A DNA stretch of 64,000 bases from Carpediemonas membranifera BICM (GCA_019828565.1 JAHDYR010000012.1:1607780-1671779), one strand, 5' to 3'. Shown: positions 1 to 64,000, numbered from the stretch's first letter. Numbers and translations are program-made. The notes: generated by a model not told the origin, from the letters alone.

Positions 1-920
1 AGTTAAATGCCAGCGCTAGGGTACGTAGGTGGCGCTTGATTTCGCGATTGACGCGTTCGACGTGACCGTTCGACTGCGGATGGAAAGGCGTGGTCCGGTG
101 GTGTGTGACCGATAAGCGCTCGGTTAGAGCGGTGATGATACGGTTGGCGTATTCCGGGCCTCCGTCTGTGTGCAGGATGGCCGGGATGCCGTGGCGGCAG
201 ATAGACGCCCAGATAGCGGCGGCAGCCGCGTCTGCATTGTTCGAGGGTGCTGGCACGAGCTCAGTAAAGTGCGTGAATGTGTCAGTAATCACGACGACAT
301 ACCGGTTGCCGGCCGAGTCCTCTGAGATGGGGCCGAGCGTGTCGACGGCTACGCGTTCGAATGGTGTGCTGCTCGGGGTCGCGCCCATCTTCAGCTTGAT
401 GAAGTTCGCCAGACGGGTCTTCTGACAGATCAAACAGGCGTTGATCAGGTCGGATACGGTGTGTTCGAGCTGTGGCCAGTCGTAACCCAAGTCACGCACG
501 GCCTGAGTGGTCTTCTTGACGCCCAAGTGCAGCCGGTGGGCCTCGGCTAGGACGTCGCGACGCGCGTCGGCGGGTACGAATGTGCGACCGTGATACTTGA
601 CGACACCGTTGACGATGGTGTGCTTGGAGGGTCTCTCGTCAGCGTGCTCCTTCTGAGAGGCGAGCACTCTCGACTCTAGCGTGTTAGCCGTGACCTCGGC
701 GATCTCAGCGGGGCGGGTCTGGAAAGGGAAACGGCTTAAGAAGTCGGCCGTGACGTTGGACTCGCCCGGGACGTGGTGGATCTTGAGTCTGAACTCCAAG
801 AACGACAGTAGCCATCGGCGATGCTTCCGATTGTGAGCGGCCATGCGGTGGAGTGCCATCAGATTCTTATGGTCGGTGAACACGGTCAGATCGGGGTGGC
901 CCAGGAAGGGAGAGTACATG

Positions 921-3365
921 TCAGGACGTGTCAGACAGTATATCAGAGCATACATCTCCTGGTCGTAGGTGCTCCATCTTTGTTGAACGTCCGAGAACGC
1001 CTTGGAGAAGTAGGCGACGACTCTCCAGTCTGTGGGCGTTTGCTGTTGTAGCAGTATGCCGCCTAGGCCGAGGGAGACCAGCGTCCGTCTCGAGGCGCCA
1101 GGGTTTGGAGAGGTCTGGTATGGCGAGTGACTCCTCAGAGGCGAGCTGTGTCAGAACAGCCGCGATAGCCTCTTGGTGTGCTGAAGTCCACACGACCTTG
1201 GCGTCCTTGCGGAGGAGGCCATTGATGGGCGCTAGGATGCGCTGGCAGTCAGGGATAAAATCTGCCACGTAGTTGATGTGGCCGAGGATCTGACGTACCT
1301 CGTGCGTGGTCGTCGGGCGTGGGAGGCTCTTGATCGTGTCAATGCGTGAGGGCTGAGGGCGACGACCGTGTTCGGAGACGATCTCGCCGAGACAGTCGAG
1401 AGTCTGGTAGCCAAAATGACACTTCTCGGCGCGCAGCCTGATGTTCTTGTCACTGAGTAGAGCGAGCGTGCGCTGGGTGCGCATGACGAGTACCTCGGGC
1501 GATGGCGCGCCAGCAAAGATGTCGTCTATGTAGTTCCTGACGCCCTCTGAGTATACCGGGCGCAGGACGTTGGCGATGGCCCGCTGGAATTGTGCGGGGA
1601 GGTTCTTTAGGCCAAACGGGGCGACCATATATTCGAAAAACTCGCCCGGGACCCGCACCGCGGACAGGTAACGGTGGGCATCCTTCAATGGCATCTGGTG
1701 AAACCCTTGGCGAAGGTCTAGACCGAAGAAGTACTTGCTGCCGACGAGGTCCTGGATGAGCGTGCGGGTATCTGTCATGGGGAAAGCGTCCGTCACAGTT
1801 GCCTCGTTGAGGGCCCTGTAGTCTGCGCAAAGTCGTAGTGGGCGGCGTCCGTCCGCGTCGGGCTTCTTCTGGACAATCACAGCCGGGCTAGAGACTGGGC
1901 CGTGTGCGTCGCGGATGAGCTGGGCTTCGTACATTTCATGGAGCTGTCGCTTGATCTCGGGAAGCCAGTCGGCGCGGATGCCGCGTGGGTTGGCTTGTGG
2001 CAGAATGGCGTCCGGCTTCAGGTCAATGGTGGCTTCCGCGATGTCGGCGCCGCCGAGAGGCAGCTTGGGGTCGAAGACGTCGGCGTTGGCCTGGAGCACA
2101 GCGAGTAGCTCGTCGTGTAGAGGGAACGAGGGGTCAATGTCGAAGGTTGGCGTGGCGAAGGACGAGACGTCGTCCGGCAGGTCGTCAGTCTCCGAGTCAA
2201 CCTCGTCGATGTATTGATTCTGGGCCGGTGTGACATCGTCGGCGGGGTCCTCCGCTGACGGTGGTAGCTGAATGTTGATGCCCGTGTCCGACATGAGGCC
2301 TAGGTGCCGGAGGAGGTCTGCCCCGAACAGGAACTTGTGGGCCTCCCCGGAGATGACTGGTACGGTCCACGTCAGCTCGACAGCGTTTGGTACGATGCCG
2401 TCGATAACGAGCTCGGCTATGACGGCGGTGGTGTCCTCGCAAGGTCGCTGGTCGGCCATCTTCAGCGTGTAAGCATGATTTGTGATCATTACCGGGCCGG
2501 CCTCCTTCAGCGTGGCGAACGTGGCCTCCGAGATACAGGTCTTGGCGGCTGCCGGGTCGAGCTTCGCCCGCAGTCTCGTGCCGTTGACGAGGATGTCGTG
2601 GTAGATCGGCTTACCGATGTTTTCGCGCTGCGCTGACGTGTCGACTTCGTCGATTGACTCATCGGTGTCGGACTCGGCGTCTATGTCGACCTCGTTGATG
2701 GATTGACTGAGGCGCTCGAGCCGGTTCGTCTCCTTGTTTCGCGTCCAGCCTGCCGCTGGGTTAGGGGCTCTCGCGTTGCGTTTGGGCGCTTGGGTGGTCG
2801 TTGTTGCAGGTCGGTCAGGGTTGTTGTGGTGGCCAGGGGCCTTCTTGGGCTTGGCACCCACTACAGCTGGTTGAATAGGACGCGATGGTTGGGGGGCGGC
2901 ACTGCGCTGTGTCTTCAGATGAGGGCACGCCTGAGTGACGTGGGACGAGTTGTATCCGTGGTAGTCGCAGAAGTGGCGGAAGGTGGGGTTGATGTGGTAG
3001 TTCGCCTTGTCTTTCAGCTGGACATACGGGTCTGGGCCGCTGATCTTGCGGGCTATGGGTTTGCGTGTGCGGGATCCGCCTGTCGCTTGCTCACCGTGGG
3101 GTTGCGGGGGCTGGCCGGTGCGGAATGCTCTCCAAGGAACGACGATGTAACCGTCGTGGTCCTCTTTGAGGTCCCTAAGGTTATCAAGGACGTCATCGAT
3201 GTCCTCTGCATCATCTATGATGTAGGAGTCGAAATAGTCCTTTGCTTCGGCGGAGAATCCCTTAAGTGCAAGCTCTCTGACTCTTGCGGCGAGAACCTTC
3301 CAAGGAATGGCTTGCAGTGCAGGAGCAGAAGCATCGGTGTTCACGAGATCGATGAACTCGCGCAA
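921..3365 (-). CDS. Element A gag C-terminus, protease and reverse transcriptase (frameshifted polyprotein segment)
   Basis: 814 aa ORF with knuckle, LDPAA, CADYRALN, LDLRQGFHQM, YIDD, and WRLETDA just before the frameshift. Confidence 0.9.
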   Translation of the reverse strand: MREFIDLVNTDASAPALQAIPWKVLAARVRELALKGFSAEAKDYFDSYIIDDAEDIDDVLDNLRDLKEDHDGYIVVPWRAFRTGQPPQPHGEQATGGSRTRKPIARKISGPDPYVQLKDKANYHINPTFRHFCDYHGYNSSHVTQACPHLKTQRSAAPQPSRPIQPAVVGAKPKKAPGHHNNPDRPATTTTQAPKRNARAPNPAAGWTRNKETNRLERLSQSINEVDIDAESDTDESIDEVDTSAQRENIGKPIYHDILVNGTRLRAKLDPAAAKTCISEATFATLKEAGPVMITNHAYTLKMADQRPCEDTTAVIAELVIDGIVPNAVELTWTVPVISGEAHKFLFGADLLRHLGLMSDTGINIQLPPSAEDPADDVTPAQNQYIDEVDSETDDLPDDVSSFATPTFDIDPSFPLHDELLAVLQANADVFDPKLPLGGADIAEATIDLKPDAILPQANPRGIRADWLPEIKRQLHEMYEAQLIRDAHGPVSSPAVIVQKKPDADGRRPLRLCADYRALNEATVTDAFPMTDTRTLIQDLVGSKYFFGLDLRQGFHQMPLKDAHRYLSAVRVPGEFFEYMVAPFGLKNLPAQFQRAIANVLRPVYSEGVRNYIDDIFAGAPSPEVLVMRTQRTLALLSDKNIRLRAEKCHFGYQTLDCLGEIVSEHGRRPQPSRIDTIKSLPRPTTTHEVRQILGHINYVADFIPDCQRILAPINGLLRKDAKVVWTSAHQEAIAAVLTQLASEESLAIPDLSKPWRLETDAGLPRPRRHTATTANAHRLESRRLLLQGVLGRSTKMEHLRPGDVCSDILSDTS

Positions 3366-3480
3366 AGCGGCAATAGTTGAGCGATGTTTGGATGCTTTGC
3401 CATAGAGTGCACCGGGAAGTTGATGGACTTGATGCGCGCGCCGACGTCCAGGGACGGCATGAGTGTGACGGAGCAGGCGG

Positions 3481-4143
3481 CTACGATGTCGTCGGCCTCG
3501 TCATGGAGGTAGGCGCGAATGTCGGTGACGTCGTCCCAGTCGGACTCGTCACTGGACGTGTCGGAGTTGTTGGTGGCGGCAGCCTCGTCATCGGCCGGCT
3601 TGGGTGGGGCCAGGGCTGCGTTGACCTCGGCGACGTACTCGTCGTCGCGGAGGGGACATCTGGGTTGAACTTGTTGATGAGGGGCACATAAACCGGGGCG
3701 TTGTGGTCGATCTCGGCTACTGCAGCCGTGAATACGGCTTCTGCGCGGCGCTGTGCAGCCGCGGCCATCGGGCCTTCAGGAAAGGCCGCGGCCGCCGCTT
3801 CAGCGAGCATAAACAGGTCTTCTTCGAGAGCGGCGGTTAGACGGGCTACTGCCTGCTTGGGGGGTGGCGTGGAGGTGCTTGGGGGCGTGATGGGAAGTGA
3901 GAGCTTCATCTCGCGCCTAATGGCGCTGCGGATTACCGCATCGGGACATACATCGTCTTCTAGGTCCTCGAAGGTCTTATAATCAGAGGTGGGTCTCCAA
4001 TTGGCCCGTAAGAACTCCTGCGAGCTGATGCTTAGGCATCTAAGGAACGATGTAGGAAATCTTGCATGAGGAAGTTCCCGCTTGTATTCCTTCGCGGCGG
4101 AGTTGAGCAGTGGAAGGGAACTTACGTCGAATTTCGTAGCCAT
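3481..4143 (-). CDS. Element A gag N-terminus (frameshifted)
   Basis: Homologous to the gag starts of B and F (LEEDLF..A..A...P.GPMA.AAQRRA). Confidence 0.8.
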   Translation of the reverse strand: MATKFDVSSLPLLNSAAKEYKRELPHARFPTSFLRCLSISSQEFLRANWRPTSDYKTFEDLEDDVCPDAVIRSAIRREMKLSLPITPPSTSTPPPKQAVARLTAALEEDLFMLAEAAAAAFPEGPMAAAAQRRAEAVFTAAVAEIDHNAPVYVPLINKFNPDVPSATTSTSPRSTQPWPHPSRPMTRLPPPTTPTRPVTSPTGTTSPTFAPTSMTRPTTS

Positions 4144-4160
4144 AGGGAGTGATTAATCAC

Positions 4161-4201
4161 TGTGGCGTAAACGACGGGTATTCGAGAATTCGTTTTAATC
4201 A
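4161..4201 (-). repeat. Micro-LTR of element A (~41 bp)
   Basis: tgtggcg...ttaatca between gag A and the interrupted gag of B. Palindrome agtgattaatcact at 4148-4161. Partner LTR is outside the window, so the outer boundary is inferred. Confidence 0.7.
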
Positions 4202-5319
4202 GGTGATGCGTCAACGGCGAGGGTATGGCTTTCGAGAGGTGGTATCTCCGCCTTGGCTGGTGTCGGCGGATCGGTTGTTGGGCGGTCGTGCGGTGACGGT
4301 CTTGCTGTAGGCTCGCCACGGCACGATGATGTTGTTATCGTGGTCGACGTCAAGGGCCTCTAAGGCGCTGATGACGCTGTCCACGTCGTCTTTGATCTCG
4401 ATGAGGGACTTATAGAGCTCCTTTGCATCTTCTTCGAAGTTCTCGAGCGCGATGGAGCGGATCTTCGCGATGACGGCTGTAGGTGGCAGCTCAGCATAGT
4501 TGTCGGCCTCTACATCGGGACTAGCTTGCTGGATTGACTCCTTAAGGGCTGTGATGGCGAGGCGGTGGCCGCCGGATGTGCCGTAGAGACGTTTGTCCTT
4601 CGGGAGTGCAAGTGCTTTCAGGCGAGAACCGAAGTCGGTTTTCGGCATGACGGCAAGGTAGAGATCAGGTAGGATGTCCTTCATCTCTTGGATTAGCTCG
4701 TTGCGAATATCGTCTTCATCTTCGTCGTCGGTTGGGGGAGCGTCGGGGTCGGCGAACTTGGCGGGGATGTCAGGGGGAGCGAACGTCGCACGGGTCGTCG
4801 GCGAAGATGTTTTTCAGAGGCTTGTAGGCGGGATACTGCTGGTCAAGGTGAGCTATAGCGGCGTCAAATTCGGCCTGGGCGCGGCGCTGGGCAGCCGTCG
4901 CCATTGGCCCGTCGGGGAATTTTGCCGCGGCGTGCTGGCATAGGTTAAAAAGATCGTCCTCTAGGAGGAGCTTGATCTCGATGGTGGCGGAGGAGGAGTC
5001 GATGGGCTTAGTACGTTCGAGGCGGAGGCGCGCGCGGATATCGGCCTCGGAGTAACAATCCTCTTCTAGCTCTTGGAAGGTAGTGTATTGCTTAGTCTTG
5101 CGCCAGTTAACGCGGATGAATTCGCGACTAGCTGGTGACAGGGCCCGAAGGAATCCAACGGGAATTTTCTTGTGGTGAACTTCGGCGGCGAACGTCTTCG
5201 CGGCCTTGGTGAGCTCTTTTGCGTTCGAGACATGTAGTCCTTCGGTAATTGACATTGCGCAGTGAATTCACTGTGGCAACTACTAAAGAACAGACAAGTG
5301 TTTATCAATTGATTACTCA
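4202..5319 (-). mobile_element. Gypsy element B, 5' part (LTR 5272-5319 and gag), inserted in pol of C
   Basis: 48 bp LTR similar to the LTR of F (gtgtttatcaattgattactc). Palindrome cagtgaattcactg at 5260-5273. Gag ORFs 4770-5255 and 4211-4684 homologous to gag of A and F. Confidence 0.88.
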
Positions 5320-6848
5320 TCGATTTTGATTGGTTCGAGCAAACTACCGTTCTTCGGCATCTGGGGGTCAAATACGTCTTCATACGCTGCACACAGCGCC
5401 CTGAGGTCTTCGGAGATCTCTGATTCCGGAATATGTATCGTTGAGACTCCTTCTTCCACTTCCTCCGTCGTGTTCGCTTCAAGATAGTCGTTCGCGAACG
5501 GGAAGTCATCTGTTTCATCTTTCTCCTCGGGTTTGAAAACGATATGGAGCCCTTCAGGTGTTAGGAGCCCCAGACTTCTCAGCGTGCTGCAGCCGAGGAG
5601 TATCTTCTCACGAGAGCTTGGCAGGACCAAGAACGTCTGCTCAAACCTCACCTCCCTCTCTCCGACGTGGGGTAAGGTCACCTCCACGGTCAGTGACGTC
5701 GTCACCTTCACCAGCGCGTTACTCGCTGTTCTTATAAACCTCGGTGGGCAACTCTTTTCCACGAGGCCTGGCTGTCTCTCCCGAAGGATATGGGAGGTTC
5801 GTGACGTGATAATCGAGGGCCCTGCACCAGAGTCAATGAGCGCCATGTACTTGGAGGAGTTTATAACCGCCTCCGTGGCCAGGGCTTCCTCGTTCTCATC
5901 GACCGCGTTCGCCTCCATAGGCGTCCCCTTGGGCGGGTTCTGGCGCAGACCGCCGTTCTCCCTCGTGCGGCGCTTAGGGCAGGAGTCGGCAAAATGACCA
6001 ACTTCTCCACAGATGTAGCAAACCTTGGGGGTCCTTGCCTTGCCGGCGGACGAGGTACTGCCGCTGGAGTTTTGGCCGAAGCTCTGGCCGGAGCTCGGCG
6101 TGCTCTTGTTGCCATCCTTCTCAACAGGCTTCTCTGGGACGTCAGGCGCTGAGGATAGCGCCTCGTCATGCTTCGCCATGGCCCGGATGACCTTGACGGT
6201 GTCGGAGAAGGACGCCTTTGGTAGCGTCGTGAGCATCGTCTCCACCTTCCGCTTGAAAGCGGGCGGGCGTAGCTTGGCGACGAGGATCTGGCGCGCCTTC
6301 TTTTGGAGAAAGGTCTTGGCGCGGGCTTCAGCGATCTCGTCTCTCGAGGCATCTCGTTCGCGTTCTTGGATCTCAGCCTTCGACTCACCGTCGTCTTGCT
6401 TGACGATTACGGCTACATCCTCCTTCACCTTATTGAACAGGAAGGCGAAGTCGGGCAGGTTCTCGTACTTTGCGACTTGCGGTGCCAGGTCAGTCCACTG
6501 CGTGATGTCGCTGATGTACTCTCTGATGGCCGCGGTACGGCCCTTCTGGGTCGTGCTTATACCGCACGTAACCCCTTCTATTTTGGCGCGAAACTCCAGG
6601 AGTGAATCAGGGATCACCTCCCTCTGGAGTGTGGTGATGATCTCCTCGAGTGTGATCTTCTCGATGTCATCGGCTCCCAGGGCCTCTTTGACAAGATCTT
6701 GTAGGTCCTGCGCGAGCAAGAGCGCGACAGGAAACCCTTCGTTGCTAGCAAGGAAGATCTTTGCATCTTGTCGCCATTCCTTGATTGCCGCCGGTGATAA
6801 TGCGGAGCTCGTCAGCTTGTTGACTACCTGATTGACCTTCACGTTCAT
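5313..6848 (-). CDS. Element C gag-protease (truncated by insertion of B)
   Basis: CCHC knuckle CYICGEVGHFADSC; aspartic protease ALIDSGA ... ILLG. Confidence 0.88.
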   Translation of the reverse strand: MNVKVNQVVNKLTSSALSPAAIKEWRQDAKIFLASNEGFPVALLLAQDLQDLVKEALGADDIEKITLEEIITTLQREVIPDSLLEFRAKIEGVTCGISTTQKGRTAAIREYISDITQWTDLAPQVAKYENLPDFAFLFNKVKEDVAVIVKQDDGESKAEIQERERDASRDEIAEARAKTFLQKKARQILVAKLRPPAFKRKVETMLTTLPKASFSDTVKVIRAMAKHDEALSSAPDVPEKPVEKDGNKSTPSSGQSFGQNSSGSTSSAGKARTPKVCYICGEVGHFADSCPKRRTRENGGLRQNPPKGTPMEANAVDENEEALATEAVINSSKYMALIDSGAGPSIITSRTSHILRERQPGLVEKSCPPRFIRTASNALVKVTTSLTVEVTLPHVGEREVRFEQTFLVLPSSREKILLGCSTLRSLGLLTPEGLHIVFKPEEKDETDDFPFANDYLEANTTEEVEEGVSTIHIPESEISEDLRALCAAYEDVFDPQMPKNGSLLEPIKIDE

Positions 6849-6916
6849 GGTCTAGAGTGATCACTGTGCTAGGACCTTGTGCTTATACTGCGAAAACTGA
6901 ACTAATCAATATCACA
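5320..6916 (-). mobile_element. Gypsy element C, 5' part (LTR ~6865-6916, gag-protease), inserted in D
   Basis: ~52 bp TG..CA segment; palindrome agtgatcact at 6856-6865; gag-PR ORF interrupted by B just before RT. Confidence 0.85.
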
Positions 6917-8032
6917 ACACCACTCCTCGTCGTCATCTATCTCTATCTCAGTGTCATCTGTCTCTATTGTGGGCAGTCGCAGGTACCCCAGCTCGGCCAT
7001 GGTGGGGAAACCTATTACCATCGGGCGGGGCAGCTGAGGGAGCACGTGGAACTCGAGCACCGCTTGCACCATGCTCAGAGCACCGGGGACCGTGACCTCC
7101 AGCTGAGTCCGTCCGAGAGTCCTTACGACCGTGCGGTCACCGAGGCGTACGTCAACACGCACGCCCGGGTCCACCTTGAGGGCGAGGCGATCGGCCTTCT
7201 CCTCGGTGATGAAGTTGGCGGTCGCCCCCGAGTCCAGCAGAGCGGCGACCTTGTACTCGTGCACTTGCACGGTGATCACCGGGCTCCTGCCGGGGGCTGA
7301 CTCCGCGCTGACCTCTCCAATTTCACAATACTGGGCCGATTTACGGCACTCGCCAGTCGTGTGACCGAACATACCGCAGTTAGTGCAGTGTTTGATCGGT
7401 TCCCTGCATGCGTTCATCTTGTGTGGGCCGCCGCAGTTGAAGCACTTGGCCTCAGCGGGGTCGCGCTGTTGCTTCTCACGCTTCTCAGCGGCGGACGGCT
7501 GCGCCTTGCGGCGCCCTTGCTGTTGACCTTGCAGCTGGCCATGCTGCTGTCCGGAGGGACGTGGCTTCTTGTCGAGCTCGACCAGCTTGTACCCGAGGTC
7601 CGGCAGGCGATCCTTGAGGCGTTCTAGGTCGTTAAGGAGCGTGCGACTAATGGAACAGGCGAGGCTCATGACCTCTTCTAACGGAGTGTCATCACGAGTG
7701 CGGTCCTTCAGCTCATACCGCGTGGACGTGGCGGGAATGCCACTGATGAAAAGCTCTCGTAGGTTCAGGGACTTGGCCGCGTCGCCCATGATGGAGCGGA
7801 CGCGTTCGAACTCAGCGACGTACAGGGCTACATCGGCCGGGCGGATGGAGGAGGCCTTGAGACCCTTGAATGCGTTGCGGATAGTTGTCTCGTCGTTGGG
7901 GCGCAGCGCACCAAGGAGTGCTTCGACGAACATCTTGTCTCGGGCCTTCTTGAGCTTGCGGCGGCGTTTCTTCGAAAGTTCGTCCCCGTGTTCGTCCTCA
8001 GATGGTATTGTAGGGTTCTCGTCGGTTAAACA
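6917..8032 (-). mobile_element. Gypsy element D internal fragment (gag-protease)
   Basis: ORF 6902-7933 with two CCHC knuckles (CFNCGGPHKMNAC, CTNCGMFGHTTGEC) and ALLDSGAT. Cut by the LTR of C on the left and the 3' LTR of E on the right. Confidence 0.85.
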
Positions 8033-9384
8033 TGTTGTTGTATCGTTGTGTTTATTGAGTTCGTAAGCTAGGTCCGCAGACTCGGGTTCGCAGGCCCAGG
8101 GTTCGCACCCTGCTGCCTGGACCCGACCTCACTTCTCCCCTGAAGGCGAATCTCCTGGTGAGCTTCCAAATACTCATCGAGTGCAGCGAGATCCTTCGCA
8201 TCCTTATAGGGAATCCATGAGTCGTCCTCAGGTCCGTACCCGTCCCAGCGGATCTTGAACTGCCACTGCGTCTTCGTACGCCCAGGGCGATGAGCAATAT
8301 TCCGTTCGACTAGATATGAATCGTAACCTAGAGAGACGAGTTGGAGCGGATCGATCGTCGTGCCTGTGTAAGGGATCACTCGAGTCGCGTGATAGCGGAG
8401 GTTGGTCTTCGTCTCCGGGTTCCTGACACGGTAAATATCGTCGATAACTTCCTGAACCTCGTATGGTCCAAGATATAGGGGAGCGAGACGGTCAGGCCTC
8501 CTATTGTCGGGATGCGTGGTCAGAACCTTTGTTCCGATAGGTAGGGGCTCAGTCATAGCCTGAGACTCCTCTCGGGCACTACAGTCAGGAAGGCGTTCTG
8601 AGTCTGCTGTGCTTTCTCGATGACCAGGCGCTGTGTTTCGATCATCGCTTGCACATACGCCTGAGTCGGTTCGGCATGTTCGCTATCCCTTCCCCCCTCG
8701 GTCGACAGGAGGTTGACAGCAAGGTCGATAGCGCCAAACATGATCTTCGAGGGCTCGATGCCCGTTGTCGCGCAAGGAGTCGCGTTCACAATGCGCTGTA
8801 CCATCGGTAGGTAGGTCGACCACGAATCGCGGAGTCGCCTCTCGTTAATAAGGACTCGTATATGCCGATTGAGTTCTCGGTTGGCTCGTTCAACGAGTCC
8901 GTTCGCTCGGTGATGATATGGTAGGGTGAGGATTCGCTTCACCTTGAGTATCTCGCACAACGCTTGGATTGCCGTCGCAGTGAACTGAGCACCTTGGTCA
9001 GTTCTAAGGGCGGTAGGTACACCATAGCGTCCAAAAACTTGCAGCATCGCAACCATTGCTTCCTCGCTCGTGGCTCGTTGAGTGGGGATAAACTACACAA
9101 AGCGCGAGAAGGCATCGATGAACGTGATAACATACTGATTGCCGCGGCTATCCTTAGGGAAGGGACCTACGGTGTCACAGCACCAGACTTGACCCGGGCC
9201 ATCGGCCATGGTGGACCGAAACGGGGGGTCTAGGGTCTTCTGGGGAAGGCGGAGCTTCTGACAGACTGAACAGTCCTTAATCATTCGCTCTACGTCTTCG
9301 TTCATGTTCGACCAGGTATAGCCCAGAGCCTTGAGTCGGCGGACGGTCTCGTCACGTCCCATATGACCCGACTCGGCATTATGG
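8033..9384 (-). mobile_element. Gypsy element E, 3' part (integrase-chromodomain, PPT, ~99 bp 3' LTR at 8033-8131)
   Basis: HHCC (HNAESGHMG..CSVC), D,D(35)E core (CDTVG, TDQG, VERAN), GPY motif, chromodomain (YLVER..IRWDGYGPEDDSW). PPT aggggagaag, then TG..CA LTR containing aataaa. Three frameshifted ORFs. Confidence 0.88.
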
Positions 9385-9421
9385 TGTGGTATGGATAGAA
9401 CAGCTAGCGAAAGAGATTTAA

Positions 9422-11014
9422 TCAATTGATTGGGACACTACCCCTCTCCTCGAGGTGACGGCGCACGACGGACGTGCGGGCGGCGTCAGAGTTGGGACCC
9501 TCCCACGTGGCCTTAGCCTCAGGGAAGCCGAGCCACTTAATGAGGAGGTCGCCAGTCTCGTCGTCGACCTCTAGGACTTTCTCGACGTAATACTCCTCGT
9601 CGTCGGTAGCCGCGATGCGCAACAGTTCGGCGTCGCTGAGGGGGCCTTGGCAGATGCGGATTAACTGGCTCAGGTGGACCCGGCGGCTCTTGCCGCCAGT
9701 GAGCGGCGTGATCTCCGCTGCGTAACCGTCGGCGGCTGTGATGCGGAATGGGCCGCGGTGGCCGTGTAGCTTCGTGGGGCTCTCGTTCTTACGAAGGACC
9801 AGAGTGCCCGGCTCGATCGGGGGCGTCGGCTCTGCGGTCCTTGTCATTGCCTGCTGGCGGTTGAGGGCCTGGTCGGCGAGGATCTGGAGGTGCTCGGTGA
9901 GCGCGTCGATGTAGGAGGCTATGTCGTCCAGGGGAGTATGAACTCTACCCTCCTCCTTGGGTGCGATCGTGAAGTCGCGAGCGGAGGCATGCTTGCCCAT
10001 CAAGAGAGCAATGGGTTCGACGCCGGTGACGGAGTGGACCGTAGTGTTCAGGATGTACTGGACGTATGGGACCACGGAGGCCCAGGCGTCGTAACGGTCA
10101 AACATCAGACAGAGCACACGTAAGTGTCGCTTGACTTCCTGGTTGCGTCTCTCGGCCAGGCCGTTTGACTGAGGGTGGAAAGGGATTGTCCGGTGGTACG
10201 TGACCTGCAAGCGATCAAGGAAAGCTTCTATCATCCGATTGCGGTACTCGGGGCCGTTGTCCGAAAGGAACTCGCGAGGCACACCGTAGCGTCCGATGAT
10301 GGACCAAAGTGCCAGCCCGACCGTCGTCGCGTTGTTGGAAGCTGTGGGGATGAGCTCCGTGAAGCGGGTAAACATGTCGGTTGCCACCACGATGTATCTG
10401 AAACCCTCGGAGTCGACAGGGAAAGGACCCATGGTGTCTACAGCGATGGTCTGGAAGGGTCGGTCGCGCAGAGAAGACTGCGTTGTGGTCTTAATGAAAG
10501 CGGAGAGGCGTGCCTTAGCGCAGTACACGCAGGTTGACACGACTGCGTGCACGTCGGAGTGGAGGCCTGGCCAATCGTGCCCAAGCTGGCGGACGTTCCT
10601 GATGGTGGCCTGCTCGCCCTCGTGGTATCGGTGAGCTTCTTGCACGATCTTGCGCTTGGCGTCTTCGTCGAGCTCGGCCTCTGAGACGTTGTTGACCTGC
10701 GTGACTGTGGCCTGCGGGTTGTATCGACTGAGTGCGTCGGCCAGTGTGTTCTGCGCGCCTGCGATGTGTCTGATGACGAACTCGAACTCTTGGATCATAA
10801 GCAGCCAGCGGAGGTGCTTACGGTTTTCCTGGCCAGCCTTGGAGTGCAGGTAGACCAAGTTGCGGTGGTCCGTCCAGATCGTCAGGTCCTGGTGGACTCT
10901 AAAGATGGGCGAGAGGTCAGGCCGAGTGAGGCAGTAGATGATCGCGAACAGCTCCTGGTCGTACGTGCACCAACGCGACTGTGTGTCGTTGAAGACCTTT
11001 GAGAAGAATGACAC
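9422..11014 (-). CDS. Element J RNase H-integrase-chromodomain
   Basis: TDHRNL, ADALSR, HHCC, VDTMG/SDNG/AERRN, chromodomain YYVEKVL..IKWLGFP; stop codon lies inside the 3' LTR. Confidence 0.92.
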   Translation of the reverse strand: MSFFSKVFNDTQSRWCTYDQELFAIIYCLTRPDLSPIFRVHQDLTIWTDHRNLVYLHSKAGQENRKHLRWLLMIQEFEFVIRHIAGAQNTLADALSRYNPQATVTQVNNVSEAELDEDAKRKIVQEAHRYHEGEQATIRNVRQLGHDWPGLHSDVHAVVSTCVYCAKARLSAFIKTTTQSSLRDRPFQTIAVDTMGPFPVDSEGFRYIVVATDMFTRFTELIPTASNNATTVGLALWSIIGRYGVPREFLSDNGPEYRNRMIEAFLDRLQVTYHRTIPFHPQSNGLAERRNQEVKRHLRVLCLMFDRYDAWASVVPYVQYILNTTVHSVTGVEPIALLMGKHASARDFTIAPKEEGRVHTPLDDIASYIDALTEHLQILADQALNRQQAMTRTAEPTPPIEPGTLVLRKNESPTKLHGHRGPFRITAADGYAAEITPLTGGKSRRVHLSQLIRICQGPLSDAELLRIAATDDEEYYVEKVLEVDDETGDLLIKWLGFPEAKATWEGPNSDAARTSVVRRHLEERGSVPIN

Positions 11015-13152
11015 GACGCGCCATGTGTTGTCCGAGTCAAGCTGCAGTAAGACACCGCCGATGCCTTCGAGAGAGGCGTCGGTCTCGAGGCGCCAGGGCC
11101 TGCTCTGGTCCGGATGGGCGAGACCTCTTCGTCTGTCACGGCCTGCTTGAGCTGATCAAACAGAGCCTGAAGCGTGTCGTCCCAGTCGTTGAAGGTGTAG
11201 GGTGGGACCTTGCTGACCAAGGCCTGGAGCGGCTTGAGGCGTGTCTGGCAGTTGGGGATATAGTCACTGAGGTATGTGAACATACCGATGATCATGCGTA
11301 GGTCCTTGACCGAGTGAGGTGCGGCGAGGTCCTGCATGGATCTGACACGAGTAGGGCTCATGCGGCGGCCCTTGCCATCGACGATATCGCCGAGGATCTC
11401 GATAGACGTCGCCCCGAAGACACACTTGTCGCCGCGGAGGCGGACGTTGCGTTCCTCTGCGATACAGAGTAGGCGGTCGACGTGGTCTAGAAGCTCCTGA
11501 GGTGTCTTGGCTCGACCAAAGATGTCGTCGATGTAGTTCTTCGTACCGTCCTCGTCGGACATGAGGCCTAAGAACCACAATATATCCGAGCCGATGAGGA
11601 CCTTATCGGCCCTGCCGCTGATGACGTGCAGGGGCCAATCGATGATCGTTCGGCGGTCGCCCAAGCGGTCCGCGACCAGCGTTGTCTCGAAGGTGCCGTG
11701 TTGCTGGAGACCTTGGTCGTCAGGGCCCGTCAGCTGGACCATGTCGGGGCCCCTCCTGCCAAACTGGGCGAGTGCGTTGGCGAGGTCCAGCGAGATGGTG
11801 GACACTACGGAGCCAGGGTCGACCGTCGCTGAGATAAGCGTGTCACCTATCGTCACTGGAATCCGGAGAAGCCGGCCCGGCGAGTAAGCGTGCTCGGCAT
11901 GCTCTACGTTCTGAACGCTGCCTTGTTGGGGCTTGTTGGGGGGTGTCGGTGTGAATGGTGTGGCCTGCTTGGGGTTCTGCCTGAACTGCCAAGGACCCTT
12001 CGACGTCGATGGTTGCTGGGGCTGCTGTGGTTGTCCAGCGGCCTGTCGTTGGGGACCAACTGCCTGCGGCTGGCGTGACTGGTTCTGCTGGGCGGCTGAG
12101 GCTTGGTGTGGTGTGCGTTGAGAGGCCTGGCCCTGGCGGGGATCTTGAGGTTGGCGGCCCGCCGGTGTGGCTCTGTTAGCCTGACTCTGGCGCTTCAGCA
12201 GCCGGCACTCTTCAGTAGAGTGGCCGCCGGGACCGTGGACGCGGCAGGTCTTGCGGCCGTTGCCCGGTGTAGCGGGGACCTTGGCGCCTGCCATGGGACC
12301 GGAGGTCCTCTGGCAGAAGGACCAAGGCGTGACGATCGTCCCATCGGAGTTAGTTGGCAAAGCCAGGATGCGGTGCTGGACGTCATCGATGGTGGTGGCG
12401 CCGTCGGCGAAATCCTCGAAGGCGAGGGCGGCTTCGGTGACGTCAAAACCGCGGGTCAGCACGCGGAAAAGCGTGGATATCAGCCTCTTCTCGGTGAGGG
12501 GCGTGTAACCGTTTTCTTCTGTCGGGAACTTGGGGTTCAGCTGGCGACAGTGCTTGCCGAAAGCTAGGAACATCTTCTGCATAGAGGTGATGTCTCCACC
12601 TGTGAGCGTGGTCCTTTCCAGGATCGCCGCCGCGCGAGCGGCTGGGTTGGCCCGCTGGGCGGGTGTCAGCTCGAAGTACGCGGTGTAGGTGAGCAAGAGG
12701 TCCGCCCGCTCGCGGAGCTCCTCCCTCGAGAGGCGCTCTGAGGCGTTGGTCGAGGTGTCTGGGGCCGTCGGTGGCGGACTGACCGCCTTGAGGGCTGCGG
12801 TGATGAAGGCCTGCTTCAGCTCGTCTGAAGCGATCGAGGCCGCTTGGGTGTCTATATCCTTGAGCTTGGCCAGGAGAGCGCTGAGCTCCTCGGCCGATTT
12901 GTCGTCGTCGTTCTTCTCGGGTTCATTCTGCTCGGAAGGCTTATGAATGGGAGGACGGATCTCTGTCTCAAAGAAGCATTGGAAATCCTCGAATGTTGGG
13001 AATCTCGTTGTCGGGATGAACGCCGCGCGGATTTCGGCTAGTTTCTCGCTCCCGAGGAAAAAGAGGATGCTAGACGGCTGCTTTTTGCTTGCATCGTGAA
13101 GACGATACTCGTCTAAACGGCTGTTGCTGACTAAAACCATGACAGTGATCAC
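10882..13152 (-). CDS. Element J gag-protease-partial RT
   Basis: CHHC knuckle CRVHGPGGHSTEEC; protease VDPGS; jumps directly from the protease end to NYIDD, so the RT N-half is missing. Likely ATG at 13140. Confidence 0.88.
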   Translation of the reverse strand: MITVMVLVSNSRLDEYRLHDASKKQPSSILFFLGSEKLAEIRAAFIPTTRFPTFEDFQCFFETEIRPPIHKPSEQNEPEKNDDDKSAEELSALLAKLKDIDTQAASIASDELKQAFITAALKAVSPPPTAPDTSTNASERLSREELRERADLLLTYTAYFELTPAQRANPAARAAAILERTTLTGGDITSMQKMFLAFGKHCRQLNPKFPTEENGYTPLTEKRLISTLFRVLTRGFDVTEAALAFEDFADGATTIDDVQHRILALPTNSDGTIVTPWSFCQRTSGPMAGAKVPATPGNGRKTCRVHGPGGHSTEECRLLKRQSQANRATPAGRQPQDPRQGQASQRTPHQASAAQQNQSRQPQAVGPQRQAAGQPQQPQQPSTSKGPWQFRQNPKQATPFTPTPPNKPQQGSVQNVEHAEHAYSPGRLLRIPVTIGDTLISATVDPGSVVSTISLDLANALAQFGRRGPDMVQLTGPDDQGLQQHGTFETTLVADRLGDRRTIIDWPLHVISGRADKVLIGSDILWFLGLMSDEDGTKNYIDDIFGRAKTPQELLDHVDRLLCIAEERNVRLRGDKCVFGATSIEILGDIVDGKGRRMSPTRVRSMQDLAAPHSVKDLRMIIGMFTYLSDYIPNCQTRLKPLQALVSKVPPYTFNDWDDTLQALFDQLKQAVTDEEVSPIRTRAGPGASRPTPLSKASAVSYCSLTRTTHGASCHSSQRSSTTHSRVGARTTRSCSRSSTASLGLTSRPSLESTRT

Positions 13153-13205
13153 TGTGGTATGGATAGAACAGCTAGCGAAAGAGATTTAATCAATTGATTG
13201 GGACA

Positions 13206-14815
13206 TATGGACCTGGTCAAAGGCAATCTTCATGATCGATTGGACTTGGGTCTTGGCGAAGAGACAGCGTGACAGTGCGTCGGTGACTACGTTGTCCTTG
13301 CCAGGTATGTGCTCAATTCGGTACGAGTACTCCTGCATACGCAGGGCCCATCGCATGACCTTCAGGGTCAGCGACTTCCGCATGAAGACGAGGTTTCGGT
13401 GGTCAGTCTGGATCAAAAACGGGTGACCCAGGAGGTGGTGGGAAAACGTCTGGACTACGGCGAAGAAAACGCCGAAAGCTTCCTTCTCGATTGTTGCCCA
13501 TTTCCGCTCGGGTTGGGTAAATGTGTGAGAGCAGTACTCGACCACGCGTTCCTTTCCATCAATCAGGTTAAGGAGCATTCCACCGCACCCGATATCAGAC
13601 GCATCGGTGCGAACTATGATGGGGTAACGGTAGTCAAGGTGGGCGAGTGTACCAGCAGACGCGATCAGGGCTTTCGTTGCCTCGAAGGCGTCCTGGTGAG
13701 CACTGGTCCATTTCCAGGCGTGTTTTCCTGAGGTCAACTCGTACAGAGGCGCAACAGTAGTTGCTAGTCGGGGGACAAAGCGTCTAAAATAGTTGACCGC
13801 TCCCAGGAAGGCACGCGTCGTGGTGATATCGGACGGCGGGGCCATATCCAGGATCGCTTTAGTCCCTCTCGTCGGACATTCTGACACCCTGGCCAGAGGC
13901 AATATGGCCCAAATAGTCGATCTCCGTGGCATACAACTTGCACTTTACTGGGTGGAGGACGAAACGGTAGTCAGCCAGTCGGGCGAGGACCTTATCGAGG
14001 TTCGCGGCTAACTCCTCCACAGTGGAACCGTGGACGGCAATATCATCGATGAAAACTTCGCACACAGTCCCAACCAGGCCTGAAAGGACCTGTCGCATGG
14101 TCGCCTGGAAGAAGGCAGGGGCTGTCTTGATGCCAAAGGGGACCCGTGTGAACTGGAATAGGCCTTCCGCCGTGGCAAAAGCCGTCATAGGGCGGGACTC
14201 AGGATCCAGGGGTATTTGGTGGTACCCAGACACAAGGTCGAGAGTGGCAAAGCAAGTCTTGCCTCTCAGGCGAGCCAGGATCTCATCGGGGGTTGGGGAT
14301 AGGATGGGCATGGTCCTTGACCGTCTCGTTCAAGAGGCGATAGTCGATCACCATTCTGCGGAGACCACCCTTCTTCGCAACCGTAAAGGCTGGGGCGCTC
14401 CAGGGACTTGTAGAGGGCTCGATAATGCCCTTCTCGAGGAGTGAAGCTACCTCAGCATCGATTTGTTCGCGAACCGCAGGGCTCTGGCGACGAGGCGGAA
14501 CAGACACCGGGACAGCGTCTGGTAGCAGTTCGATCACCATGGGCGGTACGTCGGCGCCCTCGGGGTGTACCTGGGCCGTAAAGAGTAAACAGTACTTTGC
14601 TTTAACCTGCGCGATCACTTCAGGCACGTCTTCGACACGAGCAGCACGGGGAGGTGGTGACGACGGACGCGGTTCGTGAGCGTCCGGAACGATGAAAAGA
14701 TCTTCGTCATCGCCCCAATCGTCAAGGCGGCTCGTTGAAACGTCCTCATCATCGTCGATGTTATCCGTAGCGCTGAAAGCGAGGTGGTGGAGCAGATCTA
14801 GCTCCTTCATCGTGT
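13206..14815 (-). mobile_element. Gypsy element E RT-RNase H part
   Basis: IDYRLLN, LDLVSGYHQ, VPFGI, FIDD, RTDAS, TDHRNL, DALSR; continues into the integrase at 9384 across the J insertion. Confidence 0.9.
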
Positions 14816-15390
14816 TGTACGAGATAACTGGCCCTTCACGGCGAACTCCCGCAAGTATGCTTCACGAATAGTGTCGTCCTCGACCAGGTCAAGGCACTCG
14901 AACAAGGTGTTGAACTGCGAGTTCAGTCTCGAAACCTCGAGTGACGTGAATGCCGCGATGCGGAGCCTGATAAGGTTCAGACATTACTCCTTCCTGGTGG
15001 GACGCAAGGCAGCAGCAAGCCGCTGCATAATGGTCCTCTCTTTGACCTTGCGTGATGTTGTGGAAGATTGGTCGTCCTGTTGATCACCCTGAGGAAGCGG
15101 GACATCCTCGAGGGCCTCTAAGCCTAACACCTGGCATACGTAGGATTGTATCTCCGGGCTGATAAGTTTCCGGAGCTTCGCTTTGCCACCTCTGGCCTTG
15201 AAATCGCGCAATGATGTAGTAAACGTCACGAAAGCGCTGAAAGTAGCTTCCTTGAGTAGCGGTGCTTGGTTCTTCCCGTCTCTATCCATCGGGAAAGTAC
15301 TAGTACTGTAGTCTTGGAAGAGATAGGTTTACAAGTAAAACGAGGTTAGGACCCTCCTGGGGTTATTGGTAGATAGTAATATTGACTACA
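14816..15390 (-). mobile_element. Gypsy element G 5' end (84 bp LTR 15307-15390 and degenerate gag)
   Basis: LTR tgtagtc...gactaca with 7 bp terminal inverted repeat; palindrome agtactagtact at 15296-15307; gag ATG at 15289 with premature stop. Confidence 0.8.
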
Positions 15391-16666
15391 CTGTGAAGAA
15401 AAAAGCACCAGAACTCGGCAACGAAGCCTCGTTGAGGCCTCTAATGGCCATATTTCGACAGTACTATGTAATGAACGCGAAGAAGTCCCCATGTTGGGCA
15501 AAATACGAAACCGAAGGTCGTTTTGTAGTACCAACTGCTTTAATCAAATCAATCCCATAAATCACTCAAATCTGGTGGCCGCTGCTCTCGCGTCAGCCCC
15601 CACAGCTGCCTCCTCCTCCTGAGCAGCGGCTTCGGCTGCCAAGAACTCATCGAGTGCGGCCAGACCGCTAACGACGTAGTACGGCTCCCATGTCGGCGCC
15701 TGTCCGACCCAGTCGACCTTGAACTCCGCTTCTCCCAGGTCAGTGATCCGGCGGTCCACCACGGCCCTGACCTACTGCTCACCCAGGTCGAGCCCGGCCA
15801 GCCTGACCAGCTCTTCTTGCGAGATACCCGATCCGTCGAAAGGGATGACTCGCTCAAAGTGCACTTCGATCTTCACTTCCGTATTCTCCACTGATGCAGC
15901 CTTGATACCGAAATTTAGGACCTCGGTGACTCGATAGGGGCCTTTGAGCCGCGGTTGAAGCTTCGGCGGCCGATGCGGGGGCTTCACCAGGATGAGGTCT
16001 CCGATCTTCGGCCGCTTCGCCTCTGGCAAGCCCTCGGCTGCTCTCGTGCCCATAGCACGCTTCTGCCACTCGATGGTCTTCTCTCTCGCTGCCGTCAACG
16101 CTCCCAGCTGCCGTTCTTCTTCCCTCTCCTCCTGAGCGTTGATCGGGAGTAGCCAGTTACGCTTGGGGAGCTCGGCCTTCGATAAGGACCATGGGCTAGT
16201 CCCAATAGACCGATGGAACGTGGTGTTGATCGCCAGTTGGACCAGCGGCAGAGAATCCGGCCAGTCCTCGAACGTACCCCAGTTGCCCATGAGAGACCTC
16301 AGCTTCGTCGTCCACGTGCGGTTGAGTCTCTCACACATACCATTCCCCTGAGGGTGGTAGGCGAACGTCAGCTTCGGCCTGACTCCAAACGCCTCCAGCC
16401 ACGCGACGGTCTCTTCACCGGTGAACTCGCCCCCCTCTGTCGGAGCGGATCTCCTCAGGGATGCCCCATTCACCAAACCAGCTGCACAAGGCCGTGGCTG
16501 CTGCCTTCGCTGACTTATCCTTGGCGGGAACCAGCATCGTCCAGCGCGTAAACTGGTCTATGATCGCGAACACGTACTTGGTGCCGTCGGCCGCGGTCGG
16601 GGTGACCTTGACCGTGTCGATAGCCACGAACTGACCCTGCCGCGTGGCTTCAGTGGCGCCTCCTTG
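15391..16666 (-). mobile_element. Duplicated copy of element H integrase-chromodomain and 3' region
   Basis: Same as 20186-21460 with one extra C near 16435. Confidence 0.85.
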
Positions 16667-18657
16667 TGTGGAGTAATCAATTGATAAACACCTTTTTGCT
16701 TTAAGCCAACGCCACAGTGAATTCACTGCAATGCGAGGCGAAAACATGCTTGTCAGTGTAACAAACGCACATGAGCTCTCCGAGGCCATCAAGTCTTACA
16801 AGAGAGAACTGCCTCATGTGAAGCGCCCTACTTCACTTATTCGCACCTTTGATCCCGCCACGACGGAGTTCCTTCACGCTAATTGGAGGAAGACGAAGGA
16901 ATACGCCTCCTACGAGGCTATGGAAGAGACACGATATCGGACGCTGAGGTCCGCCGCGCTCTGCGTGAAGAGCATAAGCCAGAAGATCGGGTCAGTTCCA
17001 AGGCCGTCATGGCCCAGATCAAGGCACTCCTAGAGGAAGATCTGTTCAACGTTGCCTCCTCTGCCGCCCTGAAGCACCCCGATGGCCCCTTGGCTGCGGC
17101 CGCCCAGCGCCGCGCCACGTCCCTATTTGGCGCAGCAGTCTCCGCTATAGACCCAGAAAACCCGAAGTACACGCCGTTGCTGAACGTCTTCGAGGAAGGC
17201 AACCCGGCAGCCACAGTCCGCGACGGTCAAGAGCTCGCTACGGCTGCCGAGGAGGAGTCAGGCCACGACGCCCCCGACATACGACAGCAGCTTGCGGACG
17301 AGGCCGACGCGATCGCCCCCCATCTTTTCATGACTCTGCTTCCGTCACTCGATGCCGGCGCCCGCCTCATCTCCCTCAATATTTCGAACGAGCTTTATGG
17401 AAAGGCCGCAACACACCGAGTGGCCATCCAACGCCTTCGAGAGGCCGTCGATGAAATCAATCCCGCCATCGAGGCCCCGAACTACGAACAGCTCCACGAA
17501 GCCGCGCTGATCGCGAAGATCAGGGAACTAGCGCTCATTGGCTACACGAAGGAGGCTAAGGCCATCTATAAGGCCGAGATAGAAGCCGATGGCACCGTCG
17601 ACAGCGTTCTAGACGCTCTCGCAGAACTCGACGAAGACCACGACGGAATGATCATCACGCCCTGGCGCGCATTCGCCGCGAAAAAGGTCCAACCGCCAGC
17701 CAAGAGCCAGCCCAACAGCGCCACGACAGCAGGCAGAAAGCCGCAGGCAAGGAAGGTCAGCGGCGATGACCCATATGTCCAGTTCAAGGATAAGTCGAAG
17801 TACTTCATCCCCCGAAGCCTGAGGAAGTACTGCGACTACCACGGCTACAACACGTCACACACCTCGGCCCAGTGCAAGGCCTTGAGCCACAGCTCAGACC
17901 GCCCTTCCGTCCAGCAACGTCTTACCCCTCAGCAAGGCCAACAGCGCCCGGCTCAACAGCAAGGCCAACGACAACAGCCGCGCCAGAGCGGCCAGACAAG
18001 GCCCAATCCGCCGCCACAGCCCTCGGGCCATACCCATCAGTCCCGCCAAGCTGACCCCCAGAACTCAGGCCCCAGGAAGGCCTGGAAGCGCAACGCTCAC
18101 ACTAACCGCCTCGAGAGCGACGTCAACGAGCTCTACGAGTCATCCGACTCCGACTCCGATATCGACGAAGTCGAAGGACGAGCTCGAGTCCGAGCTGGAG
18201 AAGTACAGAGACACCGTCTTCCTTCCCAAGCTTGCACCAGGCGGCGCCAAGCTGCCACATGCCACGATCGACCTCGTTCCCGGGGCCTACCTACCACAGG
18301 CTGCCGCGCGGCCTATTCGCCCTGCTTGGAGAGATGAGGTCAACCAACAACTCGCCGACTTGGAGGCACAGGGCATCATCAGAGACGCCCACGGACACGT
18401 CGCCAGCCCAGTGGTCATCGTCGACCGCCGCTCAGATGCAACCACGCGCAAGCCGCTGAGACTCTGCTGCGACTACAGAGACATCAACAAGAACACGATC
18501 CCCGACGCATTCCCCATGACGGACATCAAGCACCTCGTCCAAGATCTTGTCGGGTCGAGCTACTTCTTCACCATGGACTTACGACAGGGCTTCCATCAGA
18601 TGCCCGTTAGACCCGATGATGTCTACCTCACCGCGTTCCGTGTGCCAGGCGCGTTCA
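16667..18657 (+). mobile_element. Duplicated, 3'-truncated copy of element F (LTR 16667-16716, gag, RT start)
   Basis: Same as 21461-23451 except a 1 bp deletion near 16927. Confidence 0.9.
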
Positions 18658-19605
18658 GTCCCTCTCGTCGGACATTCTGACACCCTGGCCAGAGGCAATA
18701 TGGCCCAAATAGTCGATCTCCGTGGCATACAACTTGCACTTTACTGGGTGGAGGACGAAACGGTAGTCAGCCAGTCGGGCGAGGACCTTATCGAGGTTCG
18801 CGGCTAACTCCTCCACAGTGGAACCGTGGACGGCAATATCATCGATGAAAACTTCGCACACAGTCCCAACCAGGCCTGAAAGGACCTGTCGCATGGTCGC
18901 CTGGAAGAAGGCAGGGGCTGTCTTGATGCCAAAGGGGACCCGTGTGAACTGGAATAGGCCTTCCGCCGTGGCAAAAGCCGTCATAGGGCGGGACTCAGGA
19001 TCCAGGGGTATTTGGTGGTACCCAGACACAAGGTCGAGAGTGGCAAAGCAAGTCTTGCCTCTCAGGCGAGCCAGGATCTCATCGGGGTTGGGGATAGGAT
19101 GGGCATGGTCCTTGACCGTCTCGTTCAAGAGGCGATAGTCGATCACCATTCTGCGGAGACCACCCTTCTTCGCAACCGTAAAGGCTGGGGCGCTCCAGGG
19201 ACTTGTAGAGGGCTCGATAATGCCCTTCTCGAGGAGTGAAGCTACCTCAGCATCGATTTGTTCGCGAACCGCAGGGCTCTGGCGACGAGGCGGAACAGAC
19301 ACCGGGACAGCGTCTGGTAGCAGTTCGATCACCATGGGCGGTACGTCGGCGCCCTCGGGGTGTACCTGGGCCGTAAAGAGTAAACAGTACTTTGCTTTAA
19401 CCTGCGCGATCACTTCAGGCACGTCTTCGACACGAGCAGCACGGGGAGGTGGTGACGACGGACGCGGTTCGTGAGCGTCCGGAACGATGAAAAGATCTTC
19501 GTCATCGCCCCAATCGTCAAGGCGGCTCGTTGAAACGTCCTCATCATCGTCGATGTTATCCGTAGCGCTGAAAGCGAGGTGGTGGAGCAGATCTAGCTCC
19601 TTCAT
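18655..19605 (-). CDS. Element E reverse transcriptase, duplicated copy (intact frame)
   Basis: 316 aa with IDYRLLN, LDLVSGYHQ, FIDD. Confidence 0.88.
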   Translation of the reverse strand: MKELDLLHHLAFSATDNIDDDEDVSTSRLDDWGDDEDLFIVPDAHEPRPSSPPPRAARVEDVPEVIAQVKAKYCLLFTAQVHPEGADVPPMVIELLPDAVPVSVPPRRQSPAVREQIDAEVASLLEKGIIEPSTSPWSAPAFTVAKKGGLRRMVIDYRLLNETVKDHAHPIPNPDEILARLRGKTCFATLDLVSGYHQIPLDPESRPMTAFATAEGLFQFTRVPFGIKTAPAFFQATMRQVLSGLVGTVCEVFIDDIAVHGSTVEELAANLDKVLARLADYRFVLHPVKCKLYATEIDYLGHIASGQGVRMSDERD

Positions 19606-19610
19606 CGTGT

Positions 19611-20185
19611 TGTACGAGATAACTGGCCCTTCACGGCGAACTCCCGCAAGTATGCTTCACGAATAGTGTCGTCCTCGACCAGGTCAAGGCACTCGAACAA
19701 GGTGTTGAACTGCGAGTTCAGTCTCGAAACCTCGAGTGACGTGAATGCCGCGATGCGGAGCCTGATAAGGTTCAGACATTACTCCTTCCTGGTGGGACGC
19801 AAGGCAGCAGCAAGCCGCTGCATAATGGTCCTCTCTTTGACCTTGCGTGATGTTGTGGAAGATTGGTCGTCCTGTTGATCACCCTGAGGAAGCGGGACAT
19901 CCTCGAGGGCCTCTAAGCCTAACACCTGGCATACGTAGGATTGTATCTCCGGGCTGATAAGTTTCCGGAGCTTCGCTTTGCCACCTCTGGCCTTGAAATC
20001 GCGCAATGATGTAGTAAACGTCACGAAAGCGCTGAAAGTAGCTTCCTTGAGTAGCGGTGCTTGGTTCTTCCCGTCTCTATCCATCGGGAAAGTACTAGTA
20101 CTGTAGTCTTGGAAGAGATAGGTTTACAAGTAAAACGAGGTTAGGACCCTCCTGGGGTTATTGGTAGATAGTAATATTGACTACA
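19611..20185 (-). mobile_element. Element G 5' end, second copy (LTR 20102-20185)
   Basis: Duplicate of 14816-15390. Confidence 0.8.
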
Positions 20186-21460
20186 CTGTGAAGAAAAAAG
20201 CACCAGAACTCGGCAACGAAGCCTCGTTGAGGCCTCTAATGGCCATATTTCGACAGTACTATGTAATGAACGCGAAGAAGTCCCCATGTTGGGCAAAATA
20301 CGAAACCGAAGGTCGTTTTGTAGTACCAACTGCTTTAATCAAATCAATCCCATAAATCACTCAAATCTGGTGGCCGCTGCTCTCGCGTCAGCCCCCACAG
20401 CTGCCTCCTCCTCCTGAGCAGCGGCTTCGGCTGCCAAGAACTCATCGAGTGCGGCCAGACCGCTAACGACGTAGTACGGCTCCCATGTCGGCGCCTGTCC
20501 GACCCAGTCGACCTTGAACTCCGCTTCTCCCAGGTCAGTGATCCGGCGGTCCACCACGGCCCTGACCTACTGCTCACCCAGGTCGAGCCCGGCCAGCCTG
20601 ACCAGCTCTTCTTGCGAGATACCCGATCCGTCGAAAGGGATGACTCGCTCAAAGTGCACTTCGATCTTCACTTCCGTATTCTCCACTGATGCAGCCTTGA
20701 TACCGAAATTTAGGACCTCGGTGACTCGATAGGGGCCTTTGAGCCGCGGTTGAAGCTTCGGCGGCCGATGCGGGGGCTTCACCAGGATGAGGTCTCCGAT
20801 CTTCGGCCGCTTCGCCTCTGGCAAGCCCTCGGCTGCTCTCGTGCCCATAGCACGCTTCTGCCACTCGATGGTCTTCTCTCTCGCTGCCGTCAACGCTCCC
20901 AGCTGCCGTTCTTCTTCCCTCTCCTCCTGAGCGTTGATCGGGAGTAGCCAGTTACGCTTGGGGAGCTCGGCCTTCGATAAGGACCATGGGCTAGTCCCAA
21001 TAGACCGATGGAACGTGGTGTTGATCGCCAGTTGGACCAGCGGCAGAGAATCCGGCCAGTCCTCGAACGTACCCCAGTTGCCCATGAGAGACCTCAGCTT
21101 CGTCGTCCACGTGCGGTTGAGTCTCTCACACATACCATTCCCCTGAGGGTGGTAGGCGAACGTCAGCTTCGGCCTGACTCCAAACGCCTCCAGCCACGCG
21201 ACGGTCTCTTCACCGGTGAACTCGCCCCCTCTGTCGGAGCGGATCTCCTCAGGGATGCCCCATTCACCAAACCAGCTGCACAAGGCCGTGGCTGCTGCCT
21301 TCGCTGACTTATCCTTGGCGGGAACCAGCATCGTCCAGCGCGTAAACTGGTCTATGATCGCGAACACGTACTTGGTGCCGTCGGCCGCGGTCGGGGTGAC
21401 CTTGACCGTGTCGATAGCCACGAACTGACCCTGCCGCGTGGCTTCAGTGGCGCCTCCTTG
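20186..21460 (-). mobile_element. Gypsy element H integrase core, chromodomain and 3' region
   Basis: AIDTV, SDRGGEF, CERLN, KGPY; chromodomain FKVDWVGQAPTWEP after a premature stop. Confidence 0.88.
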
Positions 21461-21524
21461 TGTGGAGTAATCAATTGATAAACACCTTTTTGCTTTAAGC
21501 CAACGCCACAGTGAATTCACTGCA

Positions 21525-23132
21525 ATGCGAGGCGAAAACATGCTTGTCAGTGTAACAAACGCACATGAGCTCTCCGAGGCCATCAAGTCTTACAAGAGAG
21601 AACTGCCTCATGTGAAGCGCCCTACTTCACTTATTCGCACCTTTGATCCCGCCACGACGGAGTTCCTTCACGCTAATTGGAGGAAGACGAAGGAATACGC
21701 CTCCTACGAGGCTATGGAAGAGGACACGATATCGGACGCTGAGGTCCGCCGCGCTCTGCGTGAAGAGCATAAGCCAGAAGATCGGGTCAGTTCCAAGGCC
21801 GTCATGGCCCAGATCAAGGCACTCCTAGAGGAAGATCTGTTCAACGTTGCCTCCTCTGCCGCCCTGAAGCACCCCGATGGCCCCTTGGCTGCGGCCGCCC
21901 AGCGCCGCGCCACGTCCCTATTTGGCGCAGCAGTCTCCGCTATAGACCCAGAAAACCCGAAGTACACGCCGTTGCTGAACGTCTTCGAGGAAGGCAACCC
22001 GGCAGCCACAGTCCGCGACGGTCAAGAGCTCGCTACGGCTGCCGAGGAGGAGTCAGGCCACGACGCCCCCGACATACGACAGCAGCTTGCGGACGAGGCC
22101 GACGCGATCGCCCCCCATCTTTTCATGACTCTGCTTCCGTCACTCGATGCCGGCGCCCGCCTCATCTCCCTCAATATTTCGAACGAGCTTTATGGAAAGG
22201 CCGCAACACACCGAGTGGCCATCCAACGCCTTCGAGAGGCCGTCGATGAAATCAATCCCGCCATCGAGGCCCCGAACTACGAACAGCTCCACGAAGCCGC
22301 GCTGATCGCGAAGATCAGGGAACTAGCGCTCATTGGCTACACGAAGGAGGCTAAGGCCATCTATAAGGCCGAGATAGAAGCCGATGGCACCGTCGACAGC
22401 GTTCTAGACGCTCTCGCAGAACTCGACGAAGACCACGACGGAATGATCATCACGCCCTGGCGCGCATTCGCCGCGAAAAAGGTCCAACCGCCAGCCAAGA
22501 GCCAGCCCAACAGCGCCACGACAGCAGGCAGAAAGCCGCAGGCAAGGAAGGTCAGCGGCGATGACCCATATGTCCAGTTCAAGGATAAGTCGAAGTACTT
22601 CATCCCCCGAAGCCTGAGGAAGTACTGCGACTACCACGGCTACAACACGTCACACACCTCGGCCCAGTGCAAGGCCTTGAGCCACAGCTCAGACCGCCCT
22701 TCCGTCCAGCAACGTCTTACCCCTCAGCAAGGCCAACAGCGCCCGGCTCAACAGCAAGGCCAACGACAACAGCCGCGCCAGAGCGGCCAGACAAGGCCCA
22801 ATCCGCCGCCACAGCCCTCGGGCCATACCCATCAGTCCCGCCAAGCTGACCCCCAGAACTCAGGCCCCAGGAAGGCCTGGAAGCGCAACGCTCACACTAA
22901 CCGCCTCGAGAGCGACGTCAACGAGCTCTACGAGTCATCCGACTCCGACTCCGATATCGACGAAGTCGAAGGACGAGCTCGAGTCCGAGCTGGAGAAGTA
23001 CAGAGACACCGTCTTCCTTCCCAAGCTTGCACCAGGCGGCGCCAAGCTGCCACATGCCACGATCGACCTCGTTCCCGGGGCCTACCTACCACAGGCTGCC
23101 GCGCGGCCTATTCGCCCTGCTTGGAGAGATGA
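21525..23132 (+). CDS. Element F gag (runs out of frame at the protease deletion near 22970)
   Basis: Homologous to gag of A and B; CHHC knuckle CDYHGYNTSHTSAQC. Confidence 0.88.
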   Translation: MRGENMLVSVTNAHELSEAIKSYKRELPHVKRPTSLIRTFDPATTEFLHANWRKTKEYASYEAMEEDTISDAEVRRALREEHKPEDRVSSKAVMAQIKALLEEDLFNVASSAALKHPDGPLAAAAQRRATSLFGAAVSAIDPENPKYTPLLNVFEEGNPAATVRDGQELATAAEEESGHDAPDIRQQLADEADAIAPHLFMTLLPSLDAGARLISLNISNELYGKAATHRVAIQRLREAVDEINPAIEAPNYEQLHEAALIAKIRELALIGYTKEAKAIYKAEIEADGTVDSVLDALAELDEDHDGMIITPWRAFAAKKVQPPAKSQPNSATTAGRKPQARKVSGDDPYVQFKDKSKYFIPRSLRKYCDYHGYNTSHTSAQCKALSHSSDRPSVQQRLTPQQGQQRPAQQQGQRQQPRQSGQTRPNPPPQPSGHTHQSRQADPQNSGPRKAWKRNAHTNRLESDVNELYESSDSDSDIDEVEGRARVRAGEVQRHRLPSQACTRRRQAATCHDRPRSRGLPTTGCRAAYSPCLER

Positions 23133-23154
23133 GGTCAACCAACAACTCGCCGAC

Positions 23155-25797
23155 TTGGAGGCACAGGGCATCATCAGAGACGCCCACGGACACGTCGCCA
23201 GCCCAGTGGTCATCGTCGACCGCCGCTCAGATGCAACCACGCGCAAGCCGCTGAGACTCTGCTGCGACTACAGAGACATCAACAAGAACACGATCCCCGA
23301 CGCATTCCCCATGACGGACATCAAGCACCTCGTCCAAGATCTTGTCGGGTCGAGCTACTTCTTCACCATGGACTTACGACAGGGCTTCCATCAGATGCCC
23401 GTTAGACCCGATGATGTCTACCTCACCGCGTTCCGTGTGCCAGGCGCGTTCAAGGAGTATCTCTTCGCCCCCTTCGGGCTTCGTAACCTGCCGGCGCAGT
23501 TTCAGCGCGCCGTAGCCCAGACACTCAGGCCCGTCTACGACAACCGAGTCCGCAACTATATAGACGACATAATGGGAGGCGCGAGCACTCCTGAAGAGCT
23601 CCTAGCCACCATCAAGTCCACACTCAGCATCCTGAAGGACCACAACATCAGACTACGGCTTGAGAAGTGCCACTTCGGGTACAAGGAGGTACATGCGCTG
23701 GGTGAGATCATCTCATCGGAGGGCAGACGCCCCACACCCACACGCATCGCCGCAATCCGCGATCTACCGAGGCCGACTAATGTCCACGGGGTCCGCCAAG
23801 TGCTTGGTCACATCAACTATGTTGCTGAGTTCATACCGTCCAGCCAAGAGCTGCTCGAGCCCGTTAACGCGCTGCTCCGCAAGGACGCTACCGTCAAGTG
23901 GGGCCAGGCTCAGAAGGACGCGCTCGAGAAGGTTCTCCACGCACTTGCAGACGCGAAGACGCTCGCCATACCGGACATATCGCTCCCATGGAGGCTCGAG
24001 ACAGACGCCAGCCTCGTAGGCGCGGGTGGGATCCTGCTACAGCTAGAACAGGGCAGCTGGAGAGTCGTCAGTTATTTCAGCAAGGCGTTCTCGGACGTCC
24101 AGCGCAGATGGTCAACCTATGACCAAGAGCTCTTCGCTCTAGTCTACTGCCTGACAAGGCCAGACCTTCAGCCACTATTCATCGGACACCCGGACCTTAC
24201 AGTCAGGACCGACCACAAGAATTTAGTCGCATTACACGCAAAAGCGGCGACGAACCGAAAGCATCGCAGATGGCTCATGACGCTGCTTGAGTTCCACTTC
24301 ACTATTGAGCACCTCGCAGGGTCAGACAACGTCACGGCTGATTTCCTATCGCGATACCCGTTCGACGTTCCGACAGACATAGAGGAGGTCGCACTTGAGA
24401 CACTGCGTGAGACAGTCATAGCTGCGCAGAAGGACCACCCAGAGGAGAAGCCGTCAAAGCATTGCACAACTGACAACGACGGGATCATCCGCTACCGCGG
24501 CAGGATCTTCGTCCCGGCTGCATGCCGGCCCGCAGCCCTACGCGAGGGTCATCGTTTCCACATGGGCGTCAAGAAGTCCGCTCAGGCGATCAGGGACCGC
24601 GGCATGGACTGGCCTAACCTCGAGCAGAGCGTCAGTACAGCTATCGACTCATGTCTGATCTGCCAGAAGACCAGACTCAAGAACTTTCTGAAGGTGAAGA
24701 TAGGCACCACCACGAGCAACGCACCCTTCGCCAGGATCGCTGTCGACACGCTCGGGCCCATCAGTCAGGACACAGCCGGTAACCGTTACGTAGTCGTAGT
24801 CACCGACATGTTCACCAGGTTTACCGAGCTCATACCATCGCCTTCTAACAACGCCGACTCGGCCGCGGCGGCCATCTGGTCCATCATTTGCCGGCACGGG
24901 ATTCCAGAGGTCTTACACACTGACGGTGGACCGGAATATGCCAACAGAATCGTCACCGGTCTCATCGAGAGGCTCAACGCCAGCCACCACAAGACCACAC
25001 CCTTCCACCCACAGTCCAACGGGCTGGTCGAGCGGGTCAACAGAGAAATCAAACGTCACATGAGGGTACTAGCCCTCGAATTCGACAAGTTCTCCGAGTG
25101 GTCGACCCACATACTCCCCTATGTAGCCTGGATCCTCAACACCACGACACACTCAACGACAGGCTTCACCCCTATGGAGCTGCTTTACGGCACAGCGGCG
25201 GCCTCACGGCAGGTGATTCGCCCGAAAGACGCTTCGGACTACGCCGACAACAACCCCCTCCACTCAGTCGCAGAGTACCTCACCACGACCGACACTCTAC
25301 TCAGCAAGCTCGTTCGGTCCGCGCAACTTCACGAGAAGGCCAAGCGCCACCGTGAAGGGAGGGCAGAGGCTCCCACGAAGACCAAACTGAAGCCAGGAGA
25401 CTTCGTGCTTCGAAAGAATATTCAAGAGACCAAGCTCCACGGTCACGCAGGCCCATTCAAGGTCGTCACAGTGCACGATTACAATGCCGTCGTAACACCG
25501 CTCCTCGCCGACAAAGGGCAGTCAACACCGACACGACGGACAGTGCACCTGTCTCACCTTATACCTCTTAAGACGGATCTCAAAGAGAGCGAGCTCGCTT
25601 ACCTCGCTTCGAGCGACCAAGAAGAGTGGTTCGTAGATAAGATCGTGGGTCACACCCGCGACGGTTTACTCAAGGTCCGCTGGGTCGGGTCCGACGCGAT
25701 TACGACAGAGCCAGTCGAGGCGCTTGCACATACGCCGGCCGCCAAAGCTTACCTGACGAAGCACCCTCGGCTGCTCAGGGAGGGCAGTGTGGAGTAA
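23155..25797 (+). CDS. Element F RT-RNase H-integrase-chromodomain
   Basis: 880 aa with CDYRDIN, MDLRQGFHQ, YIDD, ETDAS, HHCC, VDTLG/TDGG/VERVN and chromodomain; stop lies in the 3' LTR. Confidence 0.95.
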   Translation: MEAQGIIRDAHGHVASPVVIVDRRSDATTRKPLRLCCDYRDINKNTIPDAFPMTDIKHLVQDLVGSSYFFTMDLRQGFHQMPVRPDDVYLTAFRVPGAFKEYLFAPFGLRNLPAQFQRAVAQTLRPVYDNRVRNYIDDIMGGASTPEELLATIKSTLSILKDHNIRLRLEKCHFGYKEVHALGEIISSEGRRPTPTRIAAIRDLPRPTNVHGVRQVLGHINYVAEFIPSSQELLEPVNALLRKDATVKWGQAQKDALEKVLHALADAKTLAIPDISLPWRLETDASLVGAGGILLQLEQGSWRVVSYFSKAFSDVQRRWSTYDQELFALVYCLTRPDLQPLFIGHPDLTVRTDHKNLVALHAKAATNRKHRRWLMTLLEFHFTIEHLAGSDNVTADFLSRYPFDVPTDIEEVALETLRETVIAAQKDHPEEKPSKHCTTDNDGIIRYRGRIFVPAACRPAALREGHRFHMGVKKSAQAIRDRGMDWPNLEQSVSTAIDSCLICQKTRLKNFLKVKIGTTTSNAPFARIAVDTLGPISQDTAGNRYVVVVTDMFTRFTELIPSPSNNADSAAAAIWSIICRHGIPEVLHTDGGPEYANRIVTGLIERLNASHHKTTPFHPQSNGLVERVNREIKRHMRVLALEFDKFSEWSTHILPYVAWILNTTTHSTTGFTPMELLYGTAAASRQVIRPKDASDYADNNPLHSVAEYLTTTDTLLSKLVRSAQLHEKAKRHREGRAEAPTKTKLKPGDFVLRKNIQETKLHGHAGPFKVVTVHDYNAVVTPLLADKGQSTPTRRTVHLSHLIPLKTDLKESELAYLASSDQEEWFVDKIVGHTRDGLLKVRWVGSDAITTEPVEALAHTPAAKAYLTKHPRLLREGSVE

Positions 25798-25837
25798 TCA
25801 ATTGATAAACACCTTTTTGCTTTAAGCCAACGCCACA

Positions 25838-26279
25838 CTTGGGTTGACAGCGGTCTGCCTCGTTCCTTTTGGCACTGTCCGCACTGTCGCACGAAGCTCT
25901 TCACGTCCTCTCCGATGTTGGGCCAGTTGCAGCCTGCCTGTCTCAGATTCCTCTCCGTGTCCGTGACGCCCACGTGCTCCAGTGTGTGGGCCTCCTTCAA
26001 CAGGGCCGCCTTGTGTTCTAGGCTTGGCGTCTCGCCTCCGGCGATGAACCGGATGGCCTTCTCAACGCCGTCCCGGTCCTGTTGGTTGATCTTTGGATCT
26101 ACAGCAACGTTTTCCTCGTCAGAGGCGTCGTCGCTGGTGTCATCGGAGTAGTAGACGGACTCATCGTCCATGGGCCTCGCGGCTTTGCGCCGCATTCGCT
26201 GGACCTTGCGCGTGATGGCTGGGCGCGAAAGTTGGTCCGCTACCACGTTGCTCTCGCCGGCCACATGATACACCTCGAG
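25838..26279 (-). mobile_element. Element H RNase H end and integrase zinc finger
   Basis: HVAGESNVVADQLSR, HTLEHVG..CGQC; joins 21456 across F and 37621 across the DNA transposon. Confidence 0.88.
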
Positions 26280-27239
26280 CATACTGTAAGAATGGCTAGA
26301 GTCTCCCGGGAGATACTCTGGAGATACTCATGTGTCAACGCTGGTCAAACCTCGCGATCCAGGCGATCTCAGACACCTCCAGAACATCTAGAAGGTAGTT
26401 ATAGAAGCATAAAAGACATGTCTGGCGTCTTGAAGTATCACATGGTGTCAGTGTTGATAAAAGAGGATAACGCATTTTATGTTGTAAATGTGAAGTGCTC
26501 GTTCGAACATGGGATCTTAACAGCGGTGTTTTATAGCTAATAGCAATGCCCTCTGAAGTTTTCAGCCTCCAGTATCTTCTACTTCCGTATGAATTAATGA
26601 TTGAATCAAGAGATTGAGAAAATGAAGACTTCCCCACAAAAACCAAACATGGGGGGATAATCCATGGGGGTCAAGTACTATCCGTACATACTCAGGTTCT
26701 GTGGGGAAGTCTTCATTTTCTCGCATTCGAAAAATCTGCAAAATTTTATCAACGATGAGATGGTCTTGGAAGATTGTGCTAACAACAGAGGTGTAACTAG
26801 ATCAACAAAGGATCATGGAACCCTTGGTTTGTCCTAACGCCCGAAACAGTGCCCAAAGAGCTCGTGACACAGGTGAACGCCAGAAAGAAATGAAGTTGCT
26901 CAGAGTGTACACCATATTGTCCTAGTTCCAATACTTTTTACCATTTTCTTCCAGCTGCTTTCGTTGGCGAGTTTCATTTTTTTCTTACCGTTACTTCCGC
27001 AGTATCTTGCAAGATTCAGGGGGAAATTCAAATTCACTTTTCCTTTGAGGGCAAAGCAGAATTGCGCAATAACGCATCAATGGGTATGAGAAGCATAGAA
27101 TACGTATAAAACTCAGTGTAGTTGCTGCTCACAACTTTTTGGAGGAAACAGAGCAGCGGAAGCCCCAAACCAAAAATCTTTCACAAACTCTTGTGAAACT
27201 TGTGAAATGTGAAAGTGACTTCAGCAAAAATTCCTGAGC

Positions 27240-29788
27240 ATGCACATTGTCATACAGACCTTCATTGGCACTGTCTACGACAATACTGGCCCTCCAAGGA
27301 CTGCAGAGCGTATGAACTACATTCTCGCTCATACATACCTCTCCCTTGTTGGTATTGGCGGAAATACACAGGATCGAGGCCGCCAGCGCCGAGAATTCCG
27401 TGAAATCATCTTGGAAATGGCTAACCAGGGCCTATTTGCGGACATGGAGGTCGATCCGAGATTTTTCGCCGACCCGCACGACTCTCGACCCTTCTTGCGT
27501 GCAGTACGTTCCCATAGAGGAGTCGCCCCGACCTTCGATGTCTTCGTACGTGACCACGCGCGTATTGCTGTCACCCACGAACGCTTGCGGAGACAGCACG
27601 AGGTCTCAACTGAGGAAACTGACAACTACAAGCAGATTTTGGAGCTTGTTTCTATCCTGATGTACATCAAGTCGGGTTGTAACGCAACCCATGAGCTCTT
27701 TAAGCTCATCCGTAGTCTTTCTGCGCGACTTCATATGCCAATCATCTCCAGCAAGGCTGCTGATATCTTCGTGAAGCAGTTGCAGGTCAATATCACCAAG
27801 ATCAACGGCCTGGTTGCAGCGCTGACTAGACCAGAGGTTGCTTTCTTGGGTCATCTCGTCCCTGTGGAGTCTGTCACAGTCAACACGACCTGGCGGTGGG
27901 GCAGAAATGGCACAAAGTCGAGACTCGAGTGCACCAATCGCCTAACGGTGGACGAGGGTGTCGATATCCAGCCCCTGACGGACGCGGAGAACGTCATTGA
28001 CTTCAAGTGGGAGAAGCCAATGCTTGATCTTCACTACGAGACGAGCGATGAGGCCACAAGTCATCGCCCTGAGCTCAAGCAGACCCAGGGAGTCACCCTC
28101 GGCAAGCGGCTCAACAGCTCCACATGGGACAAGGTTGATCGAGTCTGGTTTGATGCCGTTCGTTACCTCAAGCAAGCTGTTCGCCACCCGGAATGGCTCG
28201 AGTCGGACCAGCCCAACTACGTTCGATGCAAGAATGCCCTTGGCAACAGGGTTGGAGTCACGTTTAGCCCCATGAAGATCCTACTATGGCTTGACGGGTG
28301 GAAAGGGGGTTCTGCTGCCTTCAAGCTCCGCATCTACGACCCCACAGGCTTCACATTCCCCAACAAGATTACTCCACCTTTCCGTATAGTCGAGTATATG
28401 GGTAGCGAGGGTGATTTGTTGATGGAAGAGTCTCTTTCTCGCGTCGAGAAGGAGATTGAGCGCCTATACACGAGTCAGATACCCATCAGAGACACTGGTG
28501 AGGTCACGATCTTCGACCATGTCATCGTCATGGGCGATCATGCCGCCCTCCGCCACATGCTGTCCAGAAAGTCGGGCCGGCCCAACTATCCACACCCTTG
28601 CAACACGATTTACCACAAAAGTAAGGCGCTCCACCCGATAGCAGGCCGCCATCGTCTCACCATCAAGGACAACCTGGACGATAAGACAGCATACCAGGCT
28701 GAAGTCGACGACCCGAACCGAGTTCAAGATGTACTTGCAATCTATGGCGATTTCACCAATGAACGCATGGTATTCGAGAATTGTAGTGTCATCCCTCTTG
28801 AGAAGATCGTCATATGCCCTCCATTCATGCACGACTCGCACCGTTTACTCGAGCAGGTTGCCCATATCTGTGGTTCTTTCAAGAAGCATCCCACCACCCG
28901 CGGGTCCCGCGAGGAGATCATCCAGAATAAGCTCCTCAACCTCAAGCTTGGCCGTATGTCGTCCATGCGAAGCATCGATAGGACCGTAGGTTGTAACGAG
29001 CAGTCGTCCGCACGTGTAAGGATGGCTGCCACGACCAAGAGGACTACGTTGCTCTCCCTGAGTGCATTCAAGATATCATTCGGCTCATTGGCTACCTCCA
29101 GGCCATGTACTACTCGTCCGAACCTGTGACTGACGCGGCTGTCGCGTTTCACTTCATGGCTGCCGCAGTGGCCCACCTCATTCACGTCACGATTGCGTTC
29201 ATTCCTAACAAGGATAAGACTTCCATATCCCTGCTATCAAGCAGCGAAGCGAAGACGAAGGAGAAACCGTGCGCTGAGAACCTCTACAGCATCAGCAGAC
29301 TCACGACGCAGCCCCTGTGCCACAAGCATCTCAAGGTGCCGCTGTTCTATATCCTAGAGGAGTACTTTGAGCGAGAGTTCATCAAGAACCAGGAGGTAGC
29401 AGCCAAGTTGCACAGGAAGGCAGTCCTTGAGGGCATTTGCTTGATCGAGCAGACAACTCTCGCGTGTTCCTTCCTGACGGGCATGCGTTCTTTTGGTCGG
29501 CAGGACTACTCTGTCCCCCAGCTCCAGCGACTCAAGTGTGTGCGAGTTCACGACTGCTGTAAGGATGCGAAGCATTGGTTTGGTGTCCGCACACTGACCA
29601 CCGTGACCTTCGAGCCAACTCGTGAGATGATCCAGACCTTTCAGGAGACTGTTGATGAAGTGTGGGAGTTTGTAGAAGAGCATACGACGCTGACGTGGGG
29701 TGAGGAGGGCACGATGTCATGCAGTCTGGCGGACCATGGCATAGAGTTAGTTTGCTGCCTGTGTGGAGAGTGTAGCAGACAGAATTGA
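27240..29788 (+). CDS. Putative DDE transposase (ORFs 27240-29129 and 29105-29788, joined by a frameshift or intron near 29000)
   Basis: LLWLDG (D1), VMGDHAAL...YPHPC (D2), PPFMHD and LEEYFE (E) in RNase H-fold transposase order; Cys-rich tail; largest gene inside the TIRs. Confidence 0.72.
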
Positions 29789-30018
29789 GGCATCCGCGTG
29801 ATATAAAGTGATGTAAGATGGTTCCGTGATAAATTCATTCATTTTTCATATGTGCCACTTTTTTTCATGAATGGCACATTTCACATTTCGCAGGTTTCAC
29901 AAAAAGTTTGTGAAAATGAACCAAACGGGGAAAGAATCTTGGACAGAGGATACTCTTGCAGCCCATAAGGCTTATATACAGTACGTAAGACTTTCTGATA
30001 AGTCAGACATCATCCCCA

Positions 30019-30771
30019 GTGTCCGTACGTTTTTTTAAGCAGGACGTTGCCACGAGAGGAGTTGATGACATCGATCATCGCTTCTTCATGTTTGTTCACC
30101 CAGTGTTGCCCAGGTATTTACCCAGATTGGTTGCGATTCGTGACTGCAAGACTGATTCCATCATTTCGGCCTTGTTGCTCACGAAGGAGTCATACAACAC
30201 CGAAGCTACTGATGAAACCCCTTCCGAGCTGCGCCAGGACTTATATGTTGTGGTTATTCGCACGGCATTCTATGCCAGGGGCAATGGTCTCGCCACGATT
30301 CTTCTTTCGGTTGCCTCTGCCGGACAGAGGATCCGCCTGCAGTGTGTAAGTTCTCTTGTGCCAGCCTACCAGCGTATGGGGATGTCCATCTCCAAGCAAA
30401 AGTCCACGATGGAGTACCTGGATGATGCGAAACTGGTGACCATGGAGGCAACATACGGCCCGAACAAGTGGACGAAGCTCGGTGAGAGTCTCGTTGCTTG
30501 CCATGGATATGCCATGAAGTCCTGGAGGGCTCCCCGTCCGTCGACTACGGTACGGCTTTCACTTCTGTGGACCAGGTCCAGCCTCCCCCAAAGAGAACCC
30601 AAGCCACCCAACCCACCCCTGCCCACCAAGCCCTCGGACAAGCTCAACCGCTACATTAAGCGTCTGAGGAAGAGTGTTACCCCGCACCCGACGCGCAAGA
30701 AGCAACGTGAGATAATCATCGCCCTTTACGACAGCAACCGAAGGGATTTGGTCCAAAAAGATCGTGGATAA
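30019..30771 (+). CDS. GNAT-family acetyltransferase (transposon cargo)
   Basis: Acetyl-CoA motif A VIRTAFYARGNGLATILL and motif B LQCVSSLVPAYQRMGM; start and 3' part uncertain. Confidence 0.7.
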   Translation: MSVRFFKQDVATRGVDDIDHRFFMFVHPVLPRYLPRLVAIRDCKTDSIISALLLTKESYNTEATDETPSELRQDLYVVVIRTAFYARGNGLATILLSVASAGQRIRLQCVSSLVPAYQRMGMSISKQKSTMEYLDDAKLVTMEATYGPNKWTKLGESLVACHGYAMKSWRAPRPSTTVRLSLLWTRSSLPQREPKPPNPPLPTKPSDKLNRYIKRLRKSVTPHPTRKKQREIIIALYDSNRRDLVQKDRG

Positions 30772-30895
30772 GAGATCAAAAGATGCGTAAGGATTACCAG
30801 AAAGAGAACTATTTCGAGGAAGAGTGGTACCATCTGCTGTCTGAGAAGGAAGATGAGGAAGAGAATGAAGATTAAATGAAGAAGCAGTCGATTTA

Positions 30896-31465
30896 TTACT
30901 CATTTGAGTTGACGTTAGCTGCGTGGAAGAGCAGGAGGCTCGCGTAAACGGGTATACGCAGAACATCACGAGCCTCTGCAGCGGCACGGGCAGCGTTCCT
31001 CTTCTCAATCACAGCGGCGAGGTCCTTGAAGGTCTTCGAGTGCTTCTTGAGGACAAGCTGCGGACGCTCGAAGATGAGCTTAGAGTCCTTGCGGCACACA
31101 CTCTCCAGAAGGACCTCTCTGACCTTGTCGACAGAGATACCAAGCCTCTGGGCGACGAAGGCGTAAGCGCGGGGGCGGACCGACTGAGGGATGCCGTGGA
31201 ACAGCTCGCGGTACTCACGGACAGTTGCCAAGAGAGGGCTGCCATGGTCGACCTCATCTCCTTCGGCGTCCAGGCTGATGAGGGCCCTGAAGCGCTTCTC
31301 CTTGGCCTCAGAAGACTCGCCCTTGAACTGCGCCATGATCTTCTCGATGCTGTCGAGAGTACGGAACTCCGCTTCATCCCTAAGATCCTCCGGAACGAAT
31401 GTGGGGAGGTCATTGGGGCGTCTGTCAACCACCCTCATTGCAAATGCGGTTTCCTGTGGCGACAT
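30896..31465 (-). CDS. Hypothetical helical protein (transposon cargo)
   Basis: 189 aa ATG ORF with protein-like composition, AT-rich flanks; no recognised motif. Confidence 0.55.
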   Translation of the reverse strand: MSPQETAFAMRVVDRRPNDLPTFVPEDLRDEAEFRTLDSIEKIMAQFKGESSEAKEKRFRALISLDAEGDEVDHGSPLLATVREYRELFHGIPQSVRPRAYAFVAQRLGISVDKVREVLLESVCRKDSKLIFERPQLVLKKHSKTFKDLAAVIEKRNAARAAAEARDVLRIPVYASLLLFHAANVNSNE

Positions 31466-32282
31466 CGGCAGCGGAGATGCTTCCAGCAGCGTGCTCCTTC
31501 TCTAAGTAAGTAGAAATCATCTCCACAGCGTTTAGACGCTTTCTGCCCTTGCTCTTAGCAGAATTACTCCGTTTCGGAGGCATAACGTTTCTTCAAGGTG
31601 CACTTTATGCTCGCAACGAAATTAGAAAACCAAACGAAGAAAGGAGAAGAGTATCGATCCTCAAACGCTGGCAAGCATGTGTATATCACTAAAACAACAT
31701 CATGAGAGCTCTGTGGCCTCGAATGGCCTGTAATAGAACCTAAACAACATCAACAATTGTAACTCGTCGAGGAAGCGTTGAGATGAACTATAAACGCGGG
31801 AATGGATCAAACAATGGATTTAAGAGTGGCATACAAGGCCAGAATACCGCAATTATCGTCCGTTGATCCACGTGACCTCCATCTTGGTCGGTATCCAGAG
31901 AAAGCCCTTCAGACGCTCGCAACACAACATTTAGAAGACTTATCGTGAATGGCTCCTTCCATGATGGACCTTCACCTGGACATGCCATCTCTGACATGTC
32001 CAATGGTCTCCATTGAGCTCGCATTCATCCCTCTGAGCATCCGCCCCATGGTCCAATCAGATGCCCAATCAAAATTCTGCACCGAAGTGCCCCGAGGACC
32101 TCCTCTGAGTTCATAAGGCTCTCAGAGCCTTATACACCAATTCGAAATCGTGTATAAGGCTCTCAGAGCCTAATGAATCTCCCGCGCGCCGTTGCCTACT
32201 GATACTGGTCATTTTTCCGCATGGTTTATTAGGCTCTCAGAGCCTTATGAATTTTTCATTAGGTCCTGAGAGCCTTATAATC

Positions 32283-32718
32283 ATGCAATCGGTTTTCGAC
32301 TTCTACATGCTCTTGAAGCGTTCGAAAACGTTTGGTAAGCAGTTCTTTATCTTCTATGACAGCGCTGAGATCAGTCAGGCCTCATCAAACGCGCAGGAGA
32401 TGATCAAGTGCTCACTTCTTCGTAAGTTCCTTCTGCCCGATGACAAGATCCTCACCGCCCTTCTTCGTGATCGTAAGTACTTTCCCCATACCTTTTTACA
32501 CAGATATTGGCTGGAAAACGCTTCGCAAGCTCTTCAGGTCGCCTCACCTTATCCTGCACCTAAGAGAAACTGCCGAGGCTCAGCTTGAGCTGATCACGAC
32601 ATCGGCTGAGCTGAAGAAGGTCATGGGAGATCATGCCTACGACAGCCTTGTCCAGAAGGTCCGCCGAGAAGTGTCTTCGGATCACGAGCACGACGTTGGA
32701 GGTAAGTACTCCAAATAA
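32283..32718 (+). pseudogene. Frameshifted or intron-split hypothetical ORF (cargo)
   Basis: Overlapping ORFs 32247-32588 and 32440-32718 with coding-like composition. Confidence 0.35.
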
Positions 32719-32759
32719 CTCCTGCTTATTCAGTCCTTTCGCTGCTCCGTGAGCGCATA

Positions 32760-33656
32760 ATGCGCAAGGTGAAGCCAGGAAGGTCGGGGGTCGTCCGTTC
32801 GTTCAAGAACAACGCCGAGCCTGAGCTGTCGGACCCGGTCGACGTGCAGTTCGACCGGATAAGGCACCTGGACGCGCTTCTGATGGACTCTCCCGTCCAC
32901 AGAAGTACCCTGAGTGGCACATCGCGCCTCCTGCGCCGCCATCTTGCCGTGGAACACAACGGTGCGATCCGTGATTTGAAGAGGGAGCTTTGGCGAGCCC
33001 GGGCCAAGATTGAAAAGCTCGAGACGGAGAAGCTTGTGCCCTTGAAGAAGGAGGCTGAGGTCATAGACCTGGATCGGGAGGCTTTGGTGGCCGCAGACCC
33101 CAAAGATGACGTCCAGACCATCATGGAGAAGACCGCTAAGAAGTTTAAGAACGATACAAGCTCTCTGAAGCGGTCTGAGGTGCCTGGGGATGGCTCATGC
33201 ATTCTCAGCGCCATGCATCTCATCAGGACTGGGTCCCAGCCTACTGTTGGTGAGAAGCTTCAGCTGTACGAGGACATCCGATCCTTCTGTGAGGGCAAGG
33301 GGTTCGAGGGCGACCCGTTCTCTGAGATGCCTGGCTCTCCTTTCCCCTGGGCAGACCATGAGGCCATCCAGGCCAGTGTAGAGCTGAGTCACACTCCGGT
33401 AATCATCACCCAGATCGACGAGGACCTTACCTGCCTCTGGGTCCACAAAGATTGGGAAGATTCAGAGTTCTTGCCCATCCAGGATGCGACGCTGGACAAG
33501 ATCTTAGGTCTTTGTGAGAGCATGAAGCTCACTCAGTTCATCGTCATCGAGAATCGTCATGCCTGTGTCTACAGTCTTCCGGACCGCAAGCGCAAGGCAG
33601 CTGCCGCAGAGCCCGAGAAGCGTGCTACTCGTCCGGAGGATGTCACCCGCTCATAA
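32760..33656 (+). CDS. OTU-domain cysteine protease/deubiquitinase with N-terminal coiled coil (cargo)
   Basis: VPGDGSCILSA (catalytic D..C), WADHEAIQA, ENRHAC (catalytic His). Confidence 0.82.
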   Translation: MRKVKPGRSGVVRSFKNNAEPELSDPVDVQFDRIRHLDALLMDSPVHRSTLSGTSRLLRRHLAVEHNGAIRDLKRELWRARAKIEKLETEKLVPLKKEAEVIDLDREALVAADPKDDVQTIMEKTAKKFKNDTSSLKRSEVPGDGSCILSAMHLIRTGSQPTVGEKLQLYEDIRSFCEGKGFEGDPFSEMPGSPFPWADHEAIQASVELSHTPVIITQIDEDLTCLWVHKDWEDSEFLPIQDATLDKILGLCESMKLTQFIVIENRHACVYSLPDRKRKAAAAEPEKRATRPEDVTRS

Positions 33657-33729
33657 ATGATTGATTGAATTGATATCTCTTCAAGTTTATTCACTCTTGC
33701 CTTGAGTCATGCGCGCAGTGTGGAAGCGC

Positions 33730-34688
33730 TTACGGGCGGGGTTGGACTTGGTCTTCCGCTTGCGGGGCTGCGGCTTGACCTGCAGTATTTTTGAACTGCT
33801 CCACCTTTCGAGCGAGGTAGTGAGGGTCATCTATGGCGAGACTCTTGAAGCGAGCAACCGGGTGCTCCTCTTCATCGGCCTCAAAGTAGGTCTCGCCATA
33901 ATCGATGCGCAAGAACTCGCCGCGAACGATGTTGGCAGTGGCCCTGACCGATATCACTGGCAGGCCATCCACCAAGACGTCCACGAACTCACAGTTGACA
34001 TCGTCAGGGCTGTGGTTAATCAGGTGGACACCCGCTGCGGCCGACATGGCATCGACGGCGACCTGACTGTCAGCGAATGACATGCTGTGTAATGGTAATG
34101 GAATATGCGAAACAAACACCATCTGGCCGTTGTTGCTGGCCGTCTCAGCATCGGGAATCAGCTTCCCGAGTATATGCCGAGACATGTGCCAGCTGAGATA
34201 TCCTCAGTGGCAATCATGCCTCGGCCGACGCTCTGCGTCCGGTTGAGGGCCGGATGGTCGGGCTCCTGGGTCAGACGGGGGTCGCAACGGGTCTCGGATG
34301 AGATCCAGGCCGGAGCAGGAATGGCCTGAAGGCTTATCTCATCCGAAATCAGCCGCTTGACGTCCTGCAGGTCTGAACCCGGGTAAACATGCGTCCACCT
34401 AGGGTGGACGTGCATGACGGACCCCTCGACGGAGTCCTCCTCGGCTTCAGACGAGCTGGATGAATGGGAAGGCGACTCGGGAGGCGGAGGAGGAGGAGAA
34501 TCTTGCTCCTTACCATCCTCGGGCGACTCGGGAGGCGGAGGAGGAGGTGATGCTGCCGTTACAGTCGTTTCCGCAGGACGTTGATCCTGCGGAGAAGCAG
34601 ATGACACAAAAGTGTCGTTGAGTGGATTTTGAATCCTTCTCTTACCTACCGGTTGCTGCTTCCTTGCGGACATCTTTCTTCTCGCCAT
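33730..34688 (-). CDS. SET-domain lysine methyltransferase (cargo; 1 bp frameshift near 34165, probable 33 nt intron 34085-34117)
   Basis: GRGMIATEDISAGTCLGIYSG, LINHSPDDVNC, VRATANIVRGEFLRIDYG; basic, Pro-rich N-terminus. Confidence 0.88.
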
Positions 34689-34883
34689 ATCTTCGTTCTC
34701 TTTTTTTTTCTCGCAACTCCCGATCCGAAGAACAGGCGCATCGCTGATCAGATCCGAACAATACTGCAGTAGCATGCATAAATAGTGTAGCAATGAAGGT
34801 ATACCTCTTTACTTGGATCAAAAGCTTGTCCTTTGCTTCAAATCAAAATGTGCCATTCATGAAAAAAAATTGGCACATTGCAA

Positions 34884-35888
34884 ATGGACGAGAAATACGG
34901 AGAATTCGGCACGCGACGCATCAGTAAGGACCAAGAAGTCTTTGAATGTGTCTGTGGTAAGGTTCAGCTCAGGCGTGGACATCGCGGGATCGGTTTCAAG
35001 TCTTCTTCCTCTCACGAGTGTCCTTTTACAACAGAGAAGTTGATTAACCGACGGGTGCTAATCACCATCGAGCCGCTGCATGGTTTCGAGACCCCGACTC
35101 AGCCCTACCCCGTCTTCCGCGTGGAAAGTCTTGCCAACTCATCTGGCTATCATTTCAAGCTCAAGACGGCTCTAGAGCTCGTTGATGATGAGTGGCTGAC
35201 TGCCGTTGCCCGCACCTTTAAGTCTACGTCCCATCTGGCCGAGGTACTTGAGGAGTTGGCGTCGCAGTACTCTAACTTCGACACTTACTGGGTGATATCG
35301 GGTCATTCTGATACAGAAACGTCGCGTATGATCATTGATACGTCTACGAACGAGTTTCTGTATCACCATGATCTGGTCCAGCTCATCCTCAGGTCATTCG
35401 AGAGCCCTTCCTTGGTGAGATCGACGCGTGTGCGTCTGATTTACTTTGCCACCTGCTCCGGACTCGACAGATCTGAGGAGTCTCAGCTGTGCAGTGCTAT
35501 TTCGACAGCCAAGTACAAGAACACATGCATTATCCTCACTCCTGAGAAGGTTCTGGCGCATGAGCTTGTTCTCCAGGACGCCTATTGGCTCTACCGCGTG
35601 ACATGCCTCGACAATCCTCTTTTCTTTCTGACGAAGTACTTCTCTGGCTATCGTTTCGCGCCTGGCTCAGCAGGAAGACGGATTATAGCCAATGGTTCCT
35701 TGTCATTTCCCAACGAGGCCAGGGTCATCATGTCTGAGACTAGCTATGCCCGGCCCATTCCTCTTCCTGAAATGCAAGACATCGTTTCTGATGTCAACGA
35801 GTATGACCCGTTAAGAACCGACCAGAGAAGACTTATGAATGATCGATACATAAGCATGATGACCCGTGCGCTTGAGAGAGACGTGTAG
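34884..35888 (+). CDS. Hypothetical protein with possible caspase/CHAT-like His-Cys protease domain (cargo)
   Basis: WVISGHS and LIYFATCSG spaced like the caspase-fold dyad; N-terminal CxC..HxC. Confidence 0.5.
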   Translation: MDEKYGEFGTRRISKDQEVFECVCGKVQLRRGHRGIGFKSSSSHECPFTTEKLINRRVLITIEPLHGFETPTQPYPVFRVESLANSSGYHFKLKTALELVDDEWLTAVARTFKSTSHLAEVLEELASQYSNFDTYWVISGHSDTETSRMIIDTSTNEFLYHHDLVQLILRSFESPSLVRSTRVRLIYFATCSGLDRSEESQLCSAISTAKYKNTCIILTPEKVLAHELVLQDAYWLYRVTCLDNPLFFLTKYFSGYRFAPGSAGRRIIANGSLSFPNEARVIMSETSYARPIPLPEMQDIVSDVNEYDPLRTDQRRLMNDRYISMMTRALERDV

Positions 35889-35931
35889 TAAACAGATATA
35901 TATACAATTTATGATCATCTCTCACTAAACA

Positions 35932-37155
35932 CTAAACAATCGGTCTCATGCCCTCTACTCGCTTATAGACAACCTTACATTTGCTGCAGAGGGGAACGAT
36001 GTACAACTTGCCATCAATGGTGTACTGCACTTCCTCAGAGCAATGCTCACAGTACCACCAGTGACAGCCTCGGCAGCAAAGAAGAGTAGAAGCCTGTTCT
36101 TCTGCTTTCTTCGTGTTCTTGGATCTTAGGCCCTTTTTGCACGCCTGGCACTTGTTGCTAGAGCCGGTAATATAGCACGCGGGACAGTAGTCCTTCTTGC
36201 CCTTCGTCCTGACACATTGCTCGTGCAGGAAACCTTTGCAAGCACAGCATCTCCTGAACGTAGTGCCGTCTGGATTGAAGAACCACTCGGGGGTACCACA
36301 CACAAGACATCCAAATAGCATTTTGCGCTGATGAAGGCTAAGGAAAGTCGTCTTACATGTCTCGGGTTCGGTAGGCGGGTCTCTCACACGGGTCTCTGAG
36401 ACAACGTCATTGATCAGGACCTTAATACGGTCAACAACAGCATCGGACACGTTGTTAGACACCTGCTGCAGATCGTCGTCACCAAGCCTGGGTCGCTTGG
36501 CTTCCTCGTCGTCAAAGACGATCTTCTTCCGAACCGGCACCGATCGATCTGTCGTTGACTGAGGTGTGTCTGCTTCATCACCAACACCAAGTGAAGACAG
36601 TTGCGTAGTCGACCGTATCGGTGGGATCTCTGCCTTGATCATCGTAGTCGGGGTCGATTTGACCGTTGCCTTTTGCTTGACAGGCTTATATCTCACCCGG
36701 TTGATCACAGGCAAGTTCTCAAGGCTGATTGAGTCGGAAACATCGTTCAGTCCAGCATCTGAGAGAACATCTGAGAGCATCTGGCGGAACTCGGCATGGC
36801 AGGGCTGACTACGGACAGCAATGTGCTGCATGACAGAGCCATTGTACTCCGCAGAGGGTCTAACTGCTGTTATAAACGTAGTAACGCCGACAACAGTCGT
36901 CCGCCTGACCTGTTCCCGGAGTTCAATTGACTTGAACCCAGGGCATTCGGCGGCGACCCTGCGCTGGACCTCCAGAAGTACCTTATGGATGTCGCGTGCA
37001 CTCAAGCCGAGGTCAGTTGCCTCGTCGTCCTCAAATACTGAAGAAACAACGGCTGTAACAAATGAACGACGGAGATTTGCGAGCTTACTGTTGCCATACT
37101 GTCTGATGGGGGGCGTAGCAGCAATAGGTTCTGGTACAGACACTTCTGAATTCAT
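35932..37155 (-). CDS. Protein with two C-terminal PHD-like zinc fingers (cargo)
   Basis: CLVC..CCAC..LHEQC..YCPAC and CQAC..CRGC..YCEHC..CSKC. Confidence 0.8.
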   Translation of the reverse strand: MNSEVSVPEPIAATPPIRQYGNSKLANLRRSFVTAVVSSVFEDDEATDLGLSARDIHKVLLEVQRRVAAECPGFKSIELREQVRRTTVVGVTTFITAVRPSAEYNGSVMQHIAVRSQPCHAEFRQMLSDVLSDAGLNDVSDSISLENLPVINRVRYKPVKQKATVKSTPTTMIKAEIPPIRSTTQLSSLGVGDEADTPQSTTDRSVPVRKKIVFDDEEAKRPRLGDDDLQQVSNNVSDAVVDRIKVLINDVVSETRVRDPPTEPETCKTTFLSLHQRKMLFGCLVCGTPEWFFNPDGTTFRRCCACKGFLHEQCVRTKGKKDYCPACYITGSSNKCQACKKGLRSKNTKKAEEQASTLLCCRGCHWWYCEHCSEEVQYTIDGKLYIVPLCSKCKVVYKRVEGMRPIV

Positions 37156-37618
37156 GAGAATTTCTATCCAAGCTGTTTACGTTGTTACATTTGTCTATTT
37201 ACGTAGACTCCTGGCATTGACAATACCTAAAACTGCGACATTTGTCGGTCATGATTCGAGCAACTAGCCACCAAAAGGTAGAAACGGTAACGTCAGGGCT
37301 CGTGGAAGTTGCCAAAGTACAAGATTCTTACCAAATAATCCGAAAAACTGCTCAGGGCTTGCGAAAGGAAGAAGAAATCAACAAAAAGGTGAATGACACA
37401 GAGTTTCTGCTGCAAGAGATACGCGATTTGTTTATAGATGCCATACAGACGATGAGGGACAAGTAAAAATGACATTCACTAGCTTTGCTTCTCATTTCAC
37501 ATATTCTTGTGAAATATGTGAAATGTGAAACAGATTCTAGTGAATCTCATTTTTTCTTGCACTTTTTGGAGTATCTCCAGGGTATCTCCCGGGAGACTCT
37601 AGCCATTCTTACAGTATG

Positions 37619-38490
37619 AGGTCGAACTGGTTCATCTCCAGCCGCCAGCGGACGAGCTTGGCAGCTGTGGCCTTCTCCAGGAACTGCAGATTCCTATGGT
37701 CGGTCTCAATCGTCACTGGGCAGCCCAATACCAGGCCACTCCAGGTCCTCAGTGCAAATAGTATTCCAAAGGCCTCCTGCTCGATGGTGCTCCATCTCCC
37801 TTGAGTCTCATTAAACACCTTCGAACAAAAAGCAATAGGCTTCTCCTTCCCAGTCACGTCTCTGTTCAGCAGGATGGCCCCACAGCCAATGTCCGAGGCG
37901 TCCGAGCGGATGACGATCTCGGAGTCGTAGTCAATGTGGGAGCACAGCACCGTCTGGCAGATGGCCTCCTTGGTGGCCTCGAAGGCTGCCGTGGTGGCGT
38001 CAGTCCAACAGAGCTTGGCGTTCTTCTTGCCCTGTCGGAGGCCGTTCAGTGGTCTCATGACCGTCGCCAGGCCGGGAACGAAGTTAACTCCTTAAAGCTC
38101 TGCGAGTAGGCGCAGACGTTGCCTTGGTGTGTACCTTCCTTATTGAACGGGAGGCCCTTGAGCTTCTTACGGAGCTCGTTGAGGGACACGGGAACAACCT
38201 GAGTCCTAAGGAAACCGTTAACCTCGTCAGCGCTGAGGTCCTCTAGCTTCTTGTCCAACGTGTCGGTAATCTCATCTTGCAGGTCTTGAGACAAGAGAGT
38301 GGCGACGGGATAAGCTGGATGGCGCGCCAGGAGGATTCGCACTTCGTCGCGGAATCGGGCGATCCCGGACGGGCTAAGCTTGCTACTATTAAAAGTAGGG
38401 AAGGAATAGTCGACATCTAAAGTTACCATTTCACTAGTATTAATGCTGTAGGCAGGTTACCTGGGGAAAACGATTTACAGCCTAAAAATG
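37619..38490 (-). mobile_element. Element H 5' part (short LTR from 38447, gag start, internal deletion, RNase H)
   Basis: Gag 38055-38429 homologous to gag of C; RSDAS/TDHRNL RNase H at 37621-38058; near-palindrome agtattaatgct at 38436-38447; outer LTR end uncertain. Confidence 0.8.
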
Positions 38491-38509
38491 CACCTTGACT
38501 ATTGAGGAC

Positions 38510-38742
38510 TGGGTCACAAAGCCGTCAGACTGGAAGCTGATACACGATCTCCGCCCCGTCAACTTCTACCAGCAGGTCCGCCAGTTCCGGCTGAAAGGAC
38601 TGACGGAGGTGGCGGCGGGTCTGGCCCATGGCGCTTGGATGACGTCGGTCGACCTCACGTCCGGCAGAGGACGCCAAGCAGTATCTGGGGATCGAGCACG
38701 AGGGGAAGACGTACCGGTGGCGAGCTCTGCCCTTCGGCCTCA
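38510..38742 (+). pseudogene. DIRS/Ngaro-type reverse transcriptase fragment
   Basis: WKLIHDLRPVN..FRL..WMTSVDLTS, then after a deletion KQYLGIEHEGKTYRWRALPFGL. Confidence 0.7.
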
Positions 38743-39011
38743 ATAGACGAGGAGTGTCGAGCCTCGACCAGTCATTTCTTATTTTGACATGATATATATT
38801 CACACCCGTGCGGTAAAGTATATTCCCCAGTGATACGATTTGGTCTTGATTTGTCTTGTCGACACCCATGGTGTTGTTACTCACGTTCGCGAGAACATTG
38901 GACCTATTCTGCACGACCAACCGAGATGAGAGATCGATTTTTCAGACGTAGCGGGGACGTGATGTCGGCCGAGAAACTGCTGGGAATACCATCCACTGCG
39001 CCTCGGAGACT

Positions 39012-40170
39012 AGGAGTCGCCTGCTCTGTCGCACCCAGACGAGGGTCGAGTTGGGTCGACCGCGCATCGAGGCGGGCGGAGGGCGCCGGACCGCGCGCTA
39101 CCGGAATACGTGGAGTGAGTATCGCTCTGCTGATTCCAGGAGCGCGCTGCCCGTTCGCGTCCGACTCATCGTTTTGGGGGTCGAGTCACATCTCGGCCCC
39201 AAATGAACTGCCCACACGTATGCTGCAAGGGAACAGTCAGAGCAAATCGATGCGCGGAGGGGAGGGACCAGGTGTGCGCGAGGGCAGACCGGGAGGCCGG
39301 CCCTTTGGCACACAGCAAAATCGGTCTGGTCGGCCAGACCCATGTCATCCCAAACTCCATCAGTCAACATGGTGCGTGAATGCATGCTTTAGAGCCCAGC
39401 CCGATGCTATATCGGCCATCAATTTGGTTGACGAACTGTTCACCTGCCTTTCGAAATCCTCTCGAGACTGCGGGTCCGAAGCTGAGCGATGCCGTCACCT
39501 CGACTACAACCATCGAATCGCTGCCGCTCTGCCATAATGCTTGTATAGCCCTCTTACATCTGTATCCGGGCTGTTACCAGCAGGGGCACACTGGAAGTAT
39601 GCGTTTGGAGTCGGCCCGATCTTCGATCTCGACGGACATCGAACATGACGAGTAGAGGTCGGAGAGGGCTGAAACTCACATCATTACACTGTAGGAGAAG
39701 CTCATACAGGATGGCTGACCCATCTTAGTCTTTAAACTCCCAACCTTAGGTTCTGGAGTGGTCGAAAATGACGACTCAGTTTGACTCGATCCACCCTCAG
39801 CCCGCACCCAATGGCATAGCACCATCAACTAGGCCTGGATATAGTGCGAGTGCCCCACTAACAGCATTGGACGCAACGTCTGCCGTCCTCGAGATGGTTG
39901 TGCAGAATACGCCATCTTTTTTCACACATCCCTTCGCGACCTCGAATAATCGCTCTCCAAGCACCTCTGCTGCTATATTTGTGCACGATGCTCATTTAAT
40001 ACGTCTAGATCACGATTCCTCACTCTCTTTCAGTTTCGGTCACTTCTTCGTGCCGAACTAAACAACATCAATCAGGTGCGCCGACGGGACCCTGGAGCGG
40101 CAACAAGGTAAGTCCGCCACCATCTAATGCTGTCAAAATCCTAGCTGTGCGCCACGGCGTCTTCGGACCC
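39012..40170 (+). repeat. Dispersed ~1.16 kb repeat, copy 1
   Basis: Near-identical to 62843-64000. Confidence 0.93.
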
Positions 40171-40586
40171 GGGGTATTGCATTGGCCTCTGGCCCTTGCT
40201 GCACACCGGGACATCCGCGCCACCTTACACGGCGCGGAACCCGGCTTCTAGCTAGGAGCGCGCGGGCGGTGTGTGACTGCCGCGCGGACATCAGATGGAC
40301 CTAGGACAGTGAGCCTAGATGATACACTTGGACGACCCAGCAGCTGCTGGCGGTTGGCGAGTGTATGCGGGAGGGCAAGCCCGCGGCGTGGAGCCCTATC
40401 TGTGAGTCACACCATGGGAGGTCATTTTCGTCTAAAATTTCCATTTGCCAGAATTGCCCACGTGTGATGCGAGCCCGCTCTTGCCGCGCACAGTTGCACA
40501 TTATTCATCGCTCAGCTGCCAACCATGGGGCAGCGTGTGCCCGGAGGCTGCGTACCAGCAGCTGGGGTCTGCCGAGCCCACCCTCT

Positions 40587-40860
40587 GCCAGTCTAAAAGT
40601 GCAGCACAATGTTTTGCTGTTGAGTCTGGTTTAATGAAAGCATGGACATCAACGATCAGCCATATGATGAGGCAGAAAACATCGAAATCACATCATCCCA
40701 CCCATCATTTGGCGAAATGGACAACTAGTTCCCCGAGGACGATCTTGACGGCGATCTCGGCAGCTTCGAGGAATCTCCAGCTCTGCACAACTCTGAGTAC
40801 GGATTAGATGATATGGATGACCATATGGACACGGACGCCCAATTCCAGCCAACGCGAGGG
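40587..40860 (+). pseudogene. Diverged copy of the IFT46 upstream region and 5' CDS
   Basis: Aligns to 48882-49210 with substitutions, an in-frame stop and a ~50 bp deletion. Confidence 0.9.
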
Positions 40861-40904
40861 AGGGCCTGCTCGACAGCACCAAAGAGGAGCTCGCCCATGC
40901 CAGG

Positions 40905-41100
40905 GCCGCCGCTGAGGTTGGGACGAGAGCACGAGTCAGCCAGATGGCCACGGTCGCCGTACTTGTAGCACCTCGCAGTTCGTGGGGCGACGGCCATGGC
41001 GGGGACACCAGGGGCGGGGTGGGGGCAGACAACTCCCGTGCCGTCTTGAGGATTATGGTCGCGGCGGCATCGATGGACTGTGCCTCCCGCACGTCATCCA
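40905..41100 (-). pseudogene. Gag zinc-knuckle remnant
   Basis: RCYKYGDRGHLADSC, a degenerate CCHC similar to that of element C. Confidence 0.5.
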
Positions 41101-41677
41101 CCTGACAGGGTTGGGCTACTTGAGTCTATGACTCGAAGTCAGGTATATTCTGGTATGCTTAAGAGTACAGCAGCCGCAGACGGGGCATTTAGCCTTGAAT
41201 TTGGCATTGTGCGGCCGAGCGGAGACTATCTTATACCTGTCAAGCTTCAACAGTCTCTTGGACACCGGCCACGTAAACCGAGAATAAATGGAGTTGCGTA
41301 AACCGAGAACTTTATTGCTTAAGGAGACGGACAGTACTGTCGTCCACCATGTAGACAGGGCGGCTACGACGACTCCCAGATAGAGGCAGCTGAGTCACTC
41401 AAGCCATTTATTGTCTAGACTGGGGCAAGATCGACTGCACGAAGATTGCCCTCGGCCTCTAGCTGACGTGTGGTGACGCGCTGGTCGGACAGCATTGCAA
41501 GAATCGCCGCAAAGCTGCTGAGGGGTCAGGGAGTGGGGCCGGAGGGACTGAGTGACCGGTCTGGTCACGATGCTGATCCTGCTGGGATACGTTAGGTAAC
41601 ACGTAAACCAGACCGCGCCCCGCGCGAACAGACCTGCGCTAATCTGCATATTCCTTGTGGCGCAGAAACGTGAAACA

Positions 41678-42056
41678 ATGACGCTTTCGACTGTTGAGCT
41701 TTCACAAGCGAGAACTGTGAGTGAAGTACGCCTTAGTTGCGTACCATGCGACGCGTCCGCCTCAAGCGAAGCTGAGGTCTCCACGTTCTTCGTACCCAAG
41801 AAGGACGAGCAAACTGGAGACATAACCAACACTCTGCACGGGCGGAAGCTTGTTGGACGTGAGATGGATGCCCCAGAAGGCTACAAGTGTTTGTTCACCG
41901 CACCATGACCATGCTCACACAGTCTTCGTTCGGCGCGACAACGAAATCATCGCCAAGGCGCAGAAAGTGACTCACTACGGCCACGACAGGCCCGGTATCA
42001 CCATGTATGAGACCGCCAAGGACTTTATTACGCTGTCCCGCATCGCTGCTGAGTAG
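41678..42056 (+). CDS. RNASEH2C: Ribonuclease H2 subunit C (34 nt intron 41889-41922)
   Basis: VPC..AEVSTFF..LHGRKLVG..PEGY..VTHYGHD; the gt..ctcacacag intron restores the frame. Confidence 0.75.
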
Positions 42057-42520
42057 GCATGCGCCCTTCATGCCGACGAGTCTGCTGACGGACGCCATGC
42101 AGGCGGGGGTCACGGCGCTCAGGGACGAGGCTACGGTGACGCTGCCGGTGAGCTGCTGGTGACGTCCGGCCTCGAGGATTTCGACGTCATCGCCTGTACC
42201 GAAACTACTCCGCCCTCGCGCAGGAGTGTCTGGCGTACGAGGGTTCATAGCATGTAAATATTGACTATAGACGACAGCCAGGGTCATTGCTGAAAGAAAT
42301 GAAAGACCGGGGCCGACATTCGAGAGCCGCATTGGAGAGAGCACTCGCCTGGACCCCAAGCCATATAGCAGCATGTCTCCTATCAGAACACGAATTACAT
42401 GATTTACACGTAGCTCTCGTAGCTGGGTTCTGGATGAGCACGCGAGCGGTTCTTCGAGGCGGTGGTGCACTTTTGGCGTAGCGATCGTGTCATTGTCACC
42501 TCGAAGTCAAAGAACCGCGA

Positions 42521-44026
42521 ATGAGAATCAACCGCTCATTCCTATACGTTCTTGCGACAGAAGTAATCGATTCCGAGCCTTCAATAGCGGATACAAAGGA
42601 CTGCCAGCATGCAGACGTAGTTTCGAAGATTACGGCCCTTGTGGCGCAGTCACGGTTCATTGAGGCGCAACAAGCGGCTGTAGAGCACGATAGCATGATA
42701 GCTCTCAACTCACAGCTCCTATACAATGCAGCACGCCTTCAGATGCTACTCAAGGTTGCCAATGGAGACGATGCCGGCGCCCTACAAGACATACGCACAG
42801 TCATCCGACCCATCGTCGTCCAGAACCCCGAGAACGCGGAGGACTACAAGGAGTTACTTCGTCTCACAGTCTTCCCCCGCTTAGAGGACGCAGACTCCCC
42901 CGTTAAGGCCGCGCTGAACGACACCGGCCGTGAGATGTTCCTCAACACTCTCCGCAACGCTATATCAGCAGACACAGGCGAGGACGACGACCTGCCGCAG
43001 TTATACATTATCATCATCTTCCTCTCTCTCGTGCTGCTCAACGCCGCGCCCAGTCTCGACGGGAATTCACTCGAATCACTGCTCGGCCAACATTTGAACA
43101 CGCTGATCAGGGTACTGCCACCAGAGGCCCTCAGTGTGCGCATACGGAACCGTTTTGCGGACGAGGAAGTGCTGCAAGATGACACCGAGCCGCAGGACAC
43201 GCGGTTCTTCTCCGAACTTCTCCACTGTACCACTGACGCCGCCAATTATGTACTGCAGCGATTCGACGTCGTTGAGGACGCTGTAATGGCGGCCATGTCC
43301 TGCATAGAGGTCGATTGCGTCCGGCTCGCACCCATGATCCACGACTTTGTCGATGACTACGCCGCCACTACCTCGGGCGTCGTCGTAAGGGCTGGGGAAG
43401 ACCCTGCAGGATGGGATTTCGCCGCGATCAAGCTGCTGCCCCTGGGCGAGCTGGCGTTCACCCAGGTCTGCGTGCTAGAGGCGCTGACGATGGCGTCCAA
43501 GGGCGATATTCCGGCAGCAGTGAGGCTTGCCAGGACCATCAACTTCCGGAACGAGGATATCCGGCACCAGCTTGTCACTACTCTCGTCATGGGGTCGGAT
43601 AGTGACGTCAAGTCCGCCGCAGACGCCTTTTTCTTCAGAAACCACGAGCTCATGAACGTAGACGCCGTGTCGCAGGCGATCATGAACTGCCAGACCCAGC
43701 GCAGCCACGAGTTCGGCGACACCGAGCTCGAGGAGGCCCTACTCATGCTGTACGACATATGTGCCAGCCCCATACAGACGAACGATGTCCTCAGTGGCAT
43801 AGCTGACGACATTGGCCTGCATAACCTGATCGTGGGTGACTTTACCGACTTTGACTCTGCCCTGGGATCCGAGGACATGGAGGAGGACTCAGAGGCGGAG
43901 TCGCCCATCGAGGAGTACATAGGGATGCTCCAGAGCGTGCTGTCTGTGTCAAGAGAGCGGGCGCTGGAGCTGCTGAGGGAGTATGGGGACGTGGAGCTTG
44001 CTATCAACGGGTTCTTCGGCGATTGA
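42521..44026 (+). CDS. CTLH/CRA-like protein with C-terminal UBA-like domain
   Basis: 501 aa ORF with repeated helical CTLH-like segments; C-terminal RERALELLREYGDVELAINGFF; may have upstream exons. Confidence 0.55.
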   Translation: MRINRSFLYVLATEVIDSEPSIADTKDCQHADVVSKITALVAQSRFIEAQQAAVEHDSMIALNSQLLYNAARLQMLLKVANGDDAGALQDIRTVIRPIVVQNPENAEDYKELLRLTVFPRLEDADSPVKAALNDTGREMFLNTLRNAISADTGEDDDLPQLYIIIIFLSLVLLNAAPSLDGNSLESLLGQHLNTLIRVLPPEALSVRIRNRFADEEVLQDDTEPQDTRFFSELLHCTTDAANYVLQRFDVVEDAVMAAMSCIEVDCVRLAPMIHDFVDDYAATTSGVVVRAGEDPAGWDFAAIKLLPLGELAFTQVCVLEALTMASKGDIPAAVRLARTINFRNEDIRHQLVTTLVMGSDSDVKSAADAFFFRNHELMNVDAVSQAIMNCQTQRSHEFGDTELEEALLMLYDICASPIQTNDVLSGIADDIGLHNLIVGDFTDFDSALGSEDMEEDSEAESPIEEYIGMLQSVLSVSRERALELLREYGDVELAINGFFGD

Positions 44027-44428
44027 GTGTGAATGACGCAGTCAAAATATTATTTTCGCAAATGGGTTATAAATAGTGGGAACAGGTTGCTCTGGTTGAG
44101 ACGACATGCTTGATGAAGGGGCCCGTGGCCCAGGATCTCATGTCCTGCCGGTTGGCATAATTTGTATTGTCAGCCGACTCCGGCAAAAACGTGGGGATGT
44201 TGGTCGCCCCGTGGCGGCGAAAAATGACATCCTGTCGTGCGGTCCGGAAGTCGAAATGAGGGAGATTTTTCATCCTGTTATGTCTGTTACATGCCTTGTG
44301 ATAGCAGATGTGCTCTTTACAGGATCAGGATCTCGTATCCCGGTTCAAGGAGACGGCTTGACCGGCCGGGACTGGGCAATCAGATGCGCCATTTGATTGG
44401 GCCCTCACCTTGGAGCTGACAACGAGTG

Positions 44429-44965
44429 ATGCCAAACTGCACGGATTTCTCACCGAGCGAGGATGTCGTCACTCAATGGAATGATACCAACACAGATATC
44501 CAGAGCCTTGTGTATAACACACTCGCAGACCCGTCCATCTGGCAATTCGAGGAGCTTATTCACACAGCGGTTGGCCAGATGATCGCAACGGACTCCCAAT
44601 ACGCTACATACAACAAATACATGCACGCAATGATGTTCAAACCATATTCGGGGACACATTCAGAGTGGGATAACGTGCTGATGACGAAGCATCGCAGGAT
44701 ATGCATCATCCGCGCCATAGAGTCCCTCAACGGCATCGCTGTCAAGTTCCCAGACATCCTTGAAGTCTCTGGCGTCGGTCTCACCGCCGCTGCTCTCGAG
44801 AGGGAGCTGATGGACCTCATCATGGGCGGGCTCGTCAGCGGCGCCATCGACTCGGAGTCTCAGGCTGTCGAGGTCAGTGGGTACATCGATCTGGACGTCA
44901 GCGAGGAGAGGCGGGCTGCAGCAGACGCCCTGCTGGCCAAGTGGCTGGGCCGCATCTCGGGCTGA
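44429..44965 (+). CDS. PCI-domain protein (CSN7/eIF3m-like)
   Basis: FEELI...LERELMDLIMGGLVSGAIDSESQAVEV..LLAKW; 5' end uncertain. Confidence 0.68.
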   Translation: MPNCTDFSPSEDVVTQWNDTNTDIQSLVYNTLADPSIWQFEELIHTAVGQMIATDSQYATYNKYMHAMMFKPYSGTHSEWDNVLMTKHRRICIIRAIESLNGIAVKFPDILEVSGVGLTAAALERELMDLIMGGLVSGAIDSESQAVEVSGYIDLDVSEERRAAADALLAKWLGRISG

Positions 44966-45058
44966 GGGGCGGCATTGTTGATAAACGTGCTTATGGGCCT
45001 GGGGCTACTGCCCTGAGCTGGCTGGGGTCAGACTCGGTCCGACTCCGAATCCACGGCT

Positions 45059-46354
45059 ATGACGAACGAGTATATCCGCCCTTCGTCGCCGATAGGGTAC
45101 GGAAAGGATCACACTGAACTAGACGACAGCACATATGAGCGATTGAAAGCAAAGTGGGCCGCCAAGCTTGCAACTTCGCCCGGAACGCCACACCCCGTAT
45201 CTCCTGAGCGGACGCCGAGCACATCGCCGTCGGCACGCCGCAATCTAGGCTTCAACGACGTATCCTTTACCTCTCCTGCACGCTCTCTCTCCGAAGCCTC
45301 TTCGCCCGCCCGCACCGCCTCCTCCAAGCCCAAGAGCCCCATTCTACAGGCGGCAACCCGTACCATGGACCGCATGGACATGGCGCCGGCGCCCCGACTC
45401 CCGCAGACGGCGATGACGACGCCCCCAGACATAGTCGGCCCTGGGTTCCACGAGGCCATGGAGGGAATCATGGCCCGACTCAGCAGCCTCGAGCTCAGGA
45501 CCGCACAGGTCGGGCGGGAGGTGCACAAGCCGGAGTACAAGCAGGAGTATAGCCGGCCAGAGAGCTCAGTGCCCCTCCGGCCGGCCCCAGTCTCCCGGCC
45601 GGCCCCCCAGCCCGCCGTGTTCGTCTCCCGGCAGCACCTGTTCTTCGGCTGCGGTACGCAGCCGGTCATCAAGCGGCTCCGACTCCGCAACTCAGACCCG
45701 GCCCAGGGCGTGTCGGTGAGCCTCACCGTCGACCGGCGGACCCACTCTGCGACTGCCTCGTTCCCGCCGTTCACCGTGACATCCGGCCGCGCCATTCACC
45801 TCGGGCCACTCGAGACGGCGACGGTGGAAGTCACGTGGCGCCCCCCGGCCCCTGTGAGGTCGGGCCGGCTGGAGGACTTCTTCTGCCACGCCAAGCTCGT
45901 CATTGACGCGGCAGGGGCGGCATACCAGGTGCCCCTGCTCGCCGTCCCCGGCCAGCCCCAGGTCGTCGTGGGCCGCACCGCCGTGTTCAGCGGGGACAGC
46001 CAGCTGTACGGGTCGGTCGAGCTCGAGAACAAGGGCACCGCGCCGGCCTTCCTGCAGTTCGAGCACGGGGCGGTACCAGAGTCGCCTGTGGTCATGCCAG
46101 GGGCGACAGTTATGTGTAAGGTCCGGGGGACAGCCGGGCAGGATCGGATCTTCGAGTATAGATACGAAACCGGGTCCGAGCCTCTCCGTGTTCTTGCCGC
46201 ACAGGCCGGGGTCAACGATTGCCCCGCGCTGTCCCGGCAGGAACCCCCGGCCATGCTCAGTCGAGTGGCGCTGACGGCCGAGGAGGTCGAGCCGTTCTTC
46301 AGGGCGGGGCTGAGTGCGGTGGTGGGGCATGCACTGATCGCCAAGGGTAAGTAG
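45059..46354 (+). CDS. CEP192/Spd-2-like centrosomal ASH-domain protein
   Basis: Disordered S/P-rich N-terminus; LFFG..LRLRN..HLGPLETATVEVTWRP, ELENKGTAPAF, GSEPLR. Confidence 0.6.
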   Translation: MTNEYIRPSSPIGYGKDHTELDDSTYERLKAKWAAKLATSPGTPHPVSPERTPSTSPSARRNLGFNDVSFTSPARSLSEASSPARTASSKPKSPILQAATRTMDRMDMAPAPRLPQTAMTTPPDIVGPGFHEAMEGIMARLSSLELRTAQVGREVHKPEYKQEYSRPESSVPLRPAPVSRPAPQPAVFVSRQHLFFGCGTQPVIKRLRLRNSDPAQGVSVSLTVDRRTHSATASFPPFTVTSGRAIHLGPLETATVEVTWRPPAPVRSGRLEDFFCHAKLVIDAAGAAYQVPLLAVPGQPQVVVGRTAVFSGDSQLYGSVELENKGTAPAFLQFEHGAVPESPVVMPGATVMCKVRGTAGQDRIFEYRYETGSEPLRVLAAQAGVNDCPALSRQEPPAMLSRVALTAEEVEPFFRAGLSAVVGHALIAKGK

Positions 46355-46482
46355 GGTAGAGTAAACAAGGTTTGGTTGAAAGGTTAGGTTTTGAGACGGC
46401 TATGGGCCGCGGGGCGGTCGCCAGTGTGCTGGCGAGAGTACGGTCCTGACATAGTCTGCGAGCGGGATTCCGTGCCGGGCCG

Positions 46483-46791
46483 TCATGCTACAGGTCTGCC
46501 TCTTTGGGGCTGCGGCCCTATGACGCCCGTGCCGAGGGTGGGGAGGTCGCGCCGGCCGAGGATGTGACCCCCTAAGCTGCTGATGACGATGGGCTGTGCC
46601 ATCTTCGTCACGATTTGCCTCGGTTTCAGAGACGAGAAGCGCACAGTCGGCCCCGGAGTCTGGGCGATGGTCCTGGTCATGCCCGCTATGGTGATCTCGG
46701 CCGGGTCCGTCCACTCACACATCAACGGCGGGGCTGGAGGGAGGGGGGGAATAAGCAGAGGATTTATGTCTACAGACACCTCCATGCTCAC
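46483..46791 (-). CDS. Hypothetical small protein
   Basis: ~100 aa ORF with an ATG at 46785, convergent with the previous gene; no motif. Confidence 0.35.
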   Translation of the reverse strand: MSMEVSVDINPLLIPPLPPAPPLMCEWTDPAEITIAGMTRTIAQTPGPTVRFSSLKPRQIVTKMAQPIVISSLGGHILGRRDLPTLGTGVIGPQPQRGRPVA

Positions 46792-47612
46792 TGGGGTGAC
46801 CCATCGGGCAGCTCATCAAATGATGGGCCCTGTTGTTTGAAAATTAGCCGGTGTATTCGAACAAAGCACGTGACACTAGCAGCTTTGAGCGAGGGAGGAG
46901 ACAAGGCGAGCTCATCCATGCATCGATGATGATGACAGAGTGGGTCGGCATCGAATGATGGTCGGTTGACCGGATCAATGGATGAGATTGAAAACTATTG
47001 TCATGTTTGTTTGAGTTGCTGCTCTGACTGACGAGCCAGGCAGCTGAATGGCCGGCGGCTCGGATACATTCGAGAGAGGGCCAGCCGTTGCGGGTGCTGA
47101 CTCTTCACCCGGCCGACCCACTCCGCGACCCACCTTTCCATGGGAGCGGCACATACTCCTTGATGGCAAACAACATGTGTCTCCAGACCCTCCGGACAGG
47201 CATGGTCCGCCCAAACCACCCCCAAATGGAGCTAATGGGTGTATCCCTTGTGCTTTTGAGGGCTTCGCCGCTGCTGATGATGTGGCTAATGATGTGGCAA
47301 CCGAGTTGTAGCGTTATTACTCGACCCAGCCGTCCTTGGGTGGATCCTTCATGACGCGTATTAGCTAATGTAGCGTTACTCGAGTATATAATGTCGGACT
47401 GTCGGACTGTGCCTCGCGCAGATCGTCCTCGACGCGACGTCGCAGCTCTGCGTCGCCGATGGTGTACGAACACCCTGCCAAAAGGTCCTAAGGGCTCCCT
47501 CGACGCAAGCTGGTAGGGGTCGGCCCCTAACCCGGACTTCTGACATATGGGGCGCTGTTTGACCATCCTTGACACATATCAGAGGGGTGCATTTTATGGT
47601 CATGCACGAGTA

Positions 47613-48473
47613 ATGGGTCACGGAAAGGAGAAGCGTGGGCCTCTCACCGATGAGGAGCAGCAAAAGAAGACTGAGGTGAAAGAAAAGTGGAATGCCTGGT
47701 TTCAGGAGGCAAAGGGGCTGATGGTTAACGCAGAACGGACGCCAGAGGAGACAGCTGGGCTCAAGACGGTTTTGACGAAGCTTCTTACCGTGAACCCCGC
47801 GTGTTACTACATATGGAACGCCCGCAAATCCCTCATTGAGACCGAGCTCGCTTCCCTCTCCCCCGAAGAGGCGAGGAAGGTACTGACCTCCGAGCTCCAC
47901 TTCAACACGGCCTCCCTTCTCAAGAGCACCGACAACAGCAAGATCTACTCCAGCTGGTACTACAGACGCTGGCTCCTCTCCCAGCTTGGCCAGGAAGCAT
48001 GGCTGGCGGAGCCCGCCGTGTGGATGAAGCAACTCGCCGAGCGGGACACCCGGAACTTCCACGTGTGGGATCACATGCTCACTGTCAGGGCCCACGGAGC
48101 CCTCAGCGAAGACAGCTGGCGGGAGTACGCGATGAACGGCGAGGCGTCCAACTACAGCCTGTGGCACCAGCGGGCCGGGCTCGTGCGGGGCATCCTGGAC
48201 AGCGGGGACGACGTCACAAGTACTATCCTGCGGGAATTCGAGGAGGTGATGATGGCCAACGCCCAGGACCCGACCGGGACGTCCTACTGGCACTACTTCG
48301 TGTGGCTCTGCTCTGTAGTCGCCAAGCAGGAGACCATCGAGCCTTTTGCCGAGAGCATCGAAACAATCGTTGCTCTCGCTGCCGATGACCCCACGACGGC
48401 GCTGCCCCGCGACGGCCGGCGGTGTCTCGAGCGGGGGCTGGGGCTGGTCGGCAGGGGCGAGCTCCTCGCCTGA
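47613..48473 (+). CDS. RABGGTA: Protein prenyltransferase alpha subunit, probably Rab GGTase alpha
   Basis: MGHGK start and PPTA repeats NPACYYIWNARK, NSKIYSSWYYRRW, DTRNFHVWDH, NYSLWHQR, DPTGTSYWHY. Confidence 0.8.
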   Translation: MGHGKEKRGPLTDEEQQKKTEVKEKWNAWFQEAKGLMVNAERTPEETAGLKTVLTKLLTVNPACYYIWNARKSLIETELASLSPEEARKVLTSELHFNTASLLKSTDNSKIYSSWYYRRWLLSQLGQEAWLAEPAVWMKQLAERDTRNFHVWDHMLTVRAHGALSEDSWREYAMNGEASNYSLWHQRAGLVRGILDSGDDVTSTILREFEEVMMANAQDPTGTSYWHYFVWLCSVVAKQETIEPFAESIETIVALAADDPTTALPRDGRRCLERGLGLVGRGELLA

Positions 48474-48723
48474 TGAAGCGTGTCCGGTACTCAATGATGA
48501 CTGCATTTTATGGTAAATGGCGCGTCCTTGCAGTCAGCCAGCTGAGCCAGTTGATGAGCACCCGTTCAAATCGCCCTTTGCTCGACAGCCCTTGGCCACG
48601 CCCGCGTGGCCTGGGGTGTTCCTATCAGGGCCGCCGTTGATGTCGAGCATTTATATCATGGTGATAGAGTATAGGGCGTTGTTCCAGTCTCAGCTGGCCA
48701 TCAGCGCCGTGACCATGCCCTTC

Positions 48724-48789
48724 AACTGTCGATTAACTGTCGATTAACTGTCGATTAACTGTCGATTAACTGTCGATTAACTGTCGATT
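48724..48789 (+). repeat. Minisatellite (aactgtcgatt)x6
   Basis: Six exact 11 bp units. Confidence 0.97.
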
Positions 48790-48936
48790 TCGGCCGCATT
48801 TTTGGTGTGCCGCGCAGGATTAGAATTGTTGAGTCTAAAGTCTTCACATGAACCCCCAGTAAACATCTCTAAATACCATTTGGCCAGTCTAAAAGTGCAC
48901 CACAACGTTTTCCAATTGGGCCCTCCTGGTTGAAGC

Positions 48937-49815
48937 ATGGACATCAACGATCAGCCATATGATGAGGCAGAAGACATCGAAAGCGCATCCTCCCACCCAT
49001 CATTTGATGAAATGGATGATAATGAGTTCCCCGAGGACGATCTTGACGGCGATCTCGGCAGCTTCGAGGAATCTCCAACTCTGCACAACTCTAAGCATGG
49101 ATTAGATGATATGGATGACCATATGGACACGGACGAGGGACTTGCTGATGACTATGATGAACGCCAATTGGCCGCGTCCCACAATGCCCCAATTCCAGCC
49201 AACGCGAGGGAAATCAGCGATCTGTTCTCCTACATCGACGTCTATGTACCTCGTGAGATCGAGATGCCAGTCAAGCTTGAGCCCTTTATCCCAGAGTACA
49301 TGCCCGCCGTCGGCGACGTCGACCCCTTCCTCAAGGTACCTAGACCAGACGGGAAGCTTGATAATGTCGGTCTGTTCTTCTCTGATGAGCCATCGCTGGA
49401 CCCTAGTGACCCTACTGTCCTTGAGCTTGAGCTCCGCACATCCCTCGGCGGGTCGTCACAGTCGTCGGCGAAGAGGACGATTGTACCGACCCCAGCTGCA
49501 ATCCAGAACTGGATTGACAACGTTGAGCGGCTGCATAAGGAGCAGCCCGTCGCTCAGGTGTCGTACTCGAAGCCGATGCCCGACATCGACGACCTCATGC
49601 AAATATGGCCCGCTGAGTTCGAGGAGATCCTCAAAACGTCCACTCTCCCCGGCCCCGACATTGAGCTGAGTCTGTCCGAGTATCTAGAGGTGGTAGCGAC
49701 ACTGCTTGATGTTCCATTCGAGAGGGGACAGGAGAGAGAGGTGCTCCATCTCCTGTTCACTCTGTTCCACGAGGTCAACACGAACGAACATTATGTCGCA
49801 CAGGGGAACCAGTAG
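48937..49815 (+). CDS. IFT46: Intraflagellar transport protein 46
   Basis: Acidic N-terminus; LEPFIPEYMPAVGDVDPFLKVPRPDG, DEP..SDP, MPDIDDLMQIWP, LHLLFTLF. Confidence 0.95.
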   Translation: MDINDQPYDEAEDIESASSHPSFDEMDDNEFPEDDLDGDLGSFEESPTLHNSKHGLDDMDDHMDTDEGLADDYDERQLAASHNAPIPANAREISDLFSYIDVYVPREIEMPVKLEPFIPEYMPAVGDVDPFLKVPRPDGKLDNVGLFFSDEPSLDPSDPTVLELELRTSLGGSSQSSAKRTIVPTPAAIQNWIDNVERLHKEQPVAQVSYSKPMPDIDDLMQIWPAEFEEILKTSTLPGPDIELSLSEYLEVVATLLDVPFERGQEREVLHLLFTLFHEVNTNEHYVAQGNQ

Positions 49816-50247
49816 GCACTATATACATAGCATGTAAAGCATCACTGAGACACAAGTGAGGCGGGTGAGGGTTTCTCGAGTCCAAGCGTCAGCCACCCGC
49901 TTGGAGGGTGAGGTGAGCTTCCCACATCATCCGTATCATGCTGGCACACAGCTCGCAGGCTCCGGGCTGACCGATACCCAGCTGGTCGGCACCATGCTGG
50001 TCTCCTGGGGGCCGGACAGGTGCAGCGCGTCGTCTGCGTCCCTCGCCCCCATCCTGGCCGACATATAATTCCAGCCGGAGCCATGCCGCCCCGACGCCTC
50101 GACAAATGGATTGTGACGCTGTACAGGAAACCATCAGCATCGTTCGTGTTAAGGATTTCCTGGATAAATGCTGATGCTTCCGTGCTGGAAGCGCGTTCCA
50201 GCCTTCGTTTGCTGATGTCGTTGTTCAGTTTCTCCAACCCGCGTGAC

Positions 50248-50610
50248 TCACACAACCGACAGGCCGGTCTGCTTCCCTTGTCTCTTGGGGTGCGTCTTCC
50301 CGGGATCGTTGGCATGAGCGGTCGGGGTTGCAGAGCCGTCAGCGTGAGGCTTCACAGGCGGGCGGGCACCGGAGTCATCGGTGCTGGCCTCGATGTTTGC
50401 GGCAGGTTTCTCAAACTCTCGTATCTCATCACGGGCGGTGCGGAGTCTCTCGATCAGCTCAGTCGCCTTGCGTATCACCTCGGCGAGACACAGGTGACCG
50501 TCAAAGTACGTCGTGGCGCTCTCGCCGAACATGCGAGCAAGCGAATGGGGTAGTGCGTTCATGTGAGTGATGATCACCTTGATTGCGGCCGCCTTGGTGT
50601 CATCAGTCAT
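50248..50610 (-). CDS. Hypothetical protein
   Basis: 120 aa ATG ORF with a coiled-coil-like middle; may continue via frameshift. Confidence 0.35.
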   Translation of the reverse strand: MTDDTKAAAIKVIITHMNALPHSLARMFGESATTYFDGHLCLAEVIRKATELIERLRTARDEIREFEKPAANIEASTDDSGARPPVKPHADGSATPTAHANDPGKTHPKRQGKQTGLSVV

Positions 50611-50637
50611 AGTTCAAGTTCAAGTTGTTTACCTCTA

Positions 50638-51080
50638 CTATCGCGGCCTTCTGAGTCTGCTGAGCACTTCTGTGATCCACTGGTGTGGGGGGCCGATGTC
50701 GTTGCTGAAGCCCCTGGGCGGTCCGTCCGTGCCTGCTCTGACGAACGTCAATGCTGGGAGGCCTGTGAACTCCTCCATCTGGTGCTTGGCACCGGCGAGG
50801 TGGGCTGCTGGGAAGTCTTGTGCGAAGAAGCCCACTGAGTATGTGGCTAGGTCGCCCGCCAGTGGCACCGACACTACTACTGCTCCCTCTGTCAGGACCA
50901 CGTCTTGCTGGGTGACGCCAGTCCCGGTGTCCGTTGCCTCGAAGTCTACGATTGCGAGCAGGGGCGTCTTGCTTTGCTTCTGCTTGACTGCCGTTTTTCT
51001 GGAGCGCGTACGTGTGCTTGAGTGCGGGTAGGGTCTGCTCAGACGAGTTCGTGAGGGGGACGTGATCAGGCCGGTGCGCT
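50638..51080 (-). pseudogene. Possible DEDD exonuclease fragment interrupted by element I
   Basis: Frame is open from the LTR edge and contains LLAIVDFEATD..LTEGAVV (ExoI-like); ExoII and ExoIII not seen. Confidence 0.35.
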
Positions 51081-54000
51081 TGTGCCGTGCCTTTGGGGCG
51101 TGCTAGCAAAACCTGTGTGTGTGCCGGGAATAGTGAGACGTGCTTGCTGAAGCCGTCTACTGCTGCAATGATATATTTTGACCCGTCAGCCGACTCAGGA
51201 AGTGGGCCGAGTGTGTCAATAAAGACGACCTCGAACGGGTTGGCGGGCTGAGTGCTGTGGTATGGGACGTCCGTGTCGGCGCTGCGCCTCAGCTGACAGG
51301 TGGGGCACGCCTGGATGAACTTCTTGACGTCTGACTGCATCCCCGACCAGTTGTGTCCACCGGCGCGGATGGCCTGTACGGTCCGCCGGATGCCATGGTG
51401 ACCGACAGCGTCGTTGTGCGCACCTTGCAGGATGTGCTGGTGGCTGTCGTCGAGCGCGGAGACCTCTGCGTCGGTCTGAGGAAGGGCGTGGGAGAGAGTG
51501 TCCGCAACGACGTTCGACGCGCCCTCAATGTGGACGATCGTGGGGTTGTAGTCGCTCAGGATCATCTTCCATCGCGCGATCTTCGCGTTCGAGGCTGACT
51601 TTCGGAACAGGTAAGTGAGGTTCCTGTGGTCCGTGAAGACCTTCCAGTCTTGTTTCAACCATAGGATAGCGGAGAAGTCCGGACGCGTGAGTGTATATAG
51701 GATCGCATAGAGTTCCTTCTCGTACGTCGTCCAGCGTGTTTGCGGGCCCGTCAGCTTTTTGCTAACGAACGTGAGGATCTGACGAGTCTCGCCCTTGAGT
51801 TGGAAAATGACGCCGCCAATCCCGTAATCACTCGCATCGGTATAAACCTCCCAGGAGAGCGACGGGTCGGGATGTGTGAGTTCGATGTGCTTGGTAATGG
51901 CGGCTTTCAGGGCCTGCAGTGCGGCGTCTTGCTCGTCAGTCCACGTGAGGCGGGTGTGTTTCGCACCGGTCATGAGTCGGGTGAGGGGCTCCATCAGCGT
52001 TGCGCTAAAGGGGATGAATGACCGCAGGTAGTTGAATTTTCCCACGATTCGGCGTAGCTCCGTGACGGTCTGGGGGACCGTGAGCTCCTTGAGGGCGGCG
52101 ATCCTGTCCGGGTCGATGCGGATGCCGTCAGCGGAGAGGATGAAGCCCACGACCTTGACGGATCGGCTGCCGATCGTGCACTTCTCGGCGCTGAGGCGTA
52201 GGTTCGCGTCCTTGAGGAGTTGTAGTGTCTTTTGGAGACAAGCGAGGAATTCAGCCTTTGTGCGGCCATATAGCAGTATGTCGTCGATGTAAACCGCCGC
52301 GCCTCGGTGGAGTACGGGTGCGAGGACTTTCTGCATAGCTCGCTGAAAGGCCGCGGGGGCTGTTTTGATTCCGAAGGGTACGCGGCAGAATTCCACGTAG
52401 TCGTCCGGGGTGACAGTTGCTGTGAGTGCGATATCATCAGGGTGGACTCGCATCTGGTGATAACCTGAGCGCAGGTCTAACGAGGCGAAATACTGAGCGC
52501 CGGCCGCCTCCCTGGCAAACAGTCGTAAGTCGGGGAGGGGGAAATGATCATCCTGGATGTACGCATTGATTCGGGTGTTGTCAACGCACACGCGGATCTT
52601 CCCAGACTTGTGGCCGTGCTTAACGATCACGATGGGGGCAGATAAAGGGCCTTCGGAGTCTCGAACGATACCTTGCGAGCGCCAGCGCTGGATTTCAGCA
52701 TGTACTTGCTCTCTGAGAGCTGGATCAGCGATAGGGCGTGGCTTCGCCTGTATGAGGACGTCATCCGTGAGCCTGATGTGGAGAGGATCGAGCTTGGAAC
52801 CTTCTGGGGGCAGCTCAGGCTCGAATACTTGTGAATGCTCTCGGAGAAGGGGCAGAAGAATGTCCTCCTTGAGCTCCGGGACTGTTACTGCTTCATATCC
52901 TCGGGGTGCAACGTTGTCGACGGCTATATCGTCATCGTCGTCGGCTGAAACAGCGGTATCGGATGGGAACGACAGGCTCAGGGAATCTTCGGTGAGGATC
53001 CCTAGTCTGCGAGTACGTCCGTTCCTAATAGGAACTTTGGCACATCTCCCGGAATAATGAGGGCCAGTATCGAGATCTCAGTGTCGTAGCCCGCGGGCCT
53101 GGGCAGGGCAACGGTAACTCGGAGGTATCTGTCGCTAGTGAATGAGTCGCCGGTTGCGACAGCTGCGGAGGTCTTTCTGCCTGTGACGACTCCGCAGCTC
53201 GTGCGTTGGTATAAATGCTCTGCAAAACCACTCGAAACGCATGTGACTCCCGCCCCCGTATCAATAACAATCGGATACTCCAGGCCATTTATATGGCCGT
53301 TCAGGGTGAGCGGGCCCTGCTGGGGGGTGTGCGCGTCGACTGTGTCTACACGCTCCTTACGGGGAGGATTGGGGCGCAGACGGCCGTTGTCACGCGTGAA
53401 CTTGGGTTTGAAGGCAGGCTTCTCGGCAGTCGGACACTCGGAATTCCAGTGGTTGCCACCGCACTTCTCACAGGGAGCAGGAGGGGCGCGGTTGCCCGGA
53501 TTGACGTCGTTTGCTCGGGCCGGGGGTGCGGTGTTCTTCTTGACAGCAGGCTTCTTAGGCTTGGAAGGGGCCTCATCGTCGTTGTCCGCGTCCTTCTTCT
53601 GCTTGATGGGAACGAGCTCGTAGCCCTTGATCAGGGCAGTCTGGGCAAGCTCGTCTTCTTCATCGGCGGCCTCGAGGGCGAGAGTGATGGTGTCTTCGAG
53701 CGAGAGGGTGGTGGCGACCGCTAATTCGGTCTTCAGGCGTACGGCGCGTTGTAGGGGGTACGGGCGCAGGTTGTTGATGAAGATCTTGGCGGCCTTCTTC
53801 TCAGGCTTGTCGACCTTCTCGTCGTCATCGTCATCGGTGTCGTCCTCCTCCGGTTGTTCCTCATCGGGGAAATCTACCTCAGTGCGGGAGGCGTATACGG
53901 CGCGGAATTGCGTGGCAAATAAACGGACGATGCCTCGACGAGTGACTTTGGGCGGAGCGAGCGTGGGCATGGTGCAGCGAGTGTGCTGGAGTTCTCTGAC

Positions 54001-54340
54001 CCACTCGTCGGCGTTGCGGGGCAACAAGAGCGTCGAGGGCTTCGGAGACCTGGTCATCAGAGAGGTCTTGGATTTTTGCGTCAGTCTGTCTCTCAACGGC
54101 GTCAATATACGTCTCATCAAGGAAGACTCGGTAGTTCGCATTGGGGAAGAAGACTTTCAGTCTGTCAACTTCTTGGCGATAGGCTTTCACCCCGGAGCGG
54201 GTGAGCTCGCGGAGCTTAGGGAAATTGCTGGTGCTGATATTGCTGAACATGGTGGTTGTTGTGGACTAGTTTTAAAACTGTGCCGTGCCTTTGGGGCGTG
54301 CTAGCAAAACCTGGTGAGGAAGTATTTAATAGATTGCGAT
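51081..54340 (-). mobile_element. Gypsy element I (gag-PR-RT-RH, integrase truncated)
   Basis: 35 bp direct repeats 51081-51115 and 54279-54313; palindrome agttttaaaact at 54268-54279; gag ATG 54250; CEKCGGNHWNSEC, IDTGA, LDLRSGYHQ, YIDD, YTDAS, HHCC; no TSD found. Confidence 0.9.
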
Positions 54341-54647
54341 ACGGTGCCGCGGGCCAGCCGGGACCGTATCGTATCGGCTAAAAATAAATACTGATCGAGC
54401 CTAGAGTGGCATCAGCCATGACACGCCTTCGTCCACTCTTTCAGGTGGTCATGGTAACTCTTGGCGAGTTGACGAGTAAGTTTGTTCTTGTTAAGCTCCG
54501 TATAAAATGTCTCGCTCAAGGCCTCTGCCTCTGCCGGGTCAGACCTGAGGGGCGAGTGAAATCGGATCACGCATGAGACAGTAGCAGCCCGAAGGAGAAC
54601 TGTGGAACCCAGGCTGAGGGAAACACAGAGATCTGAGGTCGCCCCGG

Positions 54648-55990
54648 TTACGAAGCCTCCGGATAATGGGAAGTGTCAAGTGAACCGGGGCCAGTGTCTG
54701 CACCCACCCAAATTTCTTCTTCGTCCTCCTCTGCCGGGTCAGATGTCTCGAAGATGAGGCTCCGTGTATTGTACGCCGTGATTCGCACGTCTTGGGGGCC
54801 AGTGGCGTCCGTGACTCTGGACCGAAAAATGGTCTTGAGATGGGCGTCGACGTGCACGCGACACAGCCACAGCTTGGCGTCTGGCCAGGCCTGACGAATT
54901 GCTGCGCGTTCAGCGGCATCATCTTCTGTGACGCTGTCCGGTGTCATTCCCAGACGCTGCTGCGAGGATGTACCGATCCATCGTGGCGGATGTAGGCGGG
55001 TTCAAAGACCTTCCGGTAGCCTTGGTCGGCATGGGATCCATGTTGGATGAGGTCGGTCAGCGCCGTCATGAACTGTGCCAGGGCTGGGGCGATCTCCTGC
55101 GAGACGAGTATCAACGCAATGTTGACGTTCGTGTTGTGATCAGTCAGGGCGTTGATGGAGTACGTGGCGTCAATCGACCAGCAGTACCGATACGCCTTGG
55201 CTGCGCTGAAGGGGTGGCAGACTTGAGCGAAGTCAGGGGTCGCGACGTAAAACCGGAGCATTGTTGGGTGCCATAAACTTGAATCTGAAGTCGAAGATCC
55301 TCGATGTCGTCCTTGGCCAATCTGGGCTCCTGGAGCTTGGCACTCCTCTGGCGCTGAATCGCATGTGCCGACATGTGCTGGGCTCGGTTCCTAGGGTCAC
55401 CTCCCTGCTTGGTCCACTCGACCTGGGTGCGCGAGTTGGGCGTGATCTTGCTGGAAATCATCACCTTGACAGCTCTAGAGGTGTGCTGTCGTTTATTGAA
55501 CTCGCCTTCCTCCTCTGACACGCAGGTATGACCCTTCCTGACTCGCAAAAGGTACTTGTCACGGTGATGAGCTGCTGAGGGCGCCTCGGACCAGGAAATG
55601 TTGTTCTGCTTGAACAAAATAGCTCGACCTCTTTGTCATACAGGTATGACTGGTCTTCACTCTCAGCATTGTACTTGGCGCTCGCGTGCACGGCAGAAGG
55701 GGTTTCGGACCATGGAATGCTATGTTGCTTGAACATAACAGCTTCAGTCCGACAATCTTTTACAAGGCGAAAGTATTTGAGTTTTCAGTTTATATTACAG
55801 TGCCGGGGCATCCACAAGGCACTGGCCACAACACGAGCCGGACAGGCGGCGATCAGCCGCACGAGGGCGACGGTTTTCTTCACAATGAGCGATGGGGGTT
55901 GCATGGCCTGGGAGAGCCGTGGACGAGGGCGAGATTGCGAGCCTCCATCGGGTTGACATGTGCTGAGTCACTACTTGTGTGACAATGCCG
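54648..55990 (-). pseudogene. Degenerate Mutator (MULE) transposase
   Basis: WSIDATY (first D) and TEDDAAERAAIRQAWPDAKLWLCRVH (second D plus CxxH), split over several frames. Confidence 0.75.
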
Positions 55991-56361
55991 GAAAGCTTGT
56001 CAAAGTCCACGGAAGTGTCTTCCTGCATGGCACTGCAAATGGGGGCGGAGGTGCGACGGTAATTCGCCGATGTGGGCGTCTTCGCCGTTATCTCCGCGGA
56101 AGACTCAGCGGATAAGCTGCCACAGCATGGGCCACCTCCCGGGGCGTCACGGCCTGACCCAGCCCCAGGTGATCCCGGGCAGCCGGGCCCAGACAAGCCG
56201 GCTTGGCCCGAGTCCGCGGGGGCGGGGCTCCGGGGGCCTCGGGCGACGGCTGGCAGTCAGGCTGGGGGAGTGACGACACCATATCGCTGACCTCACGGGC
56301 GGTGCAGCTACCGGGGCCCGGGGCAGTCTCTGGGGAGGCCAAGCGGCTGCTGGAGGGGCTG

Positions 56362-56958
56362 AAGAAAGAAAGAATTTAACGTGTCCTGTTACCCGTCCCA
56401 TCGACGCAGTCTTTCCTGTGTCAATGAAACCTCACAGTTTGTGCCACCCAGCAGGGTGGAACGCCGTAGCGCCGTTGGTGCCCCGGTGAGCTCACTAACA
56501 CTTCCTAAGGGGACGTTTGCAAGAGCCGTCAAGGCCCGGCTGGTACGCCGGGAACTATCCTATACAATACAACTATCCTATACATGGCTCCATCGAGATT
56601 CCCCAAGGTTAGGATAACCCAGGTCTTACTCTTGAGGGCCCTTCGGCTCCCCGGTCTGCCTGGCACCTACAAAGCCTTGCCCTGCACGCTGCTGTCAGGG
56701 GCCTTCCGCACGCTTCCCCTCTCCCCCGGGTCCCCTAGGGAGGTCCTGCAGTTTCCTCGACCAGGTCGCCATGTTTCGGGCACCCGCCGAGGCGGGGTCG
56801 GGCCTAGAGTTTGCCGTACCAGCTGGGCCGGGTTAGGAACCCACCGACGCCGCGAAGATAGACTTCCACGGACTTGCCGGCTGCGTTCGGGCTCATCTAG
56901 CGCTGTCCGATTTCACTCCAGGTTCCCATCCTCGGGGGGAACTCCCAGGGGCGGTCGC
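56362..56958 (-). repeat. Left arm of long inverted repeat
   Basis: Reverse complement aligns with 58041-58601; outer end is aagaaagaaagaa. Confidence 0.9.
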
Positions 56959-58040
56959 AGCTGGAGGGGCTGGTGGAGGCGGAGGCCTCCAGAGCCTTTG
57001 AGATACAGGCCTGGCGGACTGGGACCTTACAGCACGCAGCACAAATTTCGTCTTCCAAATCGGCAAAAAAAAACTTCGGCGTCGTGATGTGACCGAATCC
57101 AGTTAAGTACCGACCTCAAATTCCGCAAAACAGTGTCCTTTGACATAAATGTCACATTTCTATGTAAGTCCCCCAAGTCCCCCATCACGACCTGTCTTTC
57201 AGGCTATGCTGGGCGGCCAGGATGACGCCGGTCGACAGAGGGTCGACCTGGCCCTAGCTCCGAGTGTGTGGGCCTCGGGGTTGGGGCGGGGACCGATGTC
57301 CCAGTGGCCCCGGCTGCCGGTGCGAGAGTACACCAGGAAGGTCTCGGCCACGGTGCTAGGGGTATCGATAGCAATCCCCAACCAGTCGTCTCCAGCCAGC
57401 CTCTCATCACGACAGTCGTAATGGCCGTGATGAGGCCAGCTTCACGAAGCGCGAAGACGACGGCCCAGGCGTCGCAGGCTGCGCCCTGGCTCTCAAACTT
57501 CTCGAGCTGGTCGGCAAGGGCAGGGTCCGGGGAGGCGGCAGCTAGGATGTAAGCTTTCAGACCGTGGGTGGCGCAGGCCCGGATGAAGTCGGAGTCCATC
57601 ACTGATTTATACGTGTCCGCATTGGAGCCATCGACCCGGGAGAGGTTGTCAACCACATCAGGGTGGGGATCGAGCCAAGCGCAGCGGGCCTGGAACCAAT
57701 GAGGACAACACCACATGTTCCGGTAGCGCCAGGCGGAGGGAAGGCTGCAAAGGACCACTAAGGGACAACCGCATACAACAAGCACGAAATAGGGAAGGCC
57801 TGGCAAAACAGCTGGGTCAGTAGGGCGCAAGCGTCCGGACAAGCGGTCCGGCGCATCCCTCCGGCGCGCAAGGGGGTACCCCCTCCCCACACAGTGGGGG
57901 CGCACCAGGAGGATGATGCATGGCAGACTGGCGGAGGTACTGGATGACGCAAGAAGCTACCCACTCCGTCGGTAACCTGCCGGGAAGGCAGGGCCATCCT
58001 GATGTGGCCCGGCGCCTAGCCAGGAACACTGGAAGACGTG

Positions 58041-58601
58041 GCAACCGCCCCTGGGAGCTCCCCCCGATAATGGGAACCTGGAGTGAAATCGGACAGCGCT
58101 AGATGAGCCCGAACGCAGCCGGCAAGTCCGTGGAAGTCTACCTACGCGGCGTCGGTGGGTTCCTAACCCGGCCCAGCTGGTACGGCGAACTCTAGACCCG
58201 ACCCCGCCCTGGCGGGTGCCTGAAACATGGCGAGCGGGTCGAGGAAACCCCAGGACCTCCCTAGGGGACCCGGGGGAGAGGGGAAGCGTGCGGAAGGTCC
58301 CTGACAGCAGCGTGCAGGGCAAGGCTTTGTAGGTGCCAGGCAGACCTGGGACCCAAAGGGCCCCTAAGAGTAAGACCTGGGTTAGCCTAACTTTGGGGGT
58401 ATTAATGTGGCCATGTATAGGATCCCTCTAGCGTACCAGCTAGGCCTTGACGGCCGTTGTTTACGCCCTCTTAGGAAGTGTTAGGTGTGCTCTGTAGAGG
58501 TACCAACACGCTTAGGCGTTCCTCGAAGGGGTGACACAAACTGTGACATTCAGCTTACACAGCAGGACGAGTAGCAGGACACATTAAATTCTTTCTTTCT
58601 T
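58041..58601 (+). repeat. Right arm of long inverted repeat
   Basis: Inverted, diverged copy of 56362-56958 ending in (tttc)n. Confidence 0.9.
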
Positions 58602-58788
58602 TATCAGGGTGGGGATCGAGGGTTTTCCCTGCGATGAGCCTGCCCACGGCCTCAAAGGCACAGTCGCCTCGGGGAGCCGCATAATCGTGCAGCCTGGATT
58701 TTCGGCACTGCAGTAGCGGTAAGGATGGCCTTTCCCGCGGTGCACCTTAAGGTCATCGATTTCCCTTGAAACCGGAAAATCAGCAATA

Positions 58789-59091
58789 ATGCCTCTAACT
58801 ACCGTAGCTGGTCTCAAGCCACTCTTCAACAACGTGCTTCTTAAGAAAATAGTGGAATCCAGGAAGGTTGGCGGCGTCATTCTCCCCGACACCGCTCGCA
58901 CTCCTCTCCAGCAGGCCACAGTGATTGCTGCGGGCCCTGGAAGCTACAACCAGGTCGGACAGCTGATTGCTACATCTGTGAAGGAGGACGATAAGGTACT
59001 CTTCAGCGATTTCGCCGGCCACAAGCTCTCCGTCATGGGCGACGAGTACATCATGGTCCGGGACTCCGACATCATCGCCAAGCTGCCATAG
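58789..59091 (+). CDS. cpn10: Chaperonin 10 (Hsp10/GroES family), likely organellar
   Basis: LKPLFNNVLL..GGVILPD..TVIAAGPG..VKEDDKVLF..RDSDIIAK. Confidence 0.95.
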   Translation: MPLTTVAGLKPLFNNVLLKKIVESRKVGGVILPDTARTPLQQATVIAAGPGSYNQVGQLIATSVKEDDKVLFSDFAGHKLSVMGDEYIMVRDSDIIAKLP

Positions 59092-59505
59092 AGGCGGACT
59101 GTAGGATTCATACGGTAAATAGTCCATTTTATTTGAAAGGTGAGTGAGCTTCGCCATTAGGAGGAGAAGGAACCTCGTGCTGAGTGGCCCAAAGAGGGCA
59201 TATGCTCTGTCATGTCCTGTTACAACGTCTGATGTTTCCTCCCGATGTGATTGGACAATTGATTGATTGCATTCACAACCTCGACAGCCTCGCGCTTTTC
59301 GTCCGATTTCGAAGGTGCAGCCATTGGGAACTTATGTCACTGTCACGCTGTCTAGCATACTGCTTTCTACTGGCGGCACTGCCGCAGCTCTGGCCGGAGA
59401 GGATGCTCGGACCCATGAACTCTAACGTAAATCACCGAGTTACATAAACCAATTCATGTATTGGCTTAGAAAATCTGCGCGGCCTCAAACTCGACCAGGA
59501 AGGAC

Positions 59506-61131
59506 ATGCGTGCGCCATTTATTGTAATAGAGGGCCTAGATAGATCTGGAAAGGATACTCAGGCGGAAAAGATATGTCACTATATCGCCACTCGTATGAA
59601 CGCTAAGTTGATCCATTTCCCGAACCGTGAGACAGCTACAGGCCGCCTTATTAACGACTACCTTCAAAAGAAGATCAAATTGACCGACACCGAGATTCAT
59701 AACCTCTATGCTATCAACAGACGTGAGCAAGAGGTCGCCATGCGCCACGACCTCGTCAACGGCACCGCCCTGATCTGCATCCGGTATGCTTTCTCAGGCG
59801 CCGCGTACTCCAAGGCCAAGGACGTGCTCGAGCTGCCCCTAGAAGCATGCCTCGGCCCCGACCGCGGCGTCATTGCTCCAGACGCCGTCCTCTTCCTGGC
59901 TAGTAGGGTGGCCGACGTGTCCGCCCGGGCGGGGTTCGGAGACGAGATTTATGAGACATCCCCCTTCCAGGCAAATGTCGCGGCAAGTTTTGAACTCGTC
60001 AAACAAGAGTCGGTCGACTCTGTGCGGTGGGTCGACATCCCGACCGGGACCATCGAGGAGGTGTTCGAGTCCATCAAGGTGGAGCTTGACAGGATGCTCG
60101 CAGACGCTGCTAGTGACAACCTGGGCCCTATCAGGCGGCTGTGGGCGACCCCCAGCGGCGACTCACAGCAGCTCGAGACAGACCGTGTCATCCTTGTCGA
60201 CGAGGACGACCGGGCCGTCGGATCTGGTACGAAGCGCGACACACATGTCCACCCAGGCCAGCTGCACCGTGCGTTCAGTCTGCTTCTCTTTGATGAGGCG
60301 GGCCGACTCCTTCTCCAGCAGCGGGCGGCCTCGAAGACGACATTCCCCCACTACTGGAGCAACACCGTCTGCTCGCACCCCCTGGACGTCCCTGACGAGA
60401 ACACGGAAGTCCCCATCGTCGGAGTCAGGCGGGCCCTGGTCAGGCGGGCTAAATACGAGCTCGGACTCGACCTGGGCGATGTCGAGCTGACATGCCCCGC
60501 TCGTATCAGATATCATGCAAGATCTGACTCAATCTGGAGTGAGAATGAGGTCGACTACATCATGGTCGGCCGGGTTGAGGGTCGAATCGCGATGACTGCC
60601 AACCCTGACGAGGTCAGCGCGGTCAGATGGGTCGACCGGGAAGAGATGGCCGCCATGCTCGCGGACAGGAGCCAGCTGGTGTCCCCGTGGTTCCGGGCGA
60701 TTTGCGAGCAGCTCATCCTGGCTGCATGGAGCGGCACGGATGTCAGATTGACTGAATCTAAGGATTTGATCCGGATACAGCCCGATATTCCGGCATCATT
60801 TGTGCCCCTTGAGGTCCGGCAGCACGTCTTCGTGGCGGCAGTGCCCAAGTCCCCTTTCCAGTTCCACCGCATCATCTGCCCGTGGCGGTCTGTCACTGCT
60901 GTGGACGACCTGACCGAGACAGAGGCGACAGAGCTCTTCATCACCCAGCAGGAGGTGGCTCGGCAGCTCAAGCGGCTGGCTGGGGTCGACTCGTGCACTA
61001 TCCTGCACATGTCCGAGCTGATGGGGTTCTCCGGCATGCAGGACAGGCTGTGTGTACATGTGGCCGCCAGAGGGGACGACGGTGTGAGGGATGAGGTGTA
61101 CGACATGCTCAGGGGCAGCCTTGTCCAGTGA
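59506..61131 (+). CDS. Fusion protein: thymidylate kinase, type 1 IPP isomerase, HIT-like domain
   Basis: IEGLDRSGKDTQ/FPNR/GDEIYE (TMK); LHRAFS..QQRA..TFP..WSNTVCSHP..WSENEVDY (IDI1); ICPWR..DLTETE..CVHV (FHIT-like). Confidence 0.9.
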   Translation: MRAPFIVIEGLDRSGKDTQAEKICHYIATRMNAKLIHFPNRETATGRLINDYLQKKIKLTDTEIHNLYAINRREQEVAMRHDLVNGTALICIRYAFSGAAYSKAKDVLELPLEACLGPDRGVIAPDAVLFLASRVADVSARAGFGDEIYETSPFQANVAASFELVKQESVDSVRWVDIPTGTIEEVFESIKVELDRMLADAASDNLGPIRRLWATPSGDSQQLETDRVILVDEDDRAVGSGTKRDTHVHPGQLHRAFSLLLFDEAGRLLLQQRAASKTTFPHYWSNTVCSHPLDVPDENTEVPIVGVRRALVRRAKYELGLDLGDVELTCPARIRYHARSDSIWSENEVDYIMVGRVEGRIAMTANPDEVSAVRWVDREEMAAMLADRSQLVSPWFRAICEQLILAAWSGTDVRLTESKDLIRIQPDIPASFVPLEVRQHVFVAAVPKSPFQFHRIICPWRSVTAVDDLTETEATELFITQQEVARQLKRLAGVDSCTILHMSELMGFSGMQDRLCVHVAARGDDGVRDEVYDMLRGSLVQ

Positions 61132-61174
61132 TAATCGAGTTGGTGATAAATCACTGTACAGGCTCTTATACAAG

Positions 61175-61700
61175 GCCCGCTGAGGTCGACTGCGAAGACT
61201 TCTGCGCCTCGGACGCGGGAGAAAAGATCCTCGGGCGTCGGGAGGGCAGCGGTTACTGGTACCGTGGCGGCGTTCAATGGCGGTAGTCCAGGTCGTCAGC
61301 CGGCTCAAAGTCCTTAGGGTTGACGATCCGGTCGACCTTGGGGAACTTAGCCCGCACTCGGTCACCCTCGATCGCTGTCGGCGGTGGGATATTCTCGTGC
61401 TCTGACACAGACTGTCTAGAACATCCTTGCGGACGAGGACCCACTCGCCAGGCTGGAGGCGATCGAAGCGGTTCGACGGGTAAGCTTGATCCTTGACCTG
61501 TAGGCGCACTCTATCCCCCTCAAGCTTGGCGAGGATCGTCCGAGAGCCTTGGTTCTGTCGTCTTCGGAGGTGTCGGCGGGCTGTTGCTCGACTCGGCAGG
61601 TGGACGAGCAGGGTAGCCGCGGCAACGGCGTACGGGGGCCGGTCGCCGAGAGCCTTACGCGGGATAGCGTTCATGTTCGACTCGGCTTGGGCCAGGGCGG
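61175..61700 (-). pseudogene. Gypsy pol fragments (integrase C-terminal piece and RT piece)
   Basis: MNAIPRKALGDRPPY..LQPGEWVLVRK and LPTPEDLFSRVRGAEVFAVDL. Confidence 0.6.
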
Positions 61701-62599
61701 AATTCCATCGGTGGGTTTCTGGTATCTACATCCGGCAGCAATATAAAAATAAATAAATGGGCTGGGTTTGGGAGACGGAGGGGGCGAAGGCCCTGGTGCG
61801 ATCCGGGATGGGATACGAGGGGACGCAGTATTCCGACCACGGGAACTTTCACTCTGCTGACTTTATTGGGTGTACAGCTCGGGGTGAGTGGCTGGGGGGA
61901 ATCTTGAACCCTAGGTCAATGAGGGACCTCGAGGCCCCCCGCCCAGGACGGACATAAACTTTCTTTCTTTCTTCCTTGGCTGGGTTTGGGAGTGTTCGAT
62001 TGTTGGCAGCGCGGTGGGGCACGTTTGATGCGTGGTTTGACGTTGGCGGGGGACGCAGGCAGGCAGTAAATGGCAGCATAGGTCGACAGTTGGATCGATT
62101 GCCTCACTCGACCATTATAGCCACCCCATCTGACAAACCCTCCACCGTGAACCATTGTCCACAATGTGTGGCTCTATAACAGAGAGCCCTCCTCTTAAAT
62201 CCAACGAAATGGGGGGGGCGAGTATTTACATCGGGTGGCTACCCCGAGCTCTTATGACTGACCCGGGTAAATCCTCGTCTCGCGATCCGGACACGTCCGA
62301 ACCGGCTCCGACACCTGCCGATGCGTTTCGAAGTGTGCCATAAAGTGCACATTGATCGGCGCGCGCAGGTGCCAGTGATGGTCCTGTGACAGGAGTCTGG
62401 GGAGTCGCGACCTGCTTCAAGCGAAAATCGGTGAGATGCTCTCTGGTAGGTCCGGTGGAACGCTGTCGCCTCAAAGGACATACGGTACAGTTGAGTACGG
62501 GGATGCAGTCTACGCACGTGAGTCTGGCCCTCGGTGACCCAGATGATAGACATATGCTCGCACCAGAACCCATTGATCTCTGATAAGGCTCTTTACTTC

Positions 62600-62835
62600 T
62601 CGAGATGGACGCCATGATGCATGCGGGTCATCGACAGGAAGCTCTGCAAGCTGGTCAGAGTGAGGACGCCCGACTAGTATGAACTGGCTGACCCGCACAG
62701 CATTGAGATCGCAGTCGAGTCCATCAGGGCGGCATACAACAGAGGAGACGCGATCATCTGCGCCGACGCGACGAACACATACGCGACGACACGCCGAGTA
62801 CACCTGCACGCAGTGATTAAGGAGTATTTACCGGT
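62600..62835 (+). pseudogene. Possible non-LTR (CRE/R2-like) RT fragment
   Basis: MRVIDR..IEIAVESIR..IICADATNTYATTRR resembles RT motif D..NAF...R; internal stop. Confidence 0.4.
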
Positions 62836-62842
62836 AAGGTCC

Positions 62843-64000
62843 GGAGTCGCCTGCTCTGTCGCACCCAGACGAGGGTCGAGTTGGGTCGACCGCGCATCGA
62901 GGCGGGCGGAGGGCGCCGGACCGCGCGCTACCGGAATACGTGGAGTGAGTATCGCTCTGCTGATTCCAGGAGCGCGCTGCCCGTTCGCGTCCGACTCATC
63001 GTTTTGGGGGTCGAGTCACATCTCGGCCCCAAATGAACTGCCCACACGTATGCTGCAAGGGAACAGTCAGAGCAAATCGATGCGCGGAGGGGAGGGACCA
63101 GGTGTGCGCGAGGGCAGGCCGGGAGGCTAGTCCTCTGGCGCACAGCGAAATCGGTCTGGGTCGGTCAGACCCATGTCAACCCAGACTCCATCACTCAAAA
63201 TGGTGCGTGCATGCATGCTTTAGAGCCCAGCCCGATGCTATATCGGCCATCAATTTGGTTGACGAACTGTTCACCTGCCTTTCGAAATCCTCTCGAGACT
63301 GCGGGTCCGAAGCTGAGCGATGCCGTCACCTCGACTACAACCATCGAATCGCTGCCGCTCTGCCATAATGCTTGTATAGCCCTCTTACATCTGTATCCGG
63401 GCTGTTACCAGCAGGGGCACACTGGAAGTATGCGTTTGGAGTCGGCCCGATCTTCGATCTCGACGGACATCGAACATGACGAGTAGAGGTCGGAGAGGGC
63501 TGAAACTCACATCATTACACTGTACGAGAAGTTCATACAGGATGGCTGACCCATCTTAGTCTTTAAACTCCCAACCTAAGGTTCTGGAGTCGTCGAAATG
63601 ACGACTCAGTTTGACTCGATCCACCCTCAGCCCGCACCCAATGGCATAGCACCATCAACTAGGCCTGGATATAGTGCGAGTGCCCCACTAACAGCCTTGG
63701 ACGCAACGTCTGCCGTCCTCGAGATGGTTGTGCAGAATACGCCATCTTTTTTCACACATCCCTTCGCGACCTCGAATAATCGCTCTCCAAGCACCTCTGC
63801 TGCTATATTTGTGCACGATGCTCATTTAATACGTCTAGATCACGATTCCTCACTCTCTTTCAGTTTCGGTCACTTCTTCGTGCCGAACTAAACAACATCA
63901 ATCAGGTGCGCCGACGGGACCCTGGAGCGGCAACAAGGTAAGTCCGCCACCATCTAATGCTGTCAAAATCCTAGCTGTGCGCCACGGCGTCTTCGGACCC
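62843..64000 (+). repeat. Dispersed repeat, copy 2 (runs off the window)
   Basis: Near-identical to 39012-40170. Confidence 0.93.

Follow-up and report, generated by a model that had tools for sequence, protein, structure and literature searches.

Ty3/Gypsy LTR retrotransposons of Carpediemonas membranifera BICM carry a short palindrome at the inner edge of the 5' LTR, at the position of the tRNA primer-binding site (PBS). The palindrome differs from family to family in sequence and length, and its self-complementarity and its placement at the LTR edge are kept. Our preferred explanation, held tentatively and at somewhat less than even confidence, is that the palindrome is the site of minus-strand priming and that, being complementary only to itself, it is most likely primed by its own counterpart in a second copy of the element RNA.

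The elements in the window (the whole stretch of 64,000 nt that was analyzed) are bona fide Ty3/Gypsy LTR retrotransposons. Complete elements are ~3.8 to 4.7 kb long, and their LTRs are tiny, at 50 to 88 bp in complete elements and ~50 to 145 bp overall, with element H having the longest (~145 bp). Pfam matches in elements A, D, E, and H gave the Ty3/Gypsy order PR-RT-RNaseH-IN, with the integrase last, and the best solved homolog was Ty3 Gag-Pol (7q5b, E = 3e-77). Identical LTR pairs, TG..CA ends, 4- to 5-bp TSDs, and PPTs were found in elements D and E and in 10 further elements. A chromodomain search of the last 100 residues of element D pol returned no Pfam family at E <= 0.01. A multi-family alignment showed a conserved W-E-G...T-W-E-P stretch in the integrase C-terminal region, at the end of pol, which may be chromodomain-like.

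A previous reading of this DNA from the sequence alone (the sequence-only reading) had listed nine palindromes at LTR edges, and all nine are present. Those at 4148, 5260, 6856, 13142, 15296, 38436, and 54268 lie in minus-strand elements, with the LTR to the right, and those at 16715 and 21509 lie in plus-strand elements. All coordinates given below for elements A, B, C, E, F, G, and H refer to the minus strand, and those for element D to the plus strand. In element A, the 14-nt palindrome AGTGATTAATCACT (4148-4161) occupies the PBS position, and LTR-only copies stop on its first A. The genome has at least 14 LTR-only copies and at least 13 5' copies of this element, which delimit its 53-bp 5' LTR (4161-4213; query 99-151); its internal gag-pol extends leftwards to the window start. 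Insertion of element A interrupted the gag fragment of element C (4214-5237), which has the 14-nt palindrome CAGTGAATTCACTG (5260-5273) and a 5' LTR of ~51 bp (5272-5322; LTR-only copies, query 102/105-152/155). Element B has a 10-nt palindrome, AGTGATCACT (6856-6865), 8 nt upstream of a gag ORF that carries a zinc knuckle (5313-6848); its presumed 5' LTR of ~56 bp (6865-6920) is defined at its start only, from one other copy. Element E is complete (9385-13205; TSD CCATA), with gag-pol ORFs at 9422-13152, an identical pair of 53-bp LTRs (3', 9385-9437; 5', 13153-13205), and the 14-nt palindrome ACAGTGATCACTGT (13142-13155), whose overlap with the LTR covers its terminal ACA. Element F has the 12-nt palindrome AGTACTAGTACT (15296-15307) and a 5' LTR of ~86 bp (15307-15392; LTR-only copies, query 66-151).

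Element D is also complete (21461-25837, 4377 bp; TSD CTTG; PPT GGGAGGGCAG). It has identical 50-bp LTRs (21461-21510 and 25788-25837) of the form TGTGG...CCACA, a gag ORF at 21525-23132, a pol ORF at 23155-25797, and the 14-nt palindrome CAGTGAATTCACTG (21509-21522), which overlaps the CA end of the LTR. A 4.8-kb tandem duplication with 99.9% identity (13848-18657 = 18645-23452) contains a further element D 5' LTR (16667-16716) with its palindrome (16715-16728). The 16715 site is therefore not independent of the 21509 site. The same duplication produced a second element F palindrome (20091-20102), absent from the sequence-only list, with its LTR (20102-20187). Element G is an old copy whose pol was split by two insertions, one of element D and one of an 11.3-kb TIR element. 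It has a 12-nt near-palindrome, AGCATTAATACT in element orientation, with one C.A mismatch (38436-38447), and a 5' LTR of ~72 bp (38447-38518; LTR-only copies, query 80-152); its relative L044 has a perfect version, AGTATTAATACT. Element H, an internally deleted copy that ends in a partial 3' LTR (51081-51115), has the 12-nt palindrome AGTTTTAAAACT (54268-54279) and a 5' LTR of ~145 bp defined by LTR-only copies (54279-54424). The sequence-only list thus needs correcting in that 16715 and 21509 are one duplicated sequence, and elements C and D have the same palindrome.

The ends of the LTRs were fixed independently of the palindrome, from LTR pairs or from LTR-only copies at other loci of this genome. 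By definition, minus-strand synthesis begins at the U5 boundary. LTR pairs and LTR-only copies agreed that the palindrome overlaps the terminal A or CA of the 5' LTR, as had been proposed, and they ended on its first A or CA in families A, C, D, E, F, G, and H. Relative to the LTR end, the palindrome was offset by -1 to -3 in seven of nine families, reaching 2 to 3 nt into the LTR in D, E, and L026, and by 0 or +1 in two. In L028 and L029 it begins 0 to 1 nt past the LTR, and the register is thus not strictly fixed.

Every one of 12 complete elements had a perfect palindrome of at least 10 nt at the 5' LTR/internal junction, although related families mean that these are not 12 fully independent trials. 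The control junctions (3' LTR/flank, flank/5' LTR, and PPT/3' LTR) had such a palindrome in 0 of 12 elements each, and the background was 0.011 per junction. The 12 elements, which include D and E, came from the same genome and from environmental contigs. Only metagenome contigs with interpretable ends were used, as many contigs have terminal overlaps that reflect assembly and not true LTR pairs. Own-genome loci L022-24, L030, L033-34, L039, and L041, which are nested or truncated and have no LTR pair, were left out of the counts. Perfect palindromes of at least 10 nt are common across the whole window (89, versus ~62 expected), so the signal is the position and not the palindrome itself. An artifact of insertion sites or nesting was ruled out, as the palindrome is internal to the element, falling between LTR and gag, and is present in copies at many loci with differing TSDs. 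The gag ATG follows the palindrome by ~2 to 25 nt, a distance too short to hold an additional PBS or dimer signal.

The sequence-only reading had also held that symmetry and register at the LTR edge persist while sequence and length vary, and a pol tree, on which sequence and length change many times, bears this out. Its 19 elements have at least 14 different palindromes of 10 to 16 nt, all 19 perfectly symmetric, and the palindromes differ even between sister elements (D versus A, L025 versus L046, and L028 versus L029), indicating selection on self-complementarity and not on one sequence. Central sequences include TGATCA, GAATTC, TTAATTAA-like, ACTAGT, TTTAAA, ATCGAT, GTCGAC, AAGCTT, and GTTAAC. 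The only imperfect palindrome is that of the decayed element G.

We found no other pairing partner for the palindrome. TGG follows the LTR in no element, confirming that there is no TGG-initiated tRNA PBS. When compared with five of at least 63 host tRNA genes, the sites gave best matches of 5 to 8 nt that were internal and inconsistent between families, the longest (8 nt) being between family E and an internal stretch of a tRNA-Arg(CCG) gene. The LTRs hold no complement of the site: in nine families, the longest word shared between palindrome and LTR was 3 to 5 nt, the same as for shuffled palindromes. Lacking a partner in the LTR, the palindrome is not a Tf1-type priming site, and the distinction from Tf1 geometry drawn previously was correct. 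A search of the next 100 nt for a downstream second arm in the nine families gave only chance-level matches of 4 to 6 nt, including a 6-nt match in L027 (null P ~0.03) that is not significant over nine tests. There is thus no second arm like that of the fungal GalEa elements considered below. No 8-mer of the palindrome was found elsewhere in the rest of the element, where matches were at chance level. With no tRNA-type PBS, no Tf1-type pairing, and symmetry and register maintained, the element's own RNA is favored as the source of the primer.

Predicted energies bear on how that RNA might pair. Homodimers were predicted at -10 to -22 kcal/mol and hairpins at 0 to -4.4 kcal/mol. No stable hairpin was predicted for seven of 11 palindromes tested, including every 10-nt and 12-nt one; the 14-nt palindromes could form 5-bp hairpins. 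Self-pairing had been put forward as the primer source in two forms, and these energies favor pairing with a second RNA copy, whereas folding back is energetically poor.

We infer the dimer, the cut, the priming event, and the enzyme involved as follows. Two genomic RNAs would pair at the palindrome, which would double as dimer linkage in a leader too short for separate signals. A cut in one or both strands, at the duplex's 3' edge, would follow; it is modeled on Tf1, in which the element RNase H cuts an RNA:RNA duplex, creating a 3' OH. A nuclease that cuts the edge of an RNA:RNA duplex is an assumption of this proposal. The new 3' OH would lie opposite the LTR-terminal A and would be extended through U5-R. 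With both strands cut, each would prime on the other, and each primer would be trimmed to the palindrome as RNase H degraded the copied U5-R. Simply taking away the entire primer would cost D, E, and L026 their CA end, so that the model needs either retained primer nucleotides or dispensable outer pairs. To our knowledge, tRNA priming and Tf1-type self-priming are the only demonstrated priming modes of LTR retroelements. More speculatively, and with the balance of our judgment against it, such reciprocal priming by two paired RNAs, in which one sequence would be primer-binding site, primer, and dimer linkage, could be a third class, convergent in a metamonad/environmental Gypsy lineage and in fungal GalEa Copia elements.

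We consider it unlikely, though worth serious attention, that the palindrome is mainly a dimerization or packaging signal like the retroviral dimer initiation site, with minus-strand synthesis started at the same spot by a protein, a small RNA, or an end left by a nick. The retroviral sites are likewise short palindromes located close to the PBS, the homodimers predicted here are stable, the leader is very short, and the authors of the GalEa study drew the same comparison (PMC5445492). A pure dimer signal, however, need not sit so close to the LTR end (-3 to +1 nt) in all families, and a primer annealing at the U5 edge must carry the family-specific palindrome, which leads back to the element's own RNA. 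Moreover, no second candidate PBS was found before gag, and no terminal-protein-like domain was seen among the Pfam matches.

The chances are lower still for fold-back in cis, in which the RNA, cut past the palindrome or past a complementary arm further downstream, would snap back as a hairpin. This was the first option of the sequence-only reading and had been outlined before for the GalEa Conserved Hairpin Site, where a second complementary 9-mer, CHSeq2, is often present 6 to 41 nt downstream and gives a hairpin with a conserved A/A mismatch (PMC5445492). The 5-bp hairpins of the 14-nt palindromes would suit it, but the 10-nt and 12-nt palindromes are at 0 kcal/mol, the best hairpin reaches only -4.4 kcal/mol, and no downstream partner exceeded chance in the nine families, the L027 match included.

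We give a similarly poor chance to the palindrome acting as double-stranded DNA that a dimeric protein binds or cuts, whether in integrase end-processing, through a host factor, or as a promoter-proximal element. Dimeric proteins typically use perfect DNA palindromes, and each family's own integrase and Gag could co-evolve with the site. Yet the central sequences are wholly different, and sister elements with similar proteins have different sites, which base pairing fits better than protein recognition; the missing primer site would also be left unexplained. A conventional mechanism is very improbable, whether the primer is the 3' end of a tRNA or an internal fragment of one (copia/Ty5 type), or the transcript 5' end pairs with the site as in Tf1. 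No other mechanism has been established by experiment for LTR elements, and family E has its 8-nt match to tRNA-Arg(CCG), but no family has the TGG start, sites that differ between families cannot all be served by one host RNA, the matches to the five tRNAs are short, internal, and inconsistent, and complements in the LTRs do not exceed chance.

The suggestion that a palindromic PBS might be unreported held only in part. A palindrome in the same register has been published for fungal GalEa Copia elements (PMC5445492); for Gypsy elements or Carpediemonas we found none, our literature search on palindromic PBSs there returning only the GalEa paper and a paper on bivalve TRIMs that cites it. Every LTR retroelement and retrovirus is defined in part by how its reverse transcription starts, and here the tRNA site is replaced by a self-complementary site in a whole lineage, with rich natural covariation (at least 14 perfect palindromes). 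Elements of ~4.4 kb with 50-bp LTRs would offer a small, tractable system for asking whether RNA dimerization and priming can coincide in a single event. Standard LTR finders have a default minimum LTR length of ~100 bp, and elements with LTRs of ~50 to 90 bp are therefore likely to go unnoticed in protist genome annotation.

Among known systems, Ty3 of Saccharomyces shares the domain order, TG..CA LTRs, PPT, and short TSDs of the elements described here. The primer of Ty3 is initiator tRNA-Met, bound at a bipartite PBS, and its LTRs are 340 bp long, whereas the present elements have a palindrome and short LTRs. The retroviral dimer initiation site is likewise a short 5'-leader palindrome near the PBS that pairs two genomic RNAs, as the predicted energies suggest for the palindromes here. 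In HIV-1 it consists of a 6-nt palindrome within the loop of a hairpin, additional to the tRNA PBS; here, the palindromes are 10 to 16 nt, lie exactly at the PBS position, and have no separate PBS beside them. Tf1/sushi elements (the Tf1, Tf2, Maggy, Skippy, and Tcn1 clade) are also Ty3/Gypsy elements without a tRNA PBS, and self-priming by their own RNA is established (PMC6317226), as we infer here. Their PBS finds its partner in cis, in the opening ~11 nt of the transcript and hence inside the LTR, whereas the present site is complementary only to itself.

The closest likeness is to the fungal GalEa Ty1/Copia elements (Donnart et al. 2017, PMC5445492), which have no tRNA PBS and carry a 9-nt Conserved Hairpin Site, CHSeq1, immediately following the 5' LTR; taken together with the last A of that LTR, it forms a palindrome (A|CTGATCAGT or A|CTAATTAGT). 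Tf1-type pairing was excluded by its authors, who noted the likeness to dimer initiation sites, and CHSeq2 is missing in some GalEa families (PMC5445492). In both systems a palindrome including the LTR final A replaces the PBS, in the same register, and the GalEa core is very similar to A|GTGATCACT and A|GTAATTACT here. The systems differ in that GalEa has the Copia domain order, Pezizomycotina hosts, LTRs of 138 to 311 bp, essentially two palindrome variants, and usually a CHSeq2 arm, whereas the elements described here have the Gypsy order with integrase last, LTRs of 50 to 145 bp, at least 14 palindromes of 10 to 16 nt, and no second arm. The link between the unexplained GalEa palindrome and the Gypsy palindromes of Carpediemonas suggests that this solution arose at least twice.

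The window (G000:C1:1607780–1671779) belongs to a genome of 24.2 Mb in 69 contigs, and fragments of elements in it were located by tblastn, the queries being the D gag and pol. Ty3/Gypsy elements, labeled A to H, lie in 1–26.3 kb, 37.6–38.5 kb, and, separately, 51–54.4 kb of the window, with frequent nesting. Their pol domains are ordered protease, RT, RNase H, and integrase by Pfam, and Ty3 Gag-Pol (7q5b, E = 3e-77) is the top solved homolog of the D pol. All nine palindromes of the sequence-only reading were recovered in place, at 4148 (A), 5260 (C), 6856 (B), 13142 (E), 15296 (F), 16715 and 21509 (D), 38436 (G), and 54268 (H). In correction of that reading, the sites at 16715 and 21509 are one sequence, within a 4.8-kb tandem duplication (13848–18657/18645–23452, 99.9% identical, with an overlap of ~12 bp at the joint) that doubles both the junction of F and the 5′ portion of D. 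This duplication is either real or an assembly artifact. The mismatch at the G site was also present, with a correction to its context: the G copy is old, and its pol has been interrupted twice, once by D and once by an 11.3-kb element whose inverted ends measure 50 bp.

This 11.3-kb insertion (26280–37618) has TIRs at 26280–26329 and 37569–37618 that are identical at 49 of 50 positions, a lower GC content (0.49–0.53), and ORFs of 250–629 aa lacking a Pfam match; it is possibly an unclassified large DNA transposon. Elsewhere, the window contains a 541-aa ORF (59506–61131, + strand) in which a thymidylate kinase (E = 1.5e-29) is fused to a NUDIX hydrolase domain (E = 9.5e-15), an inverted repeat of 82% identity (56362–56958/58041–58601), and a 1.16-kb direct repeat of 98% identity (39013–40170/62843–64000), the copies of which are 23.8 kb apart and the second of which runs past the window end.

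An initial self-comparison of the window gave no LTR pairs of at least 100 bp. When the D junction (the border between 5′ LTR and internal region, where a tRNA PBS usually lies) was searched against the genome, copies matched either query positions 561–801, covering LTR and internal sequence, or 561–611 alone; because some share only the latter, the D LTR was placed at 50 bp. Complete element D (21461–25837) has identical LTRs (TGTGG...CCACA), the TSD CTTG, and the PPT GGGAGGGCAG, and complete element E (9385–13205) has 53-bp LTRs and the TSD CCATA. For the other families, the junction was queried against the organism's own genome and LTR-only copies were sought. Such copies gave LTRs of 53 bp for A and about 51, 86, 72, and 145 bp for C, F, G, and H, respectively, and their ends fall on the initial A or CA of the palindrome. 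The single other copy of B in the genome backs the start of its LTR, not the end. Ten more complete elements, of which seven come from further contigs of this genome and three from environmental contigs, have LTRs of 57–89 bp, TSDs of 4–5 bp, and PPTs.

Several further features accompany these elements. The short LTRs of D, E, and loci L025–L035 around other Gypsy copies (e.g., window 21461–21510) have in common a T/G-TAAA-C/T motif ~24–37 nt before the LTR end, which we speculatively take to resemble the Giardia poly(A) signal, and the palindrome AATCAATTGAT(T) is common to the LTRs of D and E. Motif and palindrome may serve as a compact initiator or poly(A) signal, and this would account for the ability of LTRs of only 50 bp to function in this host. 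Of about 40 loci retrieved that surround Gypsy copies, 6 contain a tRNA gene within ~0.3–1.5 kb of an element end (L025:3737–3810, L027:7051–7124, L031:1581–1653, L032:4518–4591, L036:2671–2744, and L013:622–695); this could reflect integration targeted to tRNA genes, or chance. Three H-type copies of 5′ LTR plus leader, spaced by exactly 2168 bp (G000:C6:749273–753913), suggest that a short derivative, probably non-autonomous, is arrayed in tandem there. On an environmental PPCM01 contig (L048:5077–5100), a (CCTTA)n run begins immediately after a truncated 3′ LTR and may be a telomere-like repeat of the source organism.

Perfect palindromes of at least 10 nt are frequent in the window (89 versus ~62 expected from first-order Markov simulations), so the class by itself means little. 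It is the position of the palindrome, not its occurrence, that is decisive. A perfect palindrome of 10–14 nt is present at the 5′ LTR/internal junction in 12 of 12 complete elements, and none was found at the control junctions of the same elements (3′ LTR/flank, flank/5′ LTR, and PPT/3′ LTR). The background rate for a junction-sized span is 0.011, and by hand calculation the probability is ~1e-18 even when no more than nine distinct sequences are counted. Relative to the LTR end, the palindrome starts at −3 to −1 nt in seven of nine families; in the remaining two it starts at 0 or +1.

The RT/RNase H sequences of 19 elements whose junctions are known were placed on a tree, on which environmental contigs (accession prefix PPCM01) interleave with families of the organism's own genome. 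Palindromes have been replaced repeatedly along this tree, as in the sister pairs D (GTGAATTCAC) and A (GTGATTAATCAC), L025 (AGTGATCACT) and L046 (AATATCGATATT), and L028 (AGTGATCACT) and L029 (AAGTAATTACTT), while symmetry is perfect in 19/19 elements. The constraint is therefore on self-complementarity rather than on a particular sequence, and the earlier argument from compensatory change holds.

The LTR end is fixed by the start of the minus strand, which means that the primer has to anneal on the palindrome, a sequence that is its own complement. Only the element's own RNA is known to carry each family's sequence, which argues for that RNA as primer. The sequence-only reading had proposed self-priming by fold-back or by a dimer, and predicted energies favor the dimer: for the 11 palindromes tested, hairpins reached 0 to −4.4 kcal/mol, with none formed by seven of them, including all those of 10 and 12 nt, versus −10 to −22 kcal/mol for homodimers. 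Pairing with the transcript 5′ end, as in Tf1, was rejected because the LTRs hold no complement of the palindrome beyond chance, and a downstream arm was likewise rejected, matches in the following 100 nt being at chance level. Palindrome 8-mers did not recur anywhere in the rest of the element, and the gag ATG, about 2–25 nt downstream, leaves no space for a second PBS or dimer signal. A tRNA 3′ end is unlikely, since TGG is lacking in every family examined, as the earlier reading had noted; the five tRNAs compared, of at least 63 tRNA genes in the genome (Met, Arg-ACG, Arg-CCG, Asp, and Gln), gave only internal matches of 5–8 nt. A single host RNA is ruled out by the variation of sites among families.

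Priming at the palindrome by the element's own RNA, independently of tRNA, is the probable reading. The most economical account of it, which we put forward tentatively and in which we infer dimer, cut, and primer alike, has four steps. Two genomic RNAs would pair at the palindrome, and one or both would be cleaved where the duplex ends on its 3′ side, by a nuclease assumed from the likeness to Tf1. The new 3′ OH would lie opposite the LTR-terminal A and be extended through U5-R. If both RNAs were cut, priming would be reciprocal, and RNase H would remove the copied U5-R and leave a palindrome-sized primer, which would solve where plus-strand strong-stop synthesis ends. Where symmetry reaches 2–3 nt into the LTR, this dimer model needs partial primer retention or dispensable outer pairs.

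In our literature search, no paper described a PBS of palindromic form, either for Gypsy elements or for this organism. Self-priming in cis occurs in Tf1/sushi and Tcn1 elements (PMC6317226), but the feature that defines such priming is absent from the elements here. Among published cases, the nearest comes from the fungal GalEa Copia elements, which have no PBS but a Conserved Hairpin Site (PMC5445492). This site is a 9-mer, CTGATCAGT or CTAATTAGT, that becomes palindromic when the A closing the 5′ LTR is counted in, and a second, complementary 9-mer usually follows 6–41 nt downstream, although some families lack it. Its authors ruled out pairing of the Tf1 type, remarked on a resemblance to dimer initiation sites, and left the mechanism open (PMC5445492). 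Given this precedent, a palindromic site at the PBS position is not wholly new; added here are the precedent from the literature, the tests of Tf1 and GalEa geometry, the junctions used as controls, and the comparison of hairpin with homodimer energies. The GalEa sites share their register, and even their cores (TGATCA and TAATTA), with the palindromes of this study, whereas the elements described here belong to the Gypsy rather than the Copia superfamily, reside in a different host, lack the second arm, and combine tiny LTRs with palindromes that are longer and far more diverse.
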